Source: a virus
Length of the DNA: 64,000 bases
IMG/VR virus record: IMGVR_UViG_3300025381_001071
Strand: one strand, 5' to 3'
The number at the start of each line of letters is the position of its first letter. The first letter of the stretch is position 1. The notes under the pieces were generated by a model that ran no database searches, was not told where the DNA came from, and saw nothing but the letters and a program-made list of their open reading frames with translations. A program made the translations under genes and the position numbers. This document shows, in pieces, positions 1 through 64,000 of the stretch.

Positions 1-225
1 GTAAACCCGACTAGCAGTTTCTTTAGCATCGTTTTCTGGATTAATAATGCCTGTTTTTACACAGCCGCCCATACAAACAATAGGAACATATACACCAGTA
101 ACTGTGGTCGAAGTAGTTGACGCAGGGTAAGCCTTGGATAGACCATCAGCAATAGCCTGCATGTTAAACCCATGAATAGGATCTAATATCAAAGTCGACG
201 GAGTTAAACTGGATTCAATGGACAT
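1..225 (-). CDS. Hypothetical protein, partial (runs off the left edge)
   Basis: ATG at 225, just after the stop of the upstream ORF; open frame MSIESSLTPSTLILDPIHGF... to position 1. Confidence 0.7.
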   Translation of the reverse strand, partial: MSIESSLTPSTLILDPIHGFNMQAIADGLSKAYPASTTSTTVTGVYVPIVCMGGCVKTGIINPENDAKETASRVY

Positions 226-226
226 A

Positions 227-517
227 TTATTTTAATGCGATACCTGTTGTACCTTGAATATATTGATCTGCGGCATCTTGTTTACTAGCGCTGATTGCCA
301 TGACATGTGTCTTGCTTAGTGTAATAAACTCATCACTACCCAGAATCATCCAAGGCATCATTCCCAGTCCTTGTGCGTTCATGGTCAATGCCAATGGGCG
401 ATTGATTTTGATAGTGGTGTCAGTTTCTTCTTCAAACCGTGCAATGATTTCATCACTGTTGATCAGTTTCAAACTAACAACATCGCCCGATTTATAACCT
501 TTATTAATTAGTAACAT
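227..517 (-). CDS. Conserved phage hypothetical protein, small beta-rich (possibly Sm-like)
   Basis: 96 aa ORF tightly packed in the operon; alternating hydrophobic beta-strand pattern. Confidence 0.6.
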   Translation of the reverse strand: MLLINKGYKSGDVVSLKLINSDEIIARFEEETDTTIKINRPLALTMNAQGLGMMPWMILGSDEFITLSKTHVMAISASKQDAADQYIQGTTGIALK

Positions 518-995
518 AGTTTCCTTCTTTATCTATTTCTTGCCAACTATAATCGCCTAGGTATTTAACCCTTGCAAAATATTCATAATCTACTGGTGGA
601 CCTGATGACCATTCATCGGGCCCTTGTAGACATAGTCTTGTAAATTTATGCCTAGTATCATAGACCAGCCAATAGTTTTGACCATGCGAAACTTGAAAGT
701 CATATTTTGCTGCGTGTACAGCATCAGTTATTTCCAGTCTACGTTTGATTTGATTGGCTTGACGCTGCAATACTTCAACCATTTCCATTATTCTATCATA
801 TTCCTGTTGAGCATGTAGACGTGCTACATTCAGCATTACATCTTTTTGCTTTTCAACAGGAACTAGATCAAATTTAGGACCGCCCGCTTCTGTAGCGTAA
901 GGAGTAACATTCCTATTAAAAAACGGAACAATTAATCCTCCTACTTCTACATCATAGCTAGATCTGCCTTTGGCAGAATTAGTGTTCTGTGTCAT
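504..995 (-). CDS. DUF2452-like protein
   Basis: Coiled segment followed by AAKYDFQVSHGQNYWLVY and a C-terminal DYSW, which recall DUF2452. Confidence 0.55.
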   Translation of the reverse strand: MTQNTNSAKGRSSYDVEVGGLIVPFFNRNVTPYATEAGGPKFDLVPVEKQKDVMLNVARLHAQQEYDRIMEMVEVLQRQANQIKRRLEITDAVHAAKYDFQVSHGQNYWLVYDTRHKFTRLCLQGPDEWSSGPPVDYEYFARVKYLGDYSWQEIDKEGNYVTN

Positions 996-1539
996 CCTTT
1001 GTTGGCATTGTGCACAATGCTTCTAAAGTTTTATAATGTTCGTAGGCCTTTTGTAATGCCTCAAAGTGTTCAAGTTTTTCTGGATCAGGAACCAATATGG
1101 CCAACCGACTTTCAATGGTCTCTAGCATATCTCCTAGACTGCGACCCCTCCACTTGATATCGCCTTCGAAGTTTGCATCACCGCTGACTTCCAGGGAACT
1201 CTTGGGATTAAAGCCAGCTGAAGATATTGTATATGGACCAGAATTTCCATAATTTGACCAAGAAGCTCCGTTAGCACCAGCACTGGTTAATATTGATCCA
1301 GAACTTCCTGTTGCACCTGTACTTATAGTAATGTTGCCGCTAGGCATATTCCATAGACTAGATAAACTAGACAAATCCAAAGTAGTCAATGCCGGGAGTT
1401 CTTGACTTTCAAGTCCCGGAAACTCTTCAATCTCTTGGGCAATAATGCCAATTGATGGTTTATCATCAAACTCAACTTCAAAAGAATTTACCTTTTCTAA
1501 GGCTTCTTTGAGTTTATCAAGTTCTTCTTTAGTCGCCAT
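979..1539 (-). CDS. Hypothetical protein with Ser/Gly/Thr-rich middle
   Basis: ORF track gives 979..1590; the ATG at 1539 (MATKEEL) overlapping the grx stop is the more likely start. Confidence 0.65.
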   Translation of the reverse strand: MATKEELDKLKEALEKVNSFEVEFDDKPSIGIIAQEIEEFPGLESQELPALTTLDLSSLSSLWNMPSGNITISTGATGSSGSILTSAGANGASWSNYGNSGPYTISSAGFNPKSSLEVSGDANFEGDIKWRGRSLGDMLETIESRLAILVPDPEKLEHFEALQKAYEHYKTLEALCTMPTKDDTEH

Positions 1540-1777
1540 ATCCGCCAGCCGTTTCCTCAATGTATTTTTTGAGTTCGGTAAAGCCGCCAACTAGTTGGTC
1601 ATTAATAAAAATCTGTGGAACAGTACGTGCTGTTGGTACTGCTTCTAATAGTTCTTCTTTAGTATAGCCGTCACCGATTTTCTTTTCCTCGTAGGGAATA
1701 CCACGTTGCTTTAATAATGCCTTTGCCTGATCGCAAAAGGTACAGTTATACTTACTCCAAACAATAGCCTTTGTCAT
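1529..1777 (-). CDS. grxC: Glutaredoxin (GrxC/NrdH-like RNR reductant)
   Basis: CTFC active site, RTVPQIFI and VGGF motifs; downstream of nrdAB. Confidence 0.92.
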   Translation of the reverse strand: MTKAIVWSKYNCTFCDQAKALLKQRGIPYEEKKIGDGYTKEELLEAVPTARTVPQIFINDQLVGGFTELKKYIEETAGGYGD

Positions 1778-2934
1778 AATGTTATCTCCTTTTTAGTTAT
1801 TAAGTTTAACAGTTTTTCTTTGTATTCGCAATTTGTTAATAGTTTTTTAAATGCTTGTTCATTGGCATCTAACTTATCTCTATATTTTTTTACTAAAAAC
1901 GCATGTACTGCATTATTTGTTTTTAGTTCTTCTTTTAATGTTTTTAAATAGTTTATTGATCGTTGTACACTACGCATTAAAGGAAACTCTGATTTAAACA
2001 TAGTAAGACGTCCTAAATTATCATAATCAAAATCGTCATCTTCTGTATCATAAAACTCGCTATTTAAAAACCAAAATCCTTTTTCGTGTAACCATTCAAT
2101 ACCTTTACTTATTCCCATGTATATGAAAAATATATCAGCACTTTGAAACGCTATACTTTTAACAGTTTTTTCTGAGAATAAAAATCGTTCAGTAACTACA
2201 GCACCAGTTTCAAACACTATATTTGCAACAGATGAGTTATAATCAGTGTAGGAAGATATATGCATCTGTTGCCACGACCATCTATCTAGTAGTTGGCCAC
2301 TTATGCTAGAAGTATATGGAGTTTCTGTTTTAAAAATATGAATATCTTCGGGGTCAACTTTTGAACGAAAATACTCTATTGTTTTTTTTCTAAAAGGTTT
2401 ATAGTTATCAAATCTATTGTACACTCCCACAAGGTGTTGTTTTTCTTTATTAGGATAATAGTTCAAATAATAAAACCCAAACGCATGATAATGCAAATAA
2501 AGATTAATTGAATAATCTACAATACATCTAGGATTTTCAGATTGATTTATTCCATGTGGATAAATGAAAATTGTATTGGATCTTTCTAACAGGCTTTTTA
2601 TATACTGCATATTAGTAGGATGCTCTGCTTCGTCATCTTGCCTGGAAAATATAAAATAATCTATATCATTTTCATATTTTTGAATAATATGAAAGGCATC
2701 AGATGACACAGGCATTACCATGAGTTTTATATCACAATAGTTTATGTCGTCTAAATTTTTACTAAAGTGATAACAATGTCCACCTTCCTTAATTTTAAAC
2801 TTGTTAGGATGGTATATTTTACTGGACGTGACAAACGCATCCAGCATCTCAATCTCCCCATTGGTTAGGGGATACAAGAAAGGCGTTAATATATCATCTC
2901 TAACAGACGGGCTGGTAACAACACCGATATTCAT
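1774..2934 (-). CDS. Glycosyltransferase-like protein (SEKT-motif family; paralogue of 56018..58814)
   Basis: NIVFET...FLFSEKTVKSI...GFWFL motif shared with three genes of the right-hand cluster. Confidence 0.5.
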   Translation of the reverse strand: MNIGVVTSPSVRDDILTPFLYPLTNGEIEMLDAFVTSSKIYHPNKFKIKEGGHCYHFSKNLDDINYCDIKLMVMPVSSDAFHIIQKYENDIDYFIFSRQDDEAEHPTNMQYIKSLLERSNTIFIYPHGINQSENPRCIVDYSINLYLHYHAFGFYYLNYYPNKEKQHLVGVYNRFDNYKPFRKKTIEYFRSKVDPEDIHIFKTETPYTSSISGQLLDRWSWQQMHISSYTDYNSSVANIVFETGAVVTERFLFSEKTVKSIAFQSADIFFIYMGISKGIEWLHEKGFWFLNSEFYDTEDDDFDYDNLGRLTMFKSEFPLMRSVQRSINYLKTLKEELKTNNAVHAFLVKKYRDKLDANEQAFKKLLTNCEYKEKLLNLITKKEITL

Positions 2935-2945
2935 TACAATCCCTA

Positions 2946-4040
2946 TTATAGATCGGGCAACTCGTCGTAACTAACATTATCGCTCATTACTCCGATAACA
3001 TAGTTAGTAGATTCATTTTCTTGCAATGCTGTTTGCTTTTTATTGATGTTAACGTGTTTATTAAACCAAGGAACAGGATTACTCTTAGGATGATCTTCTA
3101 AATATTTAATTCCTATTTCCTTCAGTCGTGTAAATGCTGTATAATCCACAAAGTCTTTTAGAATAGTAGCATTAAGACCGATCACAGGACCTTTTTTGAA
3201 CAAGTAGTCAGCCCATGCTTTTTCTTCTGCAATAACTTCTAAGTACATGGCGTAGACTTCTTCGGCACATTCTTTTTCCAGTTCTGCAAAGTCTGCATCT
3301 TCTTTGACTGTTTGATTAATAATCCAAGCAGTCCACTCTGCGTGTAATAATTCGTCTTGTAAAATCAAACTAATAATGTTACCATTGCCAATGTAGATTT
3401 TATTTTCCACCATGGCTAAACTAGTAGCAAAAGAGACCATGAATCTCAGTGCTTCGAGTGCGTAACTGGCCTGCAAAGCCAACCAGATAGCACGTTTATG
3501 TTCCATTGTTGAAATTTCTTCACCCAATTCTTTGCGGCAGTTGAGTTCGTGTAACGCTTCGTAGTATCTACCGATATTAGCAGCCATGCCCACAATTTCT
3601 TGTGTATCATGGATTTTATTGAATTCTTCTTTGGGTACACCATAAACATTCCTAATAATGTGACTGTAGCTCTTTGAATGAATATTTGTTTCAAAAAAGC
3701 TCCAGTTGCTGATCAATGCTTCTAGCTCAGGGATAGATACCACTGGGCCAAAAACTTGATTCGGTGCACGACCTTGAATACTGTCCAAGGCTGTTTGTCT
3801 TAGAAGATTGCTAGTAAAGATATGTTTAACAGCATCACTAGCATCCTTATGATCCATTTTGTCTTTGGTAAGACTGATTTCTTCAGGAACCCAAAAGAAT
3901 CCCCGTGCTAGTTCTTCAAACTTAGCAATCTTAGGATGACGGAATTCCTCAAATCTCTGTACTGTAACAGCACCATCTAAAAACATTCGTCGTTTTAAGT
4001 AGTTAGGTGCTACTGATAAATTATATTGTTCTTTACTCAT
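2946..4040 (-). CDS. nrdB: Ribonucleotide reductase class Ia beta subunit
   Basis: FWVPEEI, DSIQG, FETNIHSKSY (radical Tyr), LEALRF and QDELLH di-iron ligand motifs; start probably MSKEQ at 4040. Confidence 0.97.
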   Translation of the reverse strand: MSKEQYNLSVAPNYLKRRMFLDGAVTVQRFEEFRHPKIAKFEELARGFFWVPEEISLTKDKMDHKDASDAVKHIFTSNLLRQTALDSIQGRAPNQVFGPVVSIPELEALISNWSFFETNIHSKSYSHIIRNVYGVPKEEFNKIHDTQEIVGMAANIGRYYEALHELNCRKELGEEISTMEHKRAIWLALQASYALEALRFMVSFATSLAMVENKIYIGNGNIISLILQDELLHAEWTAWIINQTVKEDADFAELEKECAEEVYAMYLEVIAEEKAWADYLFKKGPVIGLNATILKDFVDYTAFTRLKEIGIKYLEDHPKSNPVPWFNKHVNINKKQTALQENESTNYVIGVMSDNVSYDELPDL

Positions 4041-4042
4041 TT

Positions 4043-4819
4043 TTAACTGCTCCAAACGTATCCTCTATCTTCAGAGAGATAGTAGTGTTCATATGTATAT
4101 TGGTGTTCGATTCGAGAAGGTGCCGGTAACATTTCCCCTGTGGTAATCAAAGAATAAATTGAATCAGCAACTATTTTAGCCGTTTCTTCAGTTAAGTGAT
4201 TAGCCATAGTATCTGGACTTTCTCTTAGTTTGGTCTTACCGTCATAACTCCAAGGCTCGACCATTCCCAGACTCTTTGTTTGTATATGATGATATTGAGA
4301 TAAATGTCGCTTAAACTGTTTACGTCTTTTTTCATCGCTATACATAAAATCTTTTTCTTTTAAATCACCCGATGAAATAAAAACAACTTTAGGATCTAGT
4401 GATTCAACATGTTTTAAAATCAACTCCCATGTTAGAATCATATATTCATCGTCTGCTACAATAAACCAACCTCTTAGATATTCTAAAGTTTCAATAGCAG
4501 TATTGGTTAGTATGTCTTTATTCATTCTAATCATTTCTTCTACATTGTGTATGCTGTTTGGACGAAACATTTTTGTAGTCCCATCCTTATGCATCAATGG
4601 TAGTTCTCTTGAATAGTTTTCCCAATGTGTGACTACAAAAACATTAAGGTCAAAGTTTTTGTAATTCTTTAAAAACTGTTGATAAGAATATAATAAAGAA
4701 CTACCACCCTTGGCAAAAGATTGCGAATAGTCAGCGTTCATTTTTCTTGCCAAAACTTTTGTCCAAGAAATATCGTGGCCGCTTTCGGCAAAACTATTTC
4801 CGTAATATGCTATTCTCAT
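4043..4819 (-). CDS. SGNH/GDSL-like hydrolase or acyltransferase
   Basis: Block I-like YYGNSFA, block II-like AKGGSS, C-terminal ANHL. Confidence 0.55.
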   Translation of the reverse strand: MRIAYYGNSFAESGHDISWTKVLARKMNADYSQSFAKGGSSLLYSYQQFLKNYKNFDLNVFVVTHWENYSRELPLMHKDGTTKMFRPNSIHNVEEMIRMNKDILTNTAIETLEYLRGWFIVADDEYMILTWELILKHVESLDPKVVFISSGDLKEKDFMYSDEKRRKQFKRHLSQYHHIQTKSLGMVEPWSYDGKTKLRESPDTMANHLTEETAKIVADSIYSLITTGEMLPAPSRIEHQYTYEHYYLSEDRGYVWSS

Positions 4820-5490
4820 AATTTAATCCATTCGTTATCTTCTACAGGAATCCATCCGTTCCTAAAATACTTCACCATATTCATATAAGGACCGATAACT
4901 TTTGAATCATTAGTATAACATTTATTGTTCACTAATGTATATAACTTACAATAAGATGGCTTGCTATTTTCTGTCCATACTTGATAAATCGTACCTGCTT
5001 GTTTCCAAACAGATTTAGAGTAATCTGTTGCTCTGGGATGATTCCATGGCTTAACACCTGCACACGGGTTGTTACTTTTCATTCTTTCAGAAATTTGTTT
5101 TATAGTATCTTCTGAAAAAATTACATTAGTTTTATATCCTGTAACGCCTTTATTCCATGGACCGTTTAATTTTGAAGGATTATTTGGTCCCTGCATATAT
5201 TCAGAATACTGCCGTTTCAACCACCCATATACTTTGTTGTTGCGTTGCTGATCTTTGTTTGCTGATACCATAAACATAGCGGCTTTGACTAGACGTATAT
5301 TGTTAGGATGTATTTTAACTAATAGAAGATGACACAAATAATGTTCTTCTGGTGTTAGCGATACTAAGTTAGTTACGTCATCTGTTCCTCCAAGGCATCT
5401 CGGAACAATATGATGCTTTTCACTATATCCTTCTAATATTCTATGCTGTCCTCTCCTTACTATATTATCATATATCTTTTGGTAATTCAT
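4816..5490 (-). mobile_element. Free-standing HNH homing endonuclease between nrdA and nrdB (mobE-like position)
   Basis: EKHHIVPRCLGGTDDVTNLVSLTPEEHYLCH HNH motif; start probably MNYQKIY at 5490. Confidence 0.85.
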
Positions 5491-5536
5491 ATAAGTTTTC
5501 TGCAAAACTATTTATCATAGTTTGCAGAAAACTTAT
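5491..5536 (-). promoter_or_regulatory. 19-20 bp hairpin with a late promoter (GATAAATA) in its loop, ending directly before the HNH ATG
   Basis: Minus strand ATAAGTTTTCTGCAAACTA-TGATAAA-TAGTTTTGCAGAAAACTTAT-ATG; one-base bulge. Confidence 0.8.
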
Positions 5537-5539
5537 AGT

Positions 5540-7870
5540 TTACAACTTGCAGGCTTCGCAAGAATCATCTTCCAGTTCAGCATATACTGTAACAGGTTCA
5601 GCTGGCACTAATCTATCACTTTGAGTATTTAAAGAAGTCTTTGCACCTACTTTATTGATCAATGAATAGTACATGGTCTTCAATCCCCACTTACTGGCCA
5701 GCATTAGATTCTTAGCAATCAGTGTGCCAGGAACTTTACCGTCCTTAAAGTGTGCTGGATTATAGAATGTATTTGTGCTTAGACTTTGGTCAATATAAGC
5801 GGCTAACACAGCACTGGTTTTCAAATAGTCAACACAATCGGTTTGGTCCCACATCAGTTGATAGCGGTTCTTTAATCTACGATAGTCAGGAACTACTTGC
5901 ACGAATGAACCTGCTTTGGATTCCTTAACACTGATCAACTCCATGGGCATCTCAATACCATTAGTAGAGTTTAATACAACGCTACTGGACTCCACCGGAG
6001 CCACTGCCATTAAGGTAGCATTACGAATACCATATGTTTTCATACGTTCACGCAACGGTTCCCAATCCATACTAGGTGTGAAGTCTGTTAGTTCATCAAC
6101 ACCTGCGCTACGACGTTCCCAAGGGAATACTCCCTTACCGTAGTAAGTGTATTCGCTACGCTTACAGGCCCCTCTTTCTTGGGCAAGTTCTACACTAGTC
6201 TCGGTAAGGTAGTATGCTTGATGTTCCATCCAGCGTTTGACTTCTGCTAGAGCTTCTGCTGTGCCATATTTGTAACTACGACGGGCATGCCAAAAAGCCA
6301 AATTAGTAATACCAACACCCAGGGGTTCAAAATCTTCATTTGCTAGTTTACTTTGTACGCTCAAGAAATCTTGATAGTTCAGCAGGTTGCTCAGACTGCG
6401 TACTAGTACACGACAGGCTTTTCTCATTTCCTGAGGGTTACGGAAGGCACCCCAGTTGATGCTGCCAAGAGTGCAAAGAGCAATTCGTCCCTCTGGATCT
6501 TCAATTCTCTGGAAAGGACGGGTGGGTAAAAGTATTTCTTGGCATAGATTTGATTGATATATAGGATCTGTTGTCGTATCAAACGGGCCTTGGGCAATGA
6601 CGTTGTCGACATTGACAAGATATATGCGCCCCGTATCAGTCCTTTCTTTAAGGATCTGATTTTTGAAAATCTCATCTGCCGATACGACTTTCTTTTTAAT
6701 TGTCGGATGCTTTTCATAGTTTAAGTATAGTTGTTCAAACTCTTCGGTGCTACGATAGTAAGCCATGTACAAGTCTGGAACTTCGGCAGGATCAAACAAG
6801 GTAATGGTTTGTTTGTTCTTGTAACGATTCCAAAACATCTTATTAACAACTACGCTATAGTCCATTTGACGAACACGAGTTTCGTCTGTACCTTGATTGT
6901 TTTTCAATACAATAAGATCTTCAAACTGATAATGCCACAACGGAAATGTAACTGTACAACTGGCGTTTCGAATACCGCCTTGTGAGCAACTACGTAGATC
7001 TGCGAACCATTTCTTCAAGAATGGTATCAAACCCGTATGCTTGATTTCTCCATTGCGAATTGGTGCTCCTAACGGGCGAATTCGGCCGATTTCCAGGCCG
7101 ATTCCAGCTCGTTTTGAAGCATATTTGGCCATCATTTCGCCTGCGGCAAATATACTGTCCAGGGTGTCATCGCTACTGATAAGCACGCAACTTGAAAACT
7201 GCTTAGTGGTAGTGCCCAGCCCAGCCAATACTGGTGTAGCAAGGGTAAAGTGGCCATCGCTGGCACATTCATAGTATTCTTTAACATATTTTAATCTCTT
7301 GTCTTGGGGTTCACCATGGAAAGCAGTAGCAGATGCCACAGCATAACGAACTTGCGGGGTTTCATAGATAGTATTAGTGGCACGATTTTGCACTAGATAC
7401 TTTTCACATAGTTGGGCAATGGCAGCATAGGTATAGCTTTCGTCCTTGGCATGATCGATAAACAAATCAATAATGTTCCATTCATCTTCTGTATACCAAT
7501 CTAAAAGTTCAGAGGTATACATACCCAGTTCTACATTACGTTTAACAATGTCGTAGAGTTTAGGAGGAGTATAACTACCATAAACTTCTTTACGCAACAT
7601 ACTAACACGCTGACGTCCAGCTACGTATTGATAGTTTACATTATTGATTTCTGGATTTTCTGTTTCATCAATCAAATCTACCATGGCTTTTAACAATAGT
7701 TCATCTATTGTCTTTGTGGTCATGCCATCGTGTAGTTCTATTTGTGCTTTAATTTCTACCATGCTAGGACTAACTCCGTCAATCCCGTTACATGCATGGG
7801 CTACTTGTCTCTGTATTTTGGAGATGTCCAAAGGAACCTTCTCCCCATTACGTTTGACCACTGTGATCAT
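5540..7870 (-). CDS. nrdA: Ribonucleotide reductase class Ia alpha subunit
   Basis: N-terminal ATP cone (VVKRNG), FSSCVL, SNLCQE catalytic motif, C-terminal CEACKL redox pair; uninterrupted. Confidence 0.98.
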   Translation of the reverse strand: MITVVKRNGEKVPLDISKIQRQVAHACNGIDGVSPSMVEIKAQIELHDGMTTKTIDELLLKAMVDLIDETENPEINNVNYQYVAGRQRVSMLRKEVYGSYTPPKLYDIVKRNVELGMYTSELLDWYTEDEWNIIDLFIDHAKDESYTYAAIAQLCEKYLVQNRATNTIYETPQVRYAVASATAFHGEPQDKRLKYVKEYYECASDGHFTLATPVLAGLGTTTKQFSSCVLISSDDTLDSIFAAGEMMAKYASKRAGIGLEIGRIRPLGAPIRNGEIKHTGLIPFLKKWFADLRSCSQGGIRNASCTVTFPLWHYQFEDLIVLKNNQGTDETRVRQMDYSVVVNKMFWNRYKNKQTITLFDPAEVPDLYMAYYRSTEEFEQLYLNYEKHPTIKKKVVSADEIFKNQILKERTDTGRIYLVNVDNVIAQGPFDTTTDPIYQSNLCQEILLPTRPFQRIEDPEGRIALCTLGSINWGAFRNPQEMRKACRVLVRSLSNLLNYQDFLSVQSKLANEDFEPLGVGITNLAFWHARRSYKYGTAEALAEVKRWMEHQAYYLTETSVELAQERGACKRSEYTYYGKGVFPWERRSAGVDELTDFTPSMDWEPLRERMKTYGIRNATLMAVAPVESSSVVLNSTNGIEMPMELISVKESKAGSFVQVVPDYRRLKNRYQLMWDQTDCVDYLKTSAVLAAYIDQSLSTNTFYNPAHFKDGKVPGTLIAKNLMLASKWGLKTMYYSLINKVGAKTSLNTQSDRLVPAEPVTVYAELEDDSCEACKL

Positions 7871-7910
7871 ATATTGTTTTAACTAACCTTCTTAAATGTG
7901 TCGAGGAAGA

Positions 7911-7918
7911 TATTTACC
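7911..7918 (-). promoter_or_regulatory. Late-promoter-like motif (GGTAAATA) upstream of nrdA
   Basis: TAAATA core in the intergenic gap, as seen upstream of many genes in the window. Confidence 0.5.
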
Positions 7919-7925
7919 AACCAAC

Positions 7926-8348
7926 TCAAAGTTCGATAATATTTTCTACCAAAAACGACTCGGGTATATCTTTAAGGGCAAAGGGCTCATTATCTTTGTA
8001 GTTTATAGCCCATTCTCCGTCTACACAAACTATATTATAGTATGTTTTTCTAGCATTGTCTACGAGACTACGCAGTTCTATTACAGAATTTTTAAACTTC
8101 TCTGTATATTTGAGCGAATATGCCATCATTAGGGCCTTTGTGAAGTCATCGTAATGATTCTCCACAATAATGTCCCACGGTGTTGGCCATGATTTACGAT
8201 TGAATTGATCAATGTTGTGATTGTATGGTATGTATGGTGCATCACGCCAAAAGTCAATCACACATTGTAATGGTTGTTCGCAAGTTTCTAACTGGGCGCG
8301 AAACTGAGCCCAAGACGATATTCTATCGTCTGTTGACCGATTAAACAT
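7926..8348 (-). CDS. Conserved phage hypothetical protein
   Basis: 140 aa ORF with WPTPWDII motif, co-oriented and tightly packed. Confidence 0.7.
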   Translation of the reverse strand: MFNRSTDDRISSWAQFRAQLETCEQPLQCVIDFWRDAPYIPYNHNIDQFNRKSWPTPWDIIVENHYDDFTKALMMAYSLKYTEKFKNSVIELRSLVDNARKTYYNIVCVDGEWAINYKDNEPFALKDIPESFLVENIIEL

Positions 8349-8351
8349 TTA

Positions 8352-10712
8352 TTAATTCATTAAGGTTAGATCTACTTCCACTGATGTAGGAACTGTGTCT
8401 ACATTTATGGCTGTTAATTCAACATAGTTTGAAAAGTTACTATTAGCTATTTGTACATCTACTATATCTTGAATATCAAAAGAAACTGTACCAGTTGTAG
8501 TAAAGTATAACACATATGAAGATAATGTAGAAATATAAGACGATGTTGTTACCAAATATTTCTTAGTTAAATCACCATTTTTATAGATATAAGGTTGTAA
8601 CAAACTTGATGTGGTATAGGTAACTGTTTGTGTTGATAGTATTTCAATACTAGGGTCTTGAGCAGTAGAAAATACATAAGAATTAACAGTTGTTGAAGAC
8701 CACGATGCGGTACCATTTGAAAATATAACTGTGGTTAATCCTCCAACAGATGTTGTTGCAGTTGTATCAAGTTGAATAGTAGCAATACCATTAGTTACAG
8801 TAAATGTGTTAACGGTAGCTGTATAAGATCCGTTAAACGGTGCAGTTGGTGATTCAAAGGTTATTTTAGTAGTTCCCGGAATAATGTATGTACTTGTACC
8901 ATTTTGCCAATTAAACTGGGTAGAAGTGTTGCCGGCAACCAATCCACTAGAGTTAAGGGTTCCCCATGGATAGAAGAATCCTCCTTGAGCTATAATACCT
9001 TGTTGCGAATAGAATAGATTAGTGGTAAATTTTAAGTAAGGAGAAGTTCCAGCAGTATTTTCTTCAAACTGATATTTGTCTGTTACCGAAGCAAATCCAT
9101 CAGGTATTGTTGTAGAACCTGCTGTGGATATACTCATAACCAACTGTCCTTGCCTAGACATATTGGCGTTATATGCATTATAGTTCATTGTTGCAACTTG
9201 TGAGTTAGCAGTCATTGGTATTCTGAGAACACTGACTATACCAGTATTTCCTGGAATCGTTTTCTTAAATGTAGTTCCACTACGCATTATCGAGTTAGCG
9301 GATATTAAAGGATATTGATATTTTCCAGAAGGTGTTGCAGTCAATGGATTTATTCCCGAACTATTAACTAGTCTATCAAAATAATCATGATGTGACTGGA
9401 ATCCTTTGTCATTAACAGTGATAATATTATTAGTTTGAGTTGTGTCACTTTGGAAGTTATTACCTACATTAACAAACGAGTTAAACGCACTAGAAACATA
9501 AGACTGTACAGCATTAGTGGAAGTACCAATAATCATGGCCTCGGCACTAATATACTCAAACATATTGTTTTCTACATTTCCGTTGATACCCCAAGCATTG
9601 CCTGACGGTGCAGATGTAACAACACCGTTATTCAACCAACTGAATTTATTTCCTGTAATAGAAAACTTATCAATGGTACCTGTACTTATGATACCAGTTG
9701 TTAACCCTTGGAATGTACAGTTATTGATCTTGATATTTTTAAGCACAGAGATTGTGACATCTGTTATAACTGGTTGGCTACTGCGTATTTGAATAGCTGT
9801 AATACTAGATGTAGAAGTAGTACTTAAAGGATTACCAAAATAAACATCGTCAATGGTTACATCTTGAGCATTATCTAAACTTAACAATGTGCCGCCATAG
9901 GGATTTTGATTAGGCGGTTGAATAGTCATGCCTTTTAGTTTAATAGATCTAGGCACAGATGCTGGACTTAAATTCATACCTTGACTGAATGTAGTTCCTG
10001 TGGAGTCTACTGTTTGGAACAATGCGCCATTATAACCAATCATATTAGTAGCGGTCAGCACTGTCATAGCAGAACCTTCGCCTACTAGTGATGTATACGG
10101 TGGAAGAAATACAGGGCTACTTAATGCCCATTGACCTGGTGGTATTTTAATGCTATAAGGTCCCAATGCGGTAGGACCATCGGTTCCAGTAGTTTGAAAA
10201 ACAACACCACCACCAGTTTGTAAAGGACCGCCGGTTATACCTATAGCATTTTGTAGTGCTATGGTAATATCGTTGTTTAATGGAGGCCATATGCCGCCCG
10301 GAGCAAAATCTGTTATACTAACAAAGTTATCCAGTTTAGTATAAACACCATAACTAGATGTAGTTGCCAGTGTTTGGGCCTTGCCGTTATTGGTCGCAAT
10401 CCCGTAGGTTAAGTTATCAGCGCCTAAATTACCTTTAAATCTATAAGAACTTGTATTTAGATTAGTGATTGTTAAATTCTGAGATGCCATTGTCAGAATA
10501 GAATTTAAATCCTTTTCTGTCAGAATACGTGTGTTACTATCATCACTAGCCCCAGTAAAGACACCATCTTCATATTGTCTCTTACCAATGTATAAGTTTT
10601 GTGTATCTACAGCCCAAGCAAACTCACCTGGTGCTAGTTGCGGCACACCATTGTTGGCACCTAATTCGGTGCCGCGTCTAACTTGTATTTTGGCAATTTC
10701 AATAATCGGCAT
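8352..10712 (-). CDS. Tail or baseplate-associated protein with a parallel beta-helix (pectate lyase 3-like) domain
   Basis: N-terminal KIQVRRG...LAPGEFAWAVDTQNLYIG virion-attachment motif; VSITDF...DITIALQNAI...IPPGQW beta-helix entry; N/T-rich repeats. Confidence 0.7.
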   Translation of the reverse strand: MPIIEIAKIQVRRGTELGANNGVPQLAPGEFAWAVDTQNLYIGKRQYEDGVFTGASDDSNTRILTEKDLNSILTMASQNLTITNLNTSSYRFKGNLGADNLTYGIATNNGKAQTLATTSSYGVYTKLDNFVSITDFAPGGIWPPLNNDITIALQNAIGITGGPLQTGGGVVFQTTGTDGPTALGPYSIKIPPGQWALSSPVFLPPYTSLVGEGSAMTVLTATNMIGYNGALFQTVDSTGTTFSQGMNLSPASVPRSIKLKGMTIQPPNQNPYGGTLLSLDNAQDVTIDDVYFGNPLSTTSTSSITAIQIRSSQPVITDVTISVLKNIKINNCTFQGLTTGIISTGTIDKFSITGNKFSWLNNGVVTSAPSGNAWGINGNVENNMFEYISAEAMIIGTSTNAVQSYVSSAFNSFVNVGNNFQSDTTQTNNIITVNDKGFQSHHDYFDRLVNSSGINPLTATPSGKYQYPLISANSIMRSGTTFKKTIPGNTGIVSVLRIPMTANSQVATMNYNAYNANMSRQGQLVMSISTAGSTTIPDGFASVTDKYQFEENTAGTSPYLKFTTNLFYSQQGIIAQGGFFYPWGTLNSSGLVAGNTSTQFNWQNGTSTYIIPGTTKITFESPTAPFNGSYTATVNTFTVTNGIATIQLDTTATTSVGGLTTVIFSNGTASWSSTTVNSYVFSTAQDPSIEILSTQTVTYTTSSLLQPYIYKNGDLTKKYLVTTSSYISTLSSYVLYFTTTGTVSFDIQDIVDVQIANSNFSNYVELTAINVDTVPTSVEVDLTLMN

Positions 10713-10713
10713 C

Positions 10714-10742
10714 TAAATATCCTCTGTATAAGGATATTTATG
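10714..10742 (-). promoter_or_regulatory. Late promoter (CATAAATA) in the 5' arm of a 10 bp hairpin that covers the RBS
   Basis: Minus strand TAAATATCCT-TATACAG-AGGATATTTA-G-ATG; perfect inverted repeat; the SD AGGA is in the 3' arm. Confidence 0.8.
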
Positions 10743-10743
10743 C

Positions 10744-11472
10744 TTACTGTGTGAGCAACTGTCGGTAGCCCTGTAGACCTATGGTGTAGTACTCTTCGAC
10801 TTTCTTTAACCAAGCATCTTGCCATTTATTAAAATCTTCAGGTTTCAATGTAAACTGTTGATATTGAAAATCCCTAGAGCACATAAAGATATGTCCTTCA
10901 CGGATATCTGTTCCATATACTTCGTTGTGTGCTAGAATATAGGCCATGAGTTGTAGGTAATAATCTTCAACCCATTCTTCTTTCTTAGGCTTATTGGTTT
11001 GTTTATAATCGCAAACTGCGGGCTTGCCTTGATATACGCCCACTAGGTCAGTAGTTCCGCTATATAGTCCCGGGAAGTATAGGCTTTGTTCCATGGCCCA
11101 AATTTCGTCCATTTTGCTTAGACCATTTTCAATAATAACATCAGCCATTTTATTGGCTTGTACATGTACAGGGTTATTTCCGGGTTGGCGTTGTTCACCT
11201 ACAATAAAACGTTCCAAGTTGGCATGCATAGCAGTACCAACACCACTGGCTTCTTTGGTAATCTGTGCGGCGTTGGCTTCGCCCACCCGTTTTTTCCATT
11301 CATTCAAATGTGTCATGTCTTTCATGGCACTAAGAATGGTTGTTACACTGGGTAAAGATTCTCCGTCTGGAGTTTGGTAGACACGTTTTTTTGTAACAGG
11401 ATCATTAACCTGCTTACAGTTTTTATATTGGAATCGTTCTACGAATGGAGGGGGAGTAAAAGTTAAAGTCAT
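10744..11472 (-). CDS. PD-(D/E)XK exonuclease (lambda exonuclease/YqaJ/Cas4-like fold)
   Basis: PSVTTIL, GTAMH, YSGTTDLV, VCDYKQT and YYLQLMAY motifs. Confidence 0.85.
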   Translation of the reverse strand: MTLTFTPPPFVERFQYKNCKQVNDPVTKKRVYQTPDGESLPSVTTILSAMKDMTHLNEWKKRVGEANAAQITKEASGVGTAMHANLERFIVGEQRQPGNNPVHVQANKMADVIIENGLSKMDEIWAMEQSLYFPGLYSGTTDLVGVYQGKPAVCDYKQTNKPKKEEWVEDYYLQLMAYILAHNEVYGTDIREGHIFMCSRDFQYQQFTLKPEDFNKWQDAWLKKVEEYYTIGLQGYRQLLTQ

Positions 11473-11479
11473 ATTGTTA

Positions 11480-11508
11480 ATTATAACACATATGACCTAT
11501 TAATACAA
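11480..11508 (-). promoter_or_regulatory. Sigma70-type promoter TTGTAT-17-TATAAT for the exonuclease, 7 nt before the ATG
   Basis: Read directly from the sequence; 17 bp spacing. Confidence 0.7.
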
Positions 11509-11862
11509 TTATTTAAATGCCGTTTTGGCGTTATGAGCAGCCATACTGTCTATACTAGGGCCACCGTTACCTGCTTTTGGGGCAGCAGTATCTTGGGGCT
11601 CAGCATTGGGATCCTGAGTAGTTGTTTTTAAGATAACAGTACCGTCATCTTTGATATCCTGAATAACATCACCTTGCGGATCAATATTATTTTTTAAAGC
11701 AATTAGACCATCGGGAGTAGCAATACCCAAAGCAAATGGACGAATGATATTTAGAACAGCCTTGAATGGGATTTCACTAGTTTGTCCATCCATATTAGCA
11801 AGGCCTTGAAGAACTGCTAGAACTTCTCTAGCAGATCCTTGATCTACTTCAAACAATCTCAT
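11509..11862 (-). CDS. Hypothetical protein (probably virion-associated)
   Basis: 117 aa; overlaps the stop of the upstream gene. Confidence 0.65.
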   Translation of the reverse strand: MRLFEVDQGSAREVLAVLQGLANMDGQTSEIPFKAVLNIIRPFALGIATPDGLIALKNNIDPQGDVIQDIKDDGTVILKTTTQDPNAEPQDTAAPKAGNGGPSIDSMAAHNAKTAFK

Positions 11863-13370
11863 TTTGCTAGTCGAGCAATAATGCTATGTGCTTCTTGTAG
11901 TTTTCGAGCACGACGAACTTCACGGCTTTCGCGCATTTCACGTCCGGCAGTTACATCACCGCCAACGGCTGCATCACTTGCACCAAACTCGTCACCTGCT
12001 GGTTCTGGATTCATATCATCTGGGGCGCTCATATCAACACCTGGTTCCATTCCTGTATCCATTGGATCAGTACCCATTGGTTCTGCAGGAGCAGCGCCGC
12101 CAGCTAGAGCAGCAACAGCATTGCTGATAGCTTCACGTTGTTGTGTCAATGTTTCTAGTGTAGCACTTAGAGCTGGAGCAACTGTTTGTTTAAATGCTTC
12201 GGCTTCTGCTTGACCAAAGTCGGCACGAATACTATCAGCTAGTTCAATGATAGCCTTGGTTTGGTATTGACCAACACGTTGCATCCAACTTGTATAATCG
12301 TTAACAATGTCGCCAGCGGCTGTGATTGTCTTGGCTTTGGCTTCTTCGTCTTCCATTAACAAGAAAGCAAGACTTTCATTTACAAAACGAACATTGTGTT
12401 TATATTGGCTTTCTTCTAACTTACCTTGCTTGGCTAGTTTAGCACGAACAGCACCGGCTACACGTTCACCTGCTGCCTTGCTGCCATAACGCTTGCCTGC
12501 TGACTTAGCAATCTTGGCAAAGTTCTTACCTGGTTTGCCTTCGTCTTTACCTTCAAATGTACCCATGCACTCTTTGCAATCACAGTCCTTAGGATGCTTC
12601 ATGCCTTCCTTCATCTTGTGTACACGGCCTTTGACCGCAGCTTTAGGAGCACCGCCTAACATACCTTGTAGGTGGCTAGTATCTTTTTTACCGCTATCGC
12701 TGGAGTCTTTATCAAACTCTTTTGACTTTTTAGTGTGTACTGTACCAGTAGATGTTTTCTTCTTGTTGAAGCGGCTAGGAGTATCTTGATCAGCATTACG
12801 ATCACCGTCAAAGTTTTCTTTGACATCATATTCTTTACCACCGACTTTGATTTTTTCGCCAGGTTGAACACCATCTTTTTTAGCATCACGAACTGCTTTG
12901 CCAAAGGCATTACCTTCTAATTCTTTTTTATCTTTCTTGATAGTTTCTTTTACTTTAGCACTCTTAGCAGCACTTTTCATTGGCTCTGTTTTGTTGCCAT
13001 CTTTGTCTAGATCTAGGAAGTCTGGTTTAGCACCCTTTGGCTTCTTTGTGGTCTTAACATCTTTTTTGTTTTCGTTAAGTTGGTCGATCTTGTCGCGTAG
13101 TTGTTTCATTTGTTCGCCTAGCATTTCTTTAATCCTTGTGTTTAGCAATTCTAACATTGCTTTGTCTTTTTGGTAAGTCTCATTGGTCAACAAATCATTG
13201 ATCTTTGCTGATCCTTCTTGTTGAAAAATACGGGTACGCAACTTATTACGAAAGTCTTCCAACTGTTCGCGATTGTACTTGTTTAAATTAACCTTGGAAC
13301 CAAACTGCTTTTCTAGATTAGTTTCTAATAAAGTGCTTGTGACAGGTTTGTTAAAATCGGTAGTTTTCAT
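11859..13370 (-). CDS. Charged low-complexity protein, probably an internal head or core protein
   Basis: K/E/D-rich, with KPDFLDLDKDGNKTEPMK and GKNFAKIAK...AGERVAGAV motifs; late promoter upstream. Confidence 0.6.
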   Translation of the reverse strand: MKTTDFNKPVTSTLLETNLEKQFGSKVNLNKYNREQLEDFRNKLRTRIFQQEGSAKINDLLTNETYQKDKAMLELLNTRIKEMLGEQMKQLRDKIDQLNENKKDVKTTKKPKGAKPDFLDLDKDGNKTEPMKSAAKSAKVKETIKKDKKELEGNAFGKAVRDAKKDGVQPGEKIKVGGKEYDVKENFDGDRNADQDTPSRFNKKKTSTGTVHTKKSKEFDKDSSDSGKKDTSHLQGMLGGAPKAAVKGRVHKMKEGMKHPKDCDCKECMGTFEGKDEGKPGKNFAKIAKSAGKRYGSKAAGERVAGAVRAKLAKQGKLEESQYKHNVRFVNESLAFLLMEDEEAKAKTITAAGDIVNDYTSWMQRVGQYQTKAIIELADSIRADFGQAEAEAFKQTVAPALSATLETLTQQREAISNAVAALAGGAAPAEPMGTDPMDTGMEPGVDMSAPDDMNPEPAGDEFGASDAAVGGDVTAGREMRESREVRRARKLQEAHSIIARLAK

Positions 13371-13397
13371 ATTGAGTTCCAGAAAATTGGTTAATGT

Positions 13398-13405
13398 TAT
13401 TTATA
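13398..13405 (-). promoter_or_regulatory. T4-like late promoter TATAAATA
   Basis: GGTATAAATAAC on the minus strand, about 30 nt before the ATG at 13370. Confidence 0.7.
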
Positions 13406-13856
13406 CCAGTTTGATAAGTTTCTCGAAACTATTAATGATGGTCTTTTTATGCTCTTGTTTTTTGTAGTGTGCTATGCTGTGCTTGGATAAAAAAATATCA
13501 AATTTCTCGATACTTTTATTCAACATGGCACGTTTGTATAGTTTCTCTTCAAACTCAGCAAATCCGTAACGTTTATCTTCTTCTAATAACTTAGTATCTT
13601 TGTAATATCCAAGGGCTAGTTTATTAGCAACAATAATGGCAGTTTGTGGCAAGTTAATGCCTGTTACTACTTCTTCGTCACAGAAGTCTAATATTGTATA
13701 CCCATTAGGATCTTTTACAATAGTATATGTTCCCACTGTTATAGAACCGTCATCCTGTTTGACAGGAACTACAAGACCTTTGCGACGAAGATCTTGTTTG
13801 ACTTCTTCGCTGATTTTTTGTATTCGTTTGTAAAGTTCTTCAGGTATTGTTTTCAT
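13401..13856 (-). CDS. Hypothetical protein
   Basis: 151 aa ORF packed in the operon. Confidence 0.65.
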   Translation of the reverse strand: MKTIPEELYKRIQKISEEVKQDLRRKGLVVPVKQDDGSITVGTYTIVKDPNGYTILDFCDEEVVTGINLPQTAIIVANKLALGYYKDTKLLEEDKRYGFAEFEEKLYKRAMLNKSIEKFDIFLSKHSIAHYKKQEHKKTIINSFEKLIKLV

Positions 13857-14049
13857 TGATGTTTTTAACTAAAGTATTGTTATCTTTACTTATAGTATAT
13901 ACACCCTTACGAACAAGACTTTGAGCAAGCCAGTGATCGTGCTCATCAAGACTACTGATTTTAATGCCGTTGTCATGATGTTCAATGAAGTGTTGTTCTT
14001 CATTGGTTACAGGTAAACTTATGCCTGATAGGAGTTGATGGATTTTCAT
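13840..14049 (-). CDS. Small hypothetical protein (possible winged-helix)
   Basis: 69 aa; AQSLVRKGV helix followed by short strands. Confidence 0.6.
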   Translation of the reverse strand: MKIHQLLSGISLPVTNEEQHFIEHHDNGIKISSLDEHDHWLAQSLVRKGVYTISKDNNTLVKNINENNT

Positions 14050-14489
14050 CCCGATACTCCCGGTTGTGGATTTAATGTTTCTGGAGGAGGTTCCTGGCCT
14101 TGTATTTGGCGTAACTTGGCCATTAAGTTACCCATTTGTGTTTGTAAATCTTGAACTGTTGCTGGCTGTTGACCAGGTTGTTGGGTTTCAGCATCTTCGG
14201 CTTCTGGTTGAGTAGACTGTGGTTGAATAGGTTGACTTGTAGCCTGTCCCACTTGTTGCTGAGGTTGTGGAGGAACTGTGGTAGGAGCACTGGGTGCTTT
14301 AGTACTTGGGGCAAAACCAGTAGGTTGAGTTGTCTTTGGAGTATTAGAAGTATTGGGTTTTGGTTCTGTATTAGGAATAGGGCTATCACCACTGGGTTTG
14401 CCGCCGGCTGGTACAGGTCCTACAACATTACCAGGAGTGGTATTGGTAGCCTGAGGTAATGTTTGTTCAACTAATTCTCTGATTTTCAT
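14046..14489 (-). CDS. Pro/Gln/Thr-rich disordered protein
   Basis: MKIRELVE start motif shared with neighbours (MRLFEV, MRIPELLE, MRASEIL); low complexity. Confidence 0.6.
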   Translation of the reverse strand: MKIRELVEQTLPQATNTTPGNVVGPVPAGGKPSGDSPIPNTEPKPNTSNTPKTTQPTGFAPSTKAPSAPTTVPPQPQQQVGQATSQPIQPQSTQPEAEDAETQQPGQQPATVQDLQTQMGNLMAKLRQIQGQEPPPETLNPQPGVSG

Positions 14490-14490
14490 A

Positions 14491-14739
14491 TTAATGCTTT
14501 TGTAATATCATGACAAGAACACCGATAATACCAGTAATGATAGTGCCGGCGGTACCAATGATAACTTTGGCCATGCTGTTGTGGCCGTCTTCGATTAGTT
14601 TTTTAAGATCGCCAAACTTTCCTTCAATAGAAGTTAATCGCTTGTCAAGATTGTCATAACGTTGAGCACATAAGTCTACATGCGCTTCTAAATTTGTTTT
14701 TTCTATATCAATTATTTGACCATTGGCCATTTTATTCAC
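14491..14739 (-). CDS. Small coiled-coil protein with a C-terminal transmembrane helix (holin-like topology)
   Basis: LEAHVDLCAQRY coiled coil followed by a hydrophobic helix IIGTAGTIITGIIGVLVMIL. Confidence 0.5.
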   Translation of the reverse strand: MNKMANGQIIDIEKTNLEAHVDLCAQRYDNLDKRLTSIEGKFGDLKKLIEDGHNSMAKVIIGTAGTIITGIIGVLVMILQKH

Positions 14740-14767
14740 TCCTTCAGTTGGTGTAGTACGGATTGCC

Positions 14768-15193
14768 TTAAGTTGTGCCTAAATGAGCCTTGATGATTGT
14801 GTTTTTAGTAGCAACGTTCTTACAATCGAAAATTGCCTTCGCTATATTTATAGTTTCTGTTAAATTTACAATGATCGGAACACCGTCTATGTCTTCTATT
14901 AGCCCACCTATAGGATCACCGTTGTCTAAATATACAAAAGAACGATCAGGACTAAACACAAAAGACCATACACGGTGTTTTCCTTTATAGCTGCTACCAA
15001 ATCCCAGTCCATCTATTTCACATTCTTCATACTGTGGTTTATTATCGTAGGACACAATACTACGCAACTCCACACATTGTCTTAGTGTAATAAAATTTCT
15101 ATTTTGGTCATACTCCAGCTGACTTCCTTGATTAGGTCGATTGACCTGCGTGTTGGTAATATCAACTAATGTATGTATTTCTATTCTGTCCAT
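14768..15193 (-). CDS. Hypothetical protein
   Basis: 141 aa; TATAAATA at 15211..15218 and GGT SD upstream. Confidence 0.65.
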   Translation of the reverse strand: MDRIEIHTLVDITNTQVNRPNQGSQLEYDQNRNFITLRQCVELRSIVSYDNKPQYEECEIDGLGFGSSYKGKHRVWSFVFSPDRSFVYLDNGDPIGGLIEDIDGVPIIVNLTETINIAKAIFDCKNVATKNTIIKAHLGTT

Positions 15194-15225
15194 AAACTAC
15201 CTATATAATATATTTATAGTCGTAA

Positions 15226-15255
15226 AAAAGGGAGTTAAAAACTCCCTTTATTTTT
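15226..15255. terminator. Rho-independent terminator, potentially bidirectional
   Basis: AAAAAAGGGAGT-TAAAA-ACTCCCTTTATTTT. Confidence 0.75.
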
Positions 15256-15270
15256 AATCTAATGTTTAGA

Positions 15271-15711
15271 TTATAGTGTTGGGCTAGTTGTAGCAACAAC
15301 ACCAGCGAATACTGTTGCTGTAGACAAGTTGAAGCCGTTAACTGTACCTAGTGCTTGAACAGCAGCGGTTAAAGCTGCTGTTACAGTACTAGCAGTAGTG
15401 CCTTCAACAGAACCTAGGCCTAGACCGCTTGGAGCTGTTTGACCAGCTACGCTACTTAGAACGCCTGTGTCTTCAATGGCAAAGTTAACATAGGTTGCTG
15501 TAGTACCGTTATATGTTGGTGTACCGATTAAACCAACAGTAGCAAAGCTGTCCAAAGCTGTACGGAAGATTTGATCTAACGCACCGTTGGCTGTTGTAGC
15601 GTCGCTTGTTGTTAAGTTTCCGCTAACTTGTAGGTTGAAGAAACTTAGTGTTGATGGACGTTGACTTGGTGCAACGACATAACCGTGAACTCTTGAAATA
15701 CCTGCTGACAT
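15271..15711 (-). CDS. Ala/Thr/Gly-rich small protein, probably an abundant virion component
   Basis: Strong RBS AAAGGAGATATATATG, own late promoter at 15771..15778, terminator downstream. Confidence 0.6.
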   Translation of the reverse strand: MSAGISRVHGYVVAPSQRPSTLSFFNLQVSGNLTTSDATTANGALDQIFRTALDSFATVGLIGTPTYNGTTATYVNFAIEDTGVLSSVAGQTAPSGLGLGSVEGTTASTVTAALTAAVQALGTVNGFNLSTATVFAGVVATTSPTL

Positions 15712-15808
15712 AATATATCTCCTTTAATCATTTATGTCCATTCCGCTCCGGAATGTTTTTTATGTAAAGATATTTATGCCTTTTGGAAAAAAATGCTTAT
15801 AATGGGTA

Positions 15809-16108
15809 TTATTCGTCGTCTTTTAGATCACCTTCGATGATCTTAAGACCTCGAGCGGTTTCTTTACTGTCTCGTAGTCGACGAATACTGCGAGTAAACT
15901 TGCTGGCATCGCCGCCTTTGATGCTATTAATAAGTCTACGCTCTAATTCATAGGCTTCTTCGGGATTAAAGTTTTCTTTGATAAGAGTTAATAGATTGAT
16001 AGCACTATTGATAACGTGCGTGGCGCGAGCTTCTACGATAGCTTCGCCATTCTTACGTTCGGATATACTGTTAAGTTCTTCTAATAAACTACGGGTAGCA
16101 CGTTTCAA
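15809..16108 (-). CDS. Conserved hypothetical protein (helical)
   Basis: ORF track start 16192 overlaps the divergent promoter; the TTG at 16108 has an AAGGA SD and TAAATA upstream. Confidence 0.6.
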   Translation of the reverse strand: MKRATRSLLEELNSISERKNGEAIVEARATHVINSAINLLTLIKENFNPEEAYELERRLINSIKGGDASKFTRSIRRLRDSKETARGLKIIEGDLKDDE

Positions 16109-16168
16109 GGCAGTTTCCTTTGTTACTGTAATATTTAGTATAACATACTGTTTGAGCAAAATAAAGAC

Positions 16169-16207
16169 TTGACATTCATGTTGCGGTGCCACATACTTGT
16201 ATAAATA
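16169..16207 (+). promoter_or_regulatory. Composite promoter: TTGACA-17-CATACT with a palindromic operator in the spacer, then late TATAAATA
   Basis: TTGACA 16169..16174; ATGTTGCGGTGCCACAT 16178..16194; TATAAATA 16200..16207. Confidence 0.65.
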
Positions 16208-16262
16208 AATATATCAGTAGAAACACTGATAGACAAAACTCACACAGAAAGGAAAACACAAA

Positions 16263-16430
16263 ATGTTAACATATATTACATTAGTTCTAGCAAAACTAGG
16301 AGAAATGTTTAGCTCGAAACAAACCAGTTTAGAGCGTTTTATTGAAGCTCAAAACCCAACCAATGCTGCTGAAGTAGATCACTACATTCGCCAGTACGAT
16401 CGTATGACTCGTAGTAGGAGTTATCTATGA
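16263..16430 (+). CDS. 55 aa small protein, DUF3563-like (missed by the ORF track)
   Basis: MLTYITLVLAKLGEMFSSKQTSLERFIEAQNPTNAAEVDHYIRQYDRMTRSRSYL; AAGGA SD. Confidence 0.6.
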   Translation: MLTYITLVLAKLGEMFSSKQTSLERFIEAQNPTNAAEVDHYIRQYDRMTRSRSYL

Positions 16431-16534
16431 TCAGCAAAATTTTTAAGAAATCTAGCTGGTTCCTGGTAACTGCCCTAGCAATTTACGCTACACAAATGGC
16501 TCTGGCCATAGAACTGTTTGCCAATGTTAAGTAA
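16427..16534 (+). CDS. 35 aa small membrane peptide (missed by the ORF track)
   Basis: MISKIFKKSSWFLVTALAIYATQMALAIELFANVK; ATGA overlap with the upstream stop. Confidence 0.5.
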   Translation: MISKIFKKSSWFLVTALAIYATQMALAIELFANVK

Positions 16535-16543
16535 GGCTGAACT

Positions 16544-17104
16544 ATGCCGGGCCAAACTATTAGAAGGGTACTACCGAATGAGTACTCTAAATATCGCAAC
16601 CACCTTAAAGCCTTGGATGCAGAATCTAGGACACTTCGGTTTGCTAATCCAGTCTCTGATCTTGTAATCGATCAATTCTGCGACCGTGTAGAAGCGGAAC
16701 CACATCAACATATTCTATTTGCTATAGAAGATAGTGATCTAAATTTTATTGCGGTTGGTCATATTGCCTTAGAAGACAATAACATGGAACTGGCCTTTAG
16801 CGTTCACAAAGAATATCAAAAGCAGGGCATGGGCAGCAAGCTAATGGGACGTTGTATTCAATGGTGCCGAATTCATAATAGATTATCAGGTACCATGGTT
16901 TGTCTAACATATAATTCTGCCATACGCCACCTATGCCGTAAACATGGTATTGCTGTAACTACAGAAGCCGGTGAAGCACTGGCCGACATTAAACTGCCGA
17001 CAGCTAATGTCACAACATACATAGACGAATCATTAGATACGCAACTAGGTGTATTAGATTACTGGAGTAAACGTAGTCTGGTAAAAACTAGTCTACTATT
17101 TTAA
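16544..17104 (+). CDS. GNAT acetyltransferase (Pat/PatZ-like GNAT domain)
   Basis: SRTLRF, ELAFSV...YQKQGMGSKLM acetyl-CoA motif A, N..IRHL. Confidence 0.85.
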   Translation: MPGQTIRRVLPNEYSKYRNHLKALDAESRTLRFANPVSDLVIDQFCDRVEAEPHQHILFAIEDSDLNFIAVGHIALEDNNMELAFSVHKEYQKQGMGSKLMGRCIQWCRIHNRLSGTMVCLTYNSAIRHLCRKHGIAVTTEAGEALADIKLPTANVTTYIDESLDTQLGVLDYWSKRSLVKTSLLF

Positions 17105-17203
17105 CCATTACAGCTTTATTACACAGTATAAGACTGTATAATAAATACATAGGCAGTAAAGTTACTGCTTACACAGACATAACACACATAAAGGAAAAAT
17201 ATC

Positions 17204-17476
17204 ATGTCACAATTTGAAACACCTAAACTACCAGAAGTTAAATTCAACAAAAACGGTTATGAAATTCGTACAGACATCCTAGCAATGGCCAAAGATATGG
17301 TTCAAAGCGAATACAGTACCAAGTTTGCTGGATGGGAAATGAGCGCCAAGCGTGATGAGAAGACTGGTCAGATCGTTACCACAGTAGGCATGCCTGAGTT
17401 CCCAGGACTAGACAAAGTTCTCGAAACTGCTGAAAAAATGTATGAATTTGTAAATGCCGGAAATACAAAAAAATAA
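17204..17476 (+). CDS. Conserved small hypothetical protein
   Basis: KNGYEIRTDILAMAKD...AEKMYEFV; own promoter and AAGGA SD. Confidence 0.7.
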   Translation: MSQFETPKLPEVKFNKNGYEIRTDILAMAKDMVQSEYSTKFAGWEMSAKRDEKTGQIVTTVGMPEFPGLDKVLETAEKMYEFVNAGNTKK

Positions 17477-17539
17477 TATTAAATAATAAGCGATATAAAG
17501 ATGTCAGGGCATAGCCCTTATAATATGTTCGTAGAAAAA

Positions 17540-17567
17540 GAAAGCCCCTTAACTGGGGCTTTTTTTA
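17540..17567. terminator. Bidirectional Rho-independent terminator between converging units
   Basis: AAAGCCCC-TTAACT-GGGGCTTTTTTT. Confidence 0.85.
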
Positions 17568-18203
17568 TGGTTTAAGTTTACACTTATCAAAGTGATGGTT
17601 AATCATATTAGGTTTACCTCCTATCTTACCGCAATGAGGACAAGTTATTTTTATATTGTTTGGGTTGTTTGATCCTTGAAAGTTATGTGTTCCTTTAGAC
17701 AATCTTTCTATATTAGATTTATGTTGAACTTCTCCCCCGAGGAACGGATGAGTTCCATTCTTTACCTTGTTAAGTTCTTTTTCGCGAGCCCATTCTTTGT
17801 TTAAGAAATGATGGTTATTATTTGCTAATCTAATATTTGCTCGTTGACTTGCTGTTTCACTATTTTGCCAGTTATGGGTGCCTTCGCTTATTCGCTTCTG
17901 ATTTATTTTACGAGCAGTTTCGGGATCATTTCCGTCTCCTGCCTCAGGTTTAAGATTAGCCCACTCACTACTTTCAACTATGTTCCAGAGGTTGCTATAA
18001 TACATTCCCCAGGATTTAGCATCGAATGAATTTTGACATTCTCGAAGTATTTCTGTAGTATAATCTTTACCATGTGTTTCGAGATGGCGTTTCCAGTACA
18101 AACCAGATCCTGTATACTTATGAGGATCTTTTGCTGTAGTTTTGCCGAGATATTTTAACCCAGTTTTATTATGGGTTTTGACATAGAGTTTGTAAATAGT
18201 CAT
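17565..18203 (-). mobile_element. Free-standing GIY-YIG (Seg-like) homing endonuclease
   Basis: IYKLYVKTHNKTGLKYLGKT, Y.GSG.YW, four G.H.F/W repeats, C-terminal CPHCGK. Confidence 0.8.
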
Positions 18204-18279
18204 GCTGATTGTTTCCTTTAAGTTATTACAATTAGAGCTGTCGGATGTTAGCGCATCGCGGACGGCATTTTTATTTATA
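18204..18279 (-). promoter_or_regulatory. Late promoter plus structured 5' leader of the GIY-YIG gene
   Basis: TATAAATA 18272..18279, then GC(C)GTC..GATG-CGCTAA-CATC..GAC(A)GC stem-loop and AAAGGA SD. Confidence 0.55.
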
Positions 18280-18694
18280 TAATTATCGGTTTAGCCGATA
18301 GGTACTCGGGATAGAGTTTATTAAAGTGGCGAAGGACCACACCAGCGATAGCATGTGCCTCATTCTCATGCGGGCTACCAGTACGCCCGCTATCTGCTTC
18401 TAGTTCGTGTTCTGTGTCTTGTTTATAGTGTACAAGTTCGTGAGCAACAGTACGCAGTATATCATTAGGATGACGATTTAGTAAGGCAACATACAGAGTT
18501 TTTTCACTATTTTCGTACTTACCAAAAGTAGGTTGAACATCATCGTGTATATGCGCTTCAAACTTCATAGTAGGCAAAGACTTTAGGCCGATATAGTGCA
18601 TGGCAACAGGCAAGAACTTACGGAACATTTCCATAAAGTTTGTTTTATGATGTTCTAAGCCTTCAATGTCTTCTAATAGTTCTGGAATACGCAT
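18275..18694 (-). CDS. Zincin-like metallopeptidase (HEXXH; IrrE/ImmA-like)
   Basis: LRTVAHELVHYKQ with a downstream E (ENEA). Confidence 0.65.
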   Translation of the reverse strand: MRIPELLEDIEGLEHHKTNFMEMFRKFLPVAMHYIGLKSLPTMKFEAHIHDDVQPTFGKYENSEKTLYVALLNRHPNDILRTVAHELVHYKQDTEHELEADSGRTGSPHENEAHAIAGVVLRHFNKLYPEYLSAKPIII

Positions 18695-18709
18695 TGTGTA
18701 TTTATTAGT

Positions 18710-18800
18710 CCCGCTGACTTTATACGGGGCACACTACGCGGTGCAGTGAAATTTCGCGGACGCCTTTGCCGTGGCTTCCAACGGAACCTAAGGTAGGTGT
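18710..18800 (-). ncRNA. Candidate structured RNA (several GC-rich hairpins, possible pseudoknot)
   Basis: CCG(T)TGG-AAG-CCACGG; CACTGC-ACCGC-GTAGTG; CCCGT-ATAAAGTCA-GCGGG; no ORF; GC-rich in an AT-rich context. Confidence 0.45.
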
Positions 18801-18919
18801 TCTTCAGGATATGGCAATCCTGCCATACCTAATCCAAATCTTACAAGCCCATCATACAGGGCTGTAAGGATTGCGAGGCCTATCGTAGCCATCGTCTTCG
18901 GGATAGACTGGATATTCAT
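18788..18919 (-). CDS. Putative 43 aa hydrophobic small ORF
   Basis: MNIQSIPKTMATIGLAILTALYDGLVRFGLGMAGLPYPEEHLP; overlaps the 24 aa ORF in another frame. Confidence 0.3.
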   Translation of the reverse strand: MNIQSIPKTMATIGLAILTALYDGLVRFGLGMAGLPYPEEHLP

Positions 18920-18926
18920 TCAACAT
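18852..18926 (-). CDS. Putative 24 aa small ORF
   Basis: MLNEYPVYPEDDGYDRPRNPYSPV; TAATG coupling to the upstream mini-ORF. Confidence 0.4.
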   Translation of the reverse strand: MLNEYPVYPEDDGYDRPRNPYSPV

Positions 18927-18999
18927 TACTGTCCAAGATTAAACTTCATACCAGTGGCTTTTTCCACTTCAGTCATTGTGGTTTGATACTTTATTTATA

Positions 19000-19407
19000 T
19001 TAAAATCCGGCGTTGGTTAACCTTGCGGCTATTTCATTTAAGGCTTGACTAATAGTAGTAACTGTTGAATGCCAGTTAGCAGGGACTGCTGGAGTATAAC
19101 TCATTGTAGATGGTTGAGGGGTTCCGTCAACCCATGCGCCTTGATAGTAGATGTACAAACGACCACTGTTACTATCCCACCATAATAAACCATCATGAGG
19201 ATTACTAGGTGCAGATGATCCTGAAAATGTTAATGAGCTACCGCTTAATGGTAATCCACCTGGAGTAACACCGTCGCTGTATTTTAATATAGGCGCGATA
19301 CCTGTGGCAGTGGTCTGTGCGTAGAATAATCGACCTTCTTCACCTACATAGGTGTCGCTGTCAATGTTTAGTGCTCTGCTTGAGTAAACCTTATGTGATA
19401 TAGGCAC
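19000..19407 (-). CDS. Short tail-fibre-like protein
   Basis: YVGEEGRLFY, YSDGVTPGG and APSNPHDGLLWWDSNSGRLYIYY modules shared with the long fibres. Confidence 0.6.
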   Translation of the reverse strand: MPISHKVYSSRALNIDSDTYVGEEGRLFYAQTTATGIAPILKYSDGVTPGGLPLSGSSLTFSGSSAPSNPHDGLLWWDSNSGRLYIYYQGAWVDGTPQPSTMSYTPAVPANWHSTVTTISQALNEIAARLTNAGF

Positions 19408-19417
19408 AGTTTACTCC

Positions 19418-19843
19418 TTAATCATCTACTGGTTCGTCACCAACTAATTCTTGTTTAATAAGTGGGTTTATGCCTGCCATTTTTTTCATACGAGCAAGTT
19501 CGTCGGGTTGTTGCTGTTCTTTAGCATCTTGTTCTTGATCGATTTGATCAAATCCTTGATTAAACTCGTTATCAACATTGACAGATCGTTTCAACAATTC
19601 AATCTTTTGTTGAAGTGGAGGAACCATTGTGGTTTTTTCACTATCATCTGTGTTACTAGGTGTAACTGGTGTTAGTGTACCAGCAGGCACAGGAGCAGAA
19701 GTTTGTGCTACAGGCTGTTGTTGTGGAGCAGGTGTTGTTGGTGGGGTATTATTAATAACAACTACAGATGGTTGTGTTGTTGAACTAGAATCAATCCCAC
19801 CCAATAACTCTGCTAGACCTGCTAATATTTCGCTTGCTCTCAT
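19418..19843 (-). CDS. Hypothetical protein, Pro/Gln/Thr-rich, with MVPPLQQKIELLK motif
   Basis: Late promoter AATAAATA and AGGA SD upstream. Confidence 0.6.
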   Translation of the reverse strand: MRASEILAGLAELLGGIDSSSTTQPSVVVINNTPPTTPAPQQQPVAQTSAPVPAGTLTPVTPSNTDDSEKTTMVPPLQQKIELLKRSVNVDNEFNQGFDQIDQEQDAKEQQQPDELARMKKMAGINPLIKQELVGDEPVDD

Positions 19844-19867
19844 ATTTGTTTCCTGTTTGTATATTTA

Positions 19868-20455
19868 TTAGGTGACGCTGTTTCTTTTACCAAGGAACAT
19901 TTGGCTAATGCGTACACCGTACCAGGTATTTGTATAGGCATTGTCTCCGAAATAGTTAGTAAAAGCATTGCGTAAATCTTGATTACAACTTGTAGCATCA
20001 TATGTTCCAATTGCTACAATCCATCCTGCTGGCATAGCGTGCAGAGCAGTGGCCATTGTTGTGCATAGAGAAGAATTACCGTATGTATCATAACAGTTGA
20101 TACTTTGTATTACACCCGAACCGTTAGCTATTACCATGGTATGACCTCGAGTCATATGGAATCCAACACCGCCACCTACACTATTATCAGTACCGTCAGG
20201 TGCAGTTTGCCAATCGCTGGCTATAATAGTACCGTTAAGTTTGATATAGCTGCCATGAGTCCAAGTTCCGTTAAAATTGGTACAGATACTCTGTACATGT
20301 TGTCCAGATATACTTTGATCAAACGTCATATAGGTGCCGCCGTCAAGCTGGTTCTCAAAGAATCCATAGCGATCAACAGTATTTAGGATATTGATAGCTT
20401 TGGCAACAGTATGATGACTGCCAGTGGGACGAACTATACCTGGTCTTGACCACAT
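19868..20455 (-). CDS. ILEI/PANDER (GG-type lectin) domain protein
   Basis: RGHTMVI...CYDTY...ALHAMPAGWIVAIGTYDA matches the ILEI pattern RG.n.vv...fDT....L...p.G.iv.ia..D. Confidence 0.65.
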   Translation of the reverse strand: MWSRPGIVRPTGSHHTVAKAINILNTVDRYGFFENQLDGGTYMTFDQSISGQHVQSICTNFNGTWTHGSYIKLNGTIIASDWQTAPDGTDNSVGGGVGFHMTRGHTMVIANGSGVIQSINCYDTYGNSSLCTTMATALHAMPAGWIVAIGTYDATSCNQDLRNAFTNYFGDNAYTNTWYGVRISQMFLGKRNSVT

Positions 20456-20461
20456 AGTATA

Positions 20462-20794
20462 TTATAATGGAGCAGGAGTAGATACGGTAGGATTAATCAA
20501 ACTACCAAGTTCGGTAATACTGATCCAACCACTAGAACTTACCTGTAGGTGTGCAATCCGACTACCGTAGGGCACGGTTAAAAATTCAACACCTCCGCCG
20601 GGAATAATCATACTATTAACGGTAGCAGTGGTAGCGGTACTTGCGATAGGTTGAACATAAGTATCATTTTGCACCGCTACACGAACAATGCTGGTAGTTG
20701 AACCAAAAGCGCTAGTATATTGACTACTAGTGTTTGTAGTTTGATTTTGTGTTGTGCCTGGATAAAAAGCACCTTTTTTGACATTTACTGACAT
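20462..20794 (-). CDS. Small beta-rich hypothetical protein (probably virion)
   Basis: 110 aa, Thr/Ser-rich, within the adhesin cluster. Confidence 0.6.
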   Translation of the reverse strand: MSVNVKKGAFYPGTTQNQTTNTSSQYTSAFGSTTSIVRVAVQNDTYVQPIASTATTATVNSMIIPGGGVEFLTVPYGSRIAHLQVSSSGWISITELGSLINPTVSTPAPL

Positions 20795-20799
20795 TGTAG

Positions 20800-21432
20800 T
20801 TATTCCTGAAACAATAAAATATGAGCATTAAAATCTGCTGTTAAGTCAGCATCTAACTCTGCTCCATCTCCCTCGTTTAACATAAAGCCATTACCTGTTA
20901 TTGTGCCTTCCACAACATACAAATACGCATTGTTTGTATTTAGTGTTTGAAGTCCTGTTATCCATCCTGCGTGAATAGTCATATCCTGCTGTAGTGTTAC
21001 TGGTATAATTCCATAGGTATCGGGGTCTTTTTCAATGATTTCATAGTAAGGATTGCTGTCTTTTAAGCTATCTTTAGGTGTAATCCATAGTTGTAGATAC
21101 CTTGCTGGTACTGAGCCCACTGACGCTTCTGTGTGCCATATTGACTTTCCACACCACATATGTTGGATTTGTCCAGGACGGGCTCTTTGTACATTGCCTA
21201 GGCTGTCCTTATGCTCTAGCTCGCCTTCTACAAGATAACCTAGAATGTCAAAGTTGCGGTGTTCATGGTTTGGAACCATGTTGCCGGGTTGTTGTAGATC
21301 ATCGTTGATAACTTTTAGGTCACCCCAGTTCATGTATTTTGGGTCCCAATAACTGTTGTTGCTAAATGTTCTACGGCTCTGTATCCAACCCACATCTAGA
21401 AAACCCCTAGTGTTAGCAGGGCGTATCCGCAT
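20800..21432 (-). CDS. Pirin-family bicupin (YhhW-like)
   Basis: RG..D.GW..SR.TFS, LKVINDD, NHEH, EHKDSLGN and IWHTE metal-ligand motifs; TAATG coupling at 21432. Confidence 0.9.
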   Translation of the reverse strand: MRIRPANTRGFLDVGWIQSRRTFSNNSYWDPKYMNWGDLKVINDDLQQPGNMVPNHEHRNFDILGYLVEGELEHKDSLGNVQRARPGQIQHMWCGKSIWHTEASVGSVPARYLQLWITPKDSLKDSNPYYEIIEKDPDTYGIIPVTLQQDMTIHAGWITGLQTLNTNNAYLYVVEGTITGNGFMLNEGDGAELDADLTADFNAHILLFQE

Positions 21433-22253
21433 TAGCGCACCCAGTACCAAATAATGCCTGGGCTACCTACTCCGGCGTCATTTTGCCACGGTGCTGGACT
21501 AAAACTAGCGTCATAGTCCATTAAAGATCCCCACCACGATCCAGGATCATCGTGTGTTGTAGTAAAAATAGCTTCACCTGCTAAACCCGGACTGTTACCA
21601 GTGTACCAAGGCATCCGCTTTTCTAATCCGTTGTTGTTGTAGTTCCAAGTGCCAAACTTGGTTTTTAGTGTGATGTTTTGACGGAAGCCGTTACCAGTAG
21701 AAATCACAGCATTGAACTCGTCAGTGTTATATTGTGTGCCACCAAAGTACGGGCCGGATCCCTGTGCGGCATAAGCAGTTAGATCAACTTCTCCTGTGAA
21801 ACTATAGGCTTCGTTGGCTGTAAAGATACCACCATTACTGTTACGAGAAACTGCTTCTAACATATAGTCAAAGCCGCTGGCACTACGCTTGATATAATCT
21901 GCCCAACCAATAATACTATAGTTGATACTGCCTAGTGTACTGGGCGGCGATGTAGAGTTTCGTAGTAAAGCAGTGTCGTAACTCCAGTCTGGATTCATAT
22001 TCTGCATAATCAGGGTCCAACCACCACCGTCTGTGGTCATATCAGCATAGATTTGAACTGGGTCTTTACCGTTGAAATTATCGTTTTGTATCCAATATAA
22101 ACCATCTGGGCTAGAGGGATATGCTTGTTTGATAGCATAAGCACTTGTACTAGGATCACTGCTGGTAAGTCCGGTTGGTAGCGGTACTGAGATACCACTA
22201 TTAAGCGTAACACCTGGTCCTATTGAGAATCCTGAATTAAGCGTTAGTCCCAT
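21432..22253 (-). CDS. Fibrinogen C-terminal-like domain virion protein
   Basis: SAYAIKQ...DGLYWI...YADMTTDGGGWTLI. Confidence 0.75.
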   Translation of the reverse strand: MGLTLNSGFSIGPGVTLNSGISVPLPTGLTSSDPSTSAYAIKQAYPSSPDGLYWIQNDNFNGKDPVQIYADMTTDGGGWTLIMQNMNPDWSYDTALLRNSTSPPSTLGSINYSIIGWADYIKRSASGFDYMLEAVSRNSNGGIFTANEAYSFTGEVDLTAYAAQGSGPYFGGTQYNTDEFNAVISTGNGFRQNITLKTKFGTWNYNNNGLEKRMPWYTGNSPGLAGEAIFTTTHDDPGSWWGSLMDYDASFSPAPWQNDAGVGSPGIIWYWVR

Positions 22254-22256
22254 ATG

Positions 22257-23081
22257 TTATACTCCATACCTTGATCTGTAACTGTTAAAGTTATGAGCAA
22301 CTTCCTGATCAGTTAACGCACGATTGTAGCACATGACCACGGGAATATAAGCATCAACAGTATCATGTCCGTCCCAACGACGAGCTACACGATAGCCTAA
22401 TGAACTGCCCAGTGTTGTTGAAGCAACATTGCCAGAAGTTTCCTGTAGGGTACCATTGATATATAATCTTAAATAGGTGCCATCATAAGTACCTACTATG
22501 TTATACCAAGTACCAGCAGTGATAGCATATCCGTTGGTCAACTGCCAAGCGGGTCCATTGCCATCATAATATCCAGCTCGAATATAGTTGTCACTTCCGC
22601 TACCATTGTAGGGTGTTAGGGTCATGTTAACAGTATTGATACCTGGTGCTCCACCCAAATACTCTCCACCAAATATTTGAGGCAATAGACCACTGGGGGG
22701 CCAAGTTACAGCATTGAACCAAGTGTTAACGGTCCATTGTATTATGTTGGTGCCTATATTAGGTAATGCGGCATATTGCCAAGTGGCCGCATTGAATCTG
22801 ATATCACCTTGGCCGTCAGTGGACATTGTTGAACTATCTAAGACATTGCCATTAATAATAGTTCCATTATTGTCTAAAGCACTAGGGTTAGCATAGAAAG
22901 TAGCGTTATTTCCGTGACCGCTTAGGTCATACCAAGTTGATCCTGACCCTGGCCAACTGGCGGCTATACGACTGTCAAGATATAGTAATAGTCCGTCGGC
23001 AATGTATGGAGGTATGGGAGTATTACCCTGTAGAGTAACTCCGTTGCCTATAGTCTGTGCTGATCGTATTGTTATTGACAT
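22257..23081 (-). CDS. LamG/concanavalin A-like lectin domain virion protein
   Basis: GLLLYLD...SWPGSGSTWYDLSG, WYNIVGTYDG..LRLYING, YNRALT. Confidence 0.85.
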   Translation of the reverse strand: MSITIRSAQTIGNGVTLQGNTPIPPYIADGLLLYLDSRIAASWPGSGSTWYDLSGHGNNATFYANPSALDNNGTIINGNVLDSSTMSTDGQGDIRFNAATWQYAALPNIGTNIIQWTVNTWFNAVTWPPSGLLPQIFGGEYLGGAPGINTVNMTLTPYNGSGSDNYIRAGYYDGNGPAWQLTNGYAITAGTWYNIVGTYDGTYLRLYINGTLQETSGNVASTTLGSSLGYRVARRWDGHDTVDAYIPVVMCYNRALTDQEVAHNFNSYRSRYGV

Positions 23082-23825
23082 TTATACTCCGTACCTTCCT
23101 TTTGTATATACATAGTTAGTATAAATTTCTCTGGCAGTTAGCGCACGAGTATAAATCAATGCTTGCCCTATATTGCCATTTAGTCCTTCACCACCACCAG
23201 TATATGTAATACCAACTTGTAGTGTACCGTCGCTGGTGTTTAGTCCTGCCGCTTCTCCACCAGCATACAATATACCATTAACATATATATAACGATTGTA
23301 TCCATCCCAAGTTGCCACTGCATTAAGCCAAGCCGCGGCATTAACATTTGAAGTGGCAGGAAGATCATTGGCCCACCAATAGTTAAGAAAACCATTAGTA
23401 CCATTTGTTCTAAATGCGTTTACATCATTTTGGGATCCAAATGCACTACCAATACTCATAATCCCACCAGTGCCGGGCCAACTGCCCGATGGCCAGCGTA
23501 CCCAAGCACTTAGAGTATAAGGATTTGGTCCTGTTGGGAGATTTGAAGTAGATAGATTGTTAAAATACCCGTCATTGGCCAAAGTAAAATATCCACCGTT
23601 GGATTGTGTATATGTAATATCACCGGCATTGGCTACCTGCATAGTGACATCATTACCTTGACCGCTTAAATCATACCAAGTATTTCCTGTTCCTGGATAA
23701 CTTGCAGGATTATTGGCATCTAGGTATAATGCTAGATTGCCCTGAGCCAGTCTGCCGCCACCATTGAGAGTGGCTGACTTAACACGAACTCCGTGTTTTA
23801 TTATAACGCCTGCTGATAGTGACAT
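23082..23825 (-). CDS. LamG/concanavalin A-like lectin domain virion protein
   Basis: LALYLDA.NPASYPGTGNTWYDLSG, W.NAVATWDG...IYVNG, YTRALT. Confidence 0.85.
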   Translation of the reverse strand: MSLSAGVIIKHGVRVKSATLNGGGRLAQGNLALYLDANNPASYPGTGNTWYDLSGQGNDVTMQVANAGDITYTQSNGGYFTLANDGYFNNLSTSNLPTGPNPYTLSAWVRWPSGSWPGTGGIMSIGSAFGSQNDVNAFRTNGTNGFLNYWWANDLPATSNVNAAAWLNAVATWDGYNRYIYVNGILYAGGEAAGLNTSDGTLQVGITYTGGGEGLNGNIGQALIYTRALTAREIYTNYVYTKGRYGV

Positions 23826-23828
23826 ATA

Positions 23829-26800
23829 TTATGCTCCAAAGTAACCGCCAAACTCTGTGGCATGATAACGATAGAAGGCAGTAGAACTGCCAGCCGCAGT
23901 CTGGACTGATACAGTTAAAACACCTCCTGCTACCCCGGCTGTGTAGGTAGCCGGAGCAAATGCTGTGGTTGTAAGGCTTTGTCCCAACACTACCAGATTG
24001 GCTGTGCCACCGGCATTCATGGTTGCCAACAGTTTGGTCAGTTCGGTATCAGTATCACTGGTAGTGCCGTATTGTAGGATCACTGTCAGTTCTACAGCCA
24101 AGATGCTGTTATCCGTTCCGCCATAAATCTGATACGGCGTGTTGACGCCCACAGGAACATCGGGAGAATAGTTGGTTACTGTATCGGTAGCACCGTGGTT
24201 GCCATTGCGTATCACATTGCGATTGATTACCAGGTTGCCGGTATCATTCAACACACCAAGACTGAAGTCTACTGAAGTATCTGTAGTTGTAATACCTGGA
24301 GCATTAGCATCACCTGGTTGATTGCTGATTAATAAACGACCTACTTGTACACTGGTGTCTGCGGTGATTTGTCCGCCAGTTTCATACAGGTTGTTGAATA
24401 CTGAATGTATATTACGATAAACATTAATACCACCAGTGTCGCCACCGCCTGGGTCTCCTAGATTGATATCAAGTGTGGTATCAAAAGTAGTCAAGGTGTT
24501 GTTGGCAATCAACAGGCTACCTGCTTTGAAACTTGAAATACCGTTGATGCTCAATAGTCCATTGTCGACAGTAAGTTCAGCATTGGTCCTTAGTGTGATA
24601 TCTTGGATGAACAAACTTCCGGTGCCTACATAAGCACTACGGAATCGTGTGCTAGTAGATCCTAGATCGTACTGTGCATCAACATTTGGTATGATACTAC
24701 CAGGTATTGTTAATTCACTTGCAAAAATATAGGAAAGATTACTACTAGTATTAGGAGTTAAAACTATTCTACCACCATCGCCATCTACATTAATATTTGA
24801 TACACCATTGGCAATAACTGTTTGTAATCCATTATCCTGCGCAGTAATGGTTGAACCACCTGGTAGTGTCAAAACACCATTCAACAAATTATCAATACCA
24901 AATGTCCAATCGGCTGTGGCACCATTGTTCAACGAATTATAGTTGTGTATGACAAATACTGCTGTACCGTCACCGCCGGTTATACCAATCACATCACCGT
25001 TCTGATAACCAGTTCCTGGTTGATTGACTTGAATAGAGTTAACTTGGCCAGGTCCCGAAACATAGATATTAACGGTCATTCCTGTACCAGATCCACCAGT
25101 AGTAGCAATATTAGTACCATTACTATAACCGTGACCGGTACCTGTCATTTCCCAAGAAGTAGCATTGTATGAGTATTGTGCTTCAAGAGTTACTGGATGA
25201 TTGGTTGACGCCGCATATTGTCCAGTAACAGCAGATTGTAACTTATTTCCGTTTAGGTTAAGTGTGCCGGACATTGTAGGATTACTATCTTGAACTAAAG
25301 ACCAAGTTGTAATAAATCCAGGATCATTACTAAAAGCATTTAGACTTGTAGGAGCACCACTTAGGTCACTATAGTTTCCACTAAACAATGTTGGTAGTCC
25401 ACTTAGATCACTATAGTTTCCACTGAATGCACTGGTTAAGTATCCAGCATCATTGGTAAATGCACTTACATTAGTTGGTGCACCACTTAGGTCACTATAG
25501 TTGCCACTGAATGCACTGGTTAGATATCCAGCATCATTGCTAAATGCACTTACATTAGTCGGAGCACCACTTAGGTCACTATAGTTGCCACTGAATGCAC
25601 TGGTTAAGTATCCAGCATCATTGCTAAATGCACTTACATTAGTCGGAGCACCACTTAGTTGACTATACGGTAATGTAAAAGTTCCATTATTATTAAAGTT
25701 GCTGATATCATAACTACCAGCACCCAACCAAGCAGTACCTTGTGCTGACATATCTGGGAAAACTATATTCCCACCGGCATTAAACTGCCAAGTGTTACTG
25801 CCACCTTGTATGTATACATCGGTGTCGGCATTACTACCTTGTATAATACCAGTTAAACTTAAATTCAAATTACCACTGGTATCTAAGTAGACATTATAAG
25901 TGTTGGTTGCATCATACAATGTACTTGTGGTAGCAGATCCGCCGGCAATAGGACTGCTATTGTAGGTTAATCCGCCTACGGAATCAACTGACAATGTATT
26001 GCTACCTGCTGTAATTGAAACGGTGGAGCTCACTCCACCATTAGAATGAGCAGGAAGAATATATACCTTTGCGTCACAAGTAACACCACTGGTTGCATCA
26101 GTTAAGGATGCTGGATCGGTTGCTGTGCCAATTGTTATATCTTCGGCGGACATAATATACATTTGTCCAGATCCACCACTGCCGGCGGCCGCTGTGCCAC
26201 CTGTACGAATAAGCATATCATCGTTAGTAAACAATACAGGATTGCCAGTTGAATAGGTTGATCCAACTCCCTGATCAGTGCCAAACGATGACAACAAGTT
26301 GCTATTAGTACCACCGATAGGAGTTTGCCAACTTGCTACTCCACTACCATCTAATGTTAGAACTGTGCCAGTTGTGCCTGTGGCTGTTGAGATAGTAAAG
26401 TGAGGGAACTGTGTAGTACCATCTGGATTGAAACTCCAATGAGGTTGAGGATGCCCTGATACATTGTTAGCGTTCATCTCAACATACAGGCCGCCACCGT
26501 TAATGTACATAACATTACGCATCACGGTACTACTGCCAAAATCTGCTAAAGTACTGGTATTCATCCAGTCTAATTCTGGGCCACCATGATCAACACCGTA
26601 GGCCAGCAATTCAGGATAAGCGTTCAGCGTTTGTATTACACCCCATCCGTCGCCAACACCAGTATTTGATATTGGTAAATTCAATGCTCCCGTAGTGTCA
26701 AAGGACCAAGAACTTTGTTGTGATATAATGTTAGTAGATGTGTAATCATAAGTATAGGGTGGACTTTGCCATACAGTATCAGACAATGTACTGGTTGACA

Positions 26801-28823
26801 CTATGGTCAATGTGCCTGTGGTAATGGTAGCAGTAAGCACATATCCAGGAACAGGGGAAGTTTGTAAAGTGATTGATGTTGCTGTCCAATTGCTGGCTGT
26901 TGAGTAGATTGGCAACATATCTCCACCAAAATTCACCGGACTACCATCCGATGGCACTTTTAATACATAAGCATAATCTGATGATCCGCCACTGGCAATA
27001 ACTCCCAGCGCCAACATACCATTATGGTAACTTATATTACTACCAAATTCGCCACCACCGCCACTGAAAAACTCTCCGGTTAGGAAAGTACCAGGCACGG
27101 TACCACCGTTTCCTGGAGTATTAAACCAATACTGCCATAATTCTGTTCCGGATGAACTAAAACTGCCAAGGCTGGTAATAAAACTACTGGTACCAGTAAT
27201 GCCAACTACATAAACATTGTCACTGGGATCTACGGTTAAACTCAATCCTAAATCTATACATCCGGCGCCTTGACCTATTTGATATGCCCATAGTTGATTG
27301 CCGGCAGGATCTATTTTAGCCAGCATACCTGCCATAACATTGCTATTATTATAGGCCGCGCCAGTAACATACAAGTTACCTTGACTGTCGTGAATAGCAT
27401 CAGTGATTTCTATTGATTGGGTTCCTGTACTGGCAAACACAACACCGGACACAGGATTACCATTTGTATCAAGAGTTATAGCACTGCCAAAACCGCTTGG
27501 AAAACTTGTACCGCTTATGGTAATGTTGCCAAGGTTATCAATGGCCATACCGGTATCATAATCGTTGTTAGAAGGATCAAGGAAGACCTTTTGCCAAATC
27601 ACATCACCATTGGTTGAATTAATTTTTGCCGCAAAATTATTAACACTACCTGAGTTATTCCAAGTACCGCTAACAACTAGATTATTATCTGGGCCAATCA
27701 AGGCATTATAACCACAATCATTTACATCGCTGAGTTGTTTGGCCCAAATCAATCCTCCAGTAGAACCGCTGAGTTTTACAATGTTGGTAACAGTATTGGC
27801 AGTGGAGCCGTCGAGTAGATTAATATAAACATCGTTGTTTTGATCCACAGCCAAGCCGTAGGTAATAAGCGACAAAGGTCCTGATATTTGTTGAAACCAA
27901 ATAGATTCACCGACATTGTTATATTTGACCACACCTGTAGTAAAAGTACTGGTATTGGTACCGGTATTAGCATCAATCAATGTGGCATAAACATTGCCCA
28001 GACTGTCAAACTGGCAATCCTGAACTACGAATGGTTGATTATTTGATTGATCGGATAAGAAGTTAGCCCAAGATGCTACCGTAGTTGATACAGTAATGGA
28101 CGCAGTGTTCGGAGACGTGATCGATAGATTGCCATTACCATCAGATAGTGTAGATTGATTAGGCAAGGATACACTACCATCTGCGCCAAATCTCCAAGTG
28201 TTATGAGCACCGTTGAAATCTGTTATGATATCAAACGGATCAGTACTATTAGTTCCTACACGAGCACCGCCATAAACATTGTCAAGGCTTCCGTATTGTA
28301 CATCAAGATTTAAGAAAGCCCCATCAGTTTTAATTCTGCTATAACTTGTTGTACCTACTGCTGGTCCAGGTAAAACTAGTGATCCATCTGCGCCAAATAC
28401 CCAGGTGCTAGTTGTTGCTGTGCTTTGCGCTATAATAGTAACATTGGTGCCTGTGCCGCTACCATTAATGATAGGAGTAGCACCTGGTAGTGTTAGTTGA
28501 CCACTGGTGCTAAATGTCCAAACGCTTGTTGTGCCGCCACTAACTGTCTCAATATACACATTGGGATCTGTGCCTTGTCCTAGAATTGTACTGGCTGTAG
28601 ATAAGTTTAACACACCGCTACTATCTAATACTACAGCATAAGTTGATGATGTTAATTTATTTGCGGCACCACCTCCACCTATAGGATTACCACCCACAGT
28701 AGTACCATCGTGTATGTGTACTGTATTATCCGCATTAATAACTAGTGTACCTGCTTGTTCTGTCAGCGAAGAAGCATTACCTTGTATTTTTGATCCAGTT
28801 ATTCTTTTGTAAAATGTTGTCAT
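23829..28823 (-). CDS. Long tail fibre or adhesin with beta-propeller repeats
   Basis: DGTTVGGNP N-terminus, repeated D..GN.Y...W propeller blades, FPD.S.Q motifs, internal 28 aa repeats. Confidence 0.8.
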   Translation of the reverse strand: MTTFYKRITGSKIQGNASSLTEQAGTLVINADNTVHIHDGTTVGGNPIGGGGAANKLTSSTYAVVLDSSGVLNLSTASTILGQGTDPNVYIETVSGGTTSVWTFSTSGQLTLPGATPIINGSGTGTNVTIIAQSTATTSTWVFGADGSLVLPGPAVGTTSYSRIKTDGAFLNLDVQYGSLDNVYGGARVGTNSTDPFDIITDFNGAHNTWRFGADGSVSLPNQSTLSDGNGNLSITSPNTASITVSTTVASWANFLSDQSNNQPFVVQDCQFDSLGNVYATLIDANTGTNTSTFTTGVVKYNNVGESIWFQQISGPLSLITYGLAVDQNNDVYINLLDGSTANTVTNIVKLSGSTGGLIWAKQLSDVNDCGYNALIGPDNNLVVSGTWNNSGSVNNFAAKINSTNGDVIWQKVFLDPSNNDYDTGMAIDNLGNITISGTSFPSGFGSAITLDTNGNPVSGVVFASTGTQSIEITDAIHDSQGNLYVTGAAYNNSNVMAGMLAKIDPAGNQLWAYQIGQGAGCIDLGLSLTVDPSDNVYVVGITGTSSFITSLGSFSSSGTELWQYWFNTPGNGGTVPGTFLTGEFFSGGGGEFGSNISYHNGMLALGVIASGGSSDYAYVLKVPSDGSPVNFGGDMLPIYSTASNWTATSITLQTSPVPGYVLTATITTGTLTIVSTSTLSDTVWQSPPYTYDYTSTNIISQQSSWSFDTTGALNLPISNTGVGDGWGVIQTLNAYPELLAYGVDHGGPELDWMNTSTLADFGSSTVMRNVMYINGGGLYVEMNANNVSGHPQPHWSFNPDGTTQFPHFTISTATGTTGTVLTLDGSGVASWQTPIGGTNSNLLSSFGTDQGVGSTYSTGNPVLFTNDDMLIRTGGTAAAGSGGSGQMYIMSAEDITIGTATDPASLTDATSGVTCDAKVYILPAHSNGGVSSTVSITAGSNTLSVDSVGGLTYNSSPIAGGSATTSTLYDATNTYNVYLDTSGNLNLSLTGIIQGSNADTDVYIQGGSNTWQFNAGGNIVFPDMSAQGTAWLGAGSYDISNFNNNGTFTLPYSQLSGAPTNVSAFSNDAGYLTSAFSGNYSDLSGAPTNVSAFSNDAGYLTSAFSGNYSDLSGAPTNVSAFTNDAGYLTSAFSGNYSDLSGLPTLFSGNYSDLSGAPTSLNAFSNDPGFITTWSLVQDSNPTMSGTLNLNGNKLQSAVTGQYAASTNHPVTLEAQYSYNATSWEMTGTGHGYSNGTNIATTGGSGTGMTVNIYVSGPGQVNSIQVNQPGTGYQNGDVIGITGGDGTAVFVIHNYNSLNNGATADWTFGIDNLLNGVLTLPGGSTITAQDNGLQTVIANGVSNINVDGDGGRIVLTPNTSSNLSYIFASELTIPGSIIPNVDAQYDLGSTSTRFRSAYVGTGSLFIQDITLRTNAELTVDNGLLSINGISSFKAGSLLIANNTLTTFDTTLDINLGDPGGGDTGGINVYRNIHSVFNNLYETGGQITADTSVQVGRLLISNQPGDANAPGITTTDTSVDFSLGVLNDTGNLVINRNVIRNGNHGATDTVTNYSPDVPVGVNTPYQIYGGTDNSILAVELTVILQYGTTSDTDTELTKLLATMNAGGTANLVVLGQSLTTTAFAPATYTAGVAGGVLTVSVQTAAGSSTAFYRYHATEFGGYFGA
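25315..25665 (-). repeat. 84 bp in-frame tandem repeat (SGNYSDLSGAPTNVSAFSNDAGYLTSAF), about 3.5 copies plus a 42 bp half unit
   Basis: CCACTTAG unit starts at 25357, 25399, 25483, 25567 and 25651. Confidence 0.95.
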
Positions 28824-28842
28824 TGTTTATTTCCAGTTTTAA

Positions 28843-31800
28843 TTAGCAAAAACTTTCGCTTGGGTTGATAAAGACTTTTGCTGTCCATATGATATCTAGT
28901 TGTTGCCCAGAGAGATTATCAGTTCTAATAGCCTGTAATGAACCTTCACCGAGTTCCCACAAACTTAGATTAGAAAATACATAATTGTCACTGCTGTTGG
29001 TCGATATGGCTGTTTCTAAATGAGTCACTGACATATTATTATAATTCACAGCCATGATGATTTGTCCCACCATATTTCCATTATTACCAAGACCAACATT
29101 AAATGCGTTATAGTCAATAATCATACCACTGATCCATCCAGAATATATGCCTAATTGTTTTGCTACATCAGCAAGACTCAACCAAGTCTGTGCTGAATTT
29201 GTCAATCCAACAACACGGTTATATCCGCTGGCATTTTTAATTGCTATTCCAACCCGTGTATAGTAAGATCCAGTGGATGAAGTAAGTCCTTGATATTCAC
29301 CAATGTTTGAACTACCTTCTCCTGGATAAGCAGTTGATTGTTGTGTGCCATCTGGGAACACAATATTACCGCTGTTGTTAAACTGCCAAATAGGGCTGGA
29401 TATTATACCAGTTACATTACCAGTTAGAGTACTGGCCACTAGGGTGGCTGTACTAGCATCAGTGGCAAATCCTGGATTACCAGTAACAAAGGTAGCTGTG
29501 TTAAGAGTTAATGCCGCAGTTGAAGTTGATTCTAACCAAGGAGTATTAAAATAAGCATAGCCTTGATACTCTTTGGCAGTAGAAAAACTAGGGGAGGCAT
29601 AAGTTCCATCTGTTGGAAACTGTACTATTATCATTTGATAAGGTACAGTACTAGTTGAAGTGTTTATGTTTGCTGGATTTTCTGTGGCCGCAGTAATCGC
29701 AAACATCCCATTACGCACAGCAATATCTTTGTGTCCATTCCAATACCATTGCGTGAAAGCCTCGTAGTTGAAGAAATTACTAAGGGCGTTGGTCCATTGT
29801 AGATTGCCATTGGTGTCCATTTTGGCAACCCAAATAGCTTTATTATACGGACCAGTATTGGTCAATCCTGTGATATACAAGTAGCCGTCATCGCCCAATT
29901 GTATTTCTGTAGGATCATGTGTTCCATAGGCCATTTCTACTTGCCAGACTAGATTACCATTAGTATCGTATTTGGCAACAACAGCAGTGTAATCATCTCC
30001 ATATGCAGATACCGTGTAACTATTGCCGGCAGAATCAACTGAAACTGCGTTGCCGTATACGCCTGCTCCAGTTATACCTACAGACCACAATACATTACCA
30101 TTGTTATCTAATTTAACTAACTCACTACCATTGGCATCGGAATTCCCAAACGCATAGACATTAGGAGGACTAGCGCCATCAAGAGCGATACTATAGCCAT
30201 AATCGTTTTGTCCTGCGGTAAAGTTAATACCTTGTTGCCAACTAATACCACTGAAGTTACCTTTGAACACAGTAAGTTGATTAGTTGATGTATTTGTTCC
30301 ATAACCAGTTACATAAAAGTTACCGCTACCATCAACTACGATGTCATACATGTCCTCGTCGGTGCCTGTAACATCTATTTGATTTGTTAAAGCACCTGTA
30401 GGATCTAGCTGAAATACTCGACTGGTGACAGCATCGTAATCATTGATCAACAAATAGATATTGTCCGAACTGTCAACATCGAGACTTTCAGCACTACCTA
30501 TAATTCCAACCAGTTGTTTCCATAAAATATTACCTTGTGGATCATATTTTACAACCAAAGGTTGAGGATAACTAGCTGATTCTGTAAAATCAGTAACAGC
30601 AACAATGACATTACCTTGGCTATCATAGATCACCGAGTTACCATAGTCTGTTTCGTTATTATTCATCAAGTCACCAAACTGTGCGATCCAATAACTGTTC
30701 TTACCTGTTTCAATGGTAAAGGTAGTTGTTGAGATGGAGGCAAAGTTAGTACCTGAGTTGATACTTACGCCGCCACTGCCTGGAATATAGGCTGTAGTTT
30801 GTTGTGTAGTATCTGGGAATACCAAAGCACCATTAGGACCGAATTCCCAAGTATGACTGTTTGCTGTAACCTGTACTCCATTAGCACCGCCAGAGATAAC
30901 TGCGGCACCGCCCGGTGTTTGCGGAAGTGTTAAACTACCATCAGGACCAAATGTAAAATATTTTGAACTATCGCCTGTTCTAATAACAACATCACCAAGA
31001 TTAGAATACAATGTTGCGGTATTATCATTACTATAGAGTCCGTTGCCGTTGTAGTTACTGCCTAGATGCCAAGAGCCATCATTATTGAACGCCAAGTGAC
31101 TTTGCTGTGTGTACGCCTGGAAGTGATCTGGAGTTAGTTCTGTGTATATTGGGCAACCTGCTACTGACGGAGTAACACTCCAATGAGTCGATCCAGTATA
31201 GGCAGTATGCTGTACAGTATTATCTGGGAATGTTAATGTGCCATCTGTTCCAAATGTAAAGTAAGATGTATTGGCAAGTATTTGTATCGTAGCAGTTGAT
31301 TGGATTAAAGGTTCGCCAGTAGTAGAGTTAGGTAAGTTTATAGTACCATCAGTACCCAAGAATAATGTGTAAGCGCCATTTACCAATGATGATTGTATAC
31401 CAATGTTCCAAGCAGAGTTTTGTATAGTGCCATCTGGGAATACCAATCCACCATCAGAACCAAAGTTCCAATTTGAAGATCTTGTGCCTGTACTGATATT
31501 AAGTACTTGACTGCTCATCTGACCAAGCAGTGTAACAACACTAGAACCCAACTGACTCAATGTGCCAATACTTGTTCCGTAAGTCCCTGTAGTCCAAGAC
31601 AAAGTTGTTATAGTATAAGTACCAGTTGAACTAATACCAGATATGCTACTGGTTATATCGGCCAGCGTAACATTGCTAAATGTTCCAGCAATACTGCCAT
31701 CAAGTGGTAGTTGTGCCAAGATGGTTCTGTTATTGCTTGTTCCTGGCTGTGTGAGACTGTCCAGAGTAGAAGCTACTACAGCTATTCTATCTCTATAGAT

Positions 31801-34071
31801 GTCACCCGCTCTGTGTCCAACTATAGGATCACCTTGACCATCGAGTATCTCTGCTCCGTCTACAGTAGTTAAGGTTCGAGAATATACTAAAGTGCCAGTT
31901 GTATGATTTAACTTAGTTACCCATAAACCAAGACCAGAATATATACCAGTTAGATAAACATCACCGTTTAAATCAAAACTTAGATCGTAGCCTTTTGAAC
32001 CAGTGCCTTGCGCTAATGCCGAAGCCCATACCAGTGTTCCGTCTGGATTTAATTTAGAAACTCGTACAAGATTTTCAGTGCCGTCATTGACCACGGTATA
32101 AACATAGCCGCTATTAAACACTACCGCATCGCCAATGTCGCCCGAGGATGTGACTAGTTTATTGGTCCACTGATTTACACCTGAACTATCCCATTTGCTC
32201 AACATAGCCCAATGACTACCGCCGTCATTATAATCACCAATGGCCCATACTGATCCTGTGTCTGGATCAACAGTAACCGCACGATATATACCTGTACTGG
32301 TACTAGAATCAGAAGCAATAGGAGTTACCGTACTACTCCATGCCACGGTCCCAGTGCTGGAGACTTTGACAACAGTCGGGATTCCATAACCACCAAAACC
32401 GCTGCCGCCGTTATTGTATCCAGAAAGATAGAAGTTACCCAAGTTATCAACAGCGATATCTGTGGGATTAAGATAGTTAACACCTAGTACTTGCTGTGCT
32501 GTTCCATTAAGACCAAGATTACCGTCTGTGTCCATATAACCACACCACATACCACCAGCAGTCCAATCATTGGCCACCCAGTAGATGCGATCGTTACTGT
32601 CTATGGCAATAGCCACATTGGTAGCACCGCAGTTTCCGCCGTTAACAGGATCTTTCCAAGTCTTGTGCCATAACAAGTTACCTTCAGGATCATACTTTAA
32701 CATTAAACTATCGGCAGTACTACCACCACCGGTTGCTGTACCTATAATATATAGATTGCCTTTGCTGTCGTAGACTGCGCCAGTTCCATAGACATAATCG
32801 CTCAATGCGCTGGCTGCGGCGCTGAGTCCGCCGTACTCTGCTACCCAGTATGGAGCCGTACTAGCACCTACTTTGATTTCTAAGTTTGGAGATCTAGTCT
32901 TAAGTGTACCGTTGGTATCTAAACTTACAACTGCGGTACCACTAGTCAGCTGGTTGACTGGTCCACCAGAACCTCCGCCACCACCTAATACGCTTACACC
33001 ATCTCGTTTAATATCACCTACGGTGCTAGGCAGATTTAATACACCGTCTAGGCCAAATATCCATTGATTATAAACGGTTCCACTATTGTTGACACTAGTC
33101 TGTACATAAGCGCCGTCGTCTTGAACAAAGAATTCTTGATTACCACTAAAATTGGAAAGGATCGCACCTTGGCCGGGATAGTTAGGGGCTACAGCAACCC
33201 CAGTGCCAGTTGGATTGTTGTTTGTTATTACACCAGGAACTACAAAATTACCGTATGTGTCTAATGTGGCGGTGAAAGCGCCGTTGACCAATGTGCTAGT
33301 TGTAGCGTATCCAGAAAACGAGCGTGTAATCCATTGTGTATTATAATCTGTACTATCAATCTTGATAAGAACTTGTCCAGCAGTTCCGCCTGTGGGCACA
33401 CCCTGACCATTAGTGCCAGCAGTTCCTTGTGCGCCATTACTACCAGCTGTACCTTGAACACCTGTAGTACCCTGAGCACCGCTAGGTCCTACGATTTGAC
33501 CAACATTGGTAAATCCAGTGCCAGTCCATACATATAAGTCGCCATTACCTTCATCAATATAACTAGAACCAAGGGTACTGCTAGGGGGCAAACTTGCGCT
33601 GTTAGCCACTGAGCCAACAATGGTAGTTGCTATACCAGTAGCACCTTGTACGCCAGTATTTCCAGTTGTACCTTGGGCTCCTGTAGATCCAATAGTTCCT
33701 TGAACACCTGTAGTACCTTGTACACCTGTATTGCCGTTGAATCCAGCAGTTCCTTGAGCACCTGTTGAGCCGGTGGTGCCTTGAGCGCCGTGTATACCTT
33801 GAGCACCTGTAGTACCTTGGGCACCGCTGCCTCCACTGGTTAAAACAGGATTGCCAGCTTCGTCAATGATAGTAGCACCAACAGGAATAACAAGATTTCC
33901 GCTGCCATTGACCTGTACAATGTATCCATTGTTGCTAATGCTATTTGTAGCAGAGGATAGTACGGGGCTATAACCTTCCCATTTCACACCATCGAAGATG
34001 TAAGTTACTTCATTATCACCTGTATATTGTTGTCCAACTGAAGGGCTACTTGGAAAGTTTAATACTGACAT
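28843..34071 (-). CDS. Long tail fibre or adhesin with collagen-like segment and two beta-propeller regions
   Basis: FPSSPSVGQQY N-terminus, Gly-X-Y repeats, D..GN.Y propeller blades, FPDGT.Q..AY spacers. Confidence 0.82.
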   Translation of the reverse strand: MSVLNFPSSPSVGQQYTGDNEVTYIFDGVKWEGYSPVLSSATNSISNNGYIVQVNGSGNLVIPVGATIIDEAGNPVLTSGGSGAQGTTGAQGIHGAQGTTGSTGAQGTAGFNGNTGVQGTTGVQGTIGSTGAQGTTGNTGVQGATGIATTIVGSVANSASLPPSSTLGSSYIDEGNGDLYVWTGTGFTNVGQIVGPSGAQGTTGVQGTAGSNGAQGTAGTNGQGVPTGGTAGQVLIKIDSTDYNTQWITRSFSGYATTSTLVNGAFTATLDTYGNFVVPGVITNNNPTGTGVAVAPNYPGQGAILSNFSGNQEFFVQDDGAYVQTSVNNSGTVYNQWIFGLDGVLNLPSTVGDIKRDGVSVLGGGGGSGGPVNQLTSGTAVVSLDTNGTLKTRSPNLEIKVGASTAPYWVAEYGGLSAAASALSDYVYGTGAVYDSKGNLYIIGTATGGGSTADSLMLKYDPEGNLLWHKTWKDPVNGGNCGATNVAIAIDSNDRIYWVANDWTAGGMWCGYMDTDGNLGLNGTAQQVLGVNYLNPTDIAVDNLGNFYLSGYNNGGSGFGGYGIPTVVKVSSTGTVAWSSTVTPIASDSSTSTGIYRAVTVDPDTGSVWAIGDYNDGGSHWAMLSKWDSSGVNQWTNKLVTSSGDIGDAVVFNSGYVYTVVNDGTENLVRVSKLNPDGTLVWASALAQGTGSKGYDLSFDLNGDVYLTGIYSGLGLWVTKLNHTTGTLVYSRTLTTVDGAEILDGQGDPIVGHRAGDIYRDRIAVVASTLDSLTQPGTSNNRTILAQLPLDGSIAGTFSNVTLADITSSISGISSTGTYTITTLSWTTGTYGTSIGTLSQLGSSVVTLLGQMSSQVLNISTGTRSSNWNFGSDGGLVFPDGTIQNSAWNIGIQSSLVNGAYTLFLGTDGTINLPNSTTGEPLIQSTATIQILANTSYFTFGTDGTLTFPDNTVQHTAYTGSTHWSVTPSVAGCPIYTELTPDHFQAYTQQSHLAFNNDGSWHLGSNYNGNGLYSNDNTATLYSNLGDVVIRTGDSSKYFTFGPDGSLTLPQTPGGAAVISGGANGVQVTANSHTWEFGPNGALVFPDTTQQTTAYIPGSGGVSINSGTNFASISTTTFTIETGKNSYWIAQFGDLMNNNETDYGNSVIYDSQGNVIVAVTDFTESASYPQPLVVKYDPQGNILWKQLVGIIGSAESLDVDSSDNIYLLINDYDAVTSRVFQLDPTGALTNQIDVTGTDEDMYDIVVDGSGNFYVTGYGTNTSTNQLTVFKGNFSGISWQQGINFTAGQNDYGYSIALDGASPPNVYAFGNSDANGSELVKLDNNGNVLWSVGITGAGVYGNAVSVDSAGNSYTVSAYGDDYTAVVAKYDTNGNLVWQVEMAYGTHDPTEIQLGDDGYLYITGLTNTGPYNKAIWVAKMDTNGNLQWTNALSNFFNYEAFTQWYWNGHKDIAVRNGMFAITAATENPANINTSTSTVPYQMIIVQFPTDGTYASPSFSTAKEYQGYAYFNTPWLESTSTAALTLNTATFVTGNPGFATDASTATLVASTLTGNVTGIISSPIWQFNNSGNIVFPDGTQQSTAYPGEGSSNIGEYQGLTSSTGSYYTRVGIAIKNASGYNRVVGLTNSAQTWLSLADVAKQLGIYSGWISGMIIDYNAFNVGLGNNGNMVGQIIMAVNYNNMSVTHLETAISTNSSDNYVFSNLSLWELGEGSLQAIRTDNLSGQQLDIIWTAKVFINPSESFC
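33400..33835 (-). repeat. Collagen-like Gly-X-Y (GAQGTT) repeats, interrupted once
   Basis: Translation GAQGTTGAQGIHGAQGTTGSTGAQGTAG... Confidence 0.9.
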
Positions 34072-34100
34072 TATTTTATTCCTATTTTCTATATTTACCG

Positions 34101-35495
34101 TTATACATTAAATCTATTTCTTAGTGCTTGAAAATTCTGTGAGACTTCTTGTGCTGTTAATGCTCTAGTGTACATCTTATATGCTCCAATTTGTCCAGCA
34201 AAGTAGTTGGTACTACCACCTAGATATAATGAGGTAGTATCGCTCTTAGCTAAAGATAGATATGTAGCTGGTGATGGATTTCCTTTAGTGCTTGTAGTAG
34301 TACCTTGGCTCACACCATTTATGTAAAGTGTAGTTTTATTAACACCGTCGTATGTTAATACAATATGATACCAAATAGCGGCTGAGTAAGTTGGGCCTGT
34401 AATATAAGCATTGGTAGCACCATCAAATACTCCACCGTTAATCTTATTACTGACAAATGCCAGTTGACTATCTTGCCATCCGCTGTTAGCTGTGCTGTTA
34501 CTGTATTCTACAAGCAACGATCCTGTTGCTACAGAGTTAGGACGAGCCCATACATCATAGGTCCATCCTGCTGAGGTGTTTAATAGTGTGCCATACCCTG
34601 CTGTATCTATAGCCCACTGATTGGTTCCGTTGAACGCTAGGACTGTGGCATTATTAACCTTGGCTGTAGTTGGAGTATTGTAAAGTGTTAGTGTACGATT
34701 ATTGGTACTTAGATCTCCTAAGTTACCTGCACCAACATAAGCAATAGGATCGTAGTTGGCCAATAGGTTAGTTGTAACAATGTCAAGATCGTATCTATGA
34801 GATATAGCATTGTAGTTTTGCTGTATTTCGTTAGCACTTAGGCAACGACCGTAGACGGCACACAGGGCAATATCACCGAGCCAATAGTTATCGCCGGCAC
34901 CTATGTTTTCGTTTCCGTTACTGCTCCATTGATTGAATGTAACGCCTGTATTAGTGCTCACAAGTTTTCCATTAAAATAATATGAAACAGTTCCGTCTAG
35001 CGAATGGGTAACAGCGATGATAAACCATTGCCCAACAGTTACAGGTATATTGCTAGATAAGCCGCCACCACCGTTTGCGCTGTAGTGTATTTGATAAACA
35101 CCAGTACTTGGGCAATATAGATAAGTGTTAAAGTTTCTTGTGCCGCTGGCTGTGCCAAAAAGGCAACGATAAGTTCCGGCAGTTATGGGGCCGCTCAGTC
35201 TTGCCGCAACAAACACAGTCTTACCTGTGTAAGTTTGATTATACTTGGCGGTAGCAGTAGCAACATACTGCGACCCGCCGCCATTTAGATTAATCAAACC
35301 GTTGTAAGTACTACTATATGTTGGACTGCCTGCACTAGTGCCGTTGTTAGCATTGCCAGACAAATCTGTATAGGTTGTTCCGCTACCTGAGTAACTAGCG
35401 GCATTGCCTATGTCTATGTAGAGTAAGGCACCGTTTGAATTAAACGAGCCATCATTTACGCTAATGTTGGTTAGGGTTACACCTTGAATAATCAT
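34101..35495 (-). CDS. Tandem LamG/ConA lectin domain virion protein
   Basis: Two copies of the LLY.D...SY.GSG...DLS / W..I..T.D / Y.RAL module. Confidence 0.85.
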   Translation of the reverse strand: MIIQGVTLTNISVNDGSFNSNGALLYIDIGNAASYSGSGTTYTDLSGNANNGTSAGSPTYSSTYNGLINLNGGGSQYVATATAKYNQTYTGKTVFVAARLSGPITAGTYRCLFGTASGTRNFNTYLYCPSTGVYQIHYSANGGGGLSSNIPVTVGQWFIIAVTHSLDGTVSYYFNGKLVSTNTGVTFNQWSSNGNENIGAGDNYWLGDIALCAVYGRCLSANEIQQNYNAISHRYDLDIVTTNLLANYDPIAYVGAGNLGDLSTNNRTLTLYNTPTTAKVNNATVLAFNGTNQWAIDTAGYGTLLNTSAGWTYDVWARPNSVATGSLLVEYSNSTANSGWQDSQLAFVSNKINGGVFDGATNAYITGPTYSAAIWYHIVLTYDGVNKTTLYINGVSQGTTTSTKGNPSPATYLSLAKSDTTSLYLGGSTNYFAGQIGAYKMYTRALTAQEVSQNFQALRNRFNV

Positions 35496-35498
35496 TGC

Positions 35499-38400
35499 TT
35501 ATCCTATGTAGGCCACTGACCAGTTATCATTAGCGTCAAAGTTGATTGATCCCAATGTTACCTTGGCTACTAGTGTGTCGCCTACTGCCAGTTTGGCTAT
35601 GGTGCTGACGCCAAAGTGATTGACTGAAGGGTTTGGGCCAGTTTCCCACATCGCTTGATTAGCCTGACTGCCTAGACCATTATTCTTGATAACAGTGACT
35701 TGCGACTGTCCTGCTGAATTACTGGTCACACGGGCTACAAGATGTATGCTGTATAGTCCTGCGAGCGGAGCGGTGAACACACCAGTTGATGTATTTAATG
35801 CTGTTCCCTGTTGATAATCAACTGCGTAGTTATTACCGTTTAGAATACCATTAGTGTTAACAGTTGTACTTAGGTTATTGGTAGTACCAGCACCGTATAC
35901 ACGGAACGCAGGACGGTTTGGCATGTTGAACAAGACAGTTGATGTTGTTTGTGTAATAGAACCAATGTTAGTGCCAGCCGCATTTAAGAATGTGATAGCA
36001 TTGGTGTTATCAGCCGCTGGTCGTAAAGTCATGCCATACTGTGTACTACCGCCCGGATACTTGATGCCCAATGTTGAGTAATATCCAACAACTTGTGCGG
36101 CTCCGCCTAAAAGTGTTGTGCCGTTAACTGATAGGATACTATTAGTACCGGGCATTACGATGTCACCATCGACGGGCATGGTAAAGGTGCCAGTGTTGTC
36201 AAACAGGTAACTGTAGTTGCCAGCGACTAAGGTCACATTAGGCTGTACACCAACGATATTGGCCTGTTGTGTCACTGTGACATTGGTTAGGCTTGATCCA
36301 TCACCTACAAACTTATTGGCTGTAACATTGCCACCAACGCCAACGCCGCCAGTAACTACCAATGCTCCAGTTGTGGTTGATATACTGGTATTAGTTGCAT
36401 ACATTAGTATCTGTGTACTAGTGGTAACAATCACATCTGCTAGTCCGTCAGGATTCAATACCAAGTTAGCATTAGATCCTGCTGGAGTTGTTATCTGATT
36501 AGATACATTTAAGGTATTGGTAATAAATGTTCCAGTACCAGTTAGAGTAGCCAAAGTACTTGTACCGCCATACCATTTGAAAGCATAGTTGCTAGTTGCA
36601 CTAGGAATACTGGTCCATAATCCACCCGGTTCAATGCCAGTTGCGTAGTCAACAGTAGTAGGGGACTCTTGTTGATAATAGGATATCTTAACACCAGTGC
36701 TAGTGGTAACGAAACTAGGAGGATTAACTCCTGTATTAGTAAAACTTATACTGGTAGACAAGTTATTTAGGCTAGCAGAACCACTTATACCTTGTACACC
36801 TTGTACACCGTTAGTTCCAGCAGTACCTTGGGCTCCAGTTGTTCCTTGTGTGCCATTAGTTCCAATACTACCAGCAGTACCTTGGGCTCCAGTTGTTCCT
36901 TGTGTGCCATTAGTTCCAATACTACCAGCAGTACCTTGGGAACCAGTAGAACCAGTTGTTCCTTGTGCGCCATTGGTGCCATTTGATCCAGCAGTACCTT
37001 GAGCACCAGTAGTACCCTGAGCTCCATGACTACTAAAAGAAACACCATTTAATGTTACAGAACCAGTTGAACTAACAGCAAATGTATATGTTCCGCTGAC
37101 CAGTGTAGATGTAGTACCACCGCTTACTGGCTGTCCGTTGATATAGATAGTAGTAGCACTGACCACATTGAATACAGTTGTGCCTGTACTATCAACCACA
37201 GGAGCATTGGTAACATTGCTGTAGTCTACGGTTCCTGTCCAGGCTGTATATTGTATAGAAGAATCGGGGAATGTTATTCCGGCATTACCACTATTCGTTG
37301 TTAATCCAAATGTCCAAGTATTGTAAGTATAAGTACCTACTGGGTTACCAGAACCTAGACCAAATTGTGTGTCAGGATTCCATGTAGTTAACGGATTAGT
37401 TAGTGTGCCTGTGTTTACATATAAAGGATGTGAAAAGTTTGGGTTATTAAGTTGCCACCCGCCATCATATGTGATAGAAGAATCACTACTGGGATTATAG
37501 TTAGCAGGTGCCCACTTAGGTGGTGTTTGGCCATTTAATCTTGTATATGTGCCTAATGCGCCACCCCAAACCAGTCCGCTATTATCTGAAATAGTTATTG
37601 TAATAGGAGCACCTTGTATAACTACAGGATCACCGGTTAAACTTCCTGGCAACTCTAAAATACCATTCCAGCCAAAAGTCCAAGTACTATAAGCAACATC
37701 AACGCTATCGCCTGTGGTGATTTTAACAGGATAGTAACTGTTGATATCAAAATGTCCGCTACCGCCTAACCCCGGAACTTGATAGTTTAATGATCCGGGT
37801 AATGATGTACTGCCATCTGTATTAAATGACCAAGAATGTGTTTCTCCGTTAGTGTTTATCTGTACAGGTCCGTTATCAAACAACCATACTTCACTATAGT
37901 TGGTTCCACCAGTATAGATATCTATGGCTGTTCCTGTAGAATTTGCGTAAATGTACTGTACATTATTCAATTGAAGACCTTGACTACCGTCTAGGGCTAT
38001 TGATTGGTTACCGTTGACTAATGTATTTGTTGATGTGATGTAACCTAGATCGTTAGTGAACGCCGAAATGTGAGTGGGCACAGAAGGTTCAGGAGCCGCA
38101 TCAACCCAAGTGCCGTCGTAGTAAACATAACTTCTACCACTGCCGATATCATACCATAGTGTACTGGTACTTGCAGGAACAGGAGGAGTACTGCTTTGTA
38201 TAACACCACCACTGTGGAATAGTTCACCGTTTAGTGTAATAGAACCAGATGTGGTTAGTGTAAATCTATAAGGACCGTTGATCAGTGTGCCACCTGGAAA
38301 CTCTGCTGGACTTCCGTCTGCGTGTTCAATAATAGCACCTGCGGGAATAACAAAGTTACCTGCTGTATTTACAGACACGGTGTATGTACCGTAACCGATT

Positions 38401-38525
38401 GTACTGATAGTGCTGCCTGTAACAGCACCTAACCATTTAACCCCGTCCCAGGTATATACTATACCATTTGCGTTTGCGTATTGTTGTCCAACTGTGGGGT
38501 TGCTTGGAAAATGTAGTAATGACAT
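35499..38525 (-). CDS. Tail fibre with collagen-like segment and C-terminal C1q-like domain
   Basis: FPSNPTVGQQY start, Gly-X-Y repeats, C-terminal RPAFRV...TGVFTAPLAGLYSI...LAVGDTL. Confidence 0.8.
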   Translation of the reverse strand: MSLLHFPSNPTVGQQYANANGIVYTWDGVKWLGAVTGSTISTIGYGTYTVSVNTAGNFVIPAGAIIEHADGSPAEFPGGTLINGPYRFTLTTSGSITLNGELFHSGGVIQSSTPPVPASTSTLWYDIGSGRSYVYYDGTWVDAAPEPSVPTHISAFTNDLGYITSTNTLVNGNQSIALDGSQGLQLNNVQYIYANSTGTAIDIYTGGTNYSEVWLFDNGPVQINTNGETHSWSFNTDGSTSLPGSLNYQVPGLGGSGHFDINSYYPVKITTGDSVDVAYSTWTFGWNGILELPGSLTGDPVVIQGAPITITISDNSGLVWGGALGTYTRLNGQTPPKWAPANYNPSSDSSITYDGGWQLNNPNFSHPLYVNTGTLTNPLTTWNPDTQFGLGSGNPVGTYTYNTWTFGLTTNSGNAGITFPDSSIQYTAWTGTVDYSNVTNAPVVDSTGTTVFNVVSATTIYINGQPVSGGTTSTLVSGTYTFAVSSTGSVTLNGVSFSSHGAQGTTGAQGTAGSNGTNGAQGTTGSTGSQGTAGSIGTNGTQGTTGAQGTAGSIGTNGTQGTTGAQGTAGTNGVQGVQGISGSASLNNLSTSISFTNTGVNPPSFVTTSTGVKISYYQQESPTTVDYATGIEPGGLWTSIPSATSNYAFKWYGGTSTLATLTGTGTFITNTLNVSNQITTPAGSNANLVLNPDGLADVIVTTSTQILMYATNTSISTTTGALVVTGGVGVGGNVTANKFVGDGSSLTNVTVTQQANIVGVQPNVTLVAGNYSYLFDNTGTFTMPVDGDIVMPGTNSILSVNGTTLLGGAAQVVGYYSTLGIKYPGGSTQYGMTLRPAADNTNAITFLNAAGTNIGSITQTTSTVLFNMPNRPAFRVYGAGTTNNLSTTVNTNGILNGNNYAVDYQQGTALNTSTGVFTAPLAGLYSIHLVARVTSNSAGQSQVTVIKNNGLGSQANQAMWETGPNPSVNHFGVSTIAKLAVGDTLVAKVTLGSINFDANDNWSVAYIG
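36817..36940 (-). repeat. 54 bp exact tandem repeat within collagen (GSIGTNGTQGTTGAQGTA), 2.3 copies
   Basis: CCAGCAGTACCTTGGG units start at 36817, 36871 and 36925. Confidence 0.92.
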
Positions 38526-38542
38526 TATTGTGTTTCCTGTTA

Positions 38543-41194
38543 TTACATTAGTTGTTCTATGCTAATGAAGTTTGTATTGTAAGAAGATCCTGTTATAGCA
38601 GTTATTCTATAGGCTTTTTGACTATTAGGTATTGTTAATACCATTTCTGCTCGATCTCCAGGATTTAGCGATGTACCGCCTAGTACTGTTCCGGCTGTTG
38701 TAAAGGCAACTGAGTTTCCGTTTACAACATTGATCGAACCAGCATAGAATGTTGACAAGTTGTATGTAGCAGTGAATACTCCAGTTACTGCTCCTACTTT
38801 CAAGTTGTTACCAACTCCTGACCATTCTGCGTAGACATTGTCAAATGTTACAGGATTTCCTGAAATGACAAATGACGACAACTTGGTCACTGCTGTAGAT
38901 GTATTAGCCGCTGTGGTAAATGGGACCTTGCCCCATACATTAGTGGTCCCACTTGGATTAACCAGTGTGTATGTCAATCCAGGAATGTAGTTATTGAGAT
39001 AAGTTGATTCACCAACTCTCCAATATGGAGTATTATAAGGTCCAAACAAACCGCTGGTCACATTGGTAATAGTCATCAACGGACCACCGATTGGATCGTG
39101 TATTTCCCAACCTATTTGTGGCTGTGGATATGAGCCTTGAATAATATCAATGTAGAAAACATTTGTACCTGTATCAACAGTGGTTACATTATAGTTAGTT
39201 TGAACATAGTTTTCATAACAAATGTATAGATCTGAACCATCATAGGCAAAATCACCTATTGTATCTCCAGGATTACCTACCAATGATGGTGGAGGACTAA
39301 CCGGTCTTAACTTAACACCATTGTTTAATAGGCTAACTGCTGTTGTAGCTGATATAGCATAAGAAGCTGTTACAGAGTAAGAACTACTAGAAGCAAAGGC
39401 AGATGTAATGCCTGTACCTGTGTAGGCTGTGGTTTGAACAGTGCCATCTGGAAACTGAACACTACCGGTAGATAGCACTGCTAGTGTGTAAGTTCCGTAG
39501 TTGATGTGATTAGTTAGTGTGCCTGCTGCTATTGTGGCTGTGGTTGCGCTGGCCTGAACGCTACCATCGGGCCATGTAATACTACCGTCAGGATTGAACT
39601 GCCATGTATAGGTAGTGCCGCCATTAAATGTTGACAGTTTTACAGGCGCTGCCGAAACATCGCTGGCAATCAATCCGCCGCCGCTTGTTGCTGTAACTGT
39701 GATAGTGGGTGTTGTTCCGTAATCTATAACTAGGCCGCCTGGTAATATAAAGTTACCCGCTGTGGTCAATGTTGCAGTATGATTATTGTTAGTTAATGAG
39801 TTAGCACTTACATATTGATTAATAGTACTGGTTGTTACATATCCCAAACTATAAACATTGGCATATGTGAGATAACCTTTGTCATTAATAAATGTAGATA
39901 TGTTAGTAGTTGTTAGTGATGCCGTGGTAACGATGTTGGCTGTACCAGTGATGTTGTTCCATGCCACAGTGCCAGTATAAGCAGTGGTTTGGAAAGTGCT
40001 ATCAGCAAACTCGATGTTACCGTGTGGTCCACCATTTAGCACAGTTGATACCACAAATGTAGCACTGGTTCCGCTGTTAGAGTTATTAATATAAACAACA
40101 TCTCCAATAGAGTAACCACCGCCTCGATTATTAATACTCAAGGAGTTAATACTTCCTCCCGGAGCATGGAAATCAACTGTCAAGCCTGTTCCGCTACCGC
40201 CTGTAGTTTGTACATTGGTTCCAGTTGAAGGATAGTTAGTACCACTTGTGGCTAATGTTATCGATGTAGGAGGTCCGGAAACATTATTGTAACCCACTCT
40301 TAAATAGGTTAGATTTATTTCCCCCATTTCTGGATTAATGGAAACATTGTTAGTTGAATATAATGTAGCGGTATTGCCAATACCATCTGCCAATAATATT
40401 CTCAAAAAGGTATTATAAGCATTACCCTCTTGTGGTATTGTGTAGGCTGTATCTTGTACAGTTCCATTGTTAAATGTAACACTACCGTTGGCGTTTAATG
40501 TAAATGTACTAGTACCGTTTTCTAAACTACTATGTGTTGGTTCAACCCAATGATATCCGCCAGCACCGTCGTCATATAAGAAACCAGCAGTGCTAGTTGT
40601 AGGGGCAATGGTAGAAGTAATAGTGATACTTTGGTGTCCAGGAGTATCGTTGGTAGCAAGTTCTATACCGTTACCAGCAACAAATGTCAATGTATCCAGC
40701 CCAACCGCAGTTAGTGTATTGGCATTGGCAATCTCGATGTATTTAAAAGTAGAGTTCATGCCAATCAATACCGCGCCATTGCCCTGATCAGTTACACTAA
40801 AAGCAGATTCAGTATCAAAATTTAAGTGTGTAACATTGGTAACTGTGTTAGAACCTGTGCCAGTTATACTATTAAACAAGCCAACTTCTTGAATATATCC
40901 GGCATATTGCCCAATGGTAGCAGTGGTAATAAATGAACTTTGTTGACTTTGTTCGCTAGGACTAGCATCGATCCAAGTTCCATCGTAATATACATAGGTT
41001 CTACCACTTACAGTATCATACCATAGTGTTGTTGTACTGGCAGGAACCGGAGGTTGATCACTTTGAACAAGTTGATTAATAGCACCATCGTATAATAGGC
41101 CAAAATTGGCATTAATTTTATTAAATGCTGTTCTTAATGTGTCACCGTCGCCCGCATTTGGGGCAGATCCGGTGTTAATATACGAAATTGTCAT
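38543..41194 (-). CDS. Baseplate or tail fibre protein with T4 gp9/gp10-like N-terminus
   Basis: INTGSAPNAGDGDTLRTAFNKINANF; FPDGTVQTTAY repeats; LWYD...YVYYDGTW module. Confidence 0.75.
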   Translation of the reverse strand: MTISYINTGSAPNAGDGDTLRTAFNKINANFGLLYDGAINQLVQSDQPPVPASTTTLWYDTVSGRTYVYYDGTWIDASPSEQSQQSSFITTATIGQYAGYIQEVGLFNSITGTGSNTVTNVTHLNFDTESAFSVTDQGNGAVLIGMNSTFKYIEIANANTLTAVGLDTLTFVAGNGIELATNDTPGHQSITITSTIAPTTSTAGFLYDDGAGGYHWVEPTHSSLENGTSTFTLNANGSVTFNNGTVQDTAYTIPQEGNAYNTFLRILLADGIGNTATLYSTNNVSINPEMGEINLTYLRVGYNNVSGPPTSITLATSGTNYPSTGTNVQTTGGSGTGLTVDFHAPGGSINSLSINNRGGGYSIGDVVYINNSNSGTSATFVVSTVLNGGPHGNIEFADSTFQTTAYTGTVAWNNITGTANIVTTASLTTTNISTFINDKGYLTYANVYSLGYVTTSTINQYVSANSLTNNNHTATLTTAGNFILPGGLVIDYGTTPTITVTATSGGGLIASDVSAAPVKLSTFNGGTTYTWQFNPDGSITWPDGSVQASATTATIAAGTLTNHINYGTYTLAVLSTGSVQFPDGTVQTTAYTGTGITSAFASSSSYSVTASYAISATTAVSLLNNGVKLRPVSPPPSLVGNPGDTIGDFAYDGSDLYICYENYVQTNYNVTTVDTGTNVFYIDIIQGSYPQPQIGWEIHDPIGGPLMTITNVTSGLFGPYNTPYWRVGESTYLNNYIPGLTYTLVNPSGTTNVWGKVPFTTAANTSTAVTKLSSFVISGNPVTFDNVYAEWSGVGNNLKVGAVTGVFTATYNLSTFYAGSINVVNGNSVAFTTAGTVLGGTSLNPGDRAEMVLTIPNSQKAYRITAITGSSYNTNFISIEQLM

Positions 41195-41229
41195 CTTGGG
41201 AATCCTTGGGTTTGGCTACGGTTCATCCA

Positions 41230-41296
41230 GTATTTAGTTGCTCTTTGAACAAACCTATGCTATAATAAAATGGTAACATTTACACAGATAAATATT
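41230..41296. promoter_or_regulatory. Divergent promoter region
   Basis: Minus strand CTAAATA (late) for the fibre operon; plus strand TTGCTC-17-TATAAT (41238..41266) and GATAAATA for the HNH gene. Confidence 0.6.
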
Positions 41297-41318
41297 GGTA
41301 TATGAAAGAAAGTAGAAA

Positions 41319-41828
41319 ATGTCGACATTGATTTTGAACGCCGACGCAAGTCCAGTAAGCCTACTTCCTTTGAGCACTATCTCTTGGGAGGAAGCAATCC
41401 GTTATTTGGTATCTGACAAGGCCATTGTATTAGATTGGTACGAAGATTGGATAGTTCGCAGTGAAAAGTGGAGTACTCCCGTCCCTGCTGTTATGATTTT
41501 GAAAGAATACCAAAAGAAGAAAACCACAGTTCGCTTTAGTAAGCATAATGTGTTTCTTCGTGACGGCTATACTTGCCAATACTGTGGTGAAGATGTTGCC
41601 CGTAAAACTGCTACATTGGACCATGTGTTGCCAGTATCACACGGCGGTAAGACTACTTTTGAAAACTGCGTTTGTGCCTGCGCTAGTTGTAATGCCAGCA
41701 AGGGCAACAACAAGAAGATTGTTCCAAAGGTTAAACCAACCAAACCTACATACTTTCAGTTAGCTGAAAAGCGTAAGAAGTTGGATTGGAATGTTCCGCA
41801 TCCTAGCTGGACAGCATATCTAGGATAG
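41319..41828 (+). CDS. HNH endonuclease, McrA/COG1403-like zinc-binding type
   Basis: LILNA...RDGYTCQYCG...TLDHVLPVSHGG...NCVCACASCNASKG. Confidence 0.88.
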   Translation: MSTLILNADASPVSLLPLSTISWEEAIRYLVSDKAIVLDWYEDWIVRSEKWSTPVPAVMILKEYQKKKTTVRFSKHNVFLRDGYTCQYCGEDVARKTATLDHVLPVSHGGKTTFENCVCACASCNASKGNNKKIVPKVKPTKPTYFQLAEKRKKLDWNVPHPSWTAYLG

Positions 41829-41831
41829 CAC

Positions 41832-41857
41832 AAAAGCCCCGTAAGGGGCTTTTTTAT
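41832..41857. terminator. Bidirectional Rho-independent terminator
   Basis: AAAAGCCCC-GTAA-GGGGCTTTTTT between converging genes. Confidence 0.88.
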
Positions 41858-42072
41858 TTCTCACGGAAAATAATGCGACATTTGGTTAAATCATAGACCG
41901 ACATTTCTGTGCGAACACGGTCACCAAGAAGAATTTGGATTTTATTTTGGCGTATTCTGCCACTGATGTGTCCTAGTACTAGAGCATTATTCTCTAGTCG
42001 AACACGGAACATCGAGTTAGGGAGGGCTTCTTCTACCACTCCCATCATCTCTATCAAATTGTCTTTTGCCAC
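41854..42072 (-). CDS. infA: Translation initiation factor IF-1
   Basis: 72 aa; [15 protein letters not shown]...HISGRIR...I.IL.GDRV..EMS.YDL.K.RI. Confidence 0.95.
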
Positions 42073-42087
42073 TTGGCTTACATCTCC

Positions 42088-43410
42088 TTAAATTTTCTCA
42101 CCTGCCGCAAATCCACGCCAAACCTTAAAGCGTGGAAAACGCAAACTATACACATTATCGCTGTCTTGATTCAATGTAGCAACATCCGCACGAACTTCGC
42201 CAACTTGCCCAACTACTTGATCTTTAACAGCCCAAATCTCTTCACGATCCTTGTCGCTCCATCCACTGCCAACACTGACACGAATGAACTTGCCATCATC
42301 TTCGCCTTCAAACAAGATAGCACCCATTTTACCCACATTCTTACCAGTGCCTTCTTCCACTGCTACTGCTGTAAGACTGACTTCGATAAACGGTTTCATC
42401 TTGAGCCAACTCACACTTCGCTTGGCTTCATATACGGCATCAATATCTTTGATCATAATGCCTTCAAAACCTGATTCAATGGCATCTTTGTTATACTGTT
42501 TGAACTCTAGTTCGCCCACATAGGTATCCAAATCAACTGCTGTTTGCGGAATAATGTCAATGCTACCAATCCTGTCAAACACATCTTTCATATTGCGTAG
42601 CATTTTACTACGATGCTGTTGACCCAAACTAGATTTACCTGCTTGGAACTCTGTCAAGGACAGGATGTCAAACAACATCAGTCGAGCATCTTCGCTTTGA
42701 ACATCACTTTTACGATGTACCTGTTTCATTAGTGCTTGGAAACTAGAGCTAACCATTTCGCCGTCTAACACTAGAGAACGATTAAACAAATCGATATTTT
42801 TTTCAATAGCTTCTGTAATGTGGGCAAAGTTTTCCAACAACTTACCATTACGGCTGTACATTGTGGCTGTCTTGTTATTGATATTGATCACAGTAATAAC
42901 ACGAACACCATCCAACTTGGGTTCTAGCAACTTCTTACCCACAATCTTCTTTTCGTGATTAGCACCGTCATGTGCCAACATACACTCGAACAAAGGAATA
43001 CCTTGAATCTTACTAAATCGACCTGACAAGACCTTGTTTACAGTCTTTTCACTGACACCGCAACGAAGGTCTTTGATAAGGATACGGCGATACCAATCAT
43101 TCCATTGTGCCTTGGTGCTTGCTGACAGCGCCAGTTCAATGGCATCACGAGCGGCATGTCCGGTAAGTTCACGAGCAGCCAAACTACGGGCTAGTTCTTT
43201 AAAGACTACCCAAGGTAAACCCTGTCCTTCTCCGCCACCGTGTGTGGGCACTTTCTTGACACCAAAAGTAATCATAGGGTCAAGGGCCAAACGGAAACCT
43301 TCAAACAGCTCTTGATTGTCTGCTTCGGCCTCAGCTTCAATAATTGCTTCTTTGTTTAAACGACTTGCGTGTTCTTCAAGGCTACGAATAACGCTATCAC
43401 AATGACTCAT
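42088..43410 (-). CDS. ATP-dependent DNA ligase (T4 gp30-like)
   Basis: EPKLDGVR (KxDG), LDGEM, FEGIMIK, WLKMKP, SLRFPRF. Confidence 0.95.
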   Translation of the reverse strand: MSHCDSVIRSLEEHASRLNKEAIIEAEAEADNQELFEGFRLALDPMITFGVKKVPTHGGGEGQGLPWVVFKELARSLAARELTGHAARDAIELALSASTKAQWNDWYRRILIKDLRCGVSEKTVNKVLSGRFSKIQGIPLFECMLAHDGANHEKKIVGKKLLEPKLDGVRVITVININNKTATMYSRNGKLLENFAHITEAIEKNIDLFNRSLVLDGEMVSSSFQALMKQVHRKSDVQSEDARLMLFDILSLTEFQAGKSSLGQQHRSKMLRNMKDVFDRIGSIDIIPQTAVDLDTYVGELEFKQYNKDAIESGFEGIMIKDIDAVYEAKRSVSWLKMKPFIEVSLTAVAVEEGTGKNVGKMGAILFEGEDDGKFIRVSVGSGWSDKDREEIWAVKDQVVGQVGEVRADVATLNQDSDNVYSLRFPRFKVWRGFAAGEKI

Positions 43411-43413
43411 GGC

Positions 43414-43464
43414 ATTCCTGTGTGTTAAAAACTATATTATACAGGAATTTTAGTCATTTGTCAA
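43414..43464 (-). promoter_or_regulatory. Consensus sigma70 promoter TTGACA-17-TATAAT, overlapped by an 8 bp inverted repeat covering the ligase RBS
   Basis: -35 at 43459..43464, -10 at 43436..43441; ATTCCTGT / ACAGGAAT arms. Confidence 0.85.
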
Positions 43465-43790
43465 ACACTAAATGAGCTACCGCATCCACATTGGCTAACA
43501 GCATTGGGGTTTTTTATGTTAAAACTGCTACCCATTAGATCTTCTTTGTAATCAATGACAGCACCATTAAGATACATCATGCTCATACTATCAACTAATA
43601 CTCGAAACTTACCAGCTTCTAGTACGAAATCGTCTTCGTTTTGTTCTTCATCAATGGTAAATCCATATTGGAAACCACTGCACCCTCCGCCTTGTACAAA
43701 AGTGCGTAAGGCAACATTGGGATTATCTTCTTCTAAAAGAATATCCGATATTTTTGATTTGGCAGCATCTGTAATAGTTAGTTGATCCAT
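43461..43790 (-). CDS. erpA: A-type Fe-S carrier protein, ErpA-like
   Basis: [28 protein letters not shown]. Confidence 0.88.
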
Positions 43791-43798
43791 GATGATAT

Positions 43799-44125
43799 TT
43801 ATACCCTAAAACTTTCGCCACAACCACATTCACCACGAGAGTTTGGATTATGGAATTCAAATCCTTCATTAAGTCCTTGGCGGACATAATCTATTTCTAG
43901 CCCATCTAAATAAACAGAATCACGTCCATTTACCCAAACAGTGGCTCCGTTGTGTTCGTATTTGAACCAATCACGAGTTGCAGGAGCACTATCCATATAT
44001 TCTAGCACATAGGCCAAGCCACTGCAACCTGTGGTTTTTACACCTACCCTAACACCAACTCCTTGCCCTCTTCGAGCAATTTGTTGTTTGATTTTATTAG
44101 AAGCTGTTTCTGTTAAGGTAATCAT
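43799..44125 (-). CDS. iscA: A-type Fe-S carrier protein, IscA-like
   Basis: [32 protein letters not shown]. Confidence 0.9.
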
Positions 44126-44477
44126 TTATCGCGGCTTTGACAGCATCTTCTGCCAAAATTGAGCAATGTATTTTAACGGGTGGAAGTGCCAACTCTTCGG
44201 CAATGTCGCTGTTTTTAATACTTCCCGCTTGATCAAGTGTTTTCCCTTTAACCCACTCTGTAACCAGGGATGAACTAGCAATAGCGGATCCGCATCCATA
44301 TGTTTTAAATCTCGCATCTGTAATAATCCCATCTTCAACTTTTATACTTAACTGTAAAACATCTCCGCAACTAGGTGCCCCCACGAGTCCAACTCCAACA
44401 CCTTCCTCGTCTTTGGCAAAACTGCCAACATTACGAGGATTTTCATAGTGATCAACCACCTGTGCTGAATAACTCAT
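44097..44477 (-). CDS. iscU: Fe-S cluster scaffold IscU
   Basis: DHYENPRNVG, GAPSCGD, FKTYGCGSAIASSS, LPPVKIHCS. Confidence 0.96.
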   Translation of the reverse strand: MSYSAQVVDHYENPRNVGSFAKDEEGVGVGLVGAPSCGDVLQLSIKVEDGIITDARFKTYGCGSAIASSSLVTEWVKGKTLDQAGSIKNSDIAEELALPPVKIHCSILAEDAVKAAINDYLNRNSF

Positions 44478-44527
44478 ACAATATTTCCTTTGAAATTAAA
44501 CATTTAGTCCGTTACTAAAATCTGCCA

Positions 44528-44785
44528 TTAGTCTCTAGAACCGGGATAGTATTTTTGGTTGCCGCCAAACTTAACACTTTTAACTTTGCGACCTTTAAGC
44601 GTTTTACCGCTACCTTTAACACCTTGTGTACCCGTTCCGTCTGTATTATCTGTATCATGCGGACGCATACCACGGGCAACACATTGGCTATAACGAACAT
44701 TAGACAAACGAGCGCCACGCACATCACACTGAGCCTGTGTAGGAGCGGCTATTTTCTTTTCAGCAAGTAAGTCTAATATTTTCAT
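44528..44785 (-). CDS. Small basic hypothetical protein
   Basis: 85 aa, K/R-rich; late promoter 5 nt before the ATG. Confidence 0.55.
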   Translation of the reverse strand: MKILDLLAEKKIAAPTQAQCDVRGARLSNVRYSQCVARGMRPHDTDNTDGTGTQGVKGSGKTLKGRKVKSVKFGGNQKYYPGSRD

Positions 44786-44793
44786 ACTTTTAT

Positions 44794-45120
44794 TTATTTA
44801 AAAAGAATGATACCCATCATCAAAGTCTGTGCAACAAAACCAATAGTGATCGTAGCAATATACAAGATATCTTTTTCCAGGAGGGATTTAACAAACAAGG
44901 TAGTTAGAGCGGCCCAGATAAACACCATCAAGTCAATATTAGGTAGTTTATCGCTATTGCCCACAATCACTGCCCAAAGCGTAGGAACACTGGCAAAGTG
45001 TAGCATAACAATAGCAATCCAACCTAGCGCATGAGCACTGATGTTTACAGCATGATTTTTGATAAAGTTGTAAATGGCTGTGTAACCTTTGACGAACAAG
45101 TTAATGATTTTTGAAAACAT
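44794..45120 (-). CDS. Small three-helix membrane protein (possibly PQ-loop/SemiSWEET-like)
   Basis: Three hydrophobic helices; ASVPT at the PQ-equivalent position. Confidence 0.55.
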   Translation of the reverse strand: MFSKIINLFVKGYTAIYNFIKNHAVNISAHALGWIAIVMLHFASVPTLWAVIVGNSDKLPNIDLMVFIWAALTTLFVKSLLEKDILYIATITIGFVAQTLMMGIILFK

Positions 45121-45128
45121 ATATTTCC

Positions 45129-45707
45129 TTAGTTATAAAAAATGTGATGACCGATGTGTGCTACAGGCTTCTTGCCCCAATGTGGGTCAATATAGTCTGC
45201 ATGATAATAAAGTGCCCGTTCTAGGCTAGGTAATCGATAGTTTTCCATTAGAACTTTTTGTGCGGCAATAACGCTTTGTTCATAGTTAACTTTGTTAACG
45301 GCATTGAACTTAACGACTCTATCGCAGGCCCACGAAAACTGGCATACGACCTTATCATAGAACACATTCTTTTGGTAAATGGTTTTACATACATCCCCGG
45401 GAAACTTGCCCGAGTTAACACGATTCATAGTAACAATGGCCACTGCGGCTTTGCCTTCAAATGGTTCGCTACCAGCTTCAAAGTAAATGTTCTTAGCCAA
45501 ACATCCCATTTGGCGTTCTCTAAACTCTGCTGTAATATCGCTGGTTTCTTGTGCATCGCTGTGGGATAGTTTAGTGTCTACTGCCCAATGTAGCAAATGT
45601 ACTGTGCCCCATAGGAATAATCCCATTAGCACAAAAGATATAAATTTGAGAATTGAATTGGGTATCTCAACCCCTTCCACTCCTCGCTTGTTCGCAATCG
45701 TAGTCAT
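45129..45707 (-). CDS. Cell wall hydrolase, SleB/Hydrolase_2 family, with an N-terminal membrane anchor
   Basis: CLAKNIYFEAGSEP..GK.AVA.V..NRV, CQFSW, ALYYHA.Y..P.W, IGHHIFY. Confidence 0.9.
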   Translation of the reverse strand: MTTIANKRGVEGVEIPNSILKFISFVLMGLFLWGTVHLLHWAVDTKLSHSDAQETSDITAEFRERQMGCLAKNIYFEAGSEPFEGKAAVAIVTMNRVNSGKFPGDVCKTIYQKNVFYDKVVCQFSWACDRVVKFNAVNKVNYEQSVIAAQKVLMENYRLPSLERALYYHADYIDPHWGKKPVAHIGHHIFYN

Positions 45708-45759
45708 AAGACCTCCTTTTGTTTAATAGCGCGGTAAGAATAGTTATCTTCAACTCGTA

Positions 45760-45788
45760 AGTTTATAGCAAAAAGTGCCTAAAGTCAA
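45760..45788 (-). promoter_or_regulatory. Sigma70-type promoter TTGACT-17-TAAACT for the SleB-like gene
   Basis: Read directly from the sequence; GGAGG SD downstream. Confidence 0.7.
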
Positions 45789-45794
45789 GTGTTT

Positions 45795-46118
45795 TTAAGG
45801 TTTACGCTCGATATCGGACTCTTCGCAACGAGTTCCGTATTGTATTTCAACAATCTTTAAGGGGTTATCAGTGTTGTTGATCAACTGATGCCATTCGCCC
45901 ACAAGTATAGTTTTGCTTTGTTGTTCTTTAAGGGTTGTTCTACCAGGATTCCAATCTATAGTAGCAGTGCCTTCACTGACAATCCAGTATTCATTACGAT
46001 GTTCGTGTCGTTGCATACTCAACTGTTGTCCCGGCATAACAGTTAATTCTTTAACTTTCATACCCGGTACTTCGTGTAATACTTGATAGTAGCCCCACGG
46101 GCGATTTGTTTTTGTCAT
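45795..46118 (-). CDS. Cupin, mannose-6-phosphate isomerase type II C-terminal-like
   Basis: RPWGYY, VKEL.V.PG..LS.QRH.HR.E.W, IVEIQYG..C.E.DIER. Confidence 0.88.
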   Translation of the reverse strand: MTKTNRPWGYYQVLHEVPGMKVKELTVMPGQQLSMQRHEHRNEYWIVSEGTATIDWNPGRTTLKEQQSKTILVGEWHQLINNTDNPLKIVEIQYGTRCEESDIERKP

Positions 46119-46666
46119 TTTTCACCTATAATCATAAAGCGTGTAAAACTCCAATTCGGATATACAAACGCTTTTTCACCACTATACATCAGCTGTCGAA
46201 CTGGGTACATTTTTACAAAATCTTCAAGACAACTCGAATGAACATGATGGTCTTCATGAGGCATATTGTTACCTTGTAGAACAACTGCGGTTCCTTTGGG
46301 AATGTTATTCCACCAATCCATGTTATCAAAATGTTCTGTACTGGTGTTTATGATCATATCCATATTACGCAAAGATGTTATTGATTTATTACAATCTTCT
46401 GTAAAGGCTTTAAACTGCCAATCCTGCCATACCCAGTTTTCATTTATCATATCTGCCACAGGTTGGCACGTTGGATCCATATCTAAACTAACACAGCGAT
46501 CTATTTGTATGTTGCCACGAACTTTGAGTAGGAAATGTGTTATACCATACCAACCGCCGTAGATACCTAAGTAATCTATTTGTGTGTAAATTTTTTCTAG
46601 TTCTTCACACAACCAAATCTTACTGCCTATTTGTCCACTGCTAAATGCGTCTGGATTAATTTCCAT
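46115..46666 (-). CDS. Class I SAM-dependent methyltransferase-like protein
   Basis: IYGGWYG motif I-like, SLDMD, IINTSTEH. Confidence 0.6.
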   Translation of the reverse strand: MEINPDAFSSGQIGSKIWLCEELEKIYTQIDYLGIYGGWYGITHFLLKVRGNIQIDRCVSLDMDPTCQPVADMINENWVWQDWQFKAFTEDCNKSITSLRNMDMIINTSTEHFDNMDWWNNIPKGTAVVLQGNNMPHEDHHVHSSCLEDFVKMYPVRQLMYSGEKAFVYPNWSFTRFMIIGEK

Positions 46667-47202
46667 TATACGTAGTATAGTTCCGGGTATTCGATTAATA
46701 CATGCACACCGCCCTGTTTATAGGCTTTCTTATAGGTATCTACAATCTTGGCATGATCTTTTAAATCATAAAACTTAATGTTTGGGCACATAGATTTGAA
46801 CTCTTTTAAATAGTTGCCTTTATGCTGATGACCAGGATCTAATGGCTTGTCTGAACCTTTGCCCAATCTAATGATCATGTTGGCCTGTTGACCAGTCATT
46901 AGTTCATACTTGTCTACATGGTTAATCAGTTGATTAGCAGCCAATATAATAAAGTCCCAACGAGGATAGAATGTAACCACGGTCTTACCAGTCATAGCAA
47001 TACCTAAACTCATGCCCATTTGTGTTTCTTCCATGACGGGTAGCTCAATCATTTTATCTTTGGACACATTACCCAATGTAGTACTCATAGGATTACCAGC
47101 ATAAACAATCTGTTGTCCTATAAACACTGTGTTGTTTTGCTCTCCCAAATAGGTCATTGCCTGTGTTAAAGCATCTTTATACGGTTGCGTTGTTGTTGTC
47201 AT
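46666..47202 (-). CDS. TPP-dependent enzyme beta subunit (pyrimidine-binding domain only; E1-beta/transketolase-like)
   Basis: IELPVMEETQMGMSLGIA, FYPRWDFI..A.NQL.NH, PGHQH. Confidence 0.85.
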   Translation of the reverse strand: MTTTTQPYKDALTQAMTYLGEQNNTVFIGQQIVYAGNPMSTTLGNVSKDKMIELPVMEETQMGMSLGIAMTGKTVVTFYPRWDFIILAANQLINHVDKYELMTGQQANMIIRLGKGSDKPLDPGHQHKGNYLKEFKSMCPNIKFYDLKDHAKIVDTYKKAYKQGGVHVLIEYPELYYV

Positions 47203-48058
47203 TTTCTATTCGTCTAATAATGTTTTGAGCCATAACTCTGTGGCAAGTTAAACTTGGATGATGATCTTTAGGAGTTACTTCAAACGAAAACTCATCCCAT
47301 TTAACTGTGAGTTCTGGATTATAACCTTTACTGTGCATGGCACCAGGCCACATTAAATCTGTAATGCTTTTATAGTTTTTACCATTGTAGTTAAATGTAA
47401 CAAATCTTTGAGATAACCAAAGATCCTGCTCAATCAAGGGAATATACTCTTCAGGCCAAGTAAAGATTAGGGTCTTTATTCCTTTACTTTCACAAGTTTG
47501 CAGGAACTGTTTGACATTGTCAAGACCCTTTTGAATGTATTGTGCTAAAAACTGATCTAATGACAAACCTTGATCTTCTAAATACTTTAGGAAATGCTGT
47601 TTATGTTCGTCTTTATTAATTTCGTGAAAAGGTAAGTAATGCGTTTTTCCGCTGTGTTCAAATACAACATGATCCCGCTGCCATTGAGTTAGTTGAAATA
47701 CAACATGGGACACTTCTTCGTATTCAATAAATGGAATACTATGTCCACTATACCAAGCACCTTCAGATCTATCAGTAAAACACTTGGTCCACCATGTAAC
47801 AGCACCTTCATTAGATCCACCATTTTGAGGATGAACAAACTCAAAACTATTAAAATGGTCAGCAACTATTCTAGGATAGCGAACGCTTTCCATAAACTTG
47901 ATGTGTGCATGTTTAACTAGTTTAGGATCGTATTGATCCGGAGGAGGTTCTCCTATAGTGGGCAGGTTACTATAATAATATAGACCCTGTCCCCACGTAA
48001 AGGAACATCCAGCAAATATCATGCCTTTGGTAATTCTACAGTTTTCTTTACTTTGCAT
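47177..48058 (-). CDS. SGNH-like protein, paralogue 1
   Basis: FAGCSFTWGQG...NGGSN...DHHPS. Confidence 0.65.
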   Translation of the reverse strand: MQSKENCRITKGMIFAGCSFTWGQGLYYYSNLPTIGEPPPDQYDPKLVKHAHIKFMESVRYPRIVADHFNSFEFVHPQNGGSNEGAVTWWTKCFTDRSEGAWYSGHSIPFIEYEEVSHVVFQLTQWQRDHVVFEHSGKTHYLPFHEINKDEHKQHFLKYLEDQGLSLDQFLAQYIQKGLDNVKQFLQTCESKGIKTLIFTWPEEYIPLIEQDLWLSQRFVTFNYNGKNYKSITDLMWPGAMHSKGYNPELTVKWDEFSFEVTPKDHHPSLTCHRVMAQNIIRRIENDNNNATV

Positions 48059-48989
48059 TATCTTGTTCTATTCTTTTAATAATGTTGTCAGCCACAACTC
48101 GATGACACTTTAAACTAGGATGGTCATCCAAAGTTGGGACTTCGAAATTATCAGTATCAGTGGACAATTTAAACCCGGGTACAGTCATTAAATCATCCAT
48201 AGATAGATAGTTCTTACCTTCGTAGTCGAAAGTAATAAATCTTTCAGAAAACCAACTATCCTTTTTAATATATTCTAAAAAATCATTAGGCCAAGTTAGA
48301 ATATAAGTTTTAATATTTTTATCTTCTAGTTGTTGTAATAAAGTTTTTACCGATGCTAAACTGTTTAGCAATACTTCTTCATTGTGTTGACCCACGGTTT
48401 TATTGTTCAAATTTAACCAATCCAAATATAAATCTCTAAAAGGTCCATCTGGATTCCATAGTAAACTAAGAGTAATTTCTTTCTGTATATTGCCTACCTT
48501 CAACTGTACCGTATCTCGGTTATAAGGAGTTAGTTGAAGAATAAAGTGTGATATATCATTAGTATCAATATATTCTATCTTATCAAACCATTTTGGATGT
48601 GATTCAAAAGTTTCTTTTCCGGAGTCTTTAAAATAATCATAGGCATAGGCATGAACATATTTTGTCGGTTTTCCTGGATTAAGTAAAACAGAGTTTTGTC
48701 TACTAAAACATTCAGACCAATACTCATACATTTTTTTATTACTGCCACCATTTTTGGCGTGTACTATTTCATAGGTATTAAAATGATTGGCAACAAGTCT
48801 AGGATATCGTACAGCATCTTTAAAAGCAACATGTGCCCTGGTTATAAAAATAGGGTTAAAATTATAAGGCTTGTCTTCTATAACAGTTTTAGAGTTAGTA
48901 TAATAATGTAGATTTTGTCCCCATGTAAAGGAACATCCTGCAAATACCATGCCCTTTATAGGAGTTGCATCTGGTTTATATTTCATCAT
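48048..48989 (-). CDS. SGNH-like protein, paralogue 2
   Basis: FAGCSFTWGQN...NGGSN...DDHPS. Confidence 0.65.
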   Translation of the reverse strand: MMKYKPDATPIKGMVFAGCSFTWGQNLHYYTNSKTVIEDKPYNFNPIFITRAHVAFKDAVRYPRLVANHFNTYEIVHAKNGGSNKKMYEYWSECFSRQNSVLLNPGKPTKYVHAYAYDYFKDSGKETFESHPKWFDKIEYIDTNDISHFILQLTPYNRDTVQLKVGNIQKEITLSLLWNPDGPFRDLYLDWLNLNNKTVGQHNEEVLLNSLASVKTLLQQLEDKNIKTYILTWPNDFLEYIKKDSWFSERFITFDYEGKNYLSMDDLMTVPGFKLSTDTDNFEVPTLDDHPSLKCHRVVADNIIKRIEQDNAK

Positions 48990-49687
48990 ATATTAAAATG
49001 TTGCATTATTTCAATAGCCAGCGCCCTAGCTGATTCTAACCCAGGATGTTTTTGATTATGAAATAACGAAGTATCCTGTGTTGCTGCAATAATTTCTTCT
49101 TTAATAGACAACTCTCGTTGTATGATATCCTCGGATATATCGGGCCAATCCCACAAAGAACCTTTACCTCTTTCTAAAAATTCAAATGCTTGACTAGCGG
49201 GCACATCTTTTCCAGTTATTTTAGAACGCAGATTATCTACTGTATAATCTGCCCAATCTAACATATGCTTTTTAGATTTGTGTAGGGGGGCATGGCCGCC
49301 CATTATAGCCCATTTGACAGTAGGATGATTATTTTTAATATCAGTGGCCCATTGATACATTCTTTCGGCAGTAAGATCTATTACTGCATCATATCCTAAT
49401 GTAGAAAACTTTTCTACTTCTGGAGGGGTAAAATCTCTAATCAACTCAGTATGAAACCAAATAACGATATCTGGATACATTGTGGTATCTTTAGTGGCAT
49501 ATAACAATGTTTCTAGTTGTTGAAACTGATAGTTATTACTATTACCTCCCCAAGATTTATTAAATGTAGGATGTCCTTTCTTGAGAAACTGATATTCAAA
49601 CCACTCTGCAATAGAGGTATCTCCTCGTGGCCAAAGATGACAAGGAACGGTTCCCCATGTATCCCCTATTATAACTATATTAGCCAT
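48986..49687 (-). CDS. SGNH-like protein, divergent paralogue 3
   Basis: IIGDTWG...GGNSN...QKHPG (Thr at the nucleophile position). Confidence 0.55.
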   Translation of the reverse strand: MANIVIIGDTWGTVPCHLWPRGDTSIAEWFEYQFLKKGHPTFNKSWGGNSNNYQFQQLETLLYATKDTTMYPDIVIWFHTELIRDFTPPEVEKFSTLGYDAVIDLTAERMYQWATDIKNNHPTVKWAIMGGHAPLHKSKKHMLDWADYTVDNLRSKITGKDVPASQAFEFLERGKGSLWDWPDISEDIIQRELSIKEEIIAATQDTSLFHNQKHPGLESARALAIEIMQHFNI

Positions 49688-50627
49688 TTTTATCCTTTTC
49701 TATTTTTTTAATAATGCTGTCTGCAAATAAACGATGGCAATGTAGACTCGGATGACTATCCACTGGTGGAGTTTCAAAATGTTCATAATCACCTAATATC
49801 TCTAACCCAGGGTTTTTTTGAAACATATCTTCGATACATTCGTAGGTAGAATTGTTATATTCAAATGTTATAAGTTTATCTGCCAAAAGTTCATCTTGTT
49901 TGATTAACGGTACATAGTGGGGAGACCATGTCATGATGTAGGTCTTTATTCCTTTTTCTTCTAAACCTTGTAAAAAGGTTTTAACATTGTTAAAATCGTT
50001 GGCAATAAATTCATTGTGGAACTGAAAAAGATCCATATTTTTATTCAACAACCATTCAGAAAATAAATCTTTATAGTGTTGACTAGGATTCCAAACATCA
50101 AATAGTCTCAACGGACGACCTACTCTATAGATAAAATCAAAGTTTGTAATACGACTTCTCGGCCAATAGGTCAGTTGAAAAACTACATGCGAAATCTCTT
50201 GGTGTTTGGTTTTTGTTAGTTGATCAAACCAAGTGGGATAATCTTGAGCAATTTGAACATCTGTCTTACCTGCAATATCCGGAGCTAGATGATCGTATAA
50301 AGTATTCCTTATAAAGGATCCATGATTATTATCATCGTTAAGGCTTTCTGTCCAATACTCAACCATCAAGTCATTTGCACCACCGTTACTGGGATGAACT
50401 ATTTCAAAAGAATCAAAATGATCAGCAACTAGTCTAGGAAATCTATGCCTGTTTTTAAACTTTAGATTAGCAGTAGTATAAAGCCAAGGGGAATATCCCT
50501 GTTCTTGTTCTTTATAAGTTTCTAACACAGGAGAAAAACTATACCACCAAAGTCCTTGACCCCAGGTAAAAGAATCACCTATAAACAACATGCCCTTTTT
50601 AGATTCAGGGTTTCCACGATATTTCAT
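49680..50627 (-). CDS. SGNH-like protein, paralogue 4
   Basis: FIGDSFTWGQG...NGGAN...DSHPS. Confidence 0.65.
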   Translation of the reverse strand: MKYRGNPESKKGMLFIGDSFTWGQGLWWYSFSPVLETYKEQEQGYSPWLYTTANLKFKNRHRFPRLVADHFDSFEIVHPSNGGANDLMVEYWTESLNDDNNHGSFIRNTLYDHLAPDIAGKTDVQIAQDYPTWFDQLTKTKHQEISHVVFQLTYWPRSRITNFDFIYRVGRPLRLFDVWNPSQHYKDLFSEWLLNKNMDLFQFHNEFIANDFNNVKTFLQGLEEKGIKTYIMTWSPHYVPLIKQDELLADKLITFEYNNSTYECIEDMFQKNPGLEILGDYEHFETPPVDSHPSLHCHRLFADSIIKKIEKDKNG

Positions 50628-51058
50628 TTTTTCTTTTTCTTAGGTTCGCTGGATTCGCCCCAACTGATTTCCCAATCTTTAAAGTCAGCGGCAAGACAAT
50701 CCACTTTATAATCCAATCTGCCACCTACTACTTCTTGTATTTTGTTTTTAGCAGTATTACGAATACCATTTAATCCGTGTGTAAGTGCTAGATTACCTTC
50801 TTTAAGTCCGCGACGGTAAGCAGATTCATTGTGCCAAATATGTAAATTCATTTGACTCACTACCACAATAGCACGAATAGTTTCTGCTGTGATCTCAGCA
50901 TCTGCTTCATTGAGTATAAGCTGAATATCGTGTACAATATCCGCAATCTCCTGCGAATATTCTGCCTTGTGTTCTGTAATGAAAACTTCTTTTAGTTGAA
51001 CAATGCTCAATCTATCAATAAGGTCGCCTAGTGTATGCAAGTATCTTCTCTCAGTCAT
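50624..51058 (-). CDS. Helical hypothetical protein (DUF4254-like)
   Basis: TLGDLIDRLSIVQLK...NLHIWH.E...N..RN..KN.I pattern. Confidence 0.5.
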   Translation of the reverse strand: MTERRYLHTLGDLIDRLSIVQLKEVFITEHKAEYSQEIADIVHDIQLILNEADAEITAETIRAIVVVSQMNLHIWHNESAYRRGLKEGNLALTHGLNGIRNTAKNKIQEVVGGRLDYKVDCLAADFKDWEISWGESSEPKKKKK

Positions 51059-51990
51059 AAGTTTGTAAAGTTCCTGTTATTGTTAGTTATTACAATCGGA
51101 TATGCGGCCATTAACTGTTTGATTCCGTAATCCAAATCATATTGAGGTTTCCATCCCAGTGCTTCAATCTTGTCATTAGACACAATATAGTTACGTTTAT
51201 CAAAGTCTTCCTTAAAGTCGTCTTGTTTGATAACCAGTTTGGGAATGTACTCTTTGATCTTTTCGGCTAACTCTAGTTTACTTAGATTGGCAGTACTTAG
51301 CCCTACATTGTATGCTTGACCGCTAGACTTTTCATAGTTTTCAATCATAAACTCAAAAGCCCGAGCAATGTCTTGTACATGAATATAGTTACGTTTAAAA
51401 TGTGCTTCAAATAACACAAGATACCCGTCTACCATACTTTTGTAAACAAAATCGTTTACCAACAAGTCTTGGCGCATACGGGGACTTACACCAAACACTG
51501 TTGCCAAGCGCATGGCAATACCACCTGCGGCAATCGCAGCATCCTCGGCCTTACACTTTGTTTCAGCATACAGACTCAAAGGTTTAAATGGGCTTTCTTC
51601 TGTGATGATTTGATCCGATGATCCATATTGACTATTTGTATTGGGCATAATCAACATTTGATCTTTATGTAGGTATTTGGCAATCGCTTCTACATGTAAA
51701 AAGTTAACATCAATGGCTAGTTGTGGATTAGCCTTACAGGCAGGCATACCTACAATAGCAGCCAAGGGGATAATGACTTGATGCTGTTGAGTTTGATCTA
51801 ATAATAGTTCGGTATCACGTACATCGCCTTGTACAAACTTAAAATGTTCGTGCTTAAACAAATGAAATAAAGATGCTTGTTTATATAACAGATTATCAAA
51901 TACTGTTACTGCATAGCCTTTATTCAATAGATGTTCTGCTAAGGTGGATCCTAGATATCCAGCCCCGCCTGTGATCAAAACAGTTTTCAC
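51055..51990 (-). CDS. NAD-dependent NDP-sugar epimerase/dehydratase (extended SDR)
   Basis: TGGAGYLG, PLAAIVG, YAETK (YxxxK), RLATVFG. Confidence 0.92.
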   Translation of the reverse strand: MKTVLITGGAGYLGSTLAEHLLNKGYAVTVFDNLLYKQASLFHLFKHEHFKFVQGDVRDTELLLDQTQQHQVIIPLAAIVGMPACKANPQLAIDVNFLHVEAIAKYLHKDQMLIMPNTNSQYGSSDQIITEESPFKPLSLYAETKCKAEDAAIAAGGIAMRLATVFGVSPRMRQDLLVNDFVYKSMVDGYLVLFEAHFKRNYIHVQDIARAFEFMIENYEKSSGQAYNVGLSTANLSKLELAEKIKEYIPKLVIKQDDFKEDFDKRNYIVSNDKIEALGWKPQYDLDYGIKQLMAAYPIVITNNNRNFTNL

Positions 51991-52955
51991 TGGAACTCAT
52001 CCTTGTTGGCAAGATACCAATCGTGGGCTTTCTTAAGTCCAACTTCCAACGGAGTTGTAGCTTCCCAACCTAACTGTGCTTTGATCTTGTTAGAGTCAAT
52101 GCGGCGTGTGGGAATCATACTGGGCTTGCCAGTAACATATTCAATAGGGTTAGTATTGTTAACAAGATTTTTCATAATAGACAGAACATCATTAACAGAG
52201 TAAACATTGTTACAGCCTACATTGTAAACATCATAAGTCTCTTGTTTTTCCATTACTAACTGTACTGCTTCAACAAAGTCATCAATATATAACAAGTCAC
52301 GTAGTTCTGTACCATCGCCCCATACTGGGATAGGATTCATATTGTCTGCAACCTTACGAATAGTTGCTGGTGTAACGTGGCACTTGGCAAAGTCATACTT
52401 GTCGTGAGGGCCGTACAAGTTAGCAGGACGAATAACCACTGTGGTCATTGGTGTGGGCAAATACTTGGCGTAAAGTTCGCATTGAACTTCTGCATAACGT
52501 TTCATCCAACCCACTGGGAAGTAAACAGGATATGGAGCATCAAACAAGAAGTCTGTTTCAACCACCGGTTCGTCGCCTTTTGGTGGATATACTGTGTTGC
52601 TACTGATAAAAATATACTTAGTAACCTTGTTACGATAAGCACTATCGATTAGGAAGTTATTCATAGCCACATTAGGTGTAACGTGTGCAAGTGGGGATTG
52701 AACTGTGTCCACAGCATTACTGGTACTTGCGGCAGCATGAATAACCACATCACAGTCTTTGGTAACATCTAGGCAAGTGTGGTAATCTGTTAGGTCACCA
52801 TTTACATATTCAACACCATTGTGCATATCACGCGGCATACGAGTATGTAAATGTACACGAATATCGGTATAGCCATCAGCTACCAGTTTGTTGGTTAGAT
52901 TTTGTCCGACTAGGCCAGATCCACCTGTGATTAAAATTTTAGAAGTCTTTTCCAT
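51987..52955 (-). CDS. GDP-fucose synthase-like extended SDR (catalytic Tyr replaced)
   Basis: TGGSGLVG, HAAA, ISSNTVY, PVGWMK, RPANLYGP.D, VWGDG...RD. Confidence 0.85.
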   Translation of the reverse strand: MEKTSKILITGGSGLVGQNLTNKLVADGYTDIRVHLHTRMPRDMHNGVEYVNGDLTDYHTCLDVTKDCDVVIHAAASTSNAVDTVQSPLAHVTPNVAMNNFLIDSAYRNKVTKYIFISSNTVYPPKGDEPVVETDFLFDAPYPVYFPVGWMKRYAEVQCELYAKYLPTPMTTVVIRPANLYGPHDKYDFAKCHVTPATIRKVADNMNPIPVWGDGTELRDLLYIDDFVEAVQLVMEKQETYDVYNVGCNNVYSVNDVLSIMKNLVNNTNPIEYVTGKPSMIPTRRIDSNKIKAQLGWEATTPLEVGLKKAHDWYLANKDEFQ

Positions 52956-52966
52956 ATAGTCCTTTT

Positions 52967-53662
52967 TTAGTTTGATTTGATTAGCATTACTTTTAAACCT
53001 GGATCAGTAGGGAACATATCCACTATTTTGACCAGTTTAAAGTTTTCTTGTGTTAGTATATCTTCTAATATACCTTTTTGATTTAGCTGTGCAGTTATAA
53101 AAATATCTGCATCATCTGTTAGATGAGGGCGTATGTTGGCAAAAAACTCTTTATGAGCAACAAAATCAGTGTCAATCATTAATCTTTTGCCTAGATCATA
53201 CATTTCCTTAGGCATATTGGGATCTACTACATATCCGCCGTCGTTAATCGCATTAGGGGGATTACCGACTACTAGGTCCCATATTTCAGTGTCCGGAATA
53301 CCCGAAATGGTAGGTGTTACATATCCTGTAAACACTTGATCGTAGTTTAGTTTTTTTGCATTTTGAAATCCAGTATACACAGCAAGATCATATATATCAG
53401 AAAATGTGAGTTCGTTACTGATGTCTTGTGTTAATATTTCCCAGCCTATTCTGCCATGTCCGCAACACCATTCAAAACATCTATTATATTTTTTCTTGGC
53501 GCCGTATTTGTCGATAGCTTCTAAAAAGTAAGGAAGGTGGAAATCACCGCCACCTTTAAGATACCATTTATGGTCTATAAACTTGCCGTTGGTTAAACAG
53601 GTACGATTATGCTCGTTTAGATTTAATCCATCCAGTACAGGATTGGTAGGTACAAGGTTCAT
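52967..53662 (-). CDS. SAM-dependent methyltransferase
   Basis: FEWCCGHGRIG motif I, FSDI, DLVVGNPP. Confidence 0.8.
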   Translation of the reverse strand: MNLVPTNPVLDGLNLNEHNRTCLTNGKFIDHKWYLKGGGDFHLPYFLEAIDKYGAKKKYNRCFEWCCGHGRIGWEILTQDISNELTFSDIYDLAVYTGFQNAKKLNYDQVFTGYVTPTISGIPDTEIWDLVVGNPPNAINDGGYVVDPNMPKEMYDLGKRLMIDTDFVAHKEFFANIRPHLTDDADIFITAQLNQKGILEDILTQENFKLVKIVDMFPTDPGLKVMLIKSN

Positions 53663-53669
53663 ATTATAT

Positions 53670-53698
53670 AGTTTAATGTGTTAGAACAAGAATGTCAA
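53670..53698 (-). promoter_or_regulatory. Sigma70-type promoter TTGACA-17-TAAACT, 7 nt before the ATG
   Basis: Read directly from the sequence. Confidence 0.75.
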
Positions 53699-54352
53699 TC
53701 AATCTTTTACAGTGATAAATGACAAATAAGAAACTCTTTTAAATCCATTTTTAACAGTTACTACCGAATGGCTTGGATTGTTTTTTGTAAAATCTAACAA
53801 TACAAAATTACCTAAAACTGGTTGCACTAATATGTCATTATCCTGATCGTGGAGTACTAGGTGTCCTCCAAACGAATCATTATATTCTGAGACATCGTTT
53901 AAGTATATCAGTATTGCACAAATTCTTCCGGGATTATTTCCATCTTCGTGTTTCATTATACCATCGCCGTTTGTATAGTATGTAATACTATCGTCAAACT
54001 TCATATTTTTTAAAGTTGTTACATGATTGGGATAGATATTTTTTAAATATTCGTAGATTTTAGAACGTATATGGTTATGATTTTCATAACTATTTGTATA
54101 ATACCAACTTTGAAAAACAGATTTTCCCTGAGACTTTGCTTGTTTTTTTTGTTCTTCAACTTTATCTAATGGAAAACTCCAAGAGCTGCCTGCTTGCGGG
54201 ATAACTTGAAATGTACATAACCATTGATCAGGATCTTTAATAAAAGAATCCAAAGAGCTAGATCTTATCTCTTTTAAGATATTAACATCTAGACCTATCT
54301 CATCAATATTACCTATATGGTAACCCAATGTGGTCAAACTTTTAGTTGCCAT
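53699..54352 (-). CDS. 2OG-Fe(II) oxygenase (P4H-like fold)
   Basis: KHEDG...LIYLN...GG.L...HSV...R. Confidence 0.85.
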   Translation of the reverse strand: MATKSLTTLGYHIGNIDEIGLDVNILKEIRSSSLDSFIKDPDQWLCTFQVIPQAGSSWSFPLDKVEEQKKQAKSQGKSVFQSWYYTNSYENHNHIRSKIYEYLKNIYPNHVTTLKNMKFDDSITYYTNGDGIMKHEDGNNPGRICAILIYLNDVSEYNDSFGGHLVLHDQDNDILVQPVLGNFVLLDFTKNNPSHSVVTVKNGFKRVSYLSFITVKD

Positions 54353-55030
54353 TTATTTTTCTATGTCCATTAAATTTTTATTTGAAACAAAATCTACGTA
54401 AGCATATCTATTAAATGAATTTTTTACTTCTTCCACTGAATGATGAATATTATGATGTTTAAAATCTAACATAACAAAAGTACCGCGAACTGGTGAAATT
54501 TCCTCATGTAGTTCACCGTCATCTATAATAAGTCGGCCACCGTCTTCTGCATTATAAGTGTCATTCAAATATATAAGAAAGACGCACAATCTGCCCGGAT
54601 TGTTTCCGTCCCTATGCCTTTTAGAAAAATCCCCAGGTTCGTATAAAGTCAACATATCATTATGAAACATTTCAGCTGTTTCTAACTCTGGGTATATAGA
54701 AAGAATATATTCTGATATATATTTTCTAAAAGTTATACACACAGCATAGACTTCACTACCGCCAAACTGCCACCATTTTTGATCCAATGCTAGATTCTTT
54801 TCTATTGTTTCCTGTCGTCTAGAATCGACTTCATTAAATTTAAGACGAGGTTCGTAGGTGTTTCCTATTTGACCACTTATGCAATGCCAATAAATTCCAT
54901 TTTTTTCTTTATCAATAGATAAACTTATTGTTTTATCAATCAAAGAATCTACTATCTGATTATCGGGAATTATTTCATTCAAATTTCCTACATAATACCC
55001 TGTCTTTAAGTATTGTTCAACATCGATCAT
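54353..55030 (-). CDS. 2OG-Fe(II) oxygenase (P4H-like fold), tandem paralogue
   Basis: RHRDGNNPGRLC..LIYLN...GGRL...HSV...R. Confidence 0.85.
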   Translation of the reverse strand: MIDVEQYLKTGYYVGNLNEIIPDNQIVDSLIDKTISLSIDKEKNGIYWHCISGQIGNTYEPRLKFNEVDSRRQETIEKNLALDQKWWQFGGSEVYAVCITFRKYISEYILSIYPELETAEMFHNDMLTLYEPGDFSKRHRDGNNPGRLCVFLIYLNDTYNAEDGGRLIIDDGELHEEISPVRGTFVMLDFKHHNIHHSVEEVKNSFNRYAYVDFVSNKNLMDIEK

Positions 55031-56013
55031 ATTTTATAGTTTTTTGCGTAATTTTTAATAGTACTACGTAGTCCATCTTTTAACGAAGTTTTTGGTAGTA
55101 TATTATATTTACGCTGTTTTTCAGCACCTAGACAACGAAGGAGATCGCCATTGGGCTTGGTTTCATCCCAAATAATGTTCTTGGTTTTGCCAGTTAGTTC
55201 CTTATATACATCAACGATAGTTTCAATAGTATCCTTAATAGTAACTGCTTCTCCGCAACCAAAGTTAATAACGTCATTGACTTCATTAACTACACAATCA
55301 ATAGTAGCCTGTGCAACGTCATCTCCGAACACAAAGTCTCTACGTGCAGATCCGTTACCCCAACATATCATTTCGCTGCCTTCTACATTGAACAGTTTCC
55401 ATACATTGGATCCAATAACTGTGGCATCTTGTGAGAACTTGTCATTTACACCGTAGATATTACTAGGTCGAATGATTGTCCATTTGGTCCAGCCATGCTG
55501 TACTTTTAATGCATCAATAGCCAGCTCGCCCATGCGTTTAGTCCAGCCGGGGTGCCAATCATTCTTACTGGGCATAGTACTCCACACAGTATCTTCTTCC
55601 ATTACATCAGCAGGAGCATATACTCCCACAGATGACAGATATACAAACCAATCTACCTTGGCATCAAACGCTGCCTTAATCACATTGGTATTAAACATCA
55701 TCATGGGAAACACATAATCAGCAGGGCTTTTAGCAGTTCGGCTAGGACTGCCTTTGATTCCAGCAATGTGTAACACCACATCTACATGACGTTTTTTAAA
55801 GAAAGACTCAACTTGATCCATATAGGTTAAATCAATCTTTACGCCGATACAACGGCCGGCAAACTCTGCTTCTAGGCTATGTATCTCTGGTGTAATGTTA
55901 ATGTCCATGGCATAGACAATGTCAGCACCCTGTTCTAGGCACTTGCGTATTGTAGGAAGGCCAACAAGTCCTGCGGCTCCGGTTACTACTACTCGTTTGT
56001 TTGTTAGTTTCAT
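55027..56013 (-). CDS. GDP-fucose synthase-like extended SDR (catalytic Tyr replaced)
   Basis: TGAAGLVG, HIAG, LSSVGVY, HPGWTK, RPSNIYG..D, WGNGSARRDF. Confidence 0.85.
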   Translation of the reverse strand: MKLTNKRVVVTGAAGLVGLPTIRKCLEQGADIVYAMDINITPEIHSLEAEFAGRCIGVKIDLTYMDQVESFFKKRHVDVVLHIAGIKGSPSRTAKSPADYVFPMMMFNTNVIKAAFDAKVDWFVYLSSVGVYAPADVMEEDTVWSTMPSKNDWHPGWTKRMGELAIDALKVQHGWTKWTIIRPSNIYGVNDKFSQDATVIGSNVWKLFNVEGSEMICWGNGSARRDFVFGDDVAQATIDCVVNEVNDVINFGCGEAVTIKDTIETIVDVYKELTGKTKNIIWDETKPNGDLLRCLGAEKQRKYNILPKTSLKDGLRSTIKNYAKNYKI

Positions 56014-56017
56014 ATGA

Positions 56018-57436
56018 TTATAATGTTGAAAAGAAATCTTCTAAAGGGTTATAGTTCTTTAGACTTAAAAAATGTTGTTGGTTATAGATTAATATATCAG
56101 TTAATGAGTAATACCAGTTATGGAGTTCTTCCATACTCATTGCCTTAAATCTATTAATTTCTGCCACAATCATTTTGAGGCGGGTTTTAGGATCTGCTTC
56201 TAGGGCATAACTTTCGTCAATGTAGGGATGAAATGTTTTAAATCCCAATCGTCGAATTTCATCTAGGCCATTGTGATTGCCTAGATAGATAAATGGTTGT
56301 AGATTAAGGATAGGCCTAAATGTTTTTTCAGATAAAAATGGACTCCATTTAACACCATTATCAAACTGTGTTTCAGATGTAATGTGTAAGTAGGTGTCTA
56401 GGTAGTATTCCTTTTTATTGTTCTCATTGGTTTGGAATCCTTCTTTGCCCTGCGGAGTTAACTCTTGTGTATCTATTTCATAGGGCAACATATCGATGAT
56501 AGTTTTTACTCCCTGAGCTATTTCTTCCTTTGTACCATCGATTAACTTTGCCATTTCTGATTCAGGTTCCCGATGCACTGTAGTTAAGAAACTAAACAAA
56601 CTATCATCCAACCAGTTATTACGAATAGCTTCATGCATTAGTGCAAGTCTATGAGCTCTATTCATGCTTCGATTCCAAGATAAGAATCGTTTGGGACGAA
56701 CGACTGAAGAGTCTAAATCAGAAACTTTTACATAATCGCTTTCATAACTAAGTGATGATCTTGGAATAGGATAGCGATGTGCTATGGCAACTTGTTGTTC
56801 CATCGATGCATGTGAAGTACCTAGTTTTGCTTTACCAAAGTTTCTAGAGTGATAATCGTTTCGAATATTACCTTGTAGTAACAAAACATTCTCACCGGGT
56901 ACACCCAATCGTCCTAAAGCAATTTCCATAAAGTTTGTGGTATATTCACAAACAGCAGGTTCAGTTAAACAAGAAATTAAAACTTTGATTTTACCTTTGG
57001 CAAAAACTTCCCGAGTTTTAGGAGATAATGTATCTGGAAAATGATAGTTATGAGTTTCGCCATCTAATGTAAACTTAAAATCGCCATAAATCGCATCTGT
57101 ACTCCAGTGATGAAGTTCAATAGGATAAAGATAAATGCAATCATCGTTTTCATCAACATCATCTATAGACACTATGTTTTCAATACCGTAGTGTTTATGA
57201 AAGTAATAAAAAACATTCGAGTGTACAAATATATCTCCATCCTGAGGACCTATATGATAGTTATTAAATCTAAAATACATATTACCATCCAGATTAACTT
57301 CAACAGTATTAGTTGTTAACCAGTTTTTTATATATTCTAAAATAACAGGATGAGTACCATTAGCCAATGGCATTTGTTTGTTATCTGTTGTAGTGAACCA
57401 GTTAGAGTAAACTAACTTATATTTGCTTTGACTCAT
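56018..57436 (-). CDS. Glycosyltransferase-like protein (SEKT family)
   Basis: FLSWNR...HR...LHITSET...FLSEKTFRPI..LQPFIYLG...GFKTF...IDESY. Confidence 0.55.
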   Translation of the reverse strand: MSQSKYKLVYSNWFTTTDNKQMPLANGTHPVILEYIKNWLTTNTVEVNLDGNMYFRFNNYHIGPQDGDIFVHSNVFYYFHKHYGIENIVSIDDVDENDDCIYLYPIELHHWSTDAIYGDFKFTLDGETHNYHFPDTLSPKTREVFAKGKIKVLISCLTEPAVCEYTTNFMEIALGRLGVPGENVLLLQGNIRNDYHSRNFGKAKLGTSHASMEQQVAIAHRYPIPRSSLSYESDYVKVSDLDSSVVRPKRFLSWNRSMNRAHRLALMHEAIRNNWLDDSLFSFLTTVHREPESEMAKLIDGTKEEIAQGVKTIIDMLPYEIDTQELTPQGKEGFQTNENNKKEYYLDTYLHITSETQFDNGVKWSPFLSEKTFRPILNLQPFIYLGNHNGLDEIRRLGFKTFHPYIDESYALEADPKTRLKMIVAEINRFKAMSMEELHNWYYSLTDILIYNQQHFLSLKNYNPLEDFFSTL

Positions 57437-58814
57437 AGTTTAATAGTTCTTGAAAGGGGTTATAGTTTTTAAAAGTATGTAGATGGTTCTGATTGTGTAC
57501 AAGTACATCAGTAATAGAATGGTACCAATCATTTAACTGACCAATAGGTAGTTGAGCAATCTTTAATATTTCTTGTTTGATTAATGCAAATCTCTTTTTA
57601 TGATCTTTTTCTAGATCGTAACTTTCGTCGATGAATGGATGAAAAGTTTTAAATCCCAGTTGATGTAGTTTATTTAATGCGGCATAGTTACCCATGTAAA
57701 TAAATGGCTGTAGGTTCAATATAGGTCTCCATGTCTTTTCAGAGAAGAATGGAGTTTCATCTTTATCAAAATCTGTTTCAGTTGTGATGTGTACATAACT
57801 GTATCGATAAAACTCTTTTTTATTACTGTATACAGGAAAGAATGTAAATCGCTGTTCGTCAGGCAAATGATCAGTATCTAAATGATAAGGTACGATACTA
57901 GCAATATCTTCTACCATTTCATCTGTGCCTTCCATGACCCTGTTTAACATATCAACGGTATCATGTTTAACATCAAATAGGAAACTAAAAAACCCTTCCC
58001 GTAACAACTTATGTTCTATAGCCAGTTGACATAGGCCTATGCGGTGGGGGCGGCCCATTCTATTAAAACTTAAAAATCTTTTAGATCTAATAGAGTATCG
58101 ACTAATATCACCGGGTTTAACATAATCACTAACATAGTTTAGTCCTGTATCAAACGGATACTTATCCATAAGATTTGCTGTTTGATATAAGGCAATATCG
58201 CTACCTAATAGGGTCATGCTAGTTTTAATATCGTATCTTACATTACCCTGTAAGCATACAATGTTACTACCTTTTATTCCTAGGTTCAATAGCAGTTTCT
58301 CCACATCTTCTAAAATAGATGGTTCGATAGAAGGATCAATCATGTTAACCAATAATAGTTTAACACGACCTGTTTGGAGTAGTTCTAATATTTTAGGAGT
58401 TAATGAGTTCCCGATAGAATGACGGTATTCGGTACCATCGACCATTATATCTGTTTCATTTAAAACAAACTGTACAGTATTACATTCTAACTCAATGGGA
58501 TAATAGTAACTGCCATCTGTAACTTGATCTTCACTTACTATATTATCTAACCCAAATGACTCTTTAAAATGATAAAAGAAGTTAGAGTTTCTAAAATAAT
58601 ATCCAGATTTAGGATTGTTATAGTAATAACAGTCATCGATTTCTTTTATTCTTAGAAAATCGTCACTGTGCTGTAAATGATCGTTGATTATTTTATCCTG
58701 CATCCAGTTAACTAGTGCAGGATGTAATCCGTTAGCTAATGGGTATCTTATATTATCTATAGTATACCAGTTAGAATAAACTAACTTAAAAGGCGATCCA
58801 CTTGCCTGAACCAT
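57417..58814 (-). CDS. Glycosyltransferase-like protein (SEKT family), tandem paralogue
   Basis: FLSFNR...HR...VHITTET...FFSEKTWRPI..LQPFIYMG...GFKTF...IDESYD. Confidence 0.55.
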   Translation of the reverse strand: MVQASGSPFKLVYSNWYTIDNIRYPLANGLHPALVNWMQDKIINDHLQHSDDFLRIKEIDDCYYYNNPKSGYYFRNSNFFYHFKESFGLDNIVSEDQVTDGSYYYPIELECNTVQFVLNETDIMVDGTEYRHSIGNSLTPKILELLQTGRVKLLLVNMIDPSIEPSILEDVEKLLLNLGIKGSNIVCLQGNVRYDIKTSMTLLGSDIALYQTANLMDKYPFDTGLNYVSDYVKPGDISRYSIRSKRFLSFNRMGRPHRIGLCQLAIEHKLLREGFFSFLFDVKHDTVDMLNRVMEGTDEMVEDIASIVPYHLDTDHLPDEQRFTFFPVYSNKKEFYRYSYVHITTETDFDKDETPFFSEKTWRPILNLQPFIYMGNYAALNKLHQLGFKTFHPFIDESYDLEKDHKKRFALIKQEILKIAQLPIGQLNDWYHSITDVLVHNQNHLHTFKNYNPFQELLNYESKQI

Positions 58815-59412
58815 AGTGCGGGTATTTTGATTTATATTTGTAGTAGACTACATCTTCCGGAATATCGCGTTGCTTTTTCCAAGTTGCCTTAGTAGGTGTA
58901 TAGGTTGATACTCCGTTGTCTTCTACAACAAAATACAATGGTAAATCAAAGTTTCTAGCATACTTGTGTGCTTCGTAAAAAGCACCAGTTTCAAAACTCA
59001 TATCGCCGATAAAACACCATACCTTTTCGTCGCTGCCAGAGTCCTTGATACTTTTTGCCACACCCAGAGCAATAGCAATAGTAGAAGATACAATGGCGCT
59101 AGAATAAAAGTGTTCATCGATATTGCAGATAGTAATGCTCTTACCAGCAAGGATTTCATCTTCTAGCCATACAGGGTCAATGCCTTTAAGCAATGCATGA
59201 TAATGACTGCGCCAAGTAGAAAACACCCAGTCAGTGGCCTTAATGCGCTTAAAGATATCGATCAAGGGTTTTTCGTTGCCGTCCGACAAATGCACCGGGC
59301 CACGAATCTTGGCATCTTCCCAATGCTCCACAATGCGTTGCTCGAACGCCTGTAGTTGTTCTACTGTATATCCGTGTTTACGGACAACGGGATATTGTTT
59401 TAAGTTTTTCAT
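58786..59412 (-). CDS. TPP-dependent enzyme alpha subunit (E1-alpha-like, short)
   Basis: GPVHLS.GNE, STWRSHYHAL, FIGDMS...VVEDN TPP motif; ATGA coupling to the rmlC stop. Confidence 0.88.
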   Translation of the reverse strand: MKNLKQYPVVRKHGYTVEQLQAFEQRIVEHWEDAKIRGPVHLSDGNEKPLIDIFKRIKATDWVFSTWRSHYHALLKGIDPVWLEDEILAGKSITICNIDEHFYSSAIVSSTIAIALGVAKSIKDSGSDEKVWCFIGDMSFETGAFYEAHKYARNFDLPLYFVVEDNGVSTYTPTKATWKKQRDIPEDVVYYKYKSKYPHYGSGKWIAF

Positions 59413-59948
59413 CTGTCTCTTTTTTGTAATATAGGAGTTGTGGTTGGCCAATCAATGTCAAAGGACTTCCAGTTAATAACACCTTGTTTGTTTTCATCAA
59501 CATAGTCACCTTGATAAAACAAGTTGTAATGGAAGACACAGTCAGTTAACGCATAGTGTCCATTGGCAAACCCCGGAGGGACTAATACTTGATCGCGTGT
59601 TCGTTCACTGATAATATATGATTCCCATTTGCCATAGTTAGCCGAATCGGGTCTAGCATCGAGTACAACTAGATAGATATCTCCTACTAATGCCTGTACA
59701 AGTTTCCAAGTTTTATCATCATAATGTAATCCACGAAGCACACCCTGATATGACTTTGAAAATCTAACATGTGTATTGACATCGTTGGGCATTAATGCAT
59801 TAACAGGATGTGCCGTGTTATGATATGTTGTAAAGATTTCGCCACGGTATTCTCTGTATACACTGGGAGTATACACAGGCACTTCATTACCAAATGTTTT
59901 TAGATAGGATGTGCTGAACTCATCCCATTTTTTATCTTTATAACTCAT
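59409..59948 (-). CDS. rmlC: dTDP-4-dehydrorhamnose 3,5-epimerase-like cupin
   Basis: YRGEIF, S.SYQGVLRGLH, KLVQAL.G.IY.V.LD.R..S..YG, VPPGFANGH. Confidence 0.9.
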   Translation of the reverse strand: MSYKDKKWDEFSTSYLKTFGNEVPVYTPSVYREYRGEIFTTYHNTAHPVNALMPNDVNTHVRFSKSYQGVLRGLHYDDKTWKLVQALVGDIYLVVLDARPDSANYGKWESYIISERTRDQVLVPPGFANGHYALTDCVFHYNLFYQGDYVDENKQGVINWKSFDIDWPTTTPILQKRDR

Positions 59949-62389
59949 CCTTTTACTACCCTATCAGAAAGATATCTAACCAATTCTTTACTATGGGCTT
60001 CATCTTTATAAATGCCCAATAGGTGATTACGATTATGCACTAATATTTCTTCCATCTGCCAATACCATTTGTGTATTTCTTCTTTGCTCATAGAACAAAT
60101 TCGTTTGATTTCAGCAAACATCATTCGCATACGAAGATCGTTGTCTAATACATTATCAAAACTTTCGTCAATCCAAGGATCAAATGTCCTAAACCCAATA
60201 TTACGCAGTTCTGCTAATGCACCTGGGAAGGCAATGAAAATAAAGGGATGGAAGTTGGCAATGGCCTTGAATACTTTTTCAGTAAACGATTTATATTCAC
60301 CGTGTATGTATCCTTCGGAAGCAATATACAAGTAAGCATTTTTACTAGATTTACTGCCGTACTTGTCTCCCCAACCACTGGTATTATGATATCCTGCATC
60401 GGGTTCGTCCTGCATACGGTGTGGCAAAACTTCATGTAATCGATCTATCACTGAGTTATCGCAATCAAATCCGTAGCTTTTAGACACATAATAGCCATAG
60501 TCTCTACCACGATAATCTAACATAGACCAATCACCTAGATCTAACAAGTTTTCTTTAGCCATTTGGTAAATCATTGCCACTCTATGATCTCTGCTTCTTC
60601 TATTAGGAAACATAAAATGATTACGTCTTAGATAGTTTCTACTGTCATAGAACTGTTGTTCTGTTAGCCCCGAACCAGTTTTGTTTTTAAAGTGTGCAGA
60701 TATATTAACCAACAGGAATGGCATGTTTTTAACTATCATGCATCGTTCGTGTTCGGGGAACCAAGAGTTATATACTTGTTCTGCGTTAAAACTGTTGATA
60801 GATAGAACAATCTGTTCTTTAGGAATACCGCTACGTTGTAGACCTCTGTGGAAGTCCTCAAACTCATAACGTTCAATACACGGCTCGTTGGCCCAATCTA
60901 AAAAGATAATAGCGTTCTTTTTACGAACATCTTCCAATGCCTGTGCAGACATATGTTTCCAAAAGTATTCGCCATTTAGTTTACTGCCTACATGATCGGT
61001 CCCTGTAAACTTACCAAAGTGCAAAGTCACTTTAATAGGATAGATATATTTGTGATATCCATCTGCATGTAGAGTTTGATTTCCAAAGTATAAAGAGTTT
61101 TCATAGATATCTACTAGTTCTTTATAGGACCAATGCCGTAAGTGAGATCCTCCCATACGTAGGCTATTAGGCCAATCTCCCATTTGATCACCAAACATTT
61201 GTTTCAATGGACTATTGGGAGAATCTAACTGTTCTTCGTAAAAACTTTCAGAACTAAGTCTATTTGAATAGAGTGTGTGCAAATAGTTTACAATGCCCAT
61301 TTCTGGTGCCAGAGCGTTAGGCAATACAATATTAGGCATTACATAATCGTAAAAGAACGGTAATCTAGGTTTTTTTTCGACCACGGTTATTTGACTATTA
61401 GGTACTGGTACAGGCACTGGTGCTGAAACTAAAGTCTGTACTGGGGCAGGTGCAGGCACCGGAGTAGGGGCCGGAGTTGTATTAATAACTACTACAGGGG
61501 GTAGTTGATTAGAACTTCCTCGCATCTCTGTAGGAGGAGTGATCAAAGAGTATGGATCTATCGTTCTTTCCTGAGTAGGCACTGCTGGTGTATTAGCTAC
61601 AATAGCCGGTAGTTGTATAGGTGATGGAACTTCGTTTGTAACAGAAGAAGGATAGGCTTTATAATAAAAATCCCGTAGTTTTTCTGCAAACAGTTTATGT
61701 GGTTCAGCACCGTGATGCCAAAACTCAGGACCTGCATTTCTATACCCTTCGTTTTTATATTTCCAATAAAAACTTTCTTTATTGTTCATAATGTCCATAT
61801 AGACATCTTTATCAATTTGATTTATATAAAAGTTTAGATGTGGGCTTTCGCTGAACATCTCCATGGTATTGCACATCAAATACCTGATATTTTTAGTTTG
61901 TAAAAAATATTGTAGTTGTAGTACAAGGTTAGCACTTGCTATTTCCATGTAAACAACATTCTTTGCTATAAATTCTTGGCATCCCGCAATAATAGTTTTT
62001 TCTTCTTCGTGGCCGCCTTTATACCCCATGTTAACACGGAGGAAATCCATATCAACTTTTGATATATAATCGCTATAAGGATTCCATTTATCATACCAAA
62101 TAGGTCTGTCAACAGGCACCTCCATTCGAAAACTCTCAGTCCATGCAACTAATATTTCCAAATCCATTTTTTCAGGATCGTAAAAAGTATTAACCCATTC
62201 AATAATGACACGGGTAATAGTTGCGTTGGTAGATCCGTGAGATGCAATATTAAGTGCTTTACGGCCAATCTTTTCCGCAAATAGATTACCAAAAGAATTT
62301 TTTCTATTATATTCGCTGTCTTGAGTTCCGTCCATTTCTGATCCGGATGCATGACTACAGCCTGCAATTAATAATAACTTTTCTTTCAT
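59945..62389 (-). CDS. Fusion protein: SGNH-like domain, Pro-rich linker, glycosyltransferase-like (TEK) domain
   Basis: N-terminal AGCSHASG...HH; linker PAPTPVPAPAPV; C-terminal FPNRR..HR...SFTEKVFKAI..FHPFI...GFRTF...IDESFD. Confidence 0.65.
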   Translation of the reverse strand: MKEKLLLIAGCSHASGSEMDGTQDSEYNRKNSFGNLFAEKIGRKALNIASHGSTNATITRVIIEWVNTFYDPEKMDLEILVAWTESFRMEVPVDRPIWYDKWNPYSDYISKVDMDFLRVNMGYKGGHEEEKTIIAGCQEFIAKNVVYMEIASANLVLQLQYFLQTKNIRYLMCNTMEMFSESPHLNFYINQIDKDVYMDIMNNKESFYWKYKNEGYRNAGPEFWHHGAEPHKLFAEKLRDFYYKAYPSSVTNEVPSPIQLPAIVANTPAVPTQERTIDPYSLITPPTEMRGSSNQLPPVVVINTTPAPTPVPAPAPVQTLVSAPVPVPVPNSQITVVEKKPRLPFFYDYVMPNIVLPNALAPEMGIVNYLHTLYSNRLSSESFYEEQLDSPNSPLKQMFGDQMGDWPNSLRMGGSHLRHWSYKELVDIYENSLYFGNQTLHADGYHKYIYPIKVTLHFGKFTGTDHVGSKLNGEYFWKHMSAQALEDVRKKNAIIFLDWANEPCIERYEFEDFHRGLQRSGIPKEQIVLSINSFNAEQVYNSWFPEHERCMIVKNMPFLLVNISAHFKNKTGSGLTEQQFYDSRNYLRRNHFMFPNRRSRDHRVAMIYQMAKENLLDLGDWSMLDYRGRDYGYYVSKSYGFDCDNSVIDRLHEVLPHRMQDEPDAGYHNTSGWGDKYGSKSSKNAYLYIASEGYIHGEYKSFTEKVFKAIANFHPFIFIAFPGALAELRNIGFRTFDPWIDESFDNVLDNDLRMRMMFAEIKRICSMSKEEIHKWYWQMEEILVHNRNHLLGIYKDEAHSKELVRYLSDRVVKG

Positions 62390-64000
62390 ACTTTACTGCT
62401 TCTTTTTTTAATATTATCAAATACTATAGCATATACAGGAACTTCAGGACTAGAGGGAATTTCTTTAGTAGTTGATTTATCCGGTATGGCTACTTCATAT
62501 TGTCTATAATCGCCCCAATCTCCCTCGCCTATATATCTATAGGTAAAGGAAAAATCAAGTTTATTAAATGTTGCTTCTTCATGAAGCATATGCGAAAAAC
62601 TTCTATCACTTCTGCCAGTATCACCCCATTCTTCAGGCTTGGCTAGTTTACGTGCTCGTTTGGCAGTATTACTTTGCATACGACTAAAATCTTGTGCATA
62701 GAAAGGCCCGCGCCGAGGATCGTCCTCGTCTCTATCATCATAGGGATTTTCAATTTGATTAAACTCATAATCAAAGTCTGCTTGCCAGCGTCCTTCATCT
62801 GTGATATCAAACTTAAATGTAGCGGTATACATACCAGGACCAAACTGTCCACCGAACTCATTTTGATCAATATCTGGATTAAACTTAATCTTAGCAGAAT
62901 ATCCGCCTCTAGCACGCCATAACATTCTAAAGAAAGGCCACATTTCATTTACTAATGTGTCAGCAAATGGATTAATATCAGGTTTGATAATGTTGTAGTC
63001 AAACTTTTCATATCCCACTTCGCGCACTGTACTAGGATTATCTAACACAACCTTATAGTGATCTACTGCTAACTTATGACGTCGTGGATAACTAAAAGGA
63101 ACTTCCACTGTGTCAATAATCATATCTAAGAATATAGAAAATGCTTTGACACGGGTCATAACATGGGTACCGCCTAGCTTAAAGTCCTGTGTAATCCAAT
63201 GATTTTGATACTTGTGATCACTTAGTCCAAACTTTTTAGGATTCTGTCCGATAATAGTTTCTGGTCCAAGACCAAAGCCAAATCCAGACCCTACATTATT
63301 GATATTCATGTTACGAACACGCCATAATAATGTCATACTGTCGGCTGCATCTTGGAAATCTTCTGTAGGGAAACCCATGATCCAGTTAGTGGCAGCATAG
63401 ATTCCTACTTCTTTGCCGTCACGGAAGTTCTGTTCCATTTCAGCAATAGTAACACCTTTGTCCATGTCATCTAATACTTTCTGACTACCACTTTCGATAC
63501 CATAGTTCAGAATGATACAACCACCTGCTTTAAGGTCTTTGAAGTATTCAAGATCCATGCGGCCGTCGCAACGAGCATAACCAGTCCAATGAATCTTTAA
63601 GTCTTTGGCCACAACAGCCTTACAGAACGCACGTAGTTCTTTTAGGTTACCATTAACTAAACTGTCAATGAACCAAATAATGTCTGTGCCTTTGTTGTAG
63701 TACAGCCATTCTACTTCGGTGATAAGGTCCACAGCCTGACGCTGACGATACTTCCAAAAGTGTGTTTCTTCACAGAATGTACATTTAGCAGTACAGCCAC
63801 GACTAATCTCACTGTTAACACCGTTAGGCAACTTATACTGATTGAAGTCAATACTTTCATAATCAGGCATAGGTAAGCCATTGATATTGATACGTTGATC
63901 TTCAGGCTGTGTTACATACTTTGGTCCTTTGAGAACAACACCGTTTTCTACTTCATCTAAAATCTCTAACAGTACTTGCTCACCCTCTCCGTTGACAACA
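62386..64000 (-). CDS. B12-binding-domain radical SAM enzyme, partial (5' end beyond the window)
   Basis: SRGCTAKCTFC (CxxxCxxC), YGIESGS; the frame stays open upstream of the track start and reads VVNGEGEQ (GEGE motif). Confidence 0.85.
   Translation of the reverse strand, partial: VVNGEGEQVLLEILDEVENGVVLKGPKYVTQPEDQRININGLPMPDYESIDFNQYKLPNGVNSEISRGCTAKCTFCEETHFWKYRQRQAVDLITEVEWLYYNKGTDIIWFIDSLVNGNLKELRAFCKAVVAKDLKIHWTGYARCDGRMDLEYFKDLKAGGCIILNYGIESGSQKVLDDMDKGVTIAEMEQNFRDGKEVGIYAATNWIMGFPTEDFQDAADSMTLLWRVRNMNINNVGSGFGFGLGPETIIGQNPKKFGLSDHKYQNHWITQDFKLGGTHVMTRVKAFSIFLDMIIDTVEVPFSYPRRHKLAVDHYKVVLDNPSTVREVGYEKFDYNIIKPDINPFADTLVNEMWPFFRMLWRARGGYSAKIKFNPDIDQNEFGGQFGPGMYTATFKFDITDEGRWQADFDYEFNQIENPYDDRDEDDPRRGPFYAQDFSRMQSNTAKRARKLAKPEEWGDTGRSDRSFSHMLHEEATFNKLDFSFTYRYIGEGDWGDYRQYEVAIPDKSTTKEIPSSPEVPVYAIVFDNIKKRSSKV

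What the first reader, a model, noticed from the sequence alone, without database searches (positions are those of the whole stretch)
18710..18999. Hairpin-dense 280 nt late transcript with overlapping small ORFs and a candidate ncRNA
This is the largest gap in the ORF track. It has its own TATAAATA, at least five hairpins (for example CTTACAGCCC/GGGCTTGTAAG and TATGGCA/TGCCATA) and two overlapping small ORFs (24 aa acidic and Pro-rich; 43 aa hydrophobic). It ends in a GC-rich 90 nt element with a possible CGCG/CGCG pseudoknot. It could be a novel structured RNA, a ribozyme or riboswitch-like element, or a type I toxin-like locus. It did not fit any family I know.
Basis: partly seen in the sequence, partly recalled or inferred. 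Interest (0 to 1): 0.65.

Follow-up and report, generated by a model that had tools for sequence, protein, structure and literature searches.

The report
New five-hairpin RNA in giant phages
The gap holds two real small protein genes and, at its end, a roughly 90-base folded RNA found once per genome in over a hundred uncultured freshwater giant phages; it matches no described RNA family and its function is unknown.

Summary

**Coding part (18803-18999, minus strand).**
- It has a TATAAATA motif.
- The 16-codon ORF is the leftover 3' end of a deleted Endonuclease_NS gene.
- The 24-aa acidic Pro/Tyr peptide is a genuine gene. In 27 distinct relatives, all 22 third codon positions vary, against 5 first and 4 second positions.
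- The overlapping 43-aa ORF has a C-terminal motif, GLxRxGCGxxGIPYP, that is conserved as protein.
- The strong hairpins here (z -3.5) are not conserved in relatives.

**RNA part (core 18710-18798).**
- It belongs to a structured RNA family with 98 distinct sequences from viral and lake metagenome contigs.
- It forms five hairpins, plus an optional sixth. Two stems are paired in 100% of sequences, with 3-5 pair types per position.
- The loops ACCUUA, AAUU, GCGUA and AUAAAGUAA are nearly invariant.
- A 99%-complete 353-kb genome carries one copy.
- Rfam, cultured phages, 185,579 prokaryote genomes and T4 rnaC/rnaD gave no match.
- The proposed CGCG pseudoknot and the type I toxin reading are not supported.

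**Best guess.** It is a stable non-coding RNA carried at the 3' end of late transcripts. Its function is unknown.

First readers of this scan noted the same element in other genomes.

The parts
18992..18999 (-). TATAAATA, a T4-type late-promoter-like motif 15 nt upstream of the first ATG of the gap. It is the probable start of the transcript carrying the small ORFs and the RNA.
   Evidence: Sequence read. The motif is not enriched in the window (7 found, 9.3 expected), so its role as a promoter is inferred from position only.
18926..18976 (-). The 16-codon ORF (MTEVEKATGMKFNLGQ*). It is the vestigial 3' end of a deleted DNA/RNA non-specific endonuclease gene. Its stop overlaps the start of orf24 (TAATG).
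   Evidence: The same 16 residues end full-length ORFs in relatives L025, L127 and L136. The L025 ORF matches Pfam Endonuclease_NS PF01223 at E 1.7e-36. In the window, homology stops about 10 nt upstream of this ATG. Neither nuclease family is found in the 99-kb record.
18852..18926 (-). orf24, a 24-aa acidic Pro/Tyr-rich peptide (MLNEYPVYPEDDGYDRPRNPYSPV). It is a genuine conserved small gene.
   Evidence: tblastn finds it in about 20 of the first loci. It lies next to the RNA in 38 of 98 distinct loci. In 27 distinct sequences, 22 of 22 third codon positions vary, against 5 first and 4 second positions. It follows Endonuclease_NS genes in 22 of 26 such loci. It also occurs without the RNA in L055 and L071.
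18788..18919 (-). orf43, a 43-aa ORF in the +1 frame of orf24. Only its C-terminal half (DGLVRFGLGMAGLPYPEEHLP) is conserved as protein. Its stop codon TAG lies inside the loop of RNA hairpin H1.
   Evidence: The C-terminal motif (E/D)GLxRxGCGxxGIPYP is kept with conservative substitutions in 19 loci. Thirteen protein clusters called 'hypothetical protein' match it in the protein collection. Its ATG (AATGA) is present in 16 of 16 loci that have the extension, against 7 of 11 without (sequences). The N-terminal half is unconstrained: its second codon positions are the variable ones.
18710..18798 (-). Core of the conserved structured RNA; the covariance-model hit is 18702-18802. H1 is 18786-18798 (ACCU[ACCUU]AGGU). 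H2 is 18769-18784. The single-stranded junction CAAAGGCGUCC is 18758-18768. H3 is 18746-18757 (GCGA[AAUU]UCAC, palindromic). H4 is 18729-18744 (GCAC-C[GCGUA]G-U-GUGC). H5 is 18710-18728 (CCCGU[AUAAAGUCA]GCGGG).
   Evidence: Exact-pattern scans hit 41 viral and 113 metagenome contig stretches. Covariance-model hits score 70-122 bits. There are 98 distinct sequences. H4 and H5 are 100% paired with 3-5 pair types per position. Mutual information ranks the same pairs first. Rfam gives no match and no tRNA or tmRNA is found.
18699..18706 (-). AATAAATA, a late-promoter-like motif 4 nt upstream of the ATG of the next gene. In relatives it is usually CTAAATA. It is probably a DNA-level signal for the downstream gene and not part of the RNA.
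   Evidence: The 3' flank ACUAAAUA is present in 41 of 98 loci. The same TAAATA-N(3-7)-ATG arrangement precedes many of the MRAKEF-type genes seen in the fetched loci, including some not directly behind the RNA. This is an inference; no transcript ends are known.
18275..18694 (-). Downstream 139-aa gene (MRIPELLED...) with an HExxH motif (HELVH). It is the commonest downstream neighbour of the RNA, and is listed as context rather than as part of the element.
   Evidence: 244 relatives are found in viral contigs. In the all-against-all clustering, 44 downstream ORFs of the 98 RNA loci group with it. Pfam hits to putative metallopeptidases (DUF6782, M78) are weak and below cut-off.

Best explanation
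The gap is a mosaic of two kinds of sequence.

(A) 18803-18999 is protein-coding late-gene sequence.
- It begins with the dead 3' end of a deleted secreted Endonuclease_NS gene.
- Then comes a 24-aa acidic peptide gene that is translationally coupled to that remnant (TAATG).
- An overlapping 43-aa gene carries a conserved C-terminal motif.

(B) 18710-18798 is one copy of a previously undescribed family of structured RNA found in uncultured freshwater T4-like giant phages.
- It has five tandem hairpins, plus a variable sixth hairpin in 43 of 98 members.
- Its loops and an 11-nt junction are nearly invariant.

Proposed mechanism (inferred, not shown):
- The RNA is transcribed on the gene-sense strand as the 3' end of a late transcript. 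In the window this transcript would start at TATAAATA 18992-18999.
- Its 3' end is set by hairpin H5 or by a terminator just beyond it.
- It may be trimmed at the A-rich single-stranded flanks AAGAA and ACUAAAUA.
- It then acts as a stable non-coding RNA that presents its invariant loops to a conserved partner, most likely a protein.
- The always self-complementary six bases of H3 (CAAUUG, AAAUUU or UAAUUA) could close a weak hairpin or let two copies pair loop to loop.

Shown here: the family, its secondary structure, its strand, its single-copy state, its independence from particular neighbouring genes, and the coding status of the small ORFs. Not shown: transcription, RNA ends, partner and biological role.
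For: Family and structure:
- An exact 33-nt pattern hits 41 viral contig stretches, and a 20-nt pattern hits 113 metagenome stretches.
- Model R1 scores 70-122 bits on all but one of 98 distinct sequences; the one outlier, L011, scores 52.
- H4, including the inner pair 162:169 that was not in the model, and H5 are paired in 100% of sequences with 3-5 pair types each.
- The covariation score is 0.465 against 0.124 in shuffles (0 of 500 reach it) and at most 0.091 for slid partners.
- The structure-blind MAFFT alignment shows the same pairs, as does the APC-corrected mutual-information ranking.
- The optional hairpin is present in 43 of 98 members, with fully compensated stems.

Strand:
- There are 32 U-G closing pairs in H5 and several G-U pairs in H4. 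These would be A-C mismatches on the other strand.

Independence from neighbours:
- The first ORF on each side of the RNA falls into many unrelated clusters on both sides.
- There is one copy in the 99-kb record and one in a 99%-complete 353-kb genome.

Position at the 3' end of a transcript:
- Intrinsic terminators follow within about 5-15 nt in L101, L112, L130, L248, L257 and L299.
- H5 plus a U-run occurs in L127, L131, L136 and L292.
- L240 has a terminator and then TAAATA ending 7 nt before the first conserved bases (ACCC) of the RNA.

Coding part.
Against: - No transcript data exist, so expression and RNA ends are inferred.
- The window's own copy folds no better than shuffled sequence (z -0.9), and its minimum-energy fold is not the covariation-supported structure.
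- H1, H2 and H3 have only modest covariation. Two of the four H3 'pairs' are non-canonical in most members.
- Most copies lack a U-tail, so H5 is not a standard terminator.
- The RNA is always tightly sandwiched between same-strand ORFs. About half of the 83 loci with a large upstream ORF have a nuclease gene upstream (41 of 83), and 44 downstream ORFs cluster with the 139-aa gene. This fits a cis-acting role equally well.
- The sequences are related, so cell counts overstate the number of independent events.
Confidence: 0.55

Rival explanations
1. The RNA is a cis-acting intercistronic mRNA element. It would be transcribed through into the next gene and control that gene's translation or the stability of the flanking cistrons. 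One possibility is an operator hairpin (H5) bound by a repressor just upstream of a start codon that has no Shine-Dalgarno sequence, as with the T4 gp43 and gp32 operators. (The comparison with those operators is from my own knowledge.)
For: - It always lies in sense orientation, begins within about 10 nt of an upstream stop codon in many of the loci, and usually ends 12-16 nt before a start codon.
- The window's downstream gene has no SD.
- 44 downstream ORFs of the 98 loci cluster with one family, and many others share the N-terminus MRAKEF.
Against: - At least 10 loci place a terminator or U-run directly after the RNA. Several of these have no nearby downstream gene on that strand.
- The TAAATA-N(3-7)-ATG arrangement also precedes MRAKEF-type genes elsewhere in the fetched loci. 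RNA-less relatives join orf24 directly to the MRAKEF gene.
- Near-invariance of about 40 nt across swapped neighbours is more than a simple operator would need.
Confidence: 0.25
2. The RNA is functionally tied to the phage's secreted non-specific nucleases. It could be a 3'-UTR control element of the nuclease mRNA, or an RNA decoy or inhibitor. The acidic orf24 peptide would be a possible protein inhibitor.
For: - Two unrelated nuclease families occupy the slot just upstream. Endonuclease_NS is there in 26 and SNase in 15 of the 83 loci that have a large upstream ORF.
- orf24 overlaps the nuclease stop codon and accompanies Endonuclease_NS in 22 of 26 loci.
Against: - Half the loci have no nuclease nearby.
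- The window keeps both the RNA and orf24 although its nuclease is deleted.
- orf24 also follows an IscA-like gene in RNA-less relatives.
- The nucleases carry signal peptides, so a cytoplasmic inhibitor is not obviously needed.
- The counts are inflated by shared ancestry.
Confidence: 0.1
3. The RNA is a new self-cleaving ribozyme or processing element that cuts the late polycistronic transcript at the sharp 5' edge of the conserved block.
For: - About 40 nearly invariant, mostly unpaired nucleotides in about 90 nt.
- A sharp 5' boundary right after upstream stop codons.
- A peripheral stem of variable length.
Against: - Rfam gives no match to any ribozyme family, even at E up to 10 with permissive filters.
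- The supported topology is five local hairpins, with no nested pseudoknot or multi-helix junction.
- No hammerhead-like core motif is present.
Confidence: 0.06
4. The element works at the DNA level. It could be a replication origin, a recombination anchor for gene-cassette swapping (analogous to PeSL elements), or a protein-binding site, with the hairpins forming in single-stranded DNA.
For: - One copy per genome.
- Variable genes on both sides, with a conserved block that runs through the first ~6 codons (MRAKEF) of otherwise unrelated downstream genes.
- The palindromic H3 core.
- Precedent for promoter plus stem-loop cassettes that mediate shuffling in T4-type phages (PMC2839356, PMC4122927).
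Against: - Many strand-specific G-U pairs.
- Stems covary while loops stay fixed, and a variable extra hairpin is inserted. These are hallmarks of a folded single strand, and a recombination anchor needs only sequence identity.
- PeSL elements are multi-copy and simple (PMC2839356).
- The element may still act secondarily as a recombination anchor.
Confidence: 0.06

Closest known systems
T4 small stable RNAs rnaC and rnaD (species 1 and 2 RNAs)
   Same: They are phage-encoded, about 120-140 nt, single-copy small RNAs of a T4-type phage. They lie on the gene-sense strand between genes. As far as I know their function is still unassigned; the T4 record calls them only 'small, stable RNA'.
   Different: No similarity was found. 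Model R1, run with filters off, finds nothing above 9.6 bits in the T4 region that holds both RNAs. In T4 they sit inside the tRNA cluster, whereas no tRNA lies in this window.
PeSL promoter/stem-loop cassettes and the IP-locus elements of T4-type phages (PMC2839356, PMC4122927)
   Same: They are conserved non-coding cassettes in variable regions of T4-type genomes. They are flanked by swapped, often orphan genes, and end in a stem-loop followed by a promoter for the next gene. The T-even internal-protein loci have analogous elements (PMC2839356).
   Different: PeSLs are repeated many times per genome. They consist of a sigma-70-type early promoter plus one G/C-rich stem-loop, and are explained at the DNA and terminator level. 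The present element is single-copy, has 5-6 helices with invariant loops and covarying stems, and is followed by a late-type TAAATA motif.
Orphan structured RNA motifs of phages and metagenomes in Rfam (for example GOLLD and ROOL; comparison from my own knowledge)
   Same: They were found by comparative genomics, are supported by covariation, are phage-associated, and had unknown function when described.
   Different: No Rfam 15 family matches, either at gathering score or at E up to 10. Those RNAs are several hundred nucleotides long with complex junctions, whereas this one is about 90-130 nt of tandem hairpins.
Loop-loop dimerising RNAs (HIV-1 DIS hairpin, phi29 pRNA; from my own knowledge)
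   Same: They have a six-base self-complementary sequence in a hairpin, whose outer bases covary so that self-complementarity is kept. Here the variants are CAAUUG 82, AAAUUU 15 and UAAUUA 1.
   Different: The same covariation is explained by an intramolecular closing pair of an AAUU tetraloop. No dimer evidence exists. Rfam's pRNA family does not match.

Membership tests
Any Rfam 15 family (ribozymes, riboswitches, sRNAs, tmRNA, pRNA) | Covariance-model score at or above the family's gathering score | tested here: not met
   There were 0 matches in the whole window at gathering score. No match overlaps 18695-18999 even at E up to 10 with permissive filters.
tRNA / tmRNA | Cloverleaf or tRNA-like domain detected by ARAGORN | tested here: not met
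   ARAGORN found 0 genes in the window.
Intrinsic (Rho-independent) terminator | G+C-rich hairpin immediately followed by a U-run | tested here: not met
   The scan finds no terminator in 18695-18999. H5 is followed by ACUAAUAA in the window. Only 4 of 98 family members have a U-run after H5.
   The first C of the second tract pairs with G169 inside H4 and covaries (CG 75, GC 20, UA 2). When the first tract changes (GCG to GCA or GUG) the loop does not change. No long-range pair appears in the mutual-information ranking. A 3-bp contact between invariant bases cannot be excluded.
Type I toxin-antitoxin locus | Small hydrophobic membrane toxin conserved as protein, plus an overlapping antisense RNA | tested here: not met
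   The N-terminal half of orf43 is the unconstrained +1 frame of orf24 and contains K, R and E residues. The scan finds no antisense promoter in the gap.
Riboswitch | Conserved aptamer upstream of functionally coherent genes, with a variable expression platform | tested here: not met
   The downstream ORFs fall into more than 20 unrelated clusters. Terminators follow directly in at least 6 loci. The 3'-most hairpin has an invariant loop. Ligand binding cannot be tested here.
PeSL regulatory cassette (PMC2839356) | Multi-copy sigma-70-like early promoter plus a single stem-loop terminator flanking ORFans | tested here: not met
   The element is single-copy per genome. No sigma-70 match lies in the element. 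It has five to six helices. It is analogous only in flanking swapped genes.
T4 rnaC / rnaD | Sequence and structure similarity to the T4 RNAs | tested here: not met
   Model R1 with filters off finds no match at the rnaC/rnaD coordinates of T4; its best hit anywhere in the 16-kb region is 9.6 bits.
Protein-coding small gene (orf24) | Substitutions concentrated at third codon positions, with the reading frame and stop kept across homologues | tested here: met
   Variable sites by codon position are 5, 4 and 22 (entropy sums 4.6, 2.8, 26.5) in 27 distinct sequences. All keep the frame and the stop.
Endonuclease_NS (PF01223), for the 16-codon ORF | Full-length domain match | tested here: not met
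   Only the last 16 residues remain in the window. Full-length relatives match PF01223 at E 1.7e-36 and 3.1e-36. It is therefore a gene remnant, not a member.

The most novel reading that the evidence does not exclude
The 90-nt element defines a new functional class of phage RNA. It would be either a catalytic RNA, or an RNA that dimerises through its palindromic H3 loop and forms a ribonucleoprotein with a phage late protein, for example one linked to the capsid-targeted 'MRAKEF' proteins encoded next to it or to the secreted nucleases. This would give T4-like giant phages an RNA component with no counterpart in model phages.
Probability: 0.2. Interest if true: 0.85.

Novelty: categorically new. 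Interest (0 to 1): 0.68.

Why it matters
Conserved, covariation-supported RNA structures with about 40 nearly invariant nucleotides are rare. In the past they have turned out to be ribozymes, riboswitches or RNP cores.

This one is confined to uncultured freshwater T4-like giant phages and is kept as a single copy while the genes around it are swapped. It has no described relative. It is therefore a well-defined new target for RNA biology, with a ready alignment of 98 distinct sequences.

The analysis also adds two small phage proteins. One is a 24-aa acidic peptide coupled to secreted nucleases, and the other is an overlapping gene with the motif GCGxxGIPYP.

It also shows how misleading a single-sequence fold can be. 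The most stable hairpins in the gap are unconserved coding sequence, while the real RNA motif folds no better than shuffled sequence.

Tried and rejected
- **Rfam**, at gathering score and at E up to 10: nothing in the gap.
- **ARAGORN**: nothing.
- **blastn of the locus and of the RNA against 50,697 cultured-phage records**: no match.
  - Distant homologues of the 139-aa protein occur in Synechococcus phages S-SRM01, B3 and B23. Model R1 found no RNA in the S-SRM01 and B23 records.
- **A 20-nt pattern over 185,579 prokaryote genomes**: 3 hits, in two Fibrobacter MAGs and one Micrarchaeota MAG. None is confirmed by the model, so they are chance matches.
- **A 14-nt pattern in viral contigs**: mostly chance hits. 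The model confirmed 19 of the 68 newly fetched loci.
- **T4 rnaC/rnaD homology**: rejected.
- **The long-range CGG/CCG pairing proposed by RNAalifold**: both sides are invariant, and it conflicts with H2, which shows CGU/ACG to CGC/GCG changes. I dropped it.
- **Programmed +1 frameshift from orf24 into the orf43 extension**: no slippery site at CCU-GUA-UGA, and the orf43 ATG is kept whenever the extension exists. This makes it unlikely.
- **A conserved hairpin around the orf24 stop codon**: not supported.
- **L1-L5 loop-loop pairing**: 5 of 6 bases pair, with a central C-A mismatch. This is my own reading of the loop sequences. The bases are invariant, so it cannot be tested by covariation.
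- **Literature searches**, by topic and by literal sequence words: no description of this element.

Full report
**Setting.** The window is part of a 99-kb IMG/VR virus record estimated at 28% complete. Earlier agents of this scan described it as an uncultured freshwater T4-like giant phage. Nearly all genes lie on the minus strand. The finding is the 305-nt gap 18695-18999. It lies between a 135-aa ORF with weak tail-fibre-like hits (19000-19407) and a 139-aa ORF (18275-18694). Below, q positions count along the minus strand, with q1 = 18999.

**Checking the observation.**
- The whole gap folds better than shuffles (z -2.9).
- That signal comes from the ORF part (z -3.5) and not from the 3' block (z -0.9).
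- TATAAATA is not enriched in the window (7 found against 9.3 expected).
- This is not the longest ORF-free stretch.
- Rfam and ARAGORN find nothing here.

**Relatives show a modular locus.**
- The 139-aa protein has 244 relatives in viral contigs.
- blastn of the gap against those loci returns three separately conserved blocks: q9-74, q80-213 and q235-305. They occur in different combinations, and once in a different order.

**Block 1: the 16-codon ORF.**
- Its peptide, MTEVEKATGMKFNLGQ, is identical or nearly identical to the C-terminal end of long ORFs in L025, L127 and L136.
- The L025 ORF is a DNA/RNA non-specific endonuclease (PF01223, E 1.7e-36).
- In the window, homology stops about 10 nt upstream of this ATG. 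The ORF is therefore the stump of a deleted nuclease gene.
- The 99-kb record contains no such nuclease.

**Block 2: the small ORFs.**
- The peptide N(D/E)YPVYPEDDGxDRxRNPYSP(V/A) lies next to the RNA in 38 of 98 distinct RNA loci.
- In 27 distinct 69-nt sequences, every one of the 22 third codon positions varies, against 5 first and 4 second positions. This shows purifying selection in the orf24 frame.
- By the same count, the overlapping N-terminal half of orf43 is unconstrained.
- Nineteen loci have a 38-71-nt extension between the orf24 stop and the RNA. In the orf43 frame this encodes (E/D)GLxRxGCGxxGIPYP with conservative replacements.
- Public gene calls exist for this ORF (13 clusters).
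- The orf43 ATG is present in 16 of 16 loci with the extension, against 7 of 11 without (sequences).
- The orf24 stop offers no slippery site. Independent initiation is therefore more likely than frameshifting.
- The named hairpins lie in this coding sequence and are not conserved (RNAalifold -1.65 kcal/mol).
- orf24 overlaps the stop of the upstream gene (TAATG in the window).
- It accompanies Endonuclease_NS in 22 of 26 loci.
- It also follows an IscA-like gene in RNA-less relatives.

**Block 3: the RNA.**
- The conserved core was used as an exact pattern. It hit 41 viral contig stretches.
- A looser 20-nt pattern hit 113 metagenome contigs, and the model confirmed 80 of the 80 listed metagenome loci.
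- In all there are 98 distinct sequences.
- The same pattern hit three prokaryote MAG contigs among 185,579 genomes. The model rejects all three.
- Cultured phages have none, and T4 rnaC/rnaD are unrelated.
- There is one copy in this record and one in a 99%-complete 353-kb genome. A 92%-complete 328-kb relative has none.

**Structure of the RNA**, from 5' to 3':
- **H1:** CCC[ACCUUA]GGG. One pair switches C-G to U-A in 12 sequences, and the window has ACCU/AGGU.
- **H2:** CCGU...ACGG, 3-6 bp. Rare CGC/GCG variants occur.
- **Optional hairpin:** 12-57 nt, in 43 of 98 members, with fully compensated stems and CUUG, GUAA or UUCG loops.
- **Junction:** nAGGCGUCC, nearly invariant.
- **H3:** G-C closing pair, two usually non-canonical positions, then a covarying pair (CG 82, AU 15, UA 1) around AAUU. 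The central six bases are always self-complementary.
- **H4:** four pairs, a bulged U, and an inner pair (CG 75, GC 20, UA 2) closing the loop GCGUA.
- **H5:** five pairs with 3-4 pair types each, 32 of them with a U-G closing pair, around AUAAAGU(A/C/U)A.

H4 and H5 are paired in 100% of sequences. The covariation score exceeds all 500 shuffles and all slid controls. An APC-corrected mutual-information scan that used no structure ranks exactly these pairs first, and shows no long-range pair. The many G-U pairs place the fold on the gene-sense strand.

**Context of the RNA.**
- In many loci it starts within about 10 nt of an upstream stop codon. In the window the orf43 TAG lies in the H1 loop.
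- Large upstream ORFs are Endonuclease_NS in 26 and SNase in 15 of 83 loci. Both carry signal peptides. The rest fall into 26 other clusters.
- Downstream, 44 ORFs of the 98 loci cluster with the 139-aa HExxH gene, and the rest are diverse.
- Many of these unrelated proteins begin with MRAKEF, MRAREF or MRAQEF.
- That motif resembles the N-termini of the T4 internal proteins, MKTYQEFIAE and MKTFKEF. These are the capsid-targeting sequence shared by otherwise diverse injected proteins (PMC3012670).
- A TAAATA motif 3-7 nt before the ATG accompanies many MRAKEF-type genes in the fetched loci, including some not directly behind the RNA. The conserved 3' flank ACUAAAUA is therefore probably a late promoter or initiation signal for the next gene, and not part of the RNA.
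- In at least six loci an intrinsic terminator follows the RNA.
- In four loci H5 itself carries a U-run.
- In L240 a terminator and a TAAATA motif sit immediately upstream of the RNA.
- RNA-less relatives join orf24 directly to a MRAKEF gene. The RNA plus TAAATA therefore behaves as an inserted, self-contained unit.

**Interpretation.**
- The firm part is that the gap contains a nuclease-gene stump, two small protein genes, and one member of a new structured RNA family.
- The function is inferred.
- I favour a stable non-coding RNA made as the 3' end of late transcripts and acting through its invariant loops on a conserved partner. Three observations support this: sequence conservation far exceeds what a terminator or stabiliser needs, the neighbours on both sides are exchangeable, and terminators or a dedicated promoter flank it in some genomes.
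- A cis-acting intercistronic regulator is the main rival.
- A link to the secreted nucleases, a new ribozyme and a DNA-level role are less likely, but none is excluded.
- The element resembles the PeSL and IP-locus cassettes of T4-type phages only in that it flanks swapped genes (PMC2839356, PMC4122927).

**Earlier notes of this scan.** First readers flagged the same peptide-plus-RNA arrangement in other genomes, including the nuclease-inhibitor idea and the CGCG pseudoknot. Those notes were unchecked. Here the arrangement and the nuclease association are confirmed, the pseudoknot is contradicted, and the inhibitor idea remains untested.

Noticed in passing
window 18275-18694 (-) and 14046-14489 (-); many fetched loci: Unrelated proteins share an N-terminal motif M[RK]x(x)[KQR]E[FL]: MRAKEF 33, MRAREF 23, MKITEL 13, and 137 distinct ORFs in all. 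[quoted passage not shown] These may be packaged, injected proteins whose genes are swapped behind a conserved start.
   Followed up: partly
window 18699-18706/ATG 18694; 41224-41237; 43796-43803/ATG 43790: A late-promoter-like (T/C/A)ATAAATA or CTAAATA motif lies only 4-5 nt upstream of the start codon, with no Shine-Dalgarno sequence. This suggests leaderless or near-leaderless late mRNAs in this phage group.
   Followed up: partly
related loci, e.g. L103:8687-9205, L277:5983-6813, L025:1591-2307: Two unrelated secreted non-specific nuclease families, SNase and Endonuclease_NS, both with signal peptides, occupy the same genomic slot in different relatives. The window's lineage has deleted its copy.
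   Followed up: partly
window 17565-18203 (-): A 212-aa ORF matches an intron-like or HNH DNA endonuclease family (phrog_12324, E 9.5e-11). It is probably a free-standing homing endonuclease two genes downstream of the RNA.
   Followed up: no
window 17541-17562: A perfect 8-bp G+C-rich hairpin (AAAGCCCC...GGGGCTTT) with T-runs on both sides looks like a bidirectional terminator between convergent genes. It attracts weak sub-threshold Rfam sRNA hits.
   Followed up: no
window 20800-21450 (-) and 21432-23081 (-): A pirin/cupin protein (PF02678, E 2e-23) and proteins with fibrinogen- or collagen-C-terminal-like segments sit among tail-fibre-like genes upstream of the gap.
   Followed up: no

What the first reader, a model, noticed from the sequence alone, without database searches (positions are those of the whole stretch)
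45795..64000. Phage-encoded pathway for an unusual, heavily tailored glycan (top candidate system)
At least 19 contiguous co-oriented genes supply every step type: three NDP-sugar SDRs, RmlC, an M6P-isomerase cupin, TPP alpha and beta subunits, two SAM methyltransferases, a B12 radical SAM, two 2OG oxygenases, five SGNH domains and three GT-like domains. This resembles a bacterial O-antigen or antibiotic-sugar locus, or a giant-virus fibril glycosylation locus, more than typical phage DNA glucosylation. Possible targets are virion fibres (Thr-rich collagen), host surface conversion, or DNA. Internal sigma70 promoters suggest early precursor synthesis. Novelty is unverified.
Basis: partly seen in the sequence, partly recalled or inferred. 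Interest (0 to 1): 0.85.

Follow-up and report, generated by a model that had tools for sequence, protein, structure and literature searches.

The report
Jumbo-phage branched-sugar glycosylation gene cluster
An uncultured freshwater jumbo phage carries a 29-kb, 27-gene operon that most likely builds an unusual carbon-branched, heavily tailored sugar and attaches it to a cytoplasmic target, probably its own tail fibres; the core is shared by at least 179 other viral contigs and nobody has tested what it makes.

Summary
The co-oriented array runs past the window end: 27 genes over 29.4 kb (contig 3584-32985), with 19 start/stop overlaps and a largest gap of 48 bp. Its upstream third, outside the window, adds a GT-A glycosyltransferase and six radical SAM genes, four of them in NF033640 (N-terminal twitch).

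Confirmed parts:
- RmlC-like epimerase.
- A minimal split PDH-E1-like TPP enzyme (alpha 221 aa, beta 178 aa; predicted to pair).
- Three NDP-sugar SDRs, two 2OG oxygenases and a B12 radical SAM.
- Three paralogues of a virus-only GT-B family with a GT10-like motif.
- SGNH-like paralogues, supported by motifs only.

The core (RmlC, TPP alpha/beta, three SDRs, GT-B, one radical SAM) is syntenic in 60-77 of 80 related viral loci. Its closest cellular counterparts lie in surface-glycan islands of Pelagibacteraceae.

No enzyme in the cluster has a membrane segment. No nucleotidyltransferase or 4,6-dehydratase was recognised, and sigma70-like sites are not enriched.

The most likely function is synthesis of a two-carbon-branched 6-deoxyhexose glycan put on virion fibres. 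Host-surface and DNA targets remain possible.

This scan has noted similar radical-SAM plus glycosyltransferase cassettes on other DNA before.

The parts
62386..64000 (-). B12-binding radical SAM enzyme (class B, methyltransferase-like). The full protein is 746 aa. The window holds only its C-terminal 537 aa, and the gene starts at contig 14154, outside the window.
   Evidence: PF04055 59 bits and PF02310 38.6 bits on the full protein. Best NCBIfam matches are RiPP/PhpK-type C/P-methyltransferases, all below the equivalog cut-offs. Found in 10 of 80 related loci at 66-73% identity.
59945..62389 (-). 814-aa fusion protein: SGNH-like N-terminal domain (1-245), Pro/Val/Ala-rich linker (245-345) and GT-B glycosyltransferase domain (about 448-814).
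   Evidence: The C-terminus is paralogous to the 465 and 472 aa proteins. The sequence was read. In relatives the two halves are separate genes of about 250 and 475 aa. The SGNH reading of the N-terminus is motif-level only; hhalign was not significant.
59409..59948 (-). RmlC-like NDP-4-keto-6-deoxyhexose 3,5-epimerase (179 aa). It overlaps the TPP alpha gene by 43 nt.
   Evidence: PF00908 103 bits. TIGR01221 gives 99 bits, below its equivalog cut-off. The RGLHYD catalytic-His motif is present. Found in 68 of 80 related loci, median 69% identity.
58786..59451 (-). Minimal TPP-binding (PP-domain) subunit, PDH-E1-alpha-like, 221 aa.
   Evidence: PF00676 50.8 bits. The Mg-TPP motif GDM-x26-EDN aligns with GDG...ENN of human E1 alpha. 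179 viral relatives at 62-78% identity. Predicted to pair with the beta subunit.
57417..58814 (-). GT-B glycosyltransferase of a virus-only family (465 aa) with the GT10-like motif VSET...SEKTWRP.
   Evidence: At least 950 homologues, all unnamed and without Pfam hits. AF2 model with pLDDT 94.2. All PDB matches are GT-B: Foldseek OtsA E 7e-6; VIA T4 beta-GT Z 10.5, EXT1-EXT2 Z 10.4, alpha1,3-FucTs Z 9.5-9.9. BFVD shows kin in uncultured phages, then fucosyltransferases and GT10 of giant viruses.
56018..57436 (-). Second GT-B paralogue (472 aa).
   Evidence: 38% identical to the 465 aa protein over its full length. It is a member of alignment A2.
55027..56013 (-). Extended SDR resembling GDP-fucose synthase (328 aa), with His-x5-Lys where Tyr-x3-Lys is expected.
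   Evidence: PF01370 118 bits. GDP-L-fucose synthase is the best NCBIfam and PDB match. The alignment puts His at the catalytic Tyr position. Found in 72 of 80 related loci, median 64% identity.
54353..55030 (-). 2OG-Fe(II) oxygenase, prolyl-hydroxylase-type (225 aa).
   Evidence: PF13640 43.9 bits. HxD...H residues present. Accessory: found in 28 of 80 loci.
53699..54352 (-). 2OG-Fe(II) oxygenase paralogue (217 aa).
   Evidence: PF13640 38.5 bits. 34% identical to its neighbour.
52967..53662 (-). Putative class I methyltransferase (231 aa) with a GNPPN motif.
   Evidence: PF05175 at 21.4 bits, below the cut-off. PrmC-like at E 7e-8. Sequence read. Found in only 1 of 80 related loci.
51987..52955 (-). 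Extended SDR resembling GDP-fucose synthase (322 aa).
   Evidence: PF01370 156 bits. Fcl-like at E 1.5e-41. Found in 74 of 80 loci.
51055..51990 (-). Extended SDR, GalE/RmlB-like (311 aa). It has YAETK but no Asp-Glu dehydratase pair.
   Evidence: PF01370 115 bits. Sequence read. Found in 74 of 80 loci, and 45-52% identical homologues lie in Pelagibacteraceae loci.
50624..51058 (-). Conserved 144-aa protein of unknown function.
   Evidence: No significant family match. Found in 32 of 80 loci at a median 79% identity.
47177..50627 (-). Four tandem genes. Three are SGNH-like paralogues (315, 313 and 293 aa), interrupted by a 233-aa protein with GDT...GGNSNN...HP motifs.
   Evidence: Paralogy at 37-38% identity. 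93 homologues, all unnamed. Invariant S19, N81-G-G, D290 and H292 in alignment A1. Atlas neighbours carry DUF6071 or Lipase_GDSL. No Pfam or PDB sequence match.
46666..47202 (-). Minimal TPP pyrimidine-binding (Pyr-domain) subunit, E1-beta-like, 178 aa. It lacks the C-terminal domain of E1 beta.
   Evidence: PF02779 33 bits. The catalytic Glu (PVMEE) aligns with BCKDH/PDH E1 beta. Found in 64 of 80 loci, median 72% identity. Complex prediction.
46115..46666 (-). 183-aa protein, possibly a small SAM methyltransferase.
   Evidence: No family match. Glycine-rich LGIYGGWYG motif read. Found in 9 of 80 loci.
45795..46118 (-). Cupin of the mannose-6-phosphate isomerase / ManC C-terminal type (107 aa). 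Last gene of the array.
   Evidence: PF01050 100.8 bits. TIGR01479 C-terminal region at E 2e-27. Found in 1 of 80 related loci.

Best explanation
The window end cuts through a 27-gene, 29.4-kb late-operon-like array of a freshwater jumbo phage. The array makes and transfers an unusual glycan.

Core pathway (inferred from the families):
1. The host supplies an NDP-4-keto-6-deoxyhexose, possibly GDP-linked.
2. The RmlC-like enzyme epimerises it.
3. A minimal heteromeric TPP enzyme (alpha 221 aa plus beta 178 aa) decarboxylates pyruvate and adds the two-carbon unit to the keto carbon. PDH-E1-like pairs are proposed to do the same in paulomycose and eurekanate biosynthesis.
4. Three SDRs reduce or epimerise the product.

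Accessory enzymes then tailor the sugar or the finished glycan: a B12 radical SAM, five further radical SAM enzymes (four with an N-terminal twitch domain), two 2OG oxygenases, methyltransferase-like proteins and SGNH-like acyl-handling proteins.

One GT-A and three virus-specific GT-B glycosyltransferases attach the sugars to a cytoplasmic acceptor. The most probable acceptor is the phage's own fibre proteins.

Confidence by layer:
- Shown: gene content, folds, conservation and synteny.
- Inferred: order of steps, nucleotide carrier and product.
- Least certain: the acceptor.

I put about 0.9 on 'NDP-sugar tailoring plus glycosyl transfer', about 0.65 on the two-carbon branch and about 0.45-0.5 on virion fibres as the target.
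For: Anatomy:
- 27 co-oriented genes, 19 start/stop overlaps, largest gap 48 bp.
- Families and folds: (Pfam/NCBIfam); GT-B model pLDDT 94; GT-A model pLDDT 92.6 with an IDGDN (DxD-type) motif.

TPP enzyme:
- The cofactor motifs are kept in both halves.
- Predicted alpha-beta pairing scores 0.85 against a best control of 0.00 among 3 controls. That mark was reached by 58 of 80 solved complexes and 2 of 110 mismatched pairs. The counts hold only roughly because my own alignments were used. Solved E1 complexes exist, so the pass may reflect likeness to them.
- The RmlC gene overlaps the TPP alpha gene.
- Precedent: Plm8/Plm9, AviB1/B2 and kosinostatin E1 alpha/beta pairs are credited with adding a pyruvate-derived two-carbon branch at C4 after a 3,5-epimerase (PMC4802897).

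Conservation:
- 179 viral contigs carry TPP alpha at 62-78% identity.
- Within 80 fetched loci: RmlC 68, TPP beta 64, the three SDRs 72-74, GT-B 77, radical SAM 63. Synteny is close in L082, L085, L086 and L088.
- Relatives add a GT7-lectin fusion, a carbamoyltransferase, a GT2 and a cytidylyltransferase-like gene.
- Fusions of the GT-B domain with SDR or methyltransferase domains exist.

Cellular counterpart:
- Pelagibacteraceae chromosomal loci hold adjacent minimal TPP alpha/beta, RmlC-like and SDR genes among GT2 genes and an ABC exporter.

Cytoplasmic acceptor:
- No cluster enzyme has a predicted membrane segment.

Fibre link:
- An Ig-like 785-aa protein (1213 and 1892 aa in L007 and L008) lies directly upstream of the GT-A gene.
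- Collagen-like tail-fibre giants lie about 5-7 kb downstream.
- In L022, two tail-fibre genes lie immediately upstream of the conserved block that leads into the GT-A and radical SAM genes.
- In L080/L081, a 6506-aa protein and a Peptidase_G2-like protein lie upstream.

Radical SAM enzymes:
- The nearest solved relatives by profile include enzymes that act on sugars and nucleotides: viperin, BlsE and the BtrN twitch domain.
Against: - No product, donor or acceptor has been observed.
- No nucleotidyltransferase or 4,6-dehydratase was recognised, so the entry substrate is a guess.
- Two of the three SDRs have non-canonical catalytic motifs.
- Adjacency to fibre genes is circumstantial. Large phage genomes often place accessory islands near variable tail genes.
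- SPASM/twitch radical SAM enzymes are more often peptide maturases.
- The top VIA match of the GT-B model is T4 DNA beta-glucosyltransferase, although it is tied within 1 Z unit with unrelated GT-B enzymes.
- The GT-A fold is shared with nucleotidyltransferases.
- No expression data exist: no RNA run holds the sequence.
Confidence: 0.5

Rival explanations
1. Host-surface remodelling. The phage makes the branched sugar and feeds it, directly or through its soluble GTs, into the host's own LPS, capsule or S-layer glycan pathway during infection. This could block superinfection or retain progeny, as has long been proposed for cyanophage 'LPS' gene clusters.
For: - The closest cellular homologues of the core (TPP alpha/beta, RmlC-like, SDRs) sit in Pelagibacteraceae surface-glycan islands with GT2 genes and an ABC exporter.
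- Cyanophages S-SM2 and P-TIM68 carry a related short transketolase-like gene inside annotated sugar/LPS clusters.
Against: - None of the 27 proteins has a membrane segment.
- No gene recognisable as a polyprenyl-phosphate glycosyltransferase, flippase, polymerase or exporter was found in the phage cluster or in the related viral loci annotated.
- The GT-B family has at least 950 homologues that are all unnamed, and its nearest Atlas clusters are all viral.
- N_Twi radical SAM scored above its cut-off in only 1 of 151 Pelagibacteraceae genomes, and that one is a phage-like contig.
Confidence: 0.2
2. DNA hypermodification. The GTs decorate modified bases of the phage genome with a complex glycan that protects it from restriction and CRISPR systems, extending T4-type glucosylation. 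The radical SAM enzymes would prepare the base or tailor the sugar.
For: - T4 beta- and alpha-glucosyltransferases are among the best structural matches of the GT-B model (Z 10.5 and 9.4).
- A DNA ligase and nucleotide-metabolism genes are nearby.
- The acceptor must be cytoplasmic.
- Earlier notes of this scan proposed DNA targets for some radical-SAM plus GT cassettes elsewhere (unchecked).
Against: - No thymidylate-synthase-type hydroxymethylase was found in the contig or in the complete relative G006. It is present only in G005, and there about 110 kb from the cluster.
- No TGT/DpdA was found in five records, with a valid control.
- No Tet_JBP was found, but that control was uninformative.
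- Four GTs plus acyl, carbamoyl and lectin-domain accessories are more typical of oligosaccharide coats than of base modification.
- The Z scores are tied with many unrelated GT-B enzymes.
Confidence: 0.1
3. Peptide or protein radical chemistry. The six radical SAM genes are RiPP-like maturases that cross-link or epimerise a peptide or a structural protein, and the sugar genes are a separate neighbouring module.
For: Below-threshold NCBIfam matches of the N-terminal twitch/SPASM region and of the B12 enzyme are mostly to peptide maturases such as DynA, WgkB, StsB and the RiPP C-methyltransferases.
Against: - The radical SAM genes are translationally coupled to the GT and sugar genes in a single array.
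- One rS460-type gene belongs to the conserved sugar core in 63 of 80 loci.
- In all of the roughly 70 other viral loci inspected, the radical SAM genes follow a GT-A gene.
- No short precursor-like ORF was noticed.
- Profile matches to solved structures include sugar- and nucleotide-acting enzymes.
Confidence: 0.07

Closest known systems
PDH-E1 alpha/beta-like two-carbon branching enzymes of actinomycete deoxysugar pathways (Plm8/Plm9 for paulomycose, AviB1/AviB2 for eurekanate, the kosinostatin pair)
   Same: Separate alpha (PP-domain) and beta (Pyr-domain) TPP subunits are encoded among a 3,5-epimerase, NDP-sugar SDRs, methyltransferases and GTs. The proposed chemistry is pyruvate decarboxylation and transfer of the C2 unit to C4 of an NDP-4-keto-6-deoxyhexose (PMC4802897).
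   Different: - Here both subunits are cut down to the bare cofactor domains (221 and 178 aa, against about 320-365 aa for E1 subunits in the PDB).
- The two genes lie 12 kb apart.
- The host is a phage, not an antibiotic producer.
- The product and the nucleotide carrier are unknown.
- No sequence comparison with Plm8/9 or AviB1/2 was possible here.
YerE/YerF (yersiniose A pathway)
   Same: The same logic: TPP-dependent attachment of a two-carbon branch to an NDP-4-keto sugar, followed by reduction (own knowledge; cited in PMC4802897).
   Different: YerE is a single-chain acetolactate-synthase-type flavoprotein, not an E1-type heteromer. A YerE-like gene does occur in the Pelagibacteraceae island but not in the phage cluster.
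Cyanophage 'LPS'/sugar islands (Synechococcus phage S-SM2, Prochlorococcus phage P-TIM68)
   Same: Large phage-encoded islands of nucleotide-sugar epimerases and GTs that include a transketolase-like gene 32-35% identical to the beta subunit here. Their function is also untested.
   Different: They have a different gene set (GT11, GT25, heptose isomerases, nucleotidyltransferases). S-SM2, P-TIM68 and the other cyanophages are not among the five phage records that matched the N-terminal twitch radical SAM query.
Virus-encoded virion glycosylation (mimivirus fibrils and chlorovirus capsid; mycobacteriophage capsid and tail glycosylation, Freeman et al. 2023 as cited in PMC12619734)
   Same: The virus brings its own GTs, and in giant viruses its own NDP-sugar pathways, to coat structural proteins in the cytoplasm. 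The PBCV-1 A64R GT-A domain is among the fold matches. A mimivirus-like genome holds a member of the GT-B family.
   Different: No phage case known to me includes C-branching, radical SAM tailoring or about 27 genes. The acceptor here is not demonstrated.
NCBIfam NF033640 (N_Twi_rSAM) and solved twitch or nucleotide-sugar radical SAM enzymes (BtrN, viperin, BlsE)
   Same: Four paralogues score 297-381 bits against a cut-off of 170. The CxxxCxxC motif and four N-terminal cysteines are invariant. Profile matches to viperin, BlsE and the BtrN twitch domain were found.
   Different: NF033640 is defined by computation only, and I found no paper on its function. The domain order is reversed relative to BtrN, with the twitch domain first.
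GT10 alpha1,3-fucosyltransferases
   Same: GT-B fold with Z 9.5-9.9 to the H. pylori, human FUT9 and plant FucTs. The invariant VSET...SEKTWRP block resembles the FENS...TEKxWRN motif of GT10 (motif from my own knowledge). This fits a GDP-sugar donor.
   Different: No Pfam PF00852 match and no sequence match to any PDB chain. There is an extra N-terminal region, and the family appears almost confined to viruses.

Membership tests
PDH-E1-type heteromeric TPP enzyme | Alpha subunit with the Mg-TPP binding motif GDG-x(24-27)-NN | tested here: met
   GDM-x26-EDN aligns with GDG...ENN of human E1 alpha; the Asp and the second Asn are kept. PF00676 scores 50.8 bits against a cut-off of 22.
PDH-E1-type heteromeric TPP enzyme | Beta subunit Pyr domain with the cofactor-activating Glu | tested here: met
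   PVMEE aligns with PLCEQ of BCKDH E1 beta. E58 is invariant in 25 sequences.
PDH-E1-type heteromeric TPP enzyme | Alpha and beta chains form a complex | tested here: met
   Prediction only. Score 0.85 against a best control of 0.00 among 3 controls; the mark was reached by 58 of 80 solved complexes and 2 of 110 mismatched pairs. The counts are rough because my own alignments were used, and the pass may reflect memory of solved E1 complexes.
Pyruvate dehydrogenase complex E1 proper | Full-length subunits, including the beta C-terminal domain that docks on E2 | tested here: not met
   The beta subunit is 178 aa and matches only the Pyr domain. The alpha subunit is 221 aa, against 365 aa in human E1 alpha. 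Both are far below the equivalog cut-offs.
RmlC (dTDP-4-dehydrorhamnose 3,5-epimerase) | Family HMM above cut-off and the catalytic His motif | tested here: inconclusive
   PF00908 scores 103 bits against 27, but TIGR01221 scores 99 against an equivalog cut-off of 155.75. RGLHYD is present. Substrate nucleotide and epimerisation positions were not testable.
NF033640 N-terminal twitch radical SAM | HMM above cut-off, CxxxCxxC, and N-terminal auxiliary-cluster cysteines | tested here: met
   297, 381, 355 and 367 bits against a cut-off of 170. C140, C144 and C147, and also C25, C43 and C88, are invariant; C85 is nearly so.
Class B (B12-binding) radical SAM | B12-binding domain followed by a radical SAM core | tested here: met
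   PF02310 scores 38.6 bits (cut-off 32.1) and PF04055 59.2 bits (cut-off 29.5) on the 746-aa protein. No equivalog was reached.
GT-B glycosyltransferases / GT10 | Two-Rossmann GT-B fold; the GT10 family HMM and donor-binding motif | tested here: inconclusive
   The fold criterion is met. The motif resembles GT10. PF00852 is not matched and the Atlas similarity is only 0.79. I file it as GT-B, with GT10 membership unproven.
GT-A (GT2-like) glycosyltransferases | GT-A fold with a DxD motif | tested here: met
   Model pLDDT is 92.6. Matches include B4GALNT1 (Z 11.1), WrtF, SunS and ppGalNAc-T. The consensus of alignment A3 shows IDGDN. Caveat: IspD-type nucleotidyltransferases score Z 9-10 as well, and there is no Pfam hit.
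SGNH/GDSL hydrolase superfamily | Blocks I (GxS), II (G), III (GxN) and V (DxxH), and the SGNH fold | tested here: inconclusive
   Invariant S19, N81-G82-G83, D290 and H292 in 33 sequences. Atlas neighbours carry DUF6071 or Lipase_GDSL. No Pfam or PDB sequence match was found. The 233 aa protein and the 814 aa N-terminus rest on motifs only.
Bacterial O-antigen/capsule locus (Wzx/Wzy- or ABC-dependent) | Initiating polyprenyl-P glycosyltransferase plus flippase/polymerase or ABC exporter | tested here: not met
   No hydrophobic segment was found in any of the 26 proteins from the GT-A gene to the cupin gene, and no such Pfam family was matched. The Pelagibacteraceae counterpart does have an ABC exporter.
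T4-type DNA glycosylation system | Base-preparing enzyme (dCMP/dUMP hydroxymethylase, TET or DpdA) together with a DNA GT | tested here: not met
   PF00303 is absent from the contig (28% complete) and from the complete relative G006. PF01702 is absent from five records with a valid control. PF12851 is absent, but its control was silent. Incomplete genomes limit the strength of this result.

The most novel reading that the evidence does not exclude
A large clade of freshwater and marine jumbo and T4-like phages coats its fibres with a hypervariable glycan. Its signature sugar is a two-carbon-branched 6-deoxyhexose made by a minimal TPP carboligase borrowed from host (SAR11-type) surface-glycan islands. 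The expanding arrays of N-terminal-twitch radical SAM paralogues carry out oxygen-independent tailoring of sugars (epimerisation, deoxygenation, oxidation or C-C bond formation), either on NDP-sugars or on the finished glycan. That would be a function not yet assigned to any radical SAM family and a new layer of phage-host surface mimicry.
Probability: 0.25. Interest if true: 0.85.

Novelty: new variant of a known kind. Interest (0 to 1): 0.68.

Why it matters
Virus-encoded glycosylation is established for giant viruses and, recently, for mycobacteriophages. No phage pathway with carbon-branching and radical chemistry has been characterised.

This cluster ties together three large, unstudied protein families:
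- a virus-only GT-B family with at least 950 members;
- the NF033640 radical SAM family, with more than 5000 homologues in the search here;
- a minimal two-domain TPP enzyme found on at least 179 viral contigs.

They sit in one syntenic, testable operon, with a cellular counterpart in the hypervariable surface-glycan islands of Pelagibacteraceae. Working out the product would:
- assign functions to these families;
- show what abundant freshwater jumbo phages put on their particles, their hosts or their DNA;
- possibly yield compact carboligases and radical sugar-tailoring enzymes.

Tried and rejected
Searches that found nothing or did not run:
- Megablast of the region against 50,697 phage records: no match.
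- tblastn of a 786-aa neighbouring protein against phages: no match.
- The search for related loci with the 465-aa GT-B as a single protein: no pattern hit.
- Profiles A1 (SGNH-like) and A2 (GT-B) against PDB sequences: nothing credible. Pfam on all 33 A1 members: nothing credible.
- phmmer of the 785-aa protein and of a twitch radical SAM against the PDB: nothing.
- Relatives cannot be drawn for a virus record.
- The look-up of encoding contigs for an L022 protein returned only a 2.7-kb contig.
- L080, L081 and L121 are not held for whole-record searches.
- Literature searches combining radical SAM, glycosyltransferase and phage terms, or branched-chain sugar, thiamine and phage: zero papers.
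- The Cell Reports 2024 paper on DNA glycans is not held.

Weak or negative tests:
- hhalign of the 814 aa N-terminus and the 233-aa protein against the SGNH-like profile: not significant. It only placed the C-terminal His-Pro region at block V.
- Sigma70 promoter enrichment: 78 sites against 75 +/- 8.

Readings rejected:
- That one of the three SDRs is the 4,6-dehydratase. None has the Thr-Asp-Glu signature, by motif reading only.
- That the TPP pair is a fragment of a PDH complex, because the E2-docking parts are missing.

Host: Pelagibacterales is a lead only, not a conclusion. Two SAG contigs and MAG bins carry relatives, but the phage GC is 37-40% against 26-27% in those genomes.

Full report
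**Where the window lies**

The window is the reverse strand of positions 14780-78779 of a 99,019-bp IMG/VR virus record that CheckV rates 28% complete, so the phage is probably a jumbo phage. The rest of the window holds ribonucleotide reductase, an ATP-dependent DNA ligase and very large tail-fibre-like proteins. The same DNA occurs in at least 20 freshwater metagenome runs and in no RNA run.

**Checking the observation**

All ORFs between 45795 and 64000 are on the minus strand. Pfam and NCBIfam confirm the following:
- three extended SDRs;
- an RmlC-like epimerase;
- a ManC-C-terminal cupin;
- a PDH-E1-alpha-like TPP subunit and a Transket_pyr (beta) subunit;
- two PF13640 2OG oxygenases;
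- a radical SAM enzyme.

The array does not stop at the window end. In the contig it runs from 3584 to 32985 and holds 27 genes. Nineteen gene junctions overlap and the largest gap is 48 bp.

The part outside the window encodes:
- a 785-aa protein with an Ig-like (ASH / choice-of-anchor D) stretch;
- a 669-aa protein;
- four paralogues of NCBIfam NF033640, the N-terminal-twitch radical SAM family (297-381 bits against a cut-off of 170);
- a 348-aa radical SAM enzyme;
- the N-terminus of the B12-binding radical SAM enzyme, including its B12 domain.

Sigma70-like sites are not enriched: 78 were found against 75 +/- 8 in shuffles.

**The proteins without family matches**

A self-comparison shows three paralogue sets: 465 aa / 472 aa / C-terminus of 814 aa; 315 / 313 / 293 aa; and the four twitch radical SAM enzymes.

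- *GT-B family.* The 465-aa family has at least 950 homologues, all unnamed and without Pfam hits. In the Atlas its neighbours are all viral, and some are fused to an SDR or to an MTS methyltransferase. An AF2 model built on 44 sequences (pLDDT 94.2) matches only GT-B glycosyltransferases:
  - Foldseek: OtsA at E 7e-6.
  - VIA: T4 beta-glucosyltransferase Z 10.5, EXT1-EXT2 Z 10.4, alpha1,3-fucosyltransferases Z 9.5-9.9, T4 alpha-glucosyltransferase Z 9.4. These are tied within about 1 Z unit.
  - BFVD: the family in uncultured phages and one mimivirus-like genome, followed by giant-virus fucosyltransferases and GT10.
  - The invariant block VSET...SEKTWRP resembles the GT10 donor-binding motif (my own knowledge). 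PF00852 is not matched, so I call the family GT-B and GT10-like, not GT10.
- *GT-A domain.* The C-terminal 235 residues of the 669-aa protein form the part conserved in other phages. The model (pLDDT 92.6) has a GT-A fold, with matches to B4GALNT1 (Z 11.1), WrtF, SunS, ppGalNAc-T and PBCV-1 A64R. IspD-type nucleotidyltransferases score Z 9-10 as well. The alignment consensus carries FLSYDEP and IDGDN (DxD) motifs.
- *SGNH-like family.* The 315-aa family (93 homologues) keeps Ser19, Asn81-Gly-Gly and Asp290-x-His292 in 33 sequences. That is the SGNH block pattern, but no HMM or PDB sequence match backs it.
- *The 814-aa protein.* It is a fusion of an SGNH-like N-terminus, a Pro/Val/Ala-rich linker and a GT-B domain. 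In relatives the two halves are separate genes.

**The TPP enzyme**

- The alpha subunit (221 aa) keeps the Mg-TPP motif: GDM-x26-EDN aligns with GDG...ENN of human E1 alpha.
- The beta subunit (178 aa) keeps the cofactor-activating Glu of the Pyr domain.
- Both lack the parts that tie E1 to a dehydrogenase complex.
- A complex prediction scored 0.85, with a best control of 0.00 among 3 controls. That mark was reached by 58 of 80 solved complexes and 2 of 110 mismatched pairs. The counts hold only roughly because I supplied the alignments, and solved E1 structures may be remembered by the model.
- In actinomycete deoxysugar pathways, E1 alpha/beta-like pairs (Plm8/Plm9, AviB1/B2, kosinostatin) are credited with attaching a pyruvate-derived two-carbon branch to C4 of an NDP-4-keto-6-deoxyhexose after a 3,5-epimerase (PMC4802897).
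- Here the RmlC-like gene overlaps the alpha gene by 43 nt.

**Conservation**

- *Twitch radical SAM query.* One paralogue retrieved 74 viral loci. Nearly all show the module: a GT-A gene of about 300 aa, two rS460-type radical SAM genes and three or four twitch radical SAM genes, often with GT-B genes of 320-350 aa and an SDR.
- *TPP alpha query.* It retrieved 179 viral contigs at 62-78% identity. Counts in the 80 fetched loci:

| Gene | Loci of 80 |
|---|---|
| RmlC | 68 |
| TPP beta | 64 |
| Three SDRs | 72-74 |
| GT-B | 77 |
| Radical SAM | 63 |
| 144-aa protein | 32 |
| SGNH-like | about 30 |
| 2OG oxygenase | 28 |
| B12 radical SAM | 10 |

- The closest relatives keep almost the whole gene order.
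- More distant relatives swap accessories: GT7 fused to a ConA-like lectin domain, a carbamoyltransferase, a GT2, a cytidylyltransferase-like protein and other radical SAM enzymes.

The system therefore has a conserved core and a variable tailoring shell.

**Cellular counterparts**

- A scan of species-representative genomes found TPP alpha relatives in Pelagibacterales MAGs and SAGs.
- In a sample of 151 Pelagibacteraceae genomes, 19 have a match. About 14 of these carry a short (about 200 aa) homologue at 43-60% identity, distinct from their ordinary E1 alpha.
- Two chromosomal loci (GC 26-27%, one on a 1.3-Mb contig) place adjacent minimal alpha and beta genes beside the following:
  - RmlC-like and SDR genes;
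  - a B12 radical SAM gene;
  - two GT2 genes;
  - an ABC exporter;
  - a YerE-type TPP enzyme;
  - a split transketolase.
- By contrast, NF033640 scored above its cut-off in only 1 of the 151 genomes, and that one is a phage-like MAG contig.

The phage thus combines a cell-type branched-sugar pathway with virus-specific GT and radical SAM families.

**The acceptor**

- None of the 26 proteins from the GT-A gene to the cupin gene has a hydrophobic segment. No flippase, polymerase, exporter or polyprenyl-phosphate GT is present. Assembly and transfer are therefore cytoplasmic.
- For virion proteins:
  - The Ig-like 785-aa protein (1213 and 1892 aa in L007 and L008) directly precedes the GT-A gene.
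  - Collagen-like (Gly-X-Thr/Gln) tail-fibre giants follow 5-7 kb downstream.
  - In a 354-kb relative, two tail-fibre genes lie immediately upstream of the conserved block that leads into the GT-A and radical SAM genes.
  - In 280-322-kb relatives, a 6506-aa protein and a Peptidase_G2-like protein lie upstream.
- Against DNA:
  - No thymidylate-synthase-type hydroxymethylase was found in the contig or in a complete relative.
  - No DpdA/TGT was found.
  - No Tet_JBP was found, but that control was silent.
- For the host surface: the Pelagibacteraceae context and the cyanophage S-SM2 / P-TIM68 sugar islands, which hold a related transketolase-like gene.

My estimates are fibres about 0.45-0.5, host surface 0.2, DNA 0.1 and peptide chemistry 0.07.

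**Gaps in the pathway**

- I recognised no nucleotidyltransferase.
- By motif reading, no 4,6-dehydratase is present. The entry substrate is probably a host NDP-4-keto-6-deoxyhexose.
- Two SDRs are closest to GDP-fucose synthase, the GT-B motif is GT10-like and the last gene is a ManC-type cupin. Together these hint at GDP-linked sugars. This is inference.
- The roles of the radical SAM enzymes are unknown. By profile, their nearest solved relatives are 8vpo (unnamed), viperin, BlsE, SkfB and the BtrN twitch domain. No paper on NF033640 was found.

**Novelty**

- Large sugar islands in cyanophages, giant-virus fibril glycosylation and mycobacteriophage virion glycosylation are known.
- A marine survey noted T4-like genomes with up to 12 radical SAM genes without explaining them (PMC5332604).
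- Earlier notes of this scan describe radical-SAM plus GT cassettes in 55 other genomes, some next to tail-fibre genes. Those notes are unchecked apart from the adjacency I re-tested.
- New here: the link of that cassette to a conserved TPP-dependent branching pathway, its spread over at least 179 viral contigs, and its cellular counterpart.
- I rate it a new variant of a known kind.

Noticed in passing
window 44794-45707 (minus strand): Directly after the glycan array come two genes: a 192-aa SleB-like cell-wall hydrolase with an N-terminal hydrophobic segment, and a 108-aa protein with two hydrophobic segments. Together they look like a signal-anchor endolysin plus holin lysis cassette.
   Followed up: partly
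window 55027-56013 and 51987-52955: The two GDP-fucose-synthase-like SDRs lack the canonical Tyr-x3-Lys. In the 328-aa protein a His aligns with the catalytic Tyr (H-P-G-W-T-K), yet the protein is 64% conserved across 72 loci. It may be an SDR with altered chemistry.
   Followed up: partly
L175 (G080:C1:85000-104999) and L176 (G042:C1:11000-30999): Pelagibacteraceae chromosomal glycan islands hold three different TPP enzyme types side by side: a minimal alpha/beta pair, a YerE-like ALS type and a split transketolase. A B12 radical SAM gene is also present. This suggests several C-branched sugars in SAR11-type surface glycans.
   Followed up: partly
L165/L169/L177 (G009 contig 6), L164 (Saccharibacteria MAG), L166 (Klebsiella MAG): Short contigs carrying this phage cluster at 72-76% identity are binned into bacterial MAGs of unrelated phyla. 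This is probably phage DNA mis-binned into genomes. Two Pelagibacter SAG contigs with more distant copies may be chromosomal.
   Followed up: partly
L002:867-1589 (contig 867-1589, opposite strand, outside the window): Upstream of the array, and divergently oriented, is a third 2OG-type oxygenase (PF13759, TIGR02466 family), followed by small genes. It may or may not belong to the system.
   Followed up: no
window 59945-62389, residues 292-344 of the 814-aa protein, and window 19418-19843: The Pro/Val/Ala-rich linker of the SGNH-GT-B fusion is 46% identical over 57 residues to part of a 141-aa protein encoded among the structural genes. This is either low-complexity similarity or a shared tether.
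   Followed up: no
L022:3-6308 and the matching positions of about 45 other loci: A conserved five-gene block (about 317, 105, 270, 280 and 115 aa) always precedes the GT-A and radical SAM module in the T4-like and jumbo relatives. It has no PHROG match and is absent from this window's phage.
   Followed up: partly
window 28843-34071 and 35499-38525: The collagen-like stretches of the two fibre proteins (10-28 Gly-X-Y repeats) are almost Pro-free and rich in Thr, Gln, Ser and Ala. The two PF13640 oxygenases are therefore unlikely to be classical prolyl hydroxylases of these segments.
   Followed up: partly

What the first reader, a model, noticed from the sequence alone, without database searches (positions are those of the whole stretch)
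46666..59412. Minimal split TPP enzyme, probably making a C-branched sugar
The alpha subunit (about 208 aa, GDM...EDN) and beta subunit (178 aa, no C-terminal domain) are much shorter than PDH E1, have no E2/E3 partners here and lie 11.6 kb apart, bracketing the cluster. The alpha gene is coupled to rmlC. Established precedents, AviB1/AviB2 (avilamycin) and YerE (yersiniose), transfer a two-carbon unit from pyruvate to an NDP-4-keto sugar. That fits better than central metabolism.
Basis: partly seen in the sequence, partly recalled or inferred. Interest (0 to 1): 0.7.

Follow-up and report, generated by a model that had tools for sequence, protein, structure and literature searches.

The report
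Minimal split thiamine enzyme, heptose cluster
A giant freshwater phage carries a stripped-down two-gene thiamine-dependent enzyme inside a GDP-heptose tailoring operon, probably to add a carbon branch to a 4-keto sugar; the same unstudied mini-enzyme is common in phages, SAR11 and many uncultured microbes.

Summary
A 208-aa PP-domain subunit (58786-59412, GDM...EDN) and a 178-aa Pyr-domain subunit (46666-47202) lie on the minus strand, 11.6 kb apart, in one co-directional gene array. The genome fragment has no E2, E3 or lipoyl gene.

They are two halves of one enzyme:
- both match a single 405-aa phage family, which is fused in cyanophages S-SM2 and P-TIM68;
- about 70 fused forms of about 400 aa exist;
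- a complex prediction passes (0.86, best control 0.00).

The pair belongs to a distinct clade, separate from full-length E1 alpha. It is always alpha then beta, with spacers from -16 bp to 7.8 kb in relatives.

The context is not dTDP-rhamnose. The coupled "rmlC" matches Campylobacter GDP-4-keto-heptose epimerases best. The most conserved partner is about 55% identical to PDB 6VO6, which I recall as the GDP-heptose C4 dehydrogenase Cj1427. Two further partners resemble GDP-fucose synthase. In SAR11 the pair sits inside a full GDP-heptose gene set.

Best reading (0.55): a carboligase that branches a GDP-4-keto-heptose. The chemistry is untested.

This scan reached the same reading before on other DNA (e1-5370643). 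I found no paper on this family. It is a new variant of a known kind.

The parts
58786..59412 (-). Mini ThDP enzyme, alpha subunit (PP domain, 208 aa). Motifs HLSxGNE, WRSHYH, GDM-x27-EDN, and a C-terminal PHxGxGKW tail with invariant His199.
   Evidence: Pfam E1_dh 1.5e-13. PDB human PDH E1 alpha 1.3e-9. AF2 pLDDT 94.4. VIA Z 20.0 to 2OZL_A, 193 residues aligned, model 5-204 to chain 20-268. Family conservation.
46666..47202 (-). Mini ThDP enzyme, beta subunit (Pyr domain only, 178 aa). Cofactor-activating Glu58 in PVMEE; invariant Asn94-His95, Arg81 and Gln126-His127.
   Evidence: Pfam Transket_pyr 5.7e-8. BCKDH E1 beta 1.3e-6. Conservation. Same phrog_34187 as alpha. Complex prediction ipSAE 0.86, best control 0.00.
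59409..59948 (-). Cupin epimerase, translationally coupled to alpha (ATGA). Resembles the GDP-D-glycero-4-keto-D-lyxo-heptose 3,5-/3-epimerases (Cj1430/MlghB type).
   Evidence: PDB 8DCO, 8DB5, 8DCL, 7M14 and 7ANG at about 1e-35, against 3e-19 for dTDP RmlC. Pfam dTDP_sugar_isom.
51055..51990 (-). Extended SDR (311 aa), about 55% identical to PDB 6VO6/6VO8. By my recollection that entry is Cj1427, the GDP-heptose C4 dehydrogenase. Likely maker of the 4-keto acceptor.
   Evidence: 7.1e-98 over residues 2-308. Homologues of 43-51% identity lie next to the mini pair in phages (36 of 46 loci) and cells.
51987..52955 (-). SDR similar to GDP-fucose synthase (322 aa). Candidate ketoreductase or epimerase-reductase. 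This type is fused to alpha in P0276.
   Evidence: PDB 1BWS 3.3e-30. P0276 N-terminal half 36% identical, 5e-58.
55027..56013 (-). Second SDR similar to GDP-fucose synthase (328 aa). Conserved between alpha and beta in nearly all related phage loci.
   Evidence: PDB 7LL6 7.6e-21. Synteny.
57417..58814 (-). Putative GT-B-fold glycosyltransferase (465 aa), phage-only family, with a TET...SEK motif that recalls GT10.
   Evidence: No Pfam match. AF2 pLDDT 89.4. Foldseek finds GT-B enzymes TarM, SdgB, TreT, OtsA and T4 BGT at probability about 1 but TM only about 0.3. Atlas gives a weak GT10 lead, 0.79.
56018..57436 (-). Paralogue of the previous protein (472 aa), putative GT-B glycosyltransferase.
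   Evidence: 39% identical to the 465-aa protein in alignment A4.
59945..62389 (-). 814-aa protein of no known family. In related loci its homologues also match the 465/472-aa family, which suggests a related part.
   Evidence: No Pfam, NCBIfam or PHROG match. Co-located tblastn matches in related loci.
62386..64000 (-). B12-binding radical SAM enzyme, cut by the window end. Its N-terminal B12 domain lies outside the window at G000:C1:14154 onward.
   Evidence: Radical_SAM 5.8e-15. B12-binding plus Radical_SAM on the longer ORF. Homologous to the radical SAM half of the rSAM-alpha fusion P0282 (1e-15).
53699..55030 (-). Two tandem 2OG-Fe(II) oxygenases (225 and 217 aa).
   Evidence: Pfam 2OG-FeII_Oxy_3, 5e-11 and 2.4e-9.
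52967..53662 (-). Candidate methyltransferase (231 aa); weak assignment.
   Evidence: Pfam MTS 2e-4, below the cut-off. NCBIfam PrmC-like 7e-8.
47177..51058 (-). Five ORFs of unknown function (144, 315, 233, 313 and 293 aa). The 315, 313 and 293-aa proteins are paralogues. The 144-aa helical protein is 67-86% identical across relatives.
   Evidence: No Pfam match. Paralogy. Atlas finds phage-only clusters, one auto-named SGNH/GDSL. Alignment A5.
45795..46666 (-). 183-aa unknown ORF whose start overlaps the beta stop, then a 107-aa cupin like the C-terminal part of the bifunctional mannose-1-phosphate guanylyltransferase/mannose-6-phosphate isomerase. This is the 3' end of the array.
   Evidence: Coordinates. 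Pfam MannoseP_isomer 7.2e-29. The 183-aa ORF has no homologue in related loci.

Best explanation
The two genes encode the PP-domain and Pyr-domain halves of one minimal E1-like thiamine-diphosphate enzyme, probably an alpha2beta2 assembly. I infer that it works as a carboligase on a nucleotide sugar.

Proposed steps, all inferred:
1. [quoted passage not shown]
2. The coupled cupin epimerises the 4-keto intermediate.
3. The ThDP enzyme decarboxylates a 2-oxo acid, most likely pyruvate, and adds the resulting hydroxyethyl carbanion to the C4 carbonyl. This gives a 4-C-acetyl tertiary alcohol.
4. The GDP-fucose-synthase-like SDRs, the B12-radical SAM enzyme, the oxygenases and the methyltransferase tailor the product.
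5. The GT-B-like proteins transfer it to an unknown acceptor.

Shown here: domain identity, an intact cofactor-binding and catalytic residue set, partnership of the two halves, absence of E2/E3/lipoyl genes, and conserved linkage to GDP-heptose-type enzymes. Not shown: donor, acceptor, regiochemistry and product.
For: One enzyme in two genes:
- Both match phrog_34187 (405 aa), alpha to positions 3-199 and beta to 237-401.
- The gene is fused in S-SM2 and P-TIM68 and in about 70 metagenomic proteins of about 400 aa.
- The two genes are adjacent in 30+ cellular loci.
- Order and strand are the same in all 39 related phage loci with the two as separate genes, with spacers from -16 to 7812 bp.
- Complex prediction: score 0.86, best of 3 controls 0.00, at least 97% of contacts agree between runs, partner pLDDT at least 90. 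The mark was reached by 58 of 80 solved complexes and 2 of 110 mismatched pairs. The pass may come from memory of solved E1 structures.

Catalytically competent:
- GD[MG]-x27-[ED]N motif and the beta Glu58 are conserved.
- Alpha His199 is invariant and is the last residue aligned to residue 263 of human E1 alpha. By ranges it falls at BCKDH residue 291.
- Beta His127 falls at about BCKDH beta-146. PDB titles name His291-alpha and His146-beta' as catalytic.
- An intein sits exactly before the GDM motif in a homologue.

Not a PDH:
- All 49 mini sequences form a separate clade from 45 full-length E1 alpha (branch 1.01, SH-aLRT 99).
- The beta C-domain is absent.
- No E2, E3 or lipoyl gene in this record or in complete relatives.

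Nucleotide-sugar context:
- The epimerase matches GDP-4-keto-heptose epimerases.
- The 311-aa SDR hits 6VO6 at 7e-98.
- Two SDRs resemble GDP-fucose synthase.
- Among 101 neighbours in 9 cellular loci: 18 SDRs, 8 GHMP kinases, 6 nucleotidyltransferases, 3 GmhA-type SIS, 8 radical SAM, 8 GT2.
- In SAR11 locus L067 the pair sits between GmhA and the kinase.
- Fusions of alpha to an SDR, a B12-radical SAM enzyme and an FkbM methyltransferase exist.
- The full-length E1 pairs nearest in the tree also sit by Cj1427-like SDRs or B12-radical SAM genes.

Precedent: E1-type pairs add pyruvate-derived C2 units to keto sugars, and KbDH does so in vitro (PMC12247030).
Against: - No biochemical data exist for any family member.
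- Identifying 6VO6 as Cj1427 rests on my memory plus the matching neighbours. I could not confirm it in a held paper.
- Cyanophages S-SM2 and P-TIM68 have a Zn-ADH beside the fused gene instead of a Cj1427-like SDR, and about a quarter of phage loci and half of cellular loci show no such SDR within 10 kb. The keto-forming partner is therefore not universal.
- SAR11 clusters also carry a DegT aminotransferase that could use the same 4-keto group.
- Retention of both histidines used by true E1s for reductive acylation means chemistry on a thiol acceptor is not excluded by the active site.
- The phage record has no GDP-heptose synthesis genes, so the starting sugar is assumed to come from the host.
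- The tree is a quick search and contains no AviB-type sequences.
Confidence: 0.55

Rival explanations
1. The enzyme is a carboligase with different partners from the best reading. It could transfer a hydroxyacetyl (glycolaldehyde) unit in transketolase style, or add an acyl anion to an aldehyde, for example on the heptose side chain. The product would be a hydroxyacetyl branch or a chain-extended higher sugar, not a 4-C-acetyl branch.
For: - Split-gene transketolases are proposed to branch keto sugars in miharamycin and amipurimycin (PMC12247030).
- The alpha fold also matches a split transketolase (6YAK, Z 15.0) and DXP synthases (Z 14.8), and Pfam DXP_synthase_N hits at 3.3e-7.
- The many invariant His and Arg residues (alpha H41, R68, H70, H199; beta R81, H95, H127) recall transketolase active sites.
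- Oxygenases and radical SAM enzymes in the cluster could create other carbonyls.
Against: - E1 alpha is clearly the closest relative: Z 20 against 15, and the top 36 structural rows are all heterotetrameric E1 alpha.
- The most conserved partner is a C4 dehydrogenase-like SDR.
- Known E1-type sugar-branching enzymes use pyruvate only.
Confidence: 0.2
2. The enzyme only decarboxylates, without forming a new C-C bond. It would convert a 2-oxo-acid sugar or a small 2-oxo acid to an aldehyde that other enzymes in the cluster use.
For: - All ThDP E1-like enzymes decarboxylate as their first half-reaction.
- Minimal two-domain ThDP decarboxylases exist in another superfamily: sulfopyruvate and phosphonopyruvate decarboxylases (my knowledge).
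- A Zn-ADH lies beside the fused gene in the cyanophages, which would fit reduction of an aldehyde.
Against: - No PEP mutase is present, and no ulosonic-acid synthase was seen.
- Linkage and gene fusion are with nucleotide-sugar enzymes: SDRs, the epimerase and the C4 dehydrogenase-like SDR.
- The family is E1-like, not related to phosphonopyruvate decarboxylase.
Confidence: 0.08
3. The enzyme is a mini-transketolase acting on sugar phosphates. It would supply sedoheptulose-7-phosphate or a related ketose phosphate to the heptose pathway.
For: - In SAR11 locus L067 the pair sits between GmhA and the heptose kinase.
- Cyanophage neighbours include GmhA, a kinase, nucleotidyltransferases and a class II aldolase.
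- The cyanophage genes are annotated as 'transketolase central region-containing protein'.
Against: - The giant phages keep the pair while lacking GmhA and, in three of four relatives, any nucleotidyltransferase.
- Alpha is translationally coupled to an epimerase that acts on nucleotide sugars.
- Alpha is fused elsewhere to enzymes that tailor nucleotide sugars.
- The sequence and fold are E1-like.
Confidence: 0.07
4. The enzyme is a true E1-type dehydrogenase. It would reductively acylate a lipoyl or other thiol carrier, taken from the host or from an unrecognised phage protein.
For: - Both histidines implicated in reductive acylation appear to be retained: alpha His199 and beta His127.
- An earlier first-reader note reports a free lipoyl domain in a related cluster of another genome (e1-5873889).
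Against: - No lipoyl, E2 or E3 match in this record, and no lipoyl or E2 match in three complete related genomes.
- The beta C-terminal domain is missing. From my knowledge, that domain docks E2 in alpha2beta2 E1s; PDB 1W85 is the E1-PSBD complex.
- The family forms a clade separate from PDH, BCKDH and acetoin E1.
Confidence: 0.05

Closest known systems
E1-type (alphaKADH2) sugar-branching ThDP enzymes: AviB1/AviB2 (avilamycin), Pau11/Pau12 (paulomycin), the aldgamycin pair, KbDH-alpha/beta (kibdelomycin)
   Same: An E1 alpha/beta-like pair without E2 or E3, encoded among nucleotide-sugar tailoring genes. They are thought to add a pyruvate-derived C2 unit to a keto sugar, and KbDH does so in vitro. 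Later reduction, methylation or transamination of the branch matches the SDR, methyltransferase, radical SAM and aminotransferase neighbours seen here (PMC12247030, PMC4753412).
   Different: The known examples are actinomycete antibiotic pathways. This enzyme keeps only the PP core of alpha (208 aa) and the Pyr domain of beta (178 aa). It has a family-specific C-terminal tail, occurs fused or split, and is linked to GDP-heptose genes in phages and planktonic bacteria. Its phylogenetic relation to AviB-type proteins was not tested.
Heterotetrameric 2-oxoacid dehydrogenase E1 (human PDH E1, PDB 1NI4/2OZL; BCKDH E1, 1DTW/2J9F)
   Same: Closest in sequence (1.3e-9 for alpha, 1.3e-6 for beta) and in fold (Z 20.0, rmsd 2.2 A, 193 residues). 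Same cofactor motif spacing, the same activating Glu, and both catalytic histidines appear to be kept.
   Different: It lacks about 95 C-terminal residues and several loops of alpha, and the whole C-terminal domain of beta. It has no E2, E3 or lipoyl partner and forms a separate clade.
Campylobacter jejuni capsular heptose modification pathway (Cj1427 C4 dehydrogenase, Cj1430 epimerase, Cj1428 reductase)
   Same: The neighbours of the ThDP pair match this trio: 6VO6 at 7e-98, the GDP-4-keto-heptose epimerases at 1e-35, and reductases similar to GDP-fucose synthase. The pathway is described in PMC10680097.
   Different: C. jejuni has no ThDP enzyme in this pathway. There the 4-keto sugar is simply epimerised and reduced.
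YerE (Yersinia, yersiniose A)
   Same: A ThDP-dependent transfer of an acetyl equivalent from pyruvate to the C4 carbonyl of a nucleotide-linked 4-keto sugar: the same proposed chemistry.
   Different: From my knowledge, YerE is a single-chain enzyme of the decarboxylase / acetolactate-synthase superfamily, with Pyr-middle-PP domain order. The fused forms here run PP then Pyr, have no middle domain, and are E1-like.
Cyanophage 'transketolase central region-containing protein' (S-SM2 SSM2_198, P-TIM68 AIR93527; phrog_34187)
   Same: Same family in its fused form: 39-46% identity to alpha and 31-34% to beta, also in a phage sugar or heptose cluster.
   Different: One 402-aa polypeptide beside a Zn-ADH, with no Cj1427-like SDR nearby. 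It is annotated only by domain name; the PHROG function is unknown.

Membership tests
Heterotetrameric 2-oxoacid dehydrogenase E1 (alphaKADH2 superfamily) | ThDP/Mg-binding GDG-x(25-30)-N(N) motif in a PP-domain alpha subunit | tested here: met
   GDM...EDN with the same spacing as GDG...ENN of human E1 alpha. Conserved as GD[MG]...[ED]N across 25 family members.
Heterotetrameric 2-oxoacid dehydrogenase E1 (alphaKADH2 superfamily) | Alpha fold closest to E1 alpha | tested here: met
   VIA Z 20.0, rmsd 2.2 A, 193 residues aligned to 2OZL_A. A split transketolase scores Z 15.0 and DXP synthase 14.8. Foldseek top 50 are all E1 alpha.
Heterotetrameric 2-oxoacid dehydrogenase E1 (alphaKADH2 superfamily) | Beta subunit Pyr domain with the cofactor-activating Glu | tested here: met
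   Transket_pyr 5.7e-8. PVMEE aligns with PLCEQ of BCKDH beta. Glu58 is invariant.
Heterotetrameric 2-oxoacid dehydrogenase E1 (alphaKADH2 superfamily) | Catalytic histidine pair (BCKDH alpha-His291 and beta'-His146) | tested here: met
   Invariant alpha His199 is the last residue aligned to residue 263 of 3EXH_A, and by ranges corresponds to 291 in BCKDH chains. Invariant beta His127 lies about 18 residues past the aligned position 127 of BCKDH beta. This rests on alignment ranges, not on printed residue pairs.
Heterotetrameric 2-oxoacid dehydrogenase E1 (alphaKADH2 superfamily) | Full-length alpha (about 320-400 aa) with the C-terminal region after the catalytic His | tested here: not met
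   208 aa. The model covers chain residues 20-268 of 362. E1_dh profile positions 5-171 of 300.
Heterotetrameric 2-oxoacid dehydrogenase E1 (alphaKADH2 superfamily) | Beta C-terminal (transketolase C-like) domain, the E2 docking site | tested here: not met
   178 aa with only Transket_pyr. It aligns to residues 5-164 of the 329-aa human E1 beta.
Heterotetrameric 2-oxoacid dehydrogenase E1 (alphaKADH2 superfamily) | E2 (lipoyl acyltransferase) and E3 partners | tested here: not met
   No PF00198, PF00364 or PF02852 match in the record. No PF00198 or PF00364 match in three complete relatives.
E1-type sugar-branching ThDP enzymes (AviB1/B2, Pau11/12, KbDH) | E1 alpha/beta-like pair without E2/E3 inside a nucleotide-sugar tailoring cluster | tested here: met
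E1-type sugar-branching ThDP enzymes (AviB1/B2, Pau11/12, KbDH) | Co-encoded enzyme that makes a keto-sugar acceptor | tested here: met
   311-aa SDR at 7e-98 to 6VO6. Homologues lie by the pair in 36 of 46 phage loci and many cellular loci. The function of 6VO6 is from my memory, supported by PMC10680097 for Cj1427.
E1-type sugar-branching ThDP enzymes (AviB1/B2, Pau11/12, KbDH) | Phylogenetic grouping with characterised members | not tested
   No AviB, Pau, Alm or KbDH sequence could be fetched with these tools. The nearest full-length E1 pairs in my tree (L082, L117, L084) are sugar or radical SAM associated.
E1-type sugar-branching ThDP enzymes (AviB1/B2, Pau11/12, KbDH) | Pyruvate-dependent C2 transfer to a keto sugar | not testable with these tools
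   Needs an enzyme assay.
Transketolase / DXP synthase | PP-Pyr-TKC three-domain architecture, with best similarity to TK or DXPS | tested here: not met
   No TKC domain. TK and DXPS models score far below E1 models. Z 15 against 20.
YerE / acetolactate-synthase-like ThDP enzymes | Pyr-middle-PP domain order in one chain | tested here: not met
   Fused forms run PP (E1_dh) then Pyr (Transket_pyr) with no middle domain.
C. jejuni-type GDP-heptose modification module (context) | C4 dehydrogenase, C3/C5 epimerase and C4 reductase homologues together | tested here: met
C. jejuni-type GDP-heptose modification module (context) | GDP-heptose synthesis genes (GmhA, kinase, nucleotidyltransferase) in the same genome | tested here: not met
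   None in the 99-kb record, which is an estimated 28% of the genome. They are present beside the pair in cellular loci and in the cyanophages.

The most novel reading that the evidence does not exclude
The mini enzyme defines an unrecognised, environmentally abundant route to a C4-branched nine-carbon sugar: an acetyl- or hydroxyethyl-branched heptose carried on GDP. Giant freshwater phages, cyanophages, SAR11 and many uncultured lineages would make it. The phages would use it, through their own GT-B-like transferases, to decorate virions, DNA or the infected cell surface. The two halves also mark the edges of a site where tailoring cassettes have been inserted repeatedly.
Probability: 0.35. 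Interest if true: 0.8.

Novelty: new variant of a known kind. Interest (0 to 1): 0.6.

Why it matters
If the reading holds, the smallest known E1-type ThDP enzyme (about 390 residues in total, PP plus Pyr only) would be a compact C-C bond-forming catalyst for tertiary-alcohol sugars, which interests biocatalysis. It would also point to an unknown branched heptose-derived sugar made by some of the most abundant aquatic microbes and their viruses. That bears on phage-host recognition, on the surface chemistry of the SAR11 hypervariable region, and on dissolved organic matter.

The family is large: over 5,000 clusters at 90% identity of near query length, and 631 representatives at 50% identity with E below 1e-10. 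I found no experimental study of it in the papers I could search.

Tried and rejected
- Megablast of the 14-kb region against phage records found nothing.
- Phosphonate hypothesis (phosphonopyruvate decarboxylase plus a PhpK/Fom3-like B12-radical SAM enzyme): rejected. There is no PEP mutase, the domain order and fold are E1-like, and the neighbours are sugar enzymes.
- I tried to confirm in held papers that PDB 6VO6 is Cj1427. PMC7509852 and PMC7500870 are not held, and text searches for 6VO6 gave only chance hits.
- A literature search for heptose plus thiamine diphosphate plus branched found nothing relevant. A search for cyanophage plus 'transketolase central region' gave no paper among the 10 listed that held the second phrase.
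- Sigma-70 promoter and terminator scans were not above shuffled sequence, and there is no T4 late motif TATAAATA in 45-64 kb. Internal transcription signals are therefore unresolved.
- The radical SAM-SPASM part of fusion P0298 showed only weak similarity (E 0.01) to the upstream SPASM ORFs.
- Atlas searches for the 465-aa and 313-aa proteins gave only phage-only unnamed clusters and weak leads.

Full report
**What is there.** The window is the minus strand of a 99-kb IMG/VR virus record that CheckV rates 28% complete. Close relatives are complete genomes of 245-289 kb, so this is a giant phage. Tail-fibre, ligase and endolysin genes fit that.

From about 64000 down to 45795, every gene is on the minus strand, with overlapping or tiny gaps. 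The alpha gene most likely starts at the ATG at 59412, giving 208 aa. That ATG overlaps the stop of the upstream cupin gene as ATGA. Alpha matches the first half of the E1_dh profile and carries GDM...EDN with the same spacing as the cofactor motif of human PDH E1 alpha. Beta (46666-47202, 178 aa) is a bare Transket_pyr domain. The two genes are 11,583 bp apart.

The record has no E2, lipoyl or E3 match. Three complete related genomes have no E2 or lipoyl match. The array extends at least 11 kb upstream of alpha: an 814-aa protein, a B12-radical SAM enzyme and five further radical SAM ORFs. And the "rmlC" is not a dTDP-rhamnose enzyme (see the context section below).

**Two genes, one enzyme.**
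- Both proteins match a single 405-aa PHROG, alpha to positions 3-199 and beta to 237-401.
- That fused form is annotated in cyanophages S-SM2 and P-TIM68 as "transketolase central region-containing protein".
- About 70 fused proteins of about 400 aa turned up among longer homologues, and Pfam confirms E1_dh followed by Transket_pyr in them.
- In 44 related IMG/VR loci, alpha and beta always lie on the same strand with alpha first. The spacer runs from -16 bp (overlapping) through 84 bp and 1 kb (a single SDR) to 7.8 kb, with a median of 3.9 kb. In four loci beta lies beyond the 10-kb flank, as it would here.
- In cellular genomes the two genes are nearly always adjacent.
- Complex prediction gave 0.86 against a best control of 0.00. 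At least 97% of contacts agree between runs and the partner pLDDT is at least 90. The mark was reached by 58 of 80 solved complexes and 2 of 110 mismatched pairs. Because E1 complexes have been solved, this pass shows likeness and may come from memory.

**What kind of ThDP enzyme.** The closest solved sequences are human PDH E1 alpha (1.3e-9) and BCKDH E1 beta (1.3e-6).

An AlphaFold model of alpha (pLDDT 94.4) aligns 193 residues to human E1 alpha at Z 20.0 and rmsd 2.2 A. It spans chain residues 20-268 of 362. All leading rows are heterotetrameric E1 alpha. A split transketolase scores Z 15.0 and DXP synthases 14.8.

Residues conserved across the family are:
- alpha: His41, Arg68, His70, Gly136-Asp137, Glu164, Asn166, and His199 in a family-specific PHxGxGKW tail;
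- beta: Glu58-Glu59, Arg81, Asn94-His95 and Gln126-His127.

His199 is the last residue aligned to residue 263 of human E1 alpha. By alignment ranges it corresponds to BCKDH residue 291, and beta His127 falls at about beta-146. PDB titles name His291-alpha and His146-beta' as the residues of the reductive acylation step. So the catalytic core is intact. What is missing is about 95 C-terminal residues and some loops of alpha, and the whole C-terminal domain of beta. From my own knowledge, that beta domain is where E2 docks.

A quick maximum-likelihood tree (94 rows, 174 columns) puts all 49 mini sequences on one side of a long branch (1.01, SH-aLRT 99). These include split and fused forms from phages and cells. 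All 45 sampled full-length E1 alpha sequences fall on the other side. In the search for related loci, identity drops from 42-56% within the family to 35% or less for canonical E1 alpha, which also match only up to about residue 175.

In one homologue, a 356-aa intein sits exactly in front of the GDM motif. This is the kind of site inteins favour.

**Context.**
- The cupin coupled to alpha matches Campylobacter jejuni GDP-D-glycero-4-keto-D-lyxo-heptose 3,5- and 3-epimerases at about 1e-35. True RmlC scores about 1e-19.
- The 311-aa SDR is about 55% identical (7e-98) to PDB 6VO6/6VO8. [quoted passage not shown] The enzyme's chemistry is described in PMC10680097, but I could not confirm the PDB code in a held paper.
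- The 322-aa and 328-aa SDRs resemble GDP-fucose synthase, the type to which the Cj1428 C4 reductases belong.
- The 311-aa SDR type is the most conserved neighbour of the pair. It appears at 40% identity or more in 36 of 46 phage loci, and at 43-51% in many cellular loci.

Cellular homologues occur in SAR11 single-cell genomes, SAR116, Verrucomicrobiota, Nitrospira, Chloroflexota, Saccharibacteria, Omnitrophota and Woesearchaeota. Among 101 neighbouring ORFs in nine such loci, Pfam finds 18 extended SDRs, 8 GHMP kinases, 6 nucleotidyltransferases, 3 GmhA-type SIS proteins, 8 radical SAM enzymes (3 with a B12 domain), 8 GT2, 7 DegT aminotransferases, 3 RmlC-like cupins and 2 aldo-keto reductases.

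In SAR11 locus L067 the gene order is: GT4, GmhA, alpha, beta, GHMP kinase, DegT, B12-radical SAM, epimerase, Cj1427-like SDR, and a nucleotidyltransferase-phosphatase on the other strand.

Gene fusions point the same way. Alpha is found fused to:
- an SDR of the 322-aa type (36% identity, 5e-58);
- a B12-radical SAM enzyme homologous to the one at the head of this array (1e-15);
- an FkbM methyltransferase;
- a radical SAM-SPASM protein.

The three full-length E1 pairs nearest the mini clade also sit beside Cj1427-like SDRs or B12-radical SAM genes.

This phage record has no GmhA, nucleotidyltransferase or PEP mutase. Only one of four related genomes has a nucleotidyltransferase. The starting GDP sugar is therefore presumably the host's.

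**Most likely mechanism (inference).**
1. The Cj1427-like SDR makes a GDP-4-keto-heptose.
2. The coupled epimerase adjusts C3/C5.
3. The ThDP enzyme decarboxylates pyruvate and adds the hydroxyethyl carbanion to the C4 carbonyl.
4. The SDRs, the radical SAM enzyme, the oxygenases and the methyltransferase tailor the branch.
5. The GT-B-like proteins transfer the sugar.

The 465-aa protein models well (pLDDT 89.4) and matches GT-B glycosyltransferases with Foldseek probability about 1 but TM only about 0.3. It has a TET...SEK motif reminiscent of GT10.

The chemistry follows the E1-type sugar-branching enzymes reviewed in PMC12247030: aldgamycin, kosinostatin, kibdelomycin (KbDH, shown in vitro), avilamycin and paulomycin (PMC4753412). 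I put 0.55 on this reading. The rivals are another donor or acceptor (0.2), decarboxylation only (0.08), a sugar-phosphate transketolase role (0.07) and a true lipoyl-directed E1 (0.05).

**Comparison, novelty and earlier notes.** The enzyme works like an AviB-type branching enzyme and is built like the core of an E1. It fails three defining E1 features: a full-length alpha, the beta C-domain, and E2/E3 partners. Its relation to AviB-type proteins is untested. I file it as a new variant of a known kind.

This scan has flagged the same pair in several other genomes. One follow-up (e1-5370643) reached the same reading independently, so the idea is not new to the scan. I found no paper on the family.

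The class of chemistry and "not central metabolism" hold. The acceptor (a 6-deoxy sugar from a dehydratase route) and the rmlC label need changing, and YerE is only an analogy.

**Limits.**
- No assay exists for any member.
- The tree is a quick search without AviB-type rows.
- The identity of 6VO6 rests on my memory.
- The record is a fragment, so absent genes may lie elsewhere in the genome.

Noticed in passing
L048 (G000:C1) 7971-14153, just upstream of the window's 64000 end: Five tandem radical SAM ORFs. Three of them (417, 414 and 431 aa) have a SPASM domain at the N-terminus, before the radical SAM core, which is the reverse of the usual order. They are followed by the B12-radical SAM gene that runs into the window.
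   Followed up: partly
P0149 (homologue of alpha); site equivalent to window alpha residues 134/136: An intein of about 356 aa (Intein_splicing, HINT) is inserted exactly before the GDM cofactor motif. P0143 carries a LAGLIDADG domain upstream of its alpha part.
   Followed up: yes
Related loci L004-L047, compared with window 46666-59412: The space between alpha and beta behaves like a cassette insertion site. It ranges from fused (cyanophages), through overlapping (L042), 84 bp (L045), one SDR (L038) and 3-8 kb in most loci, to 11.6 kb with 16 genes here.
   Followed up: partly
window 43461-44477: NifU-like and two IscA-like Fe-S assembly genes lie just downstream of the sugar array and the endolysin. 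They could serve the six radical SAM enzymes. NifU/IscA homologues also lie about 5 kb from the pair in SAR11 loci L067 and L069, and IscA homologues near it in phage L043. This may be coincidence.
   Followed up: no
window 50624-51058: A 144-aa all-helical protein with no family (weak DUF4254 hit, E 0.004) is 67-86% identical across ten related loci, making it the most conserved protein of the array. It usually lies next to the Cj1427-like SDR.
   Followed up: partly
L079 (Prochlorococcus single-cell genome AG-402-G19) 2630-3829: The fused 399-aa gene in this SAG is sister to the P-TIM68 cyanophage gene (SH-aLRT 96, very short branches). The contig may be phage DNA from an infected cell.
   Followed up: no
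L082 (Elusimicrobiota) 8008-17050; L117 (Marinomonas atlantica) 9962-15035: Full-length E1 alpha/beta pairs (about 310 and 340-420 aa) lie directly beside Cj1427-like SDRs (47-51% identity), and in L082 beside a B12-radical SAM enzyme. These are possible full-size counterparts of the mini enzyme, one of them in a cultured strain.
   Followed up: partly
window 56018-62389: Two to three paralogous phage-only proteins (465 aa, 472 aa, and possibly part of the 814-aa protein). The two shorter ones share invariant Arg, Glu and Lys residues and a TET...SEK motif. The 465-aa model has a GT-B fold.
   Followed up: partly
P0228: A 552-aa homologue fuses an APH-family phosphotransferase domain (residues 34-253) to the alpha subunit.
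   Followed up: no
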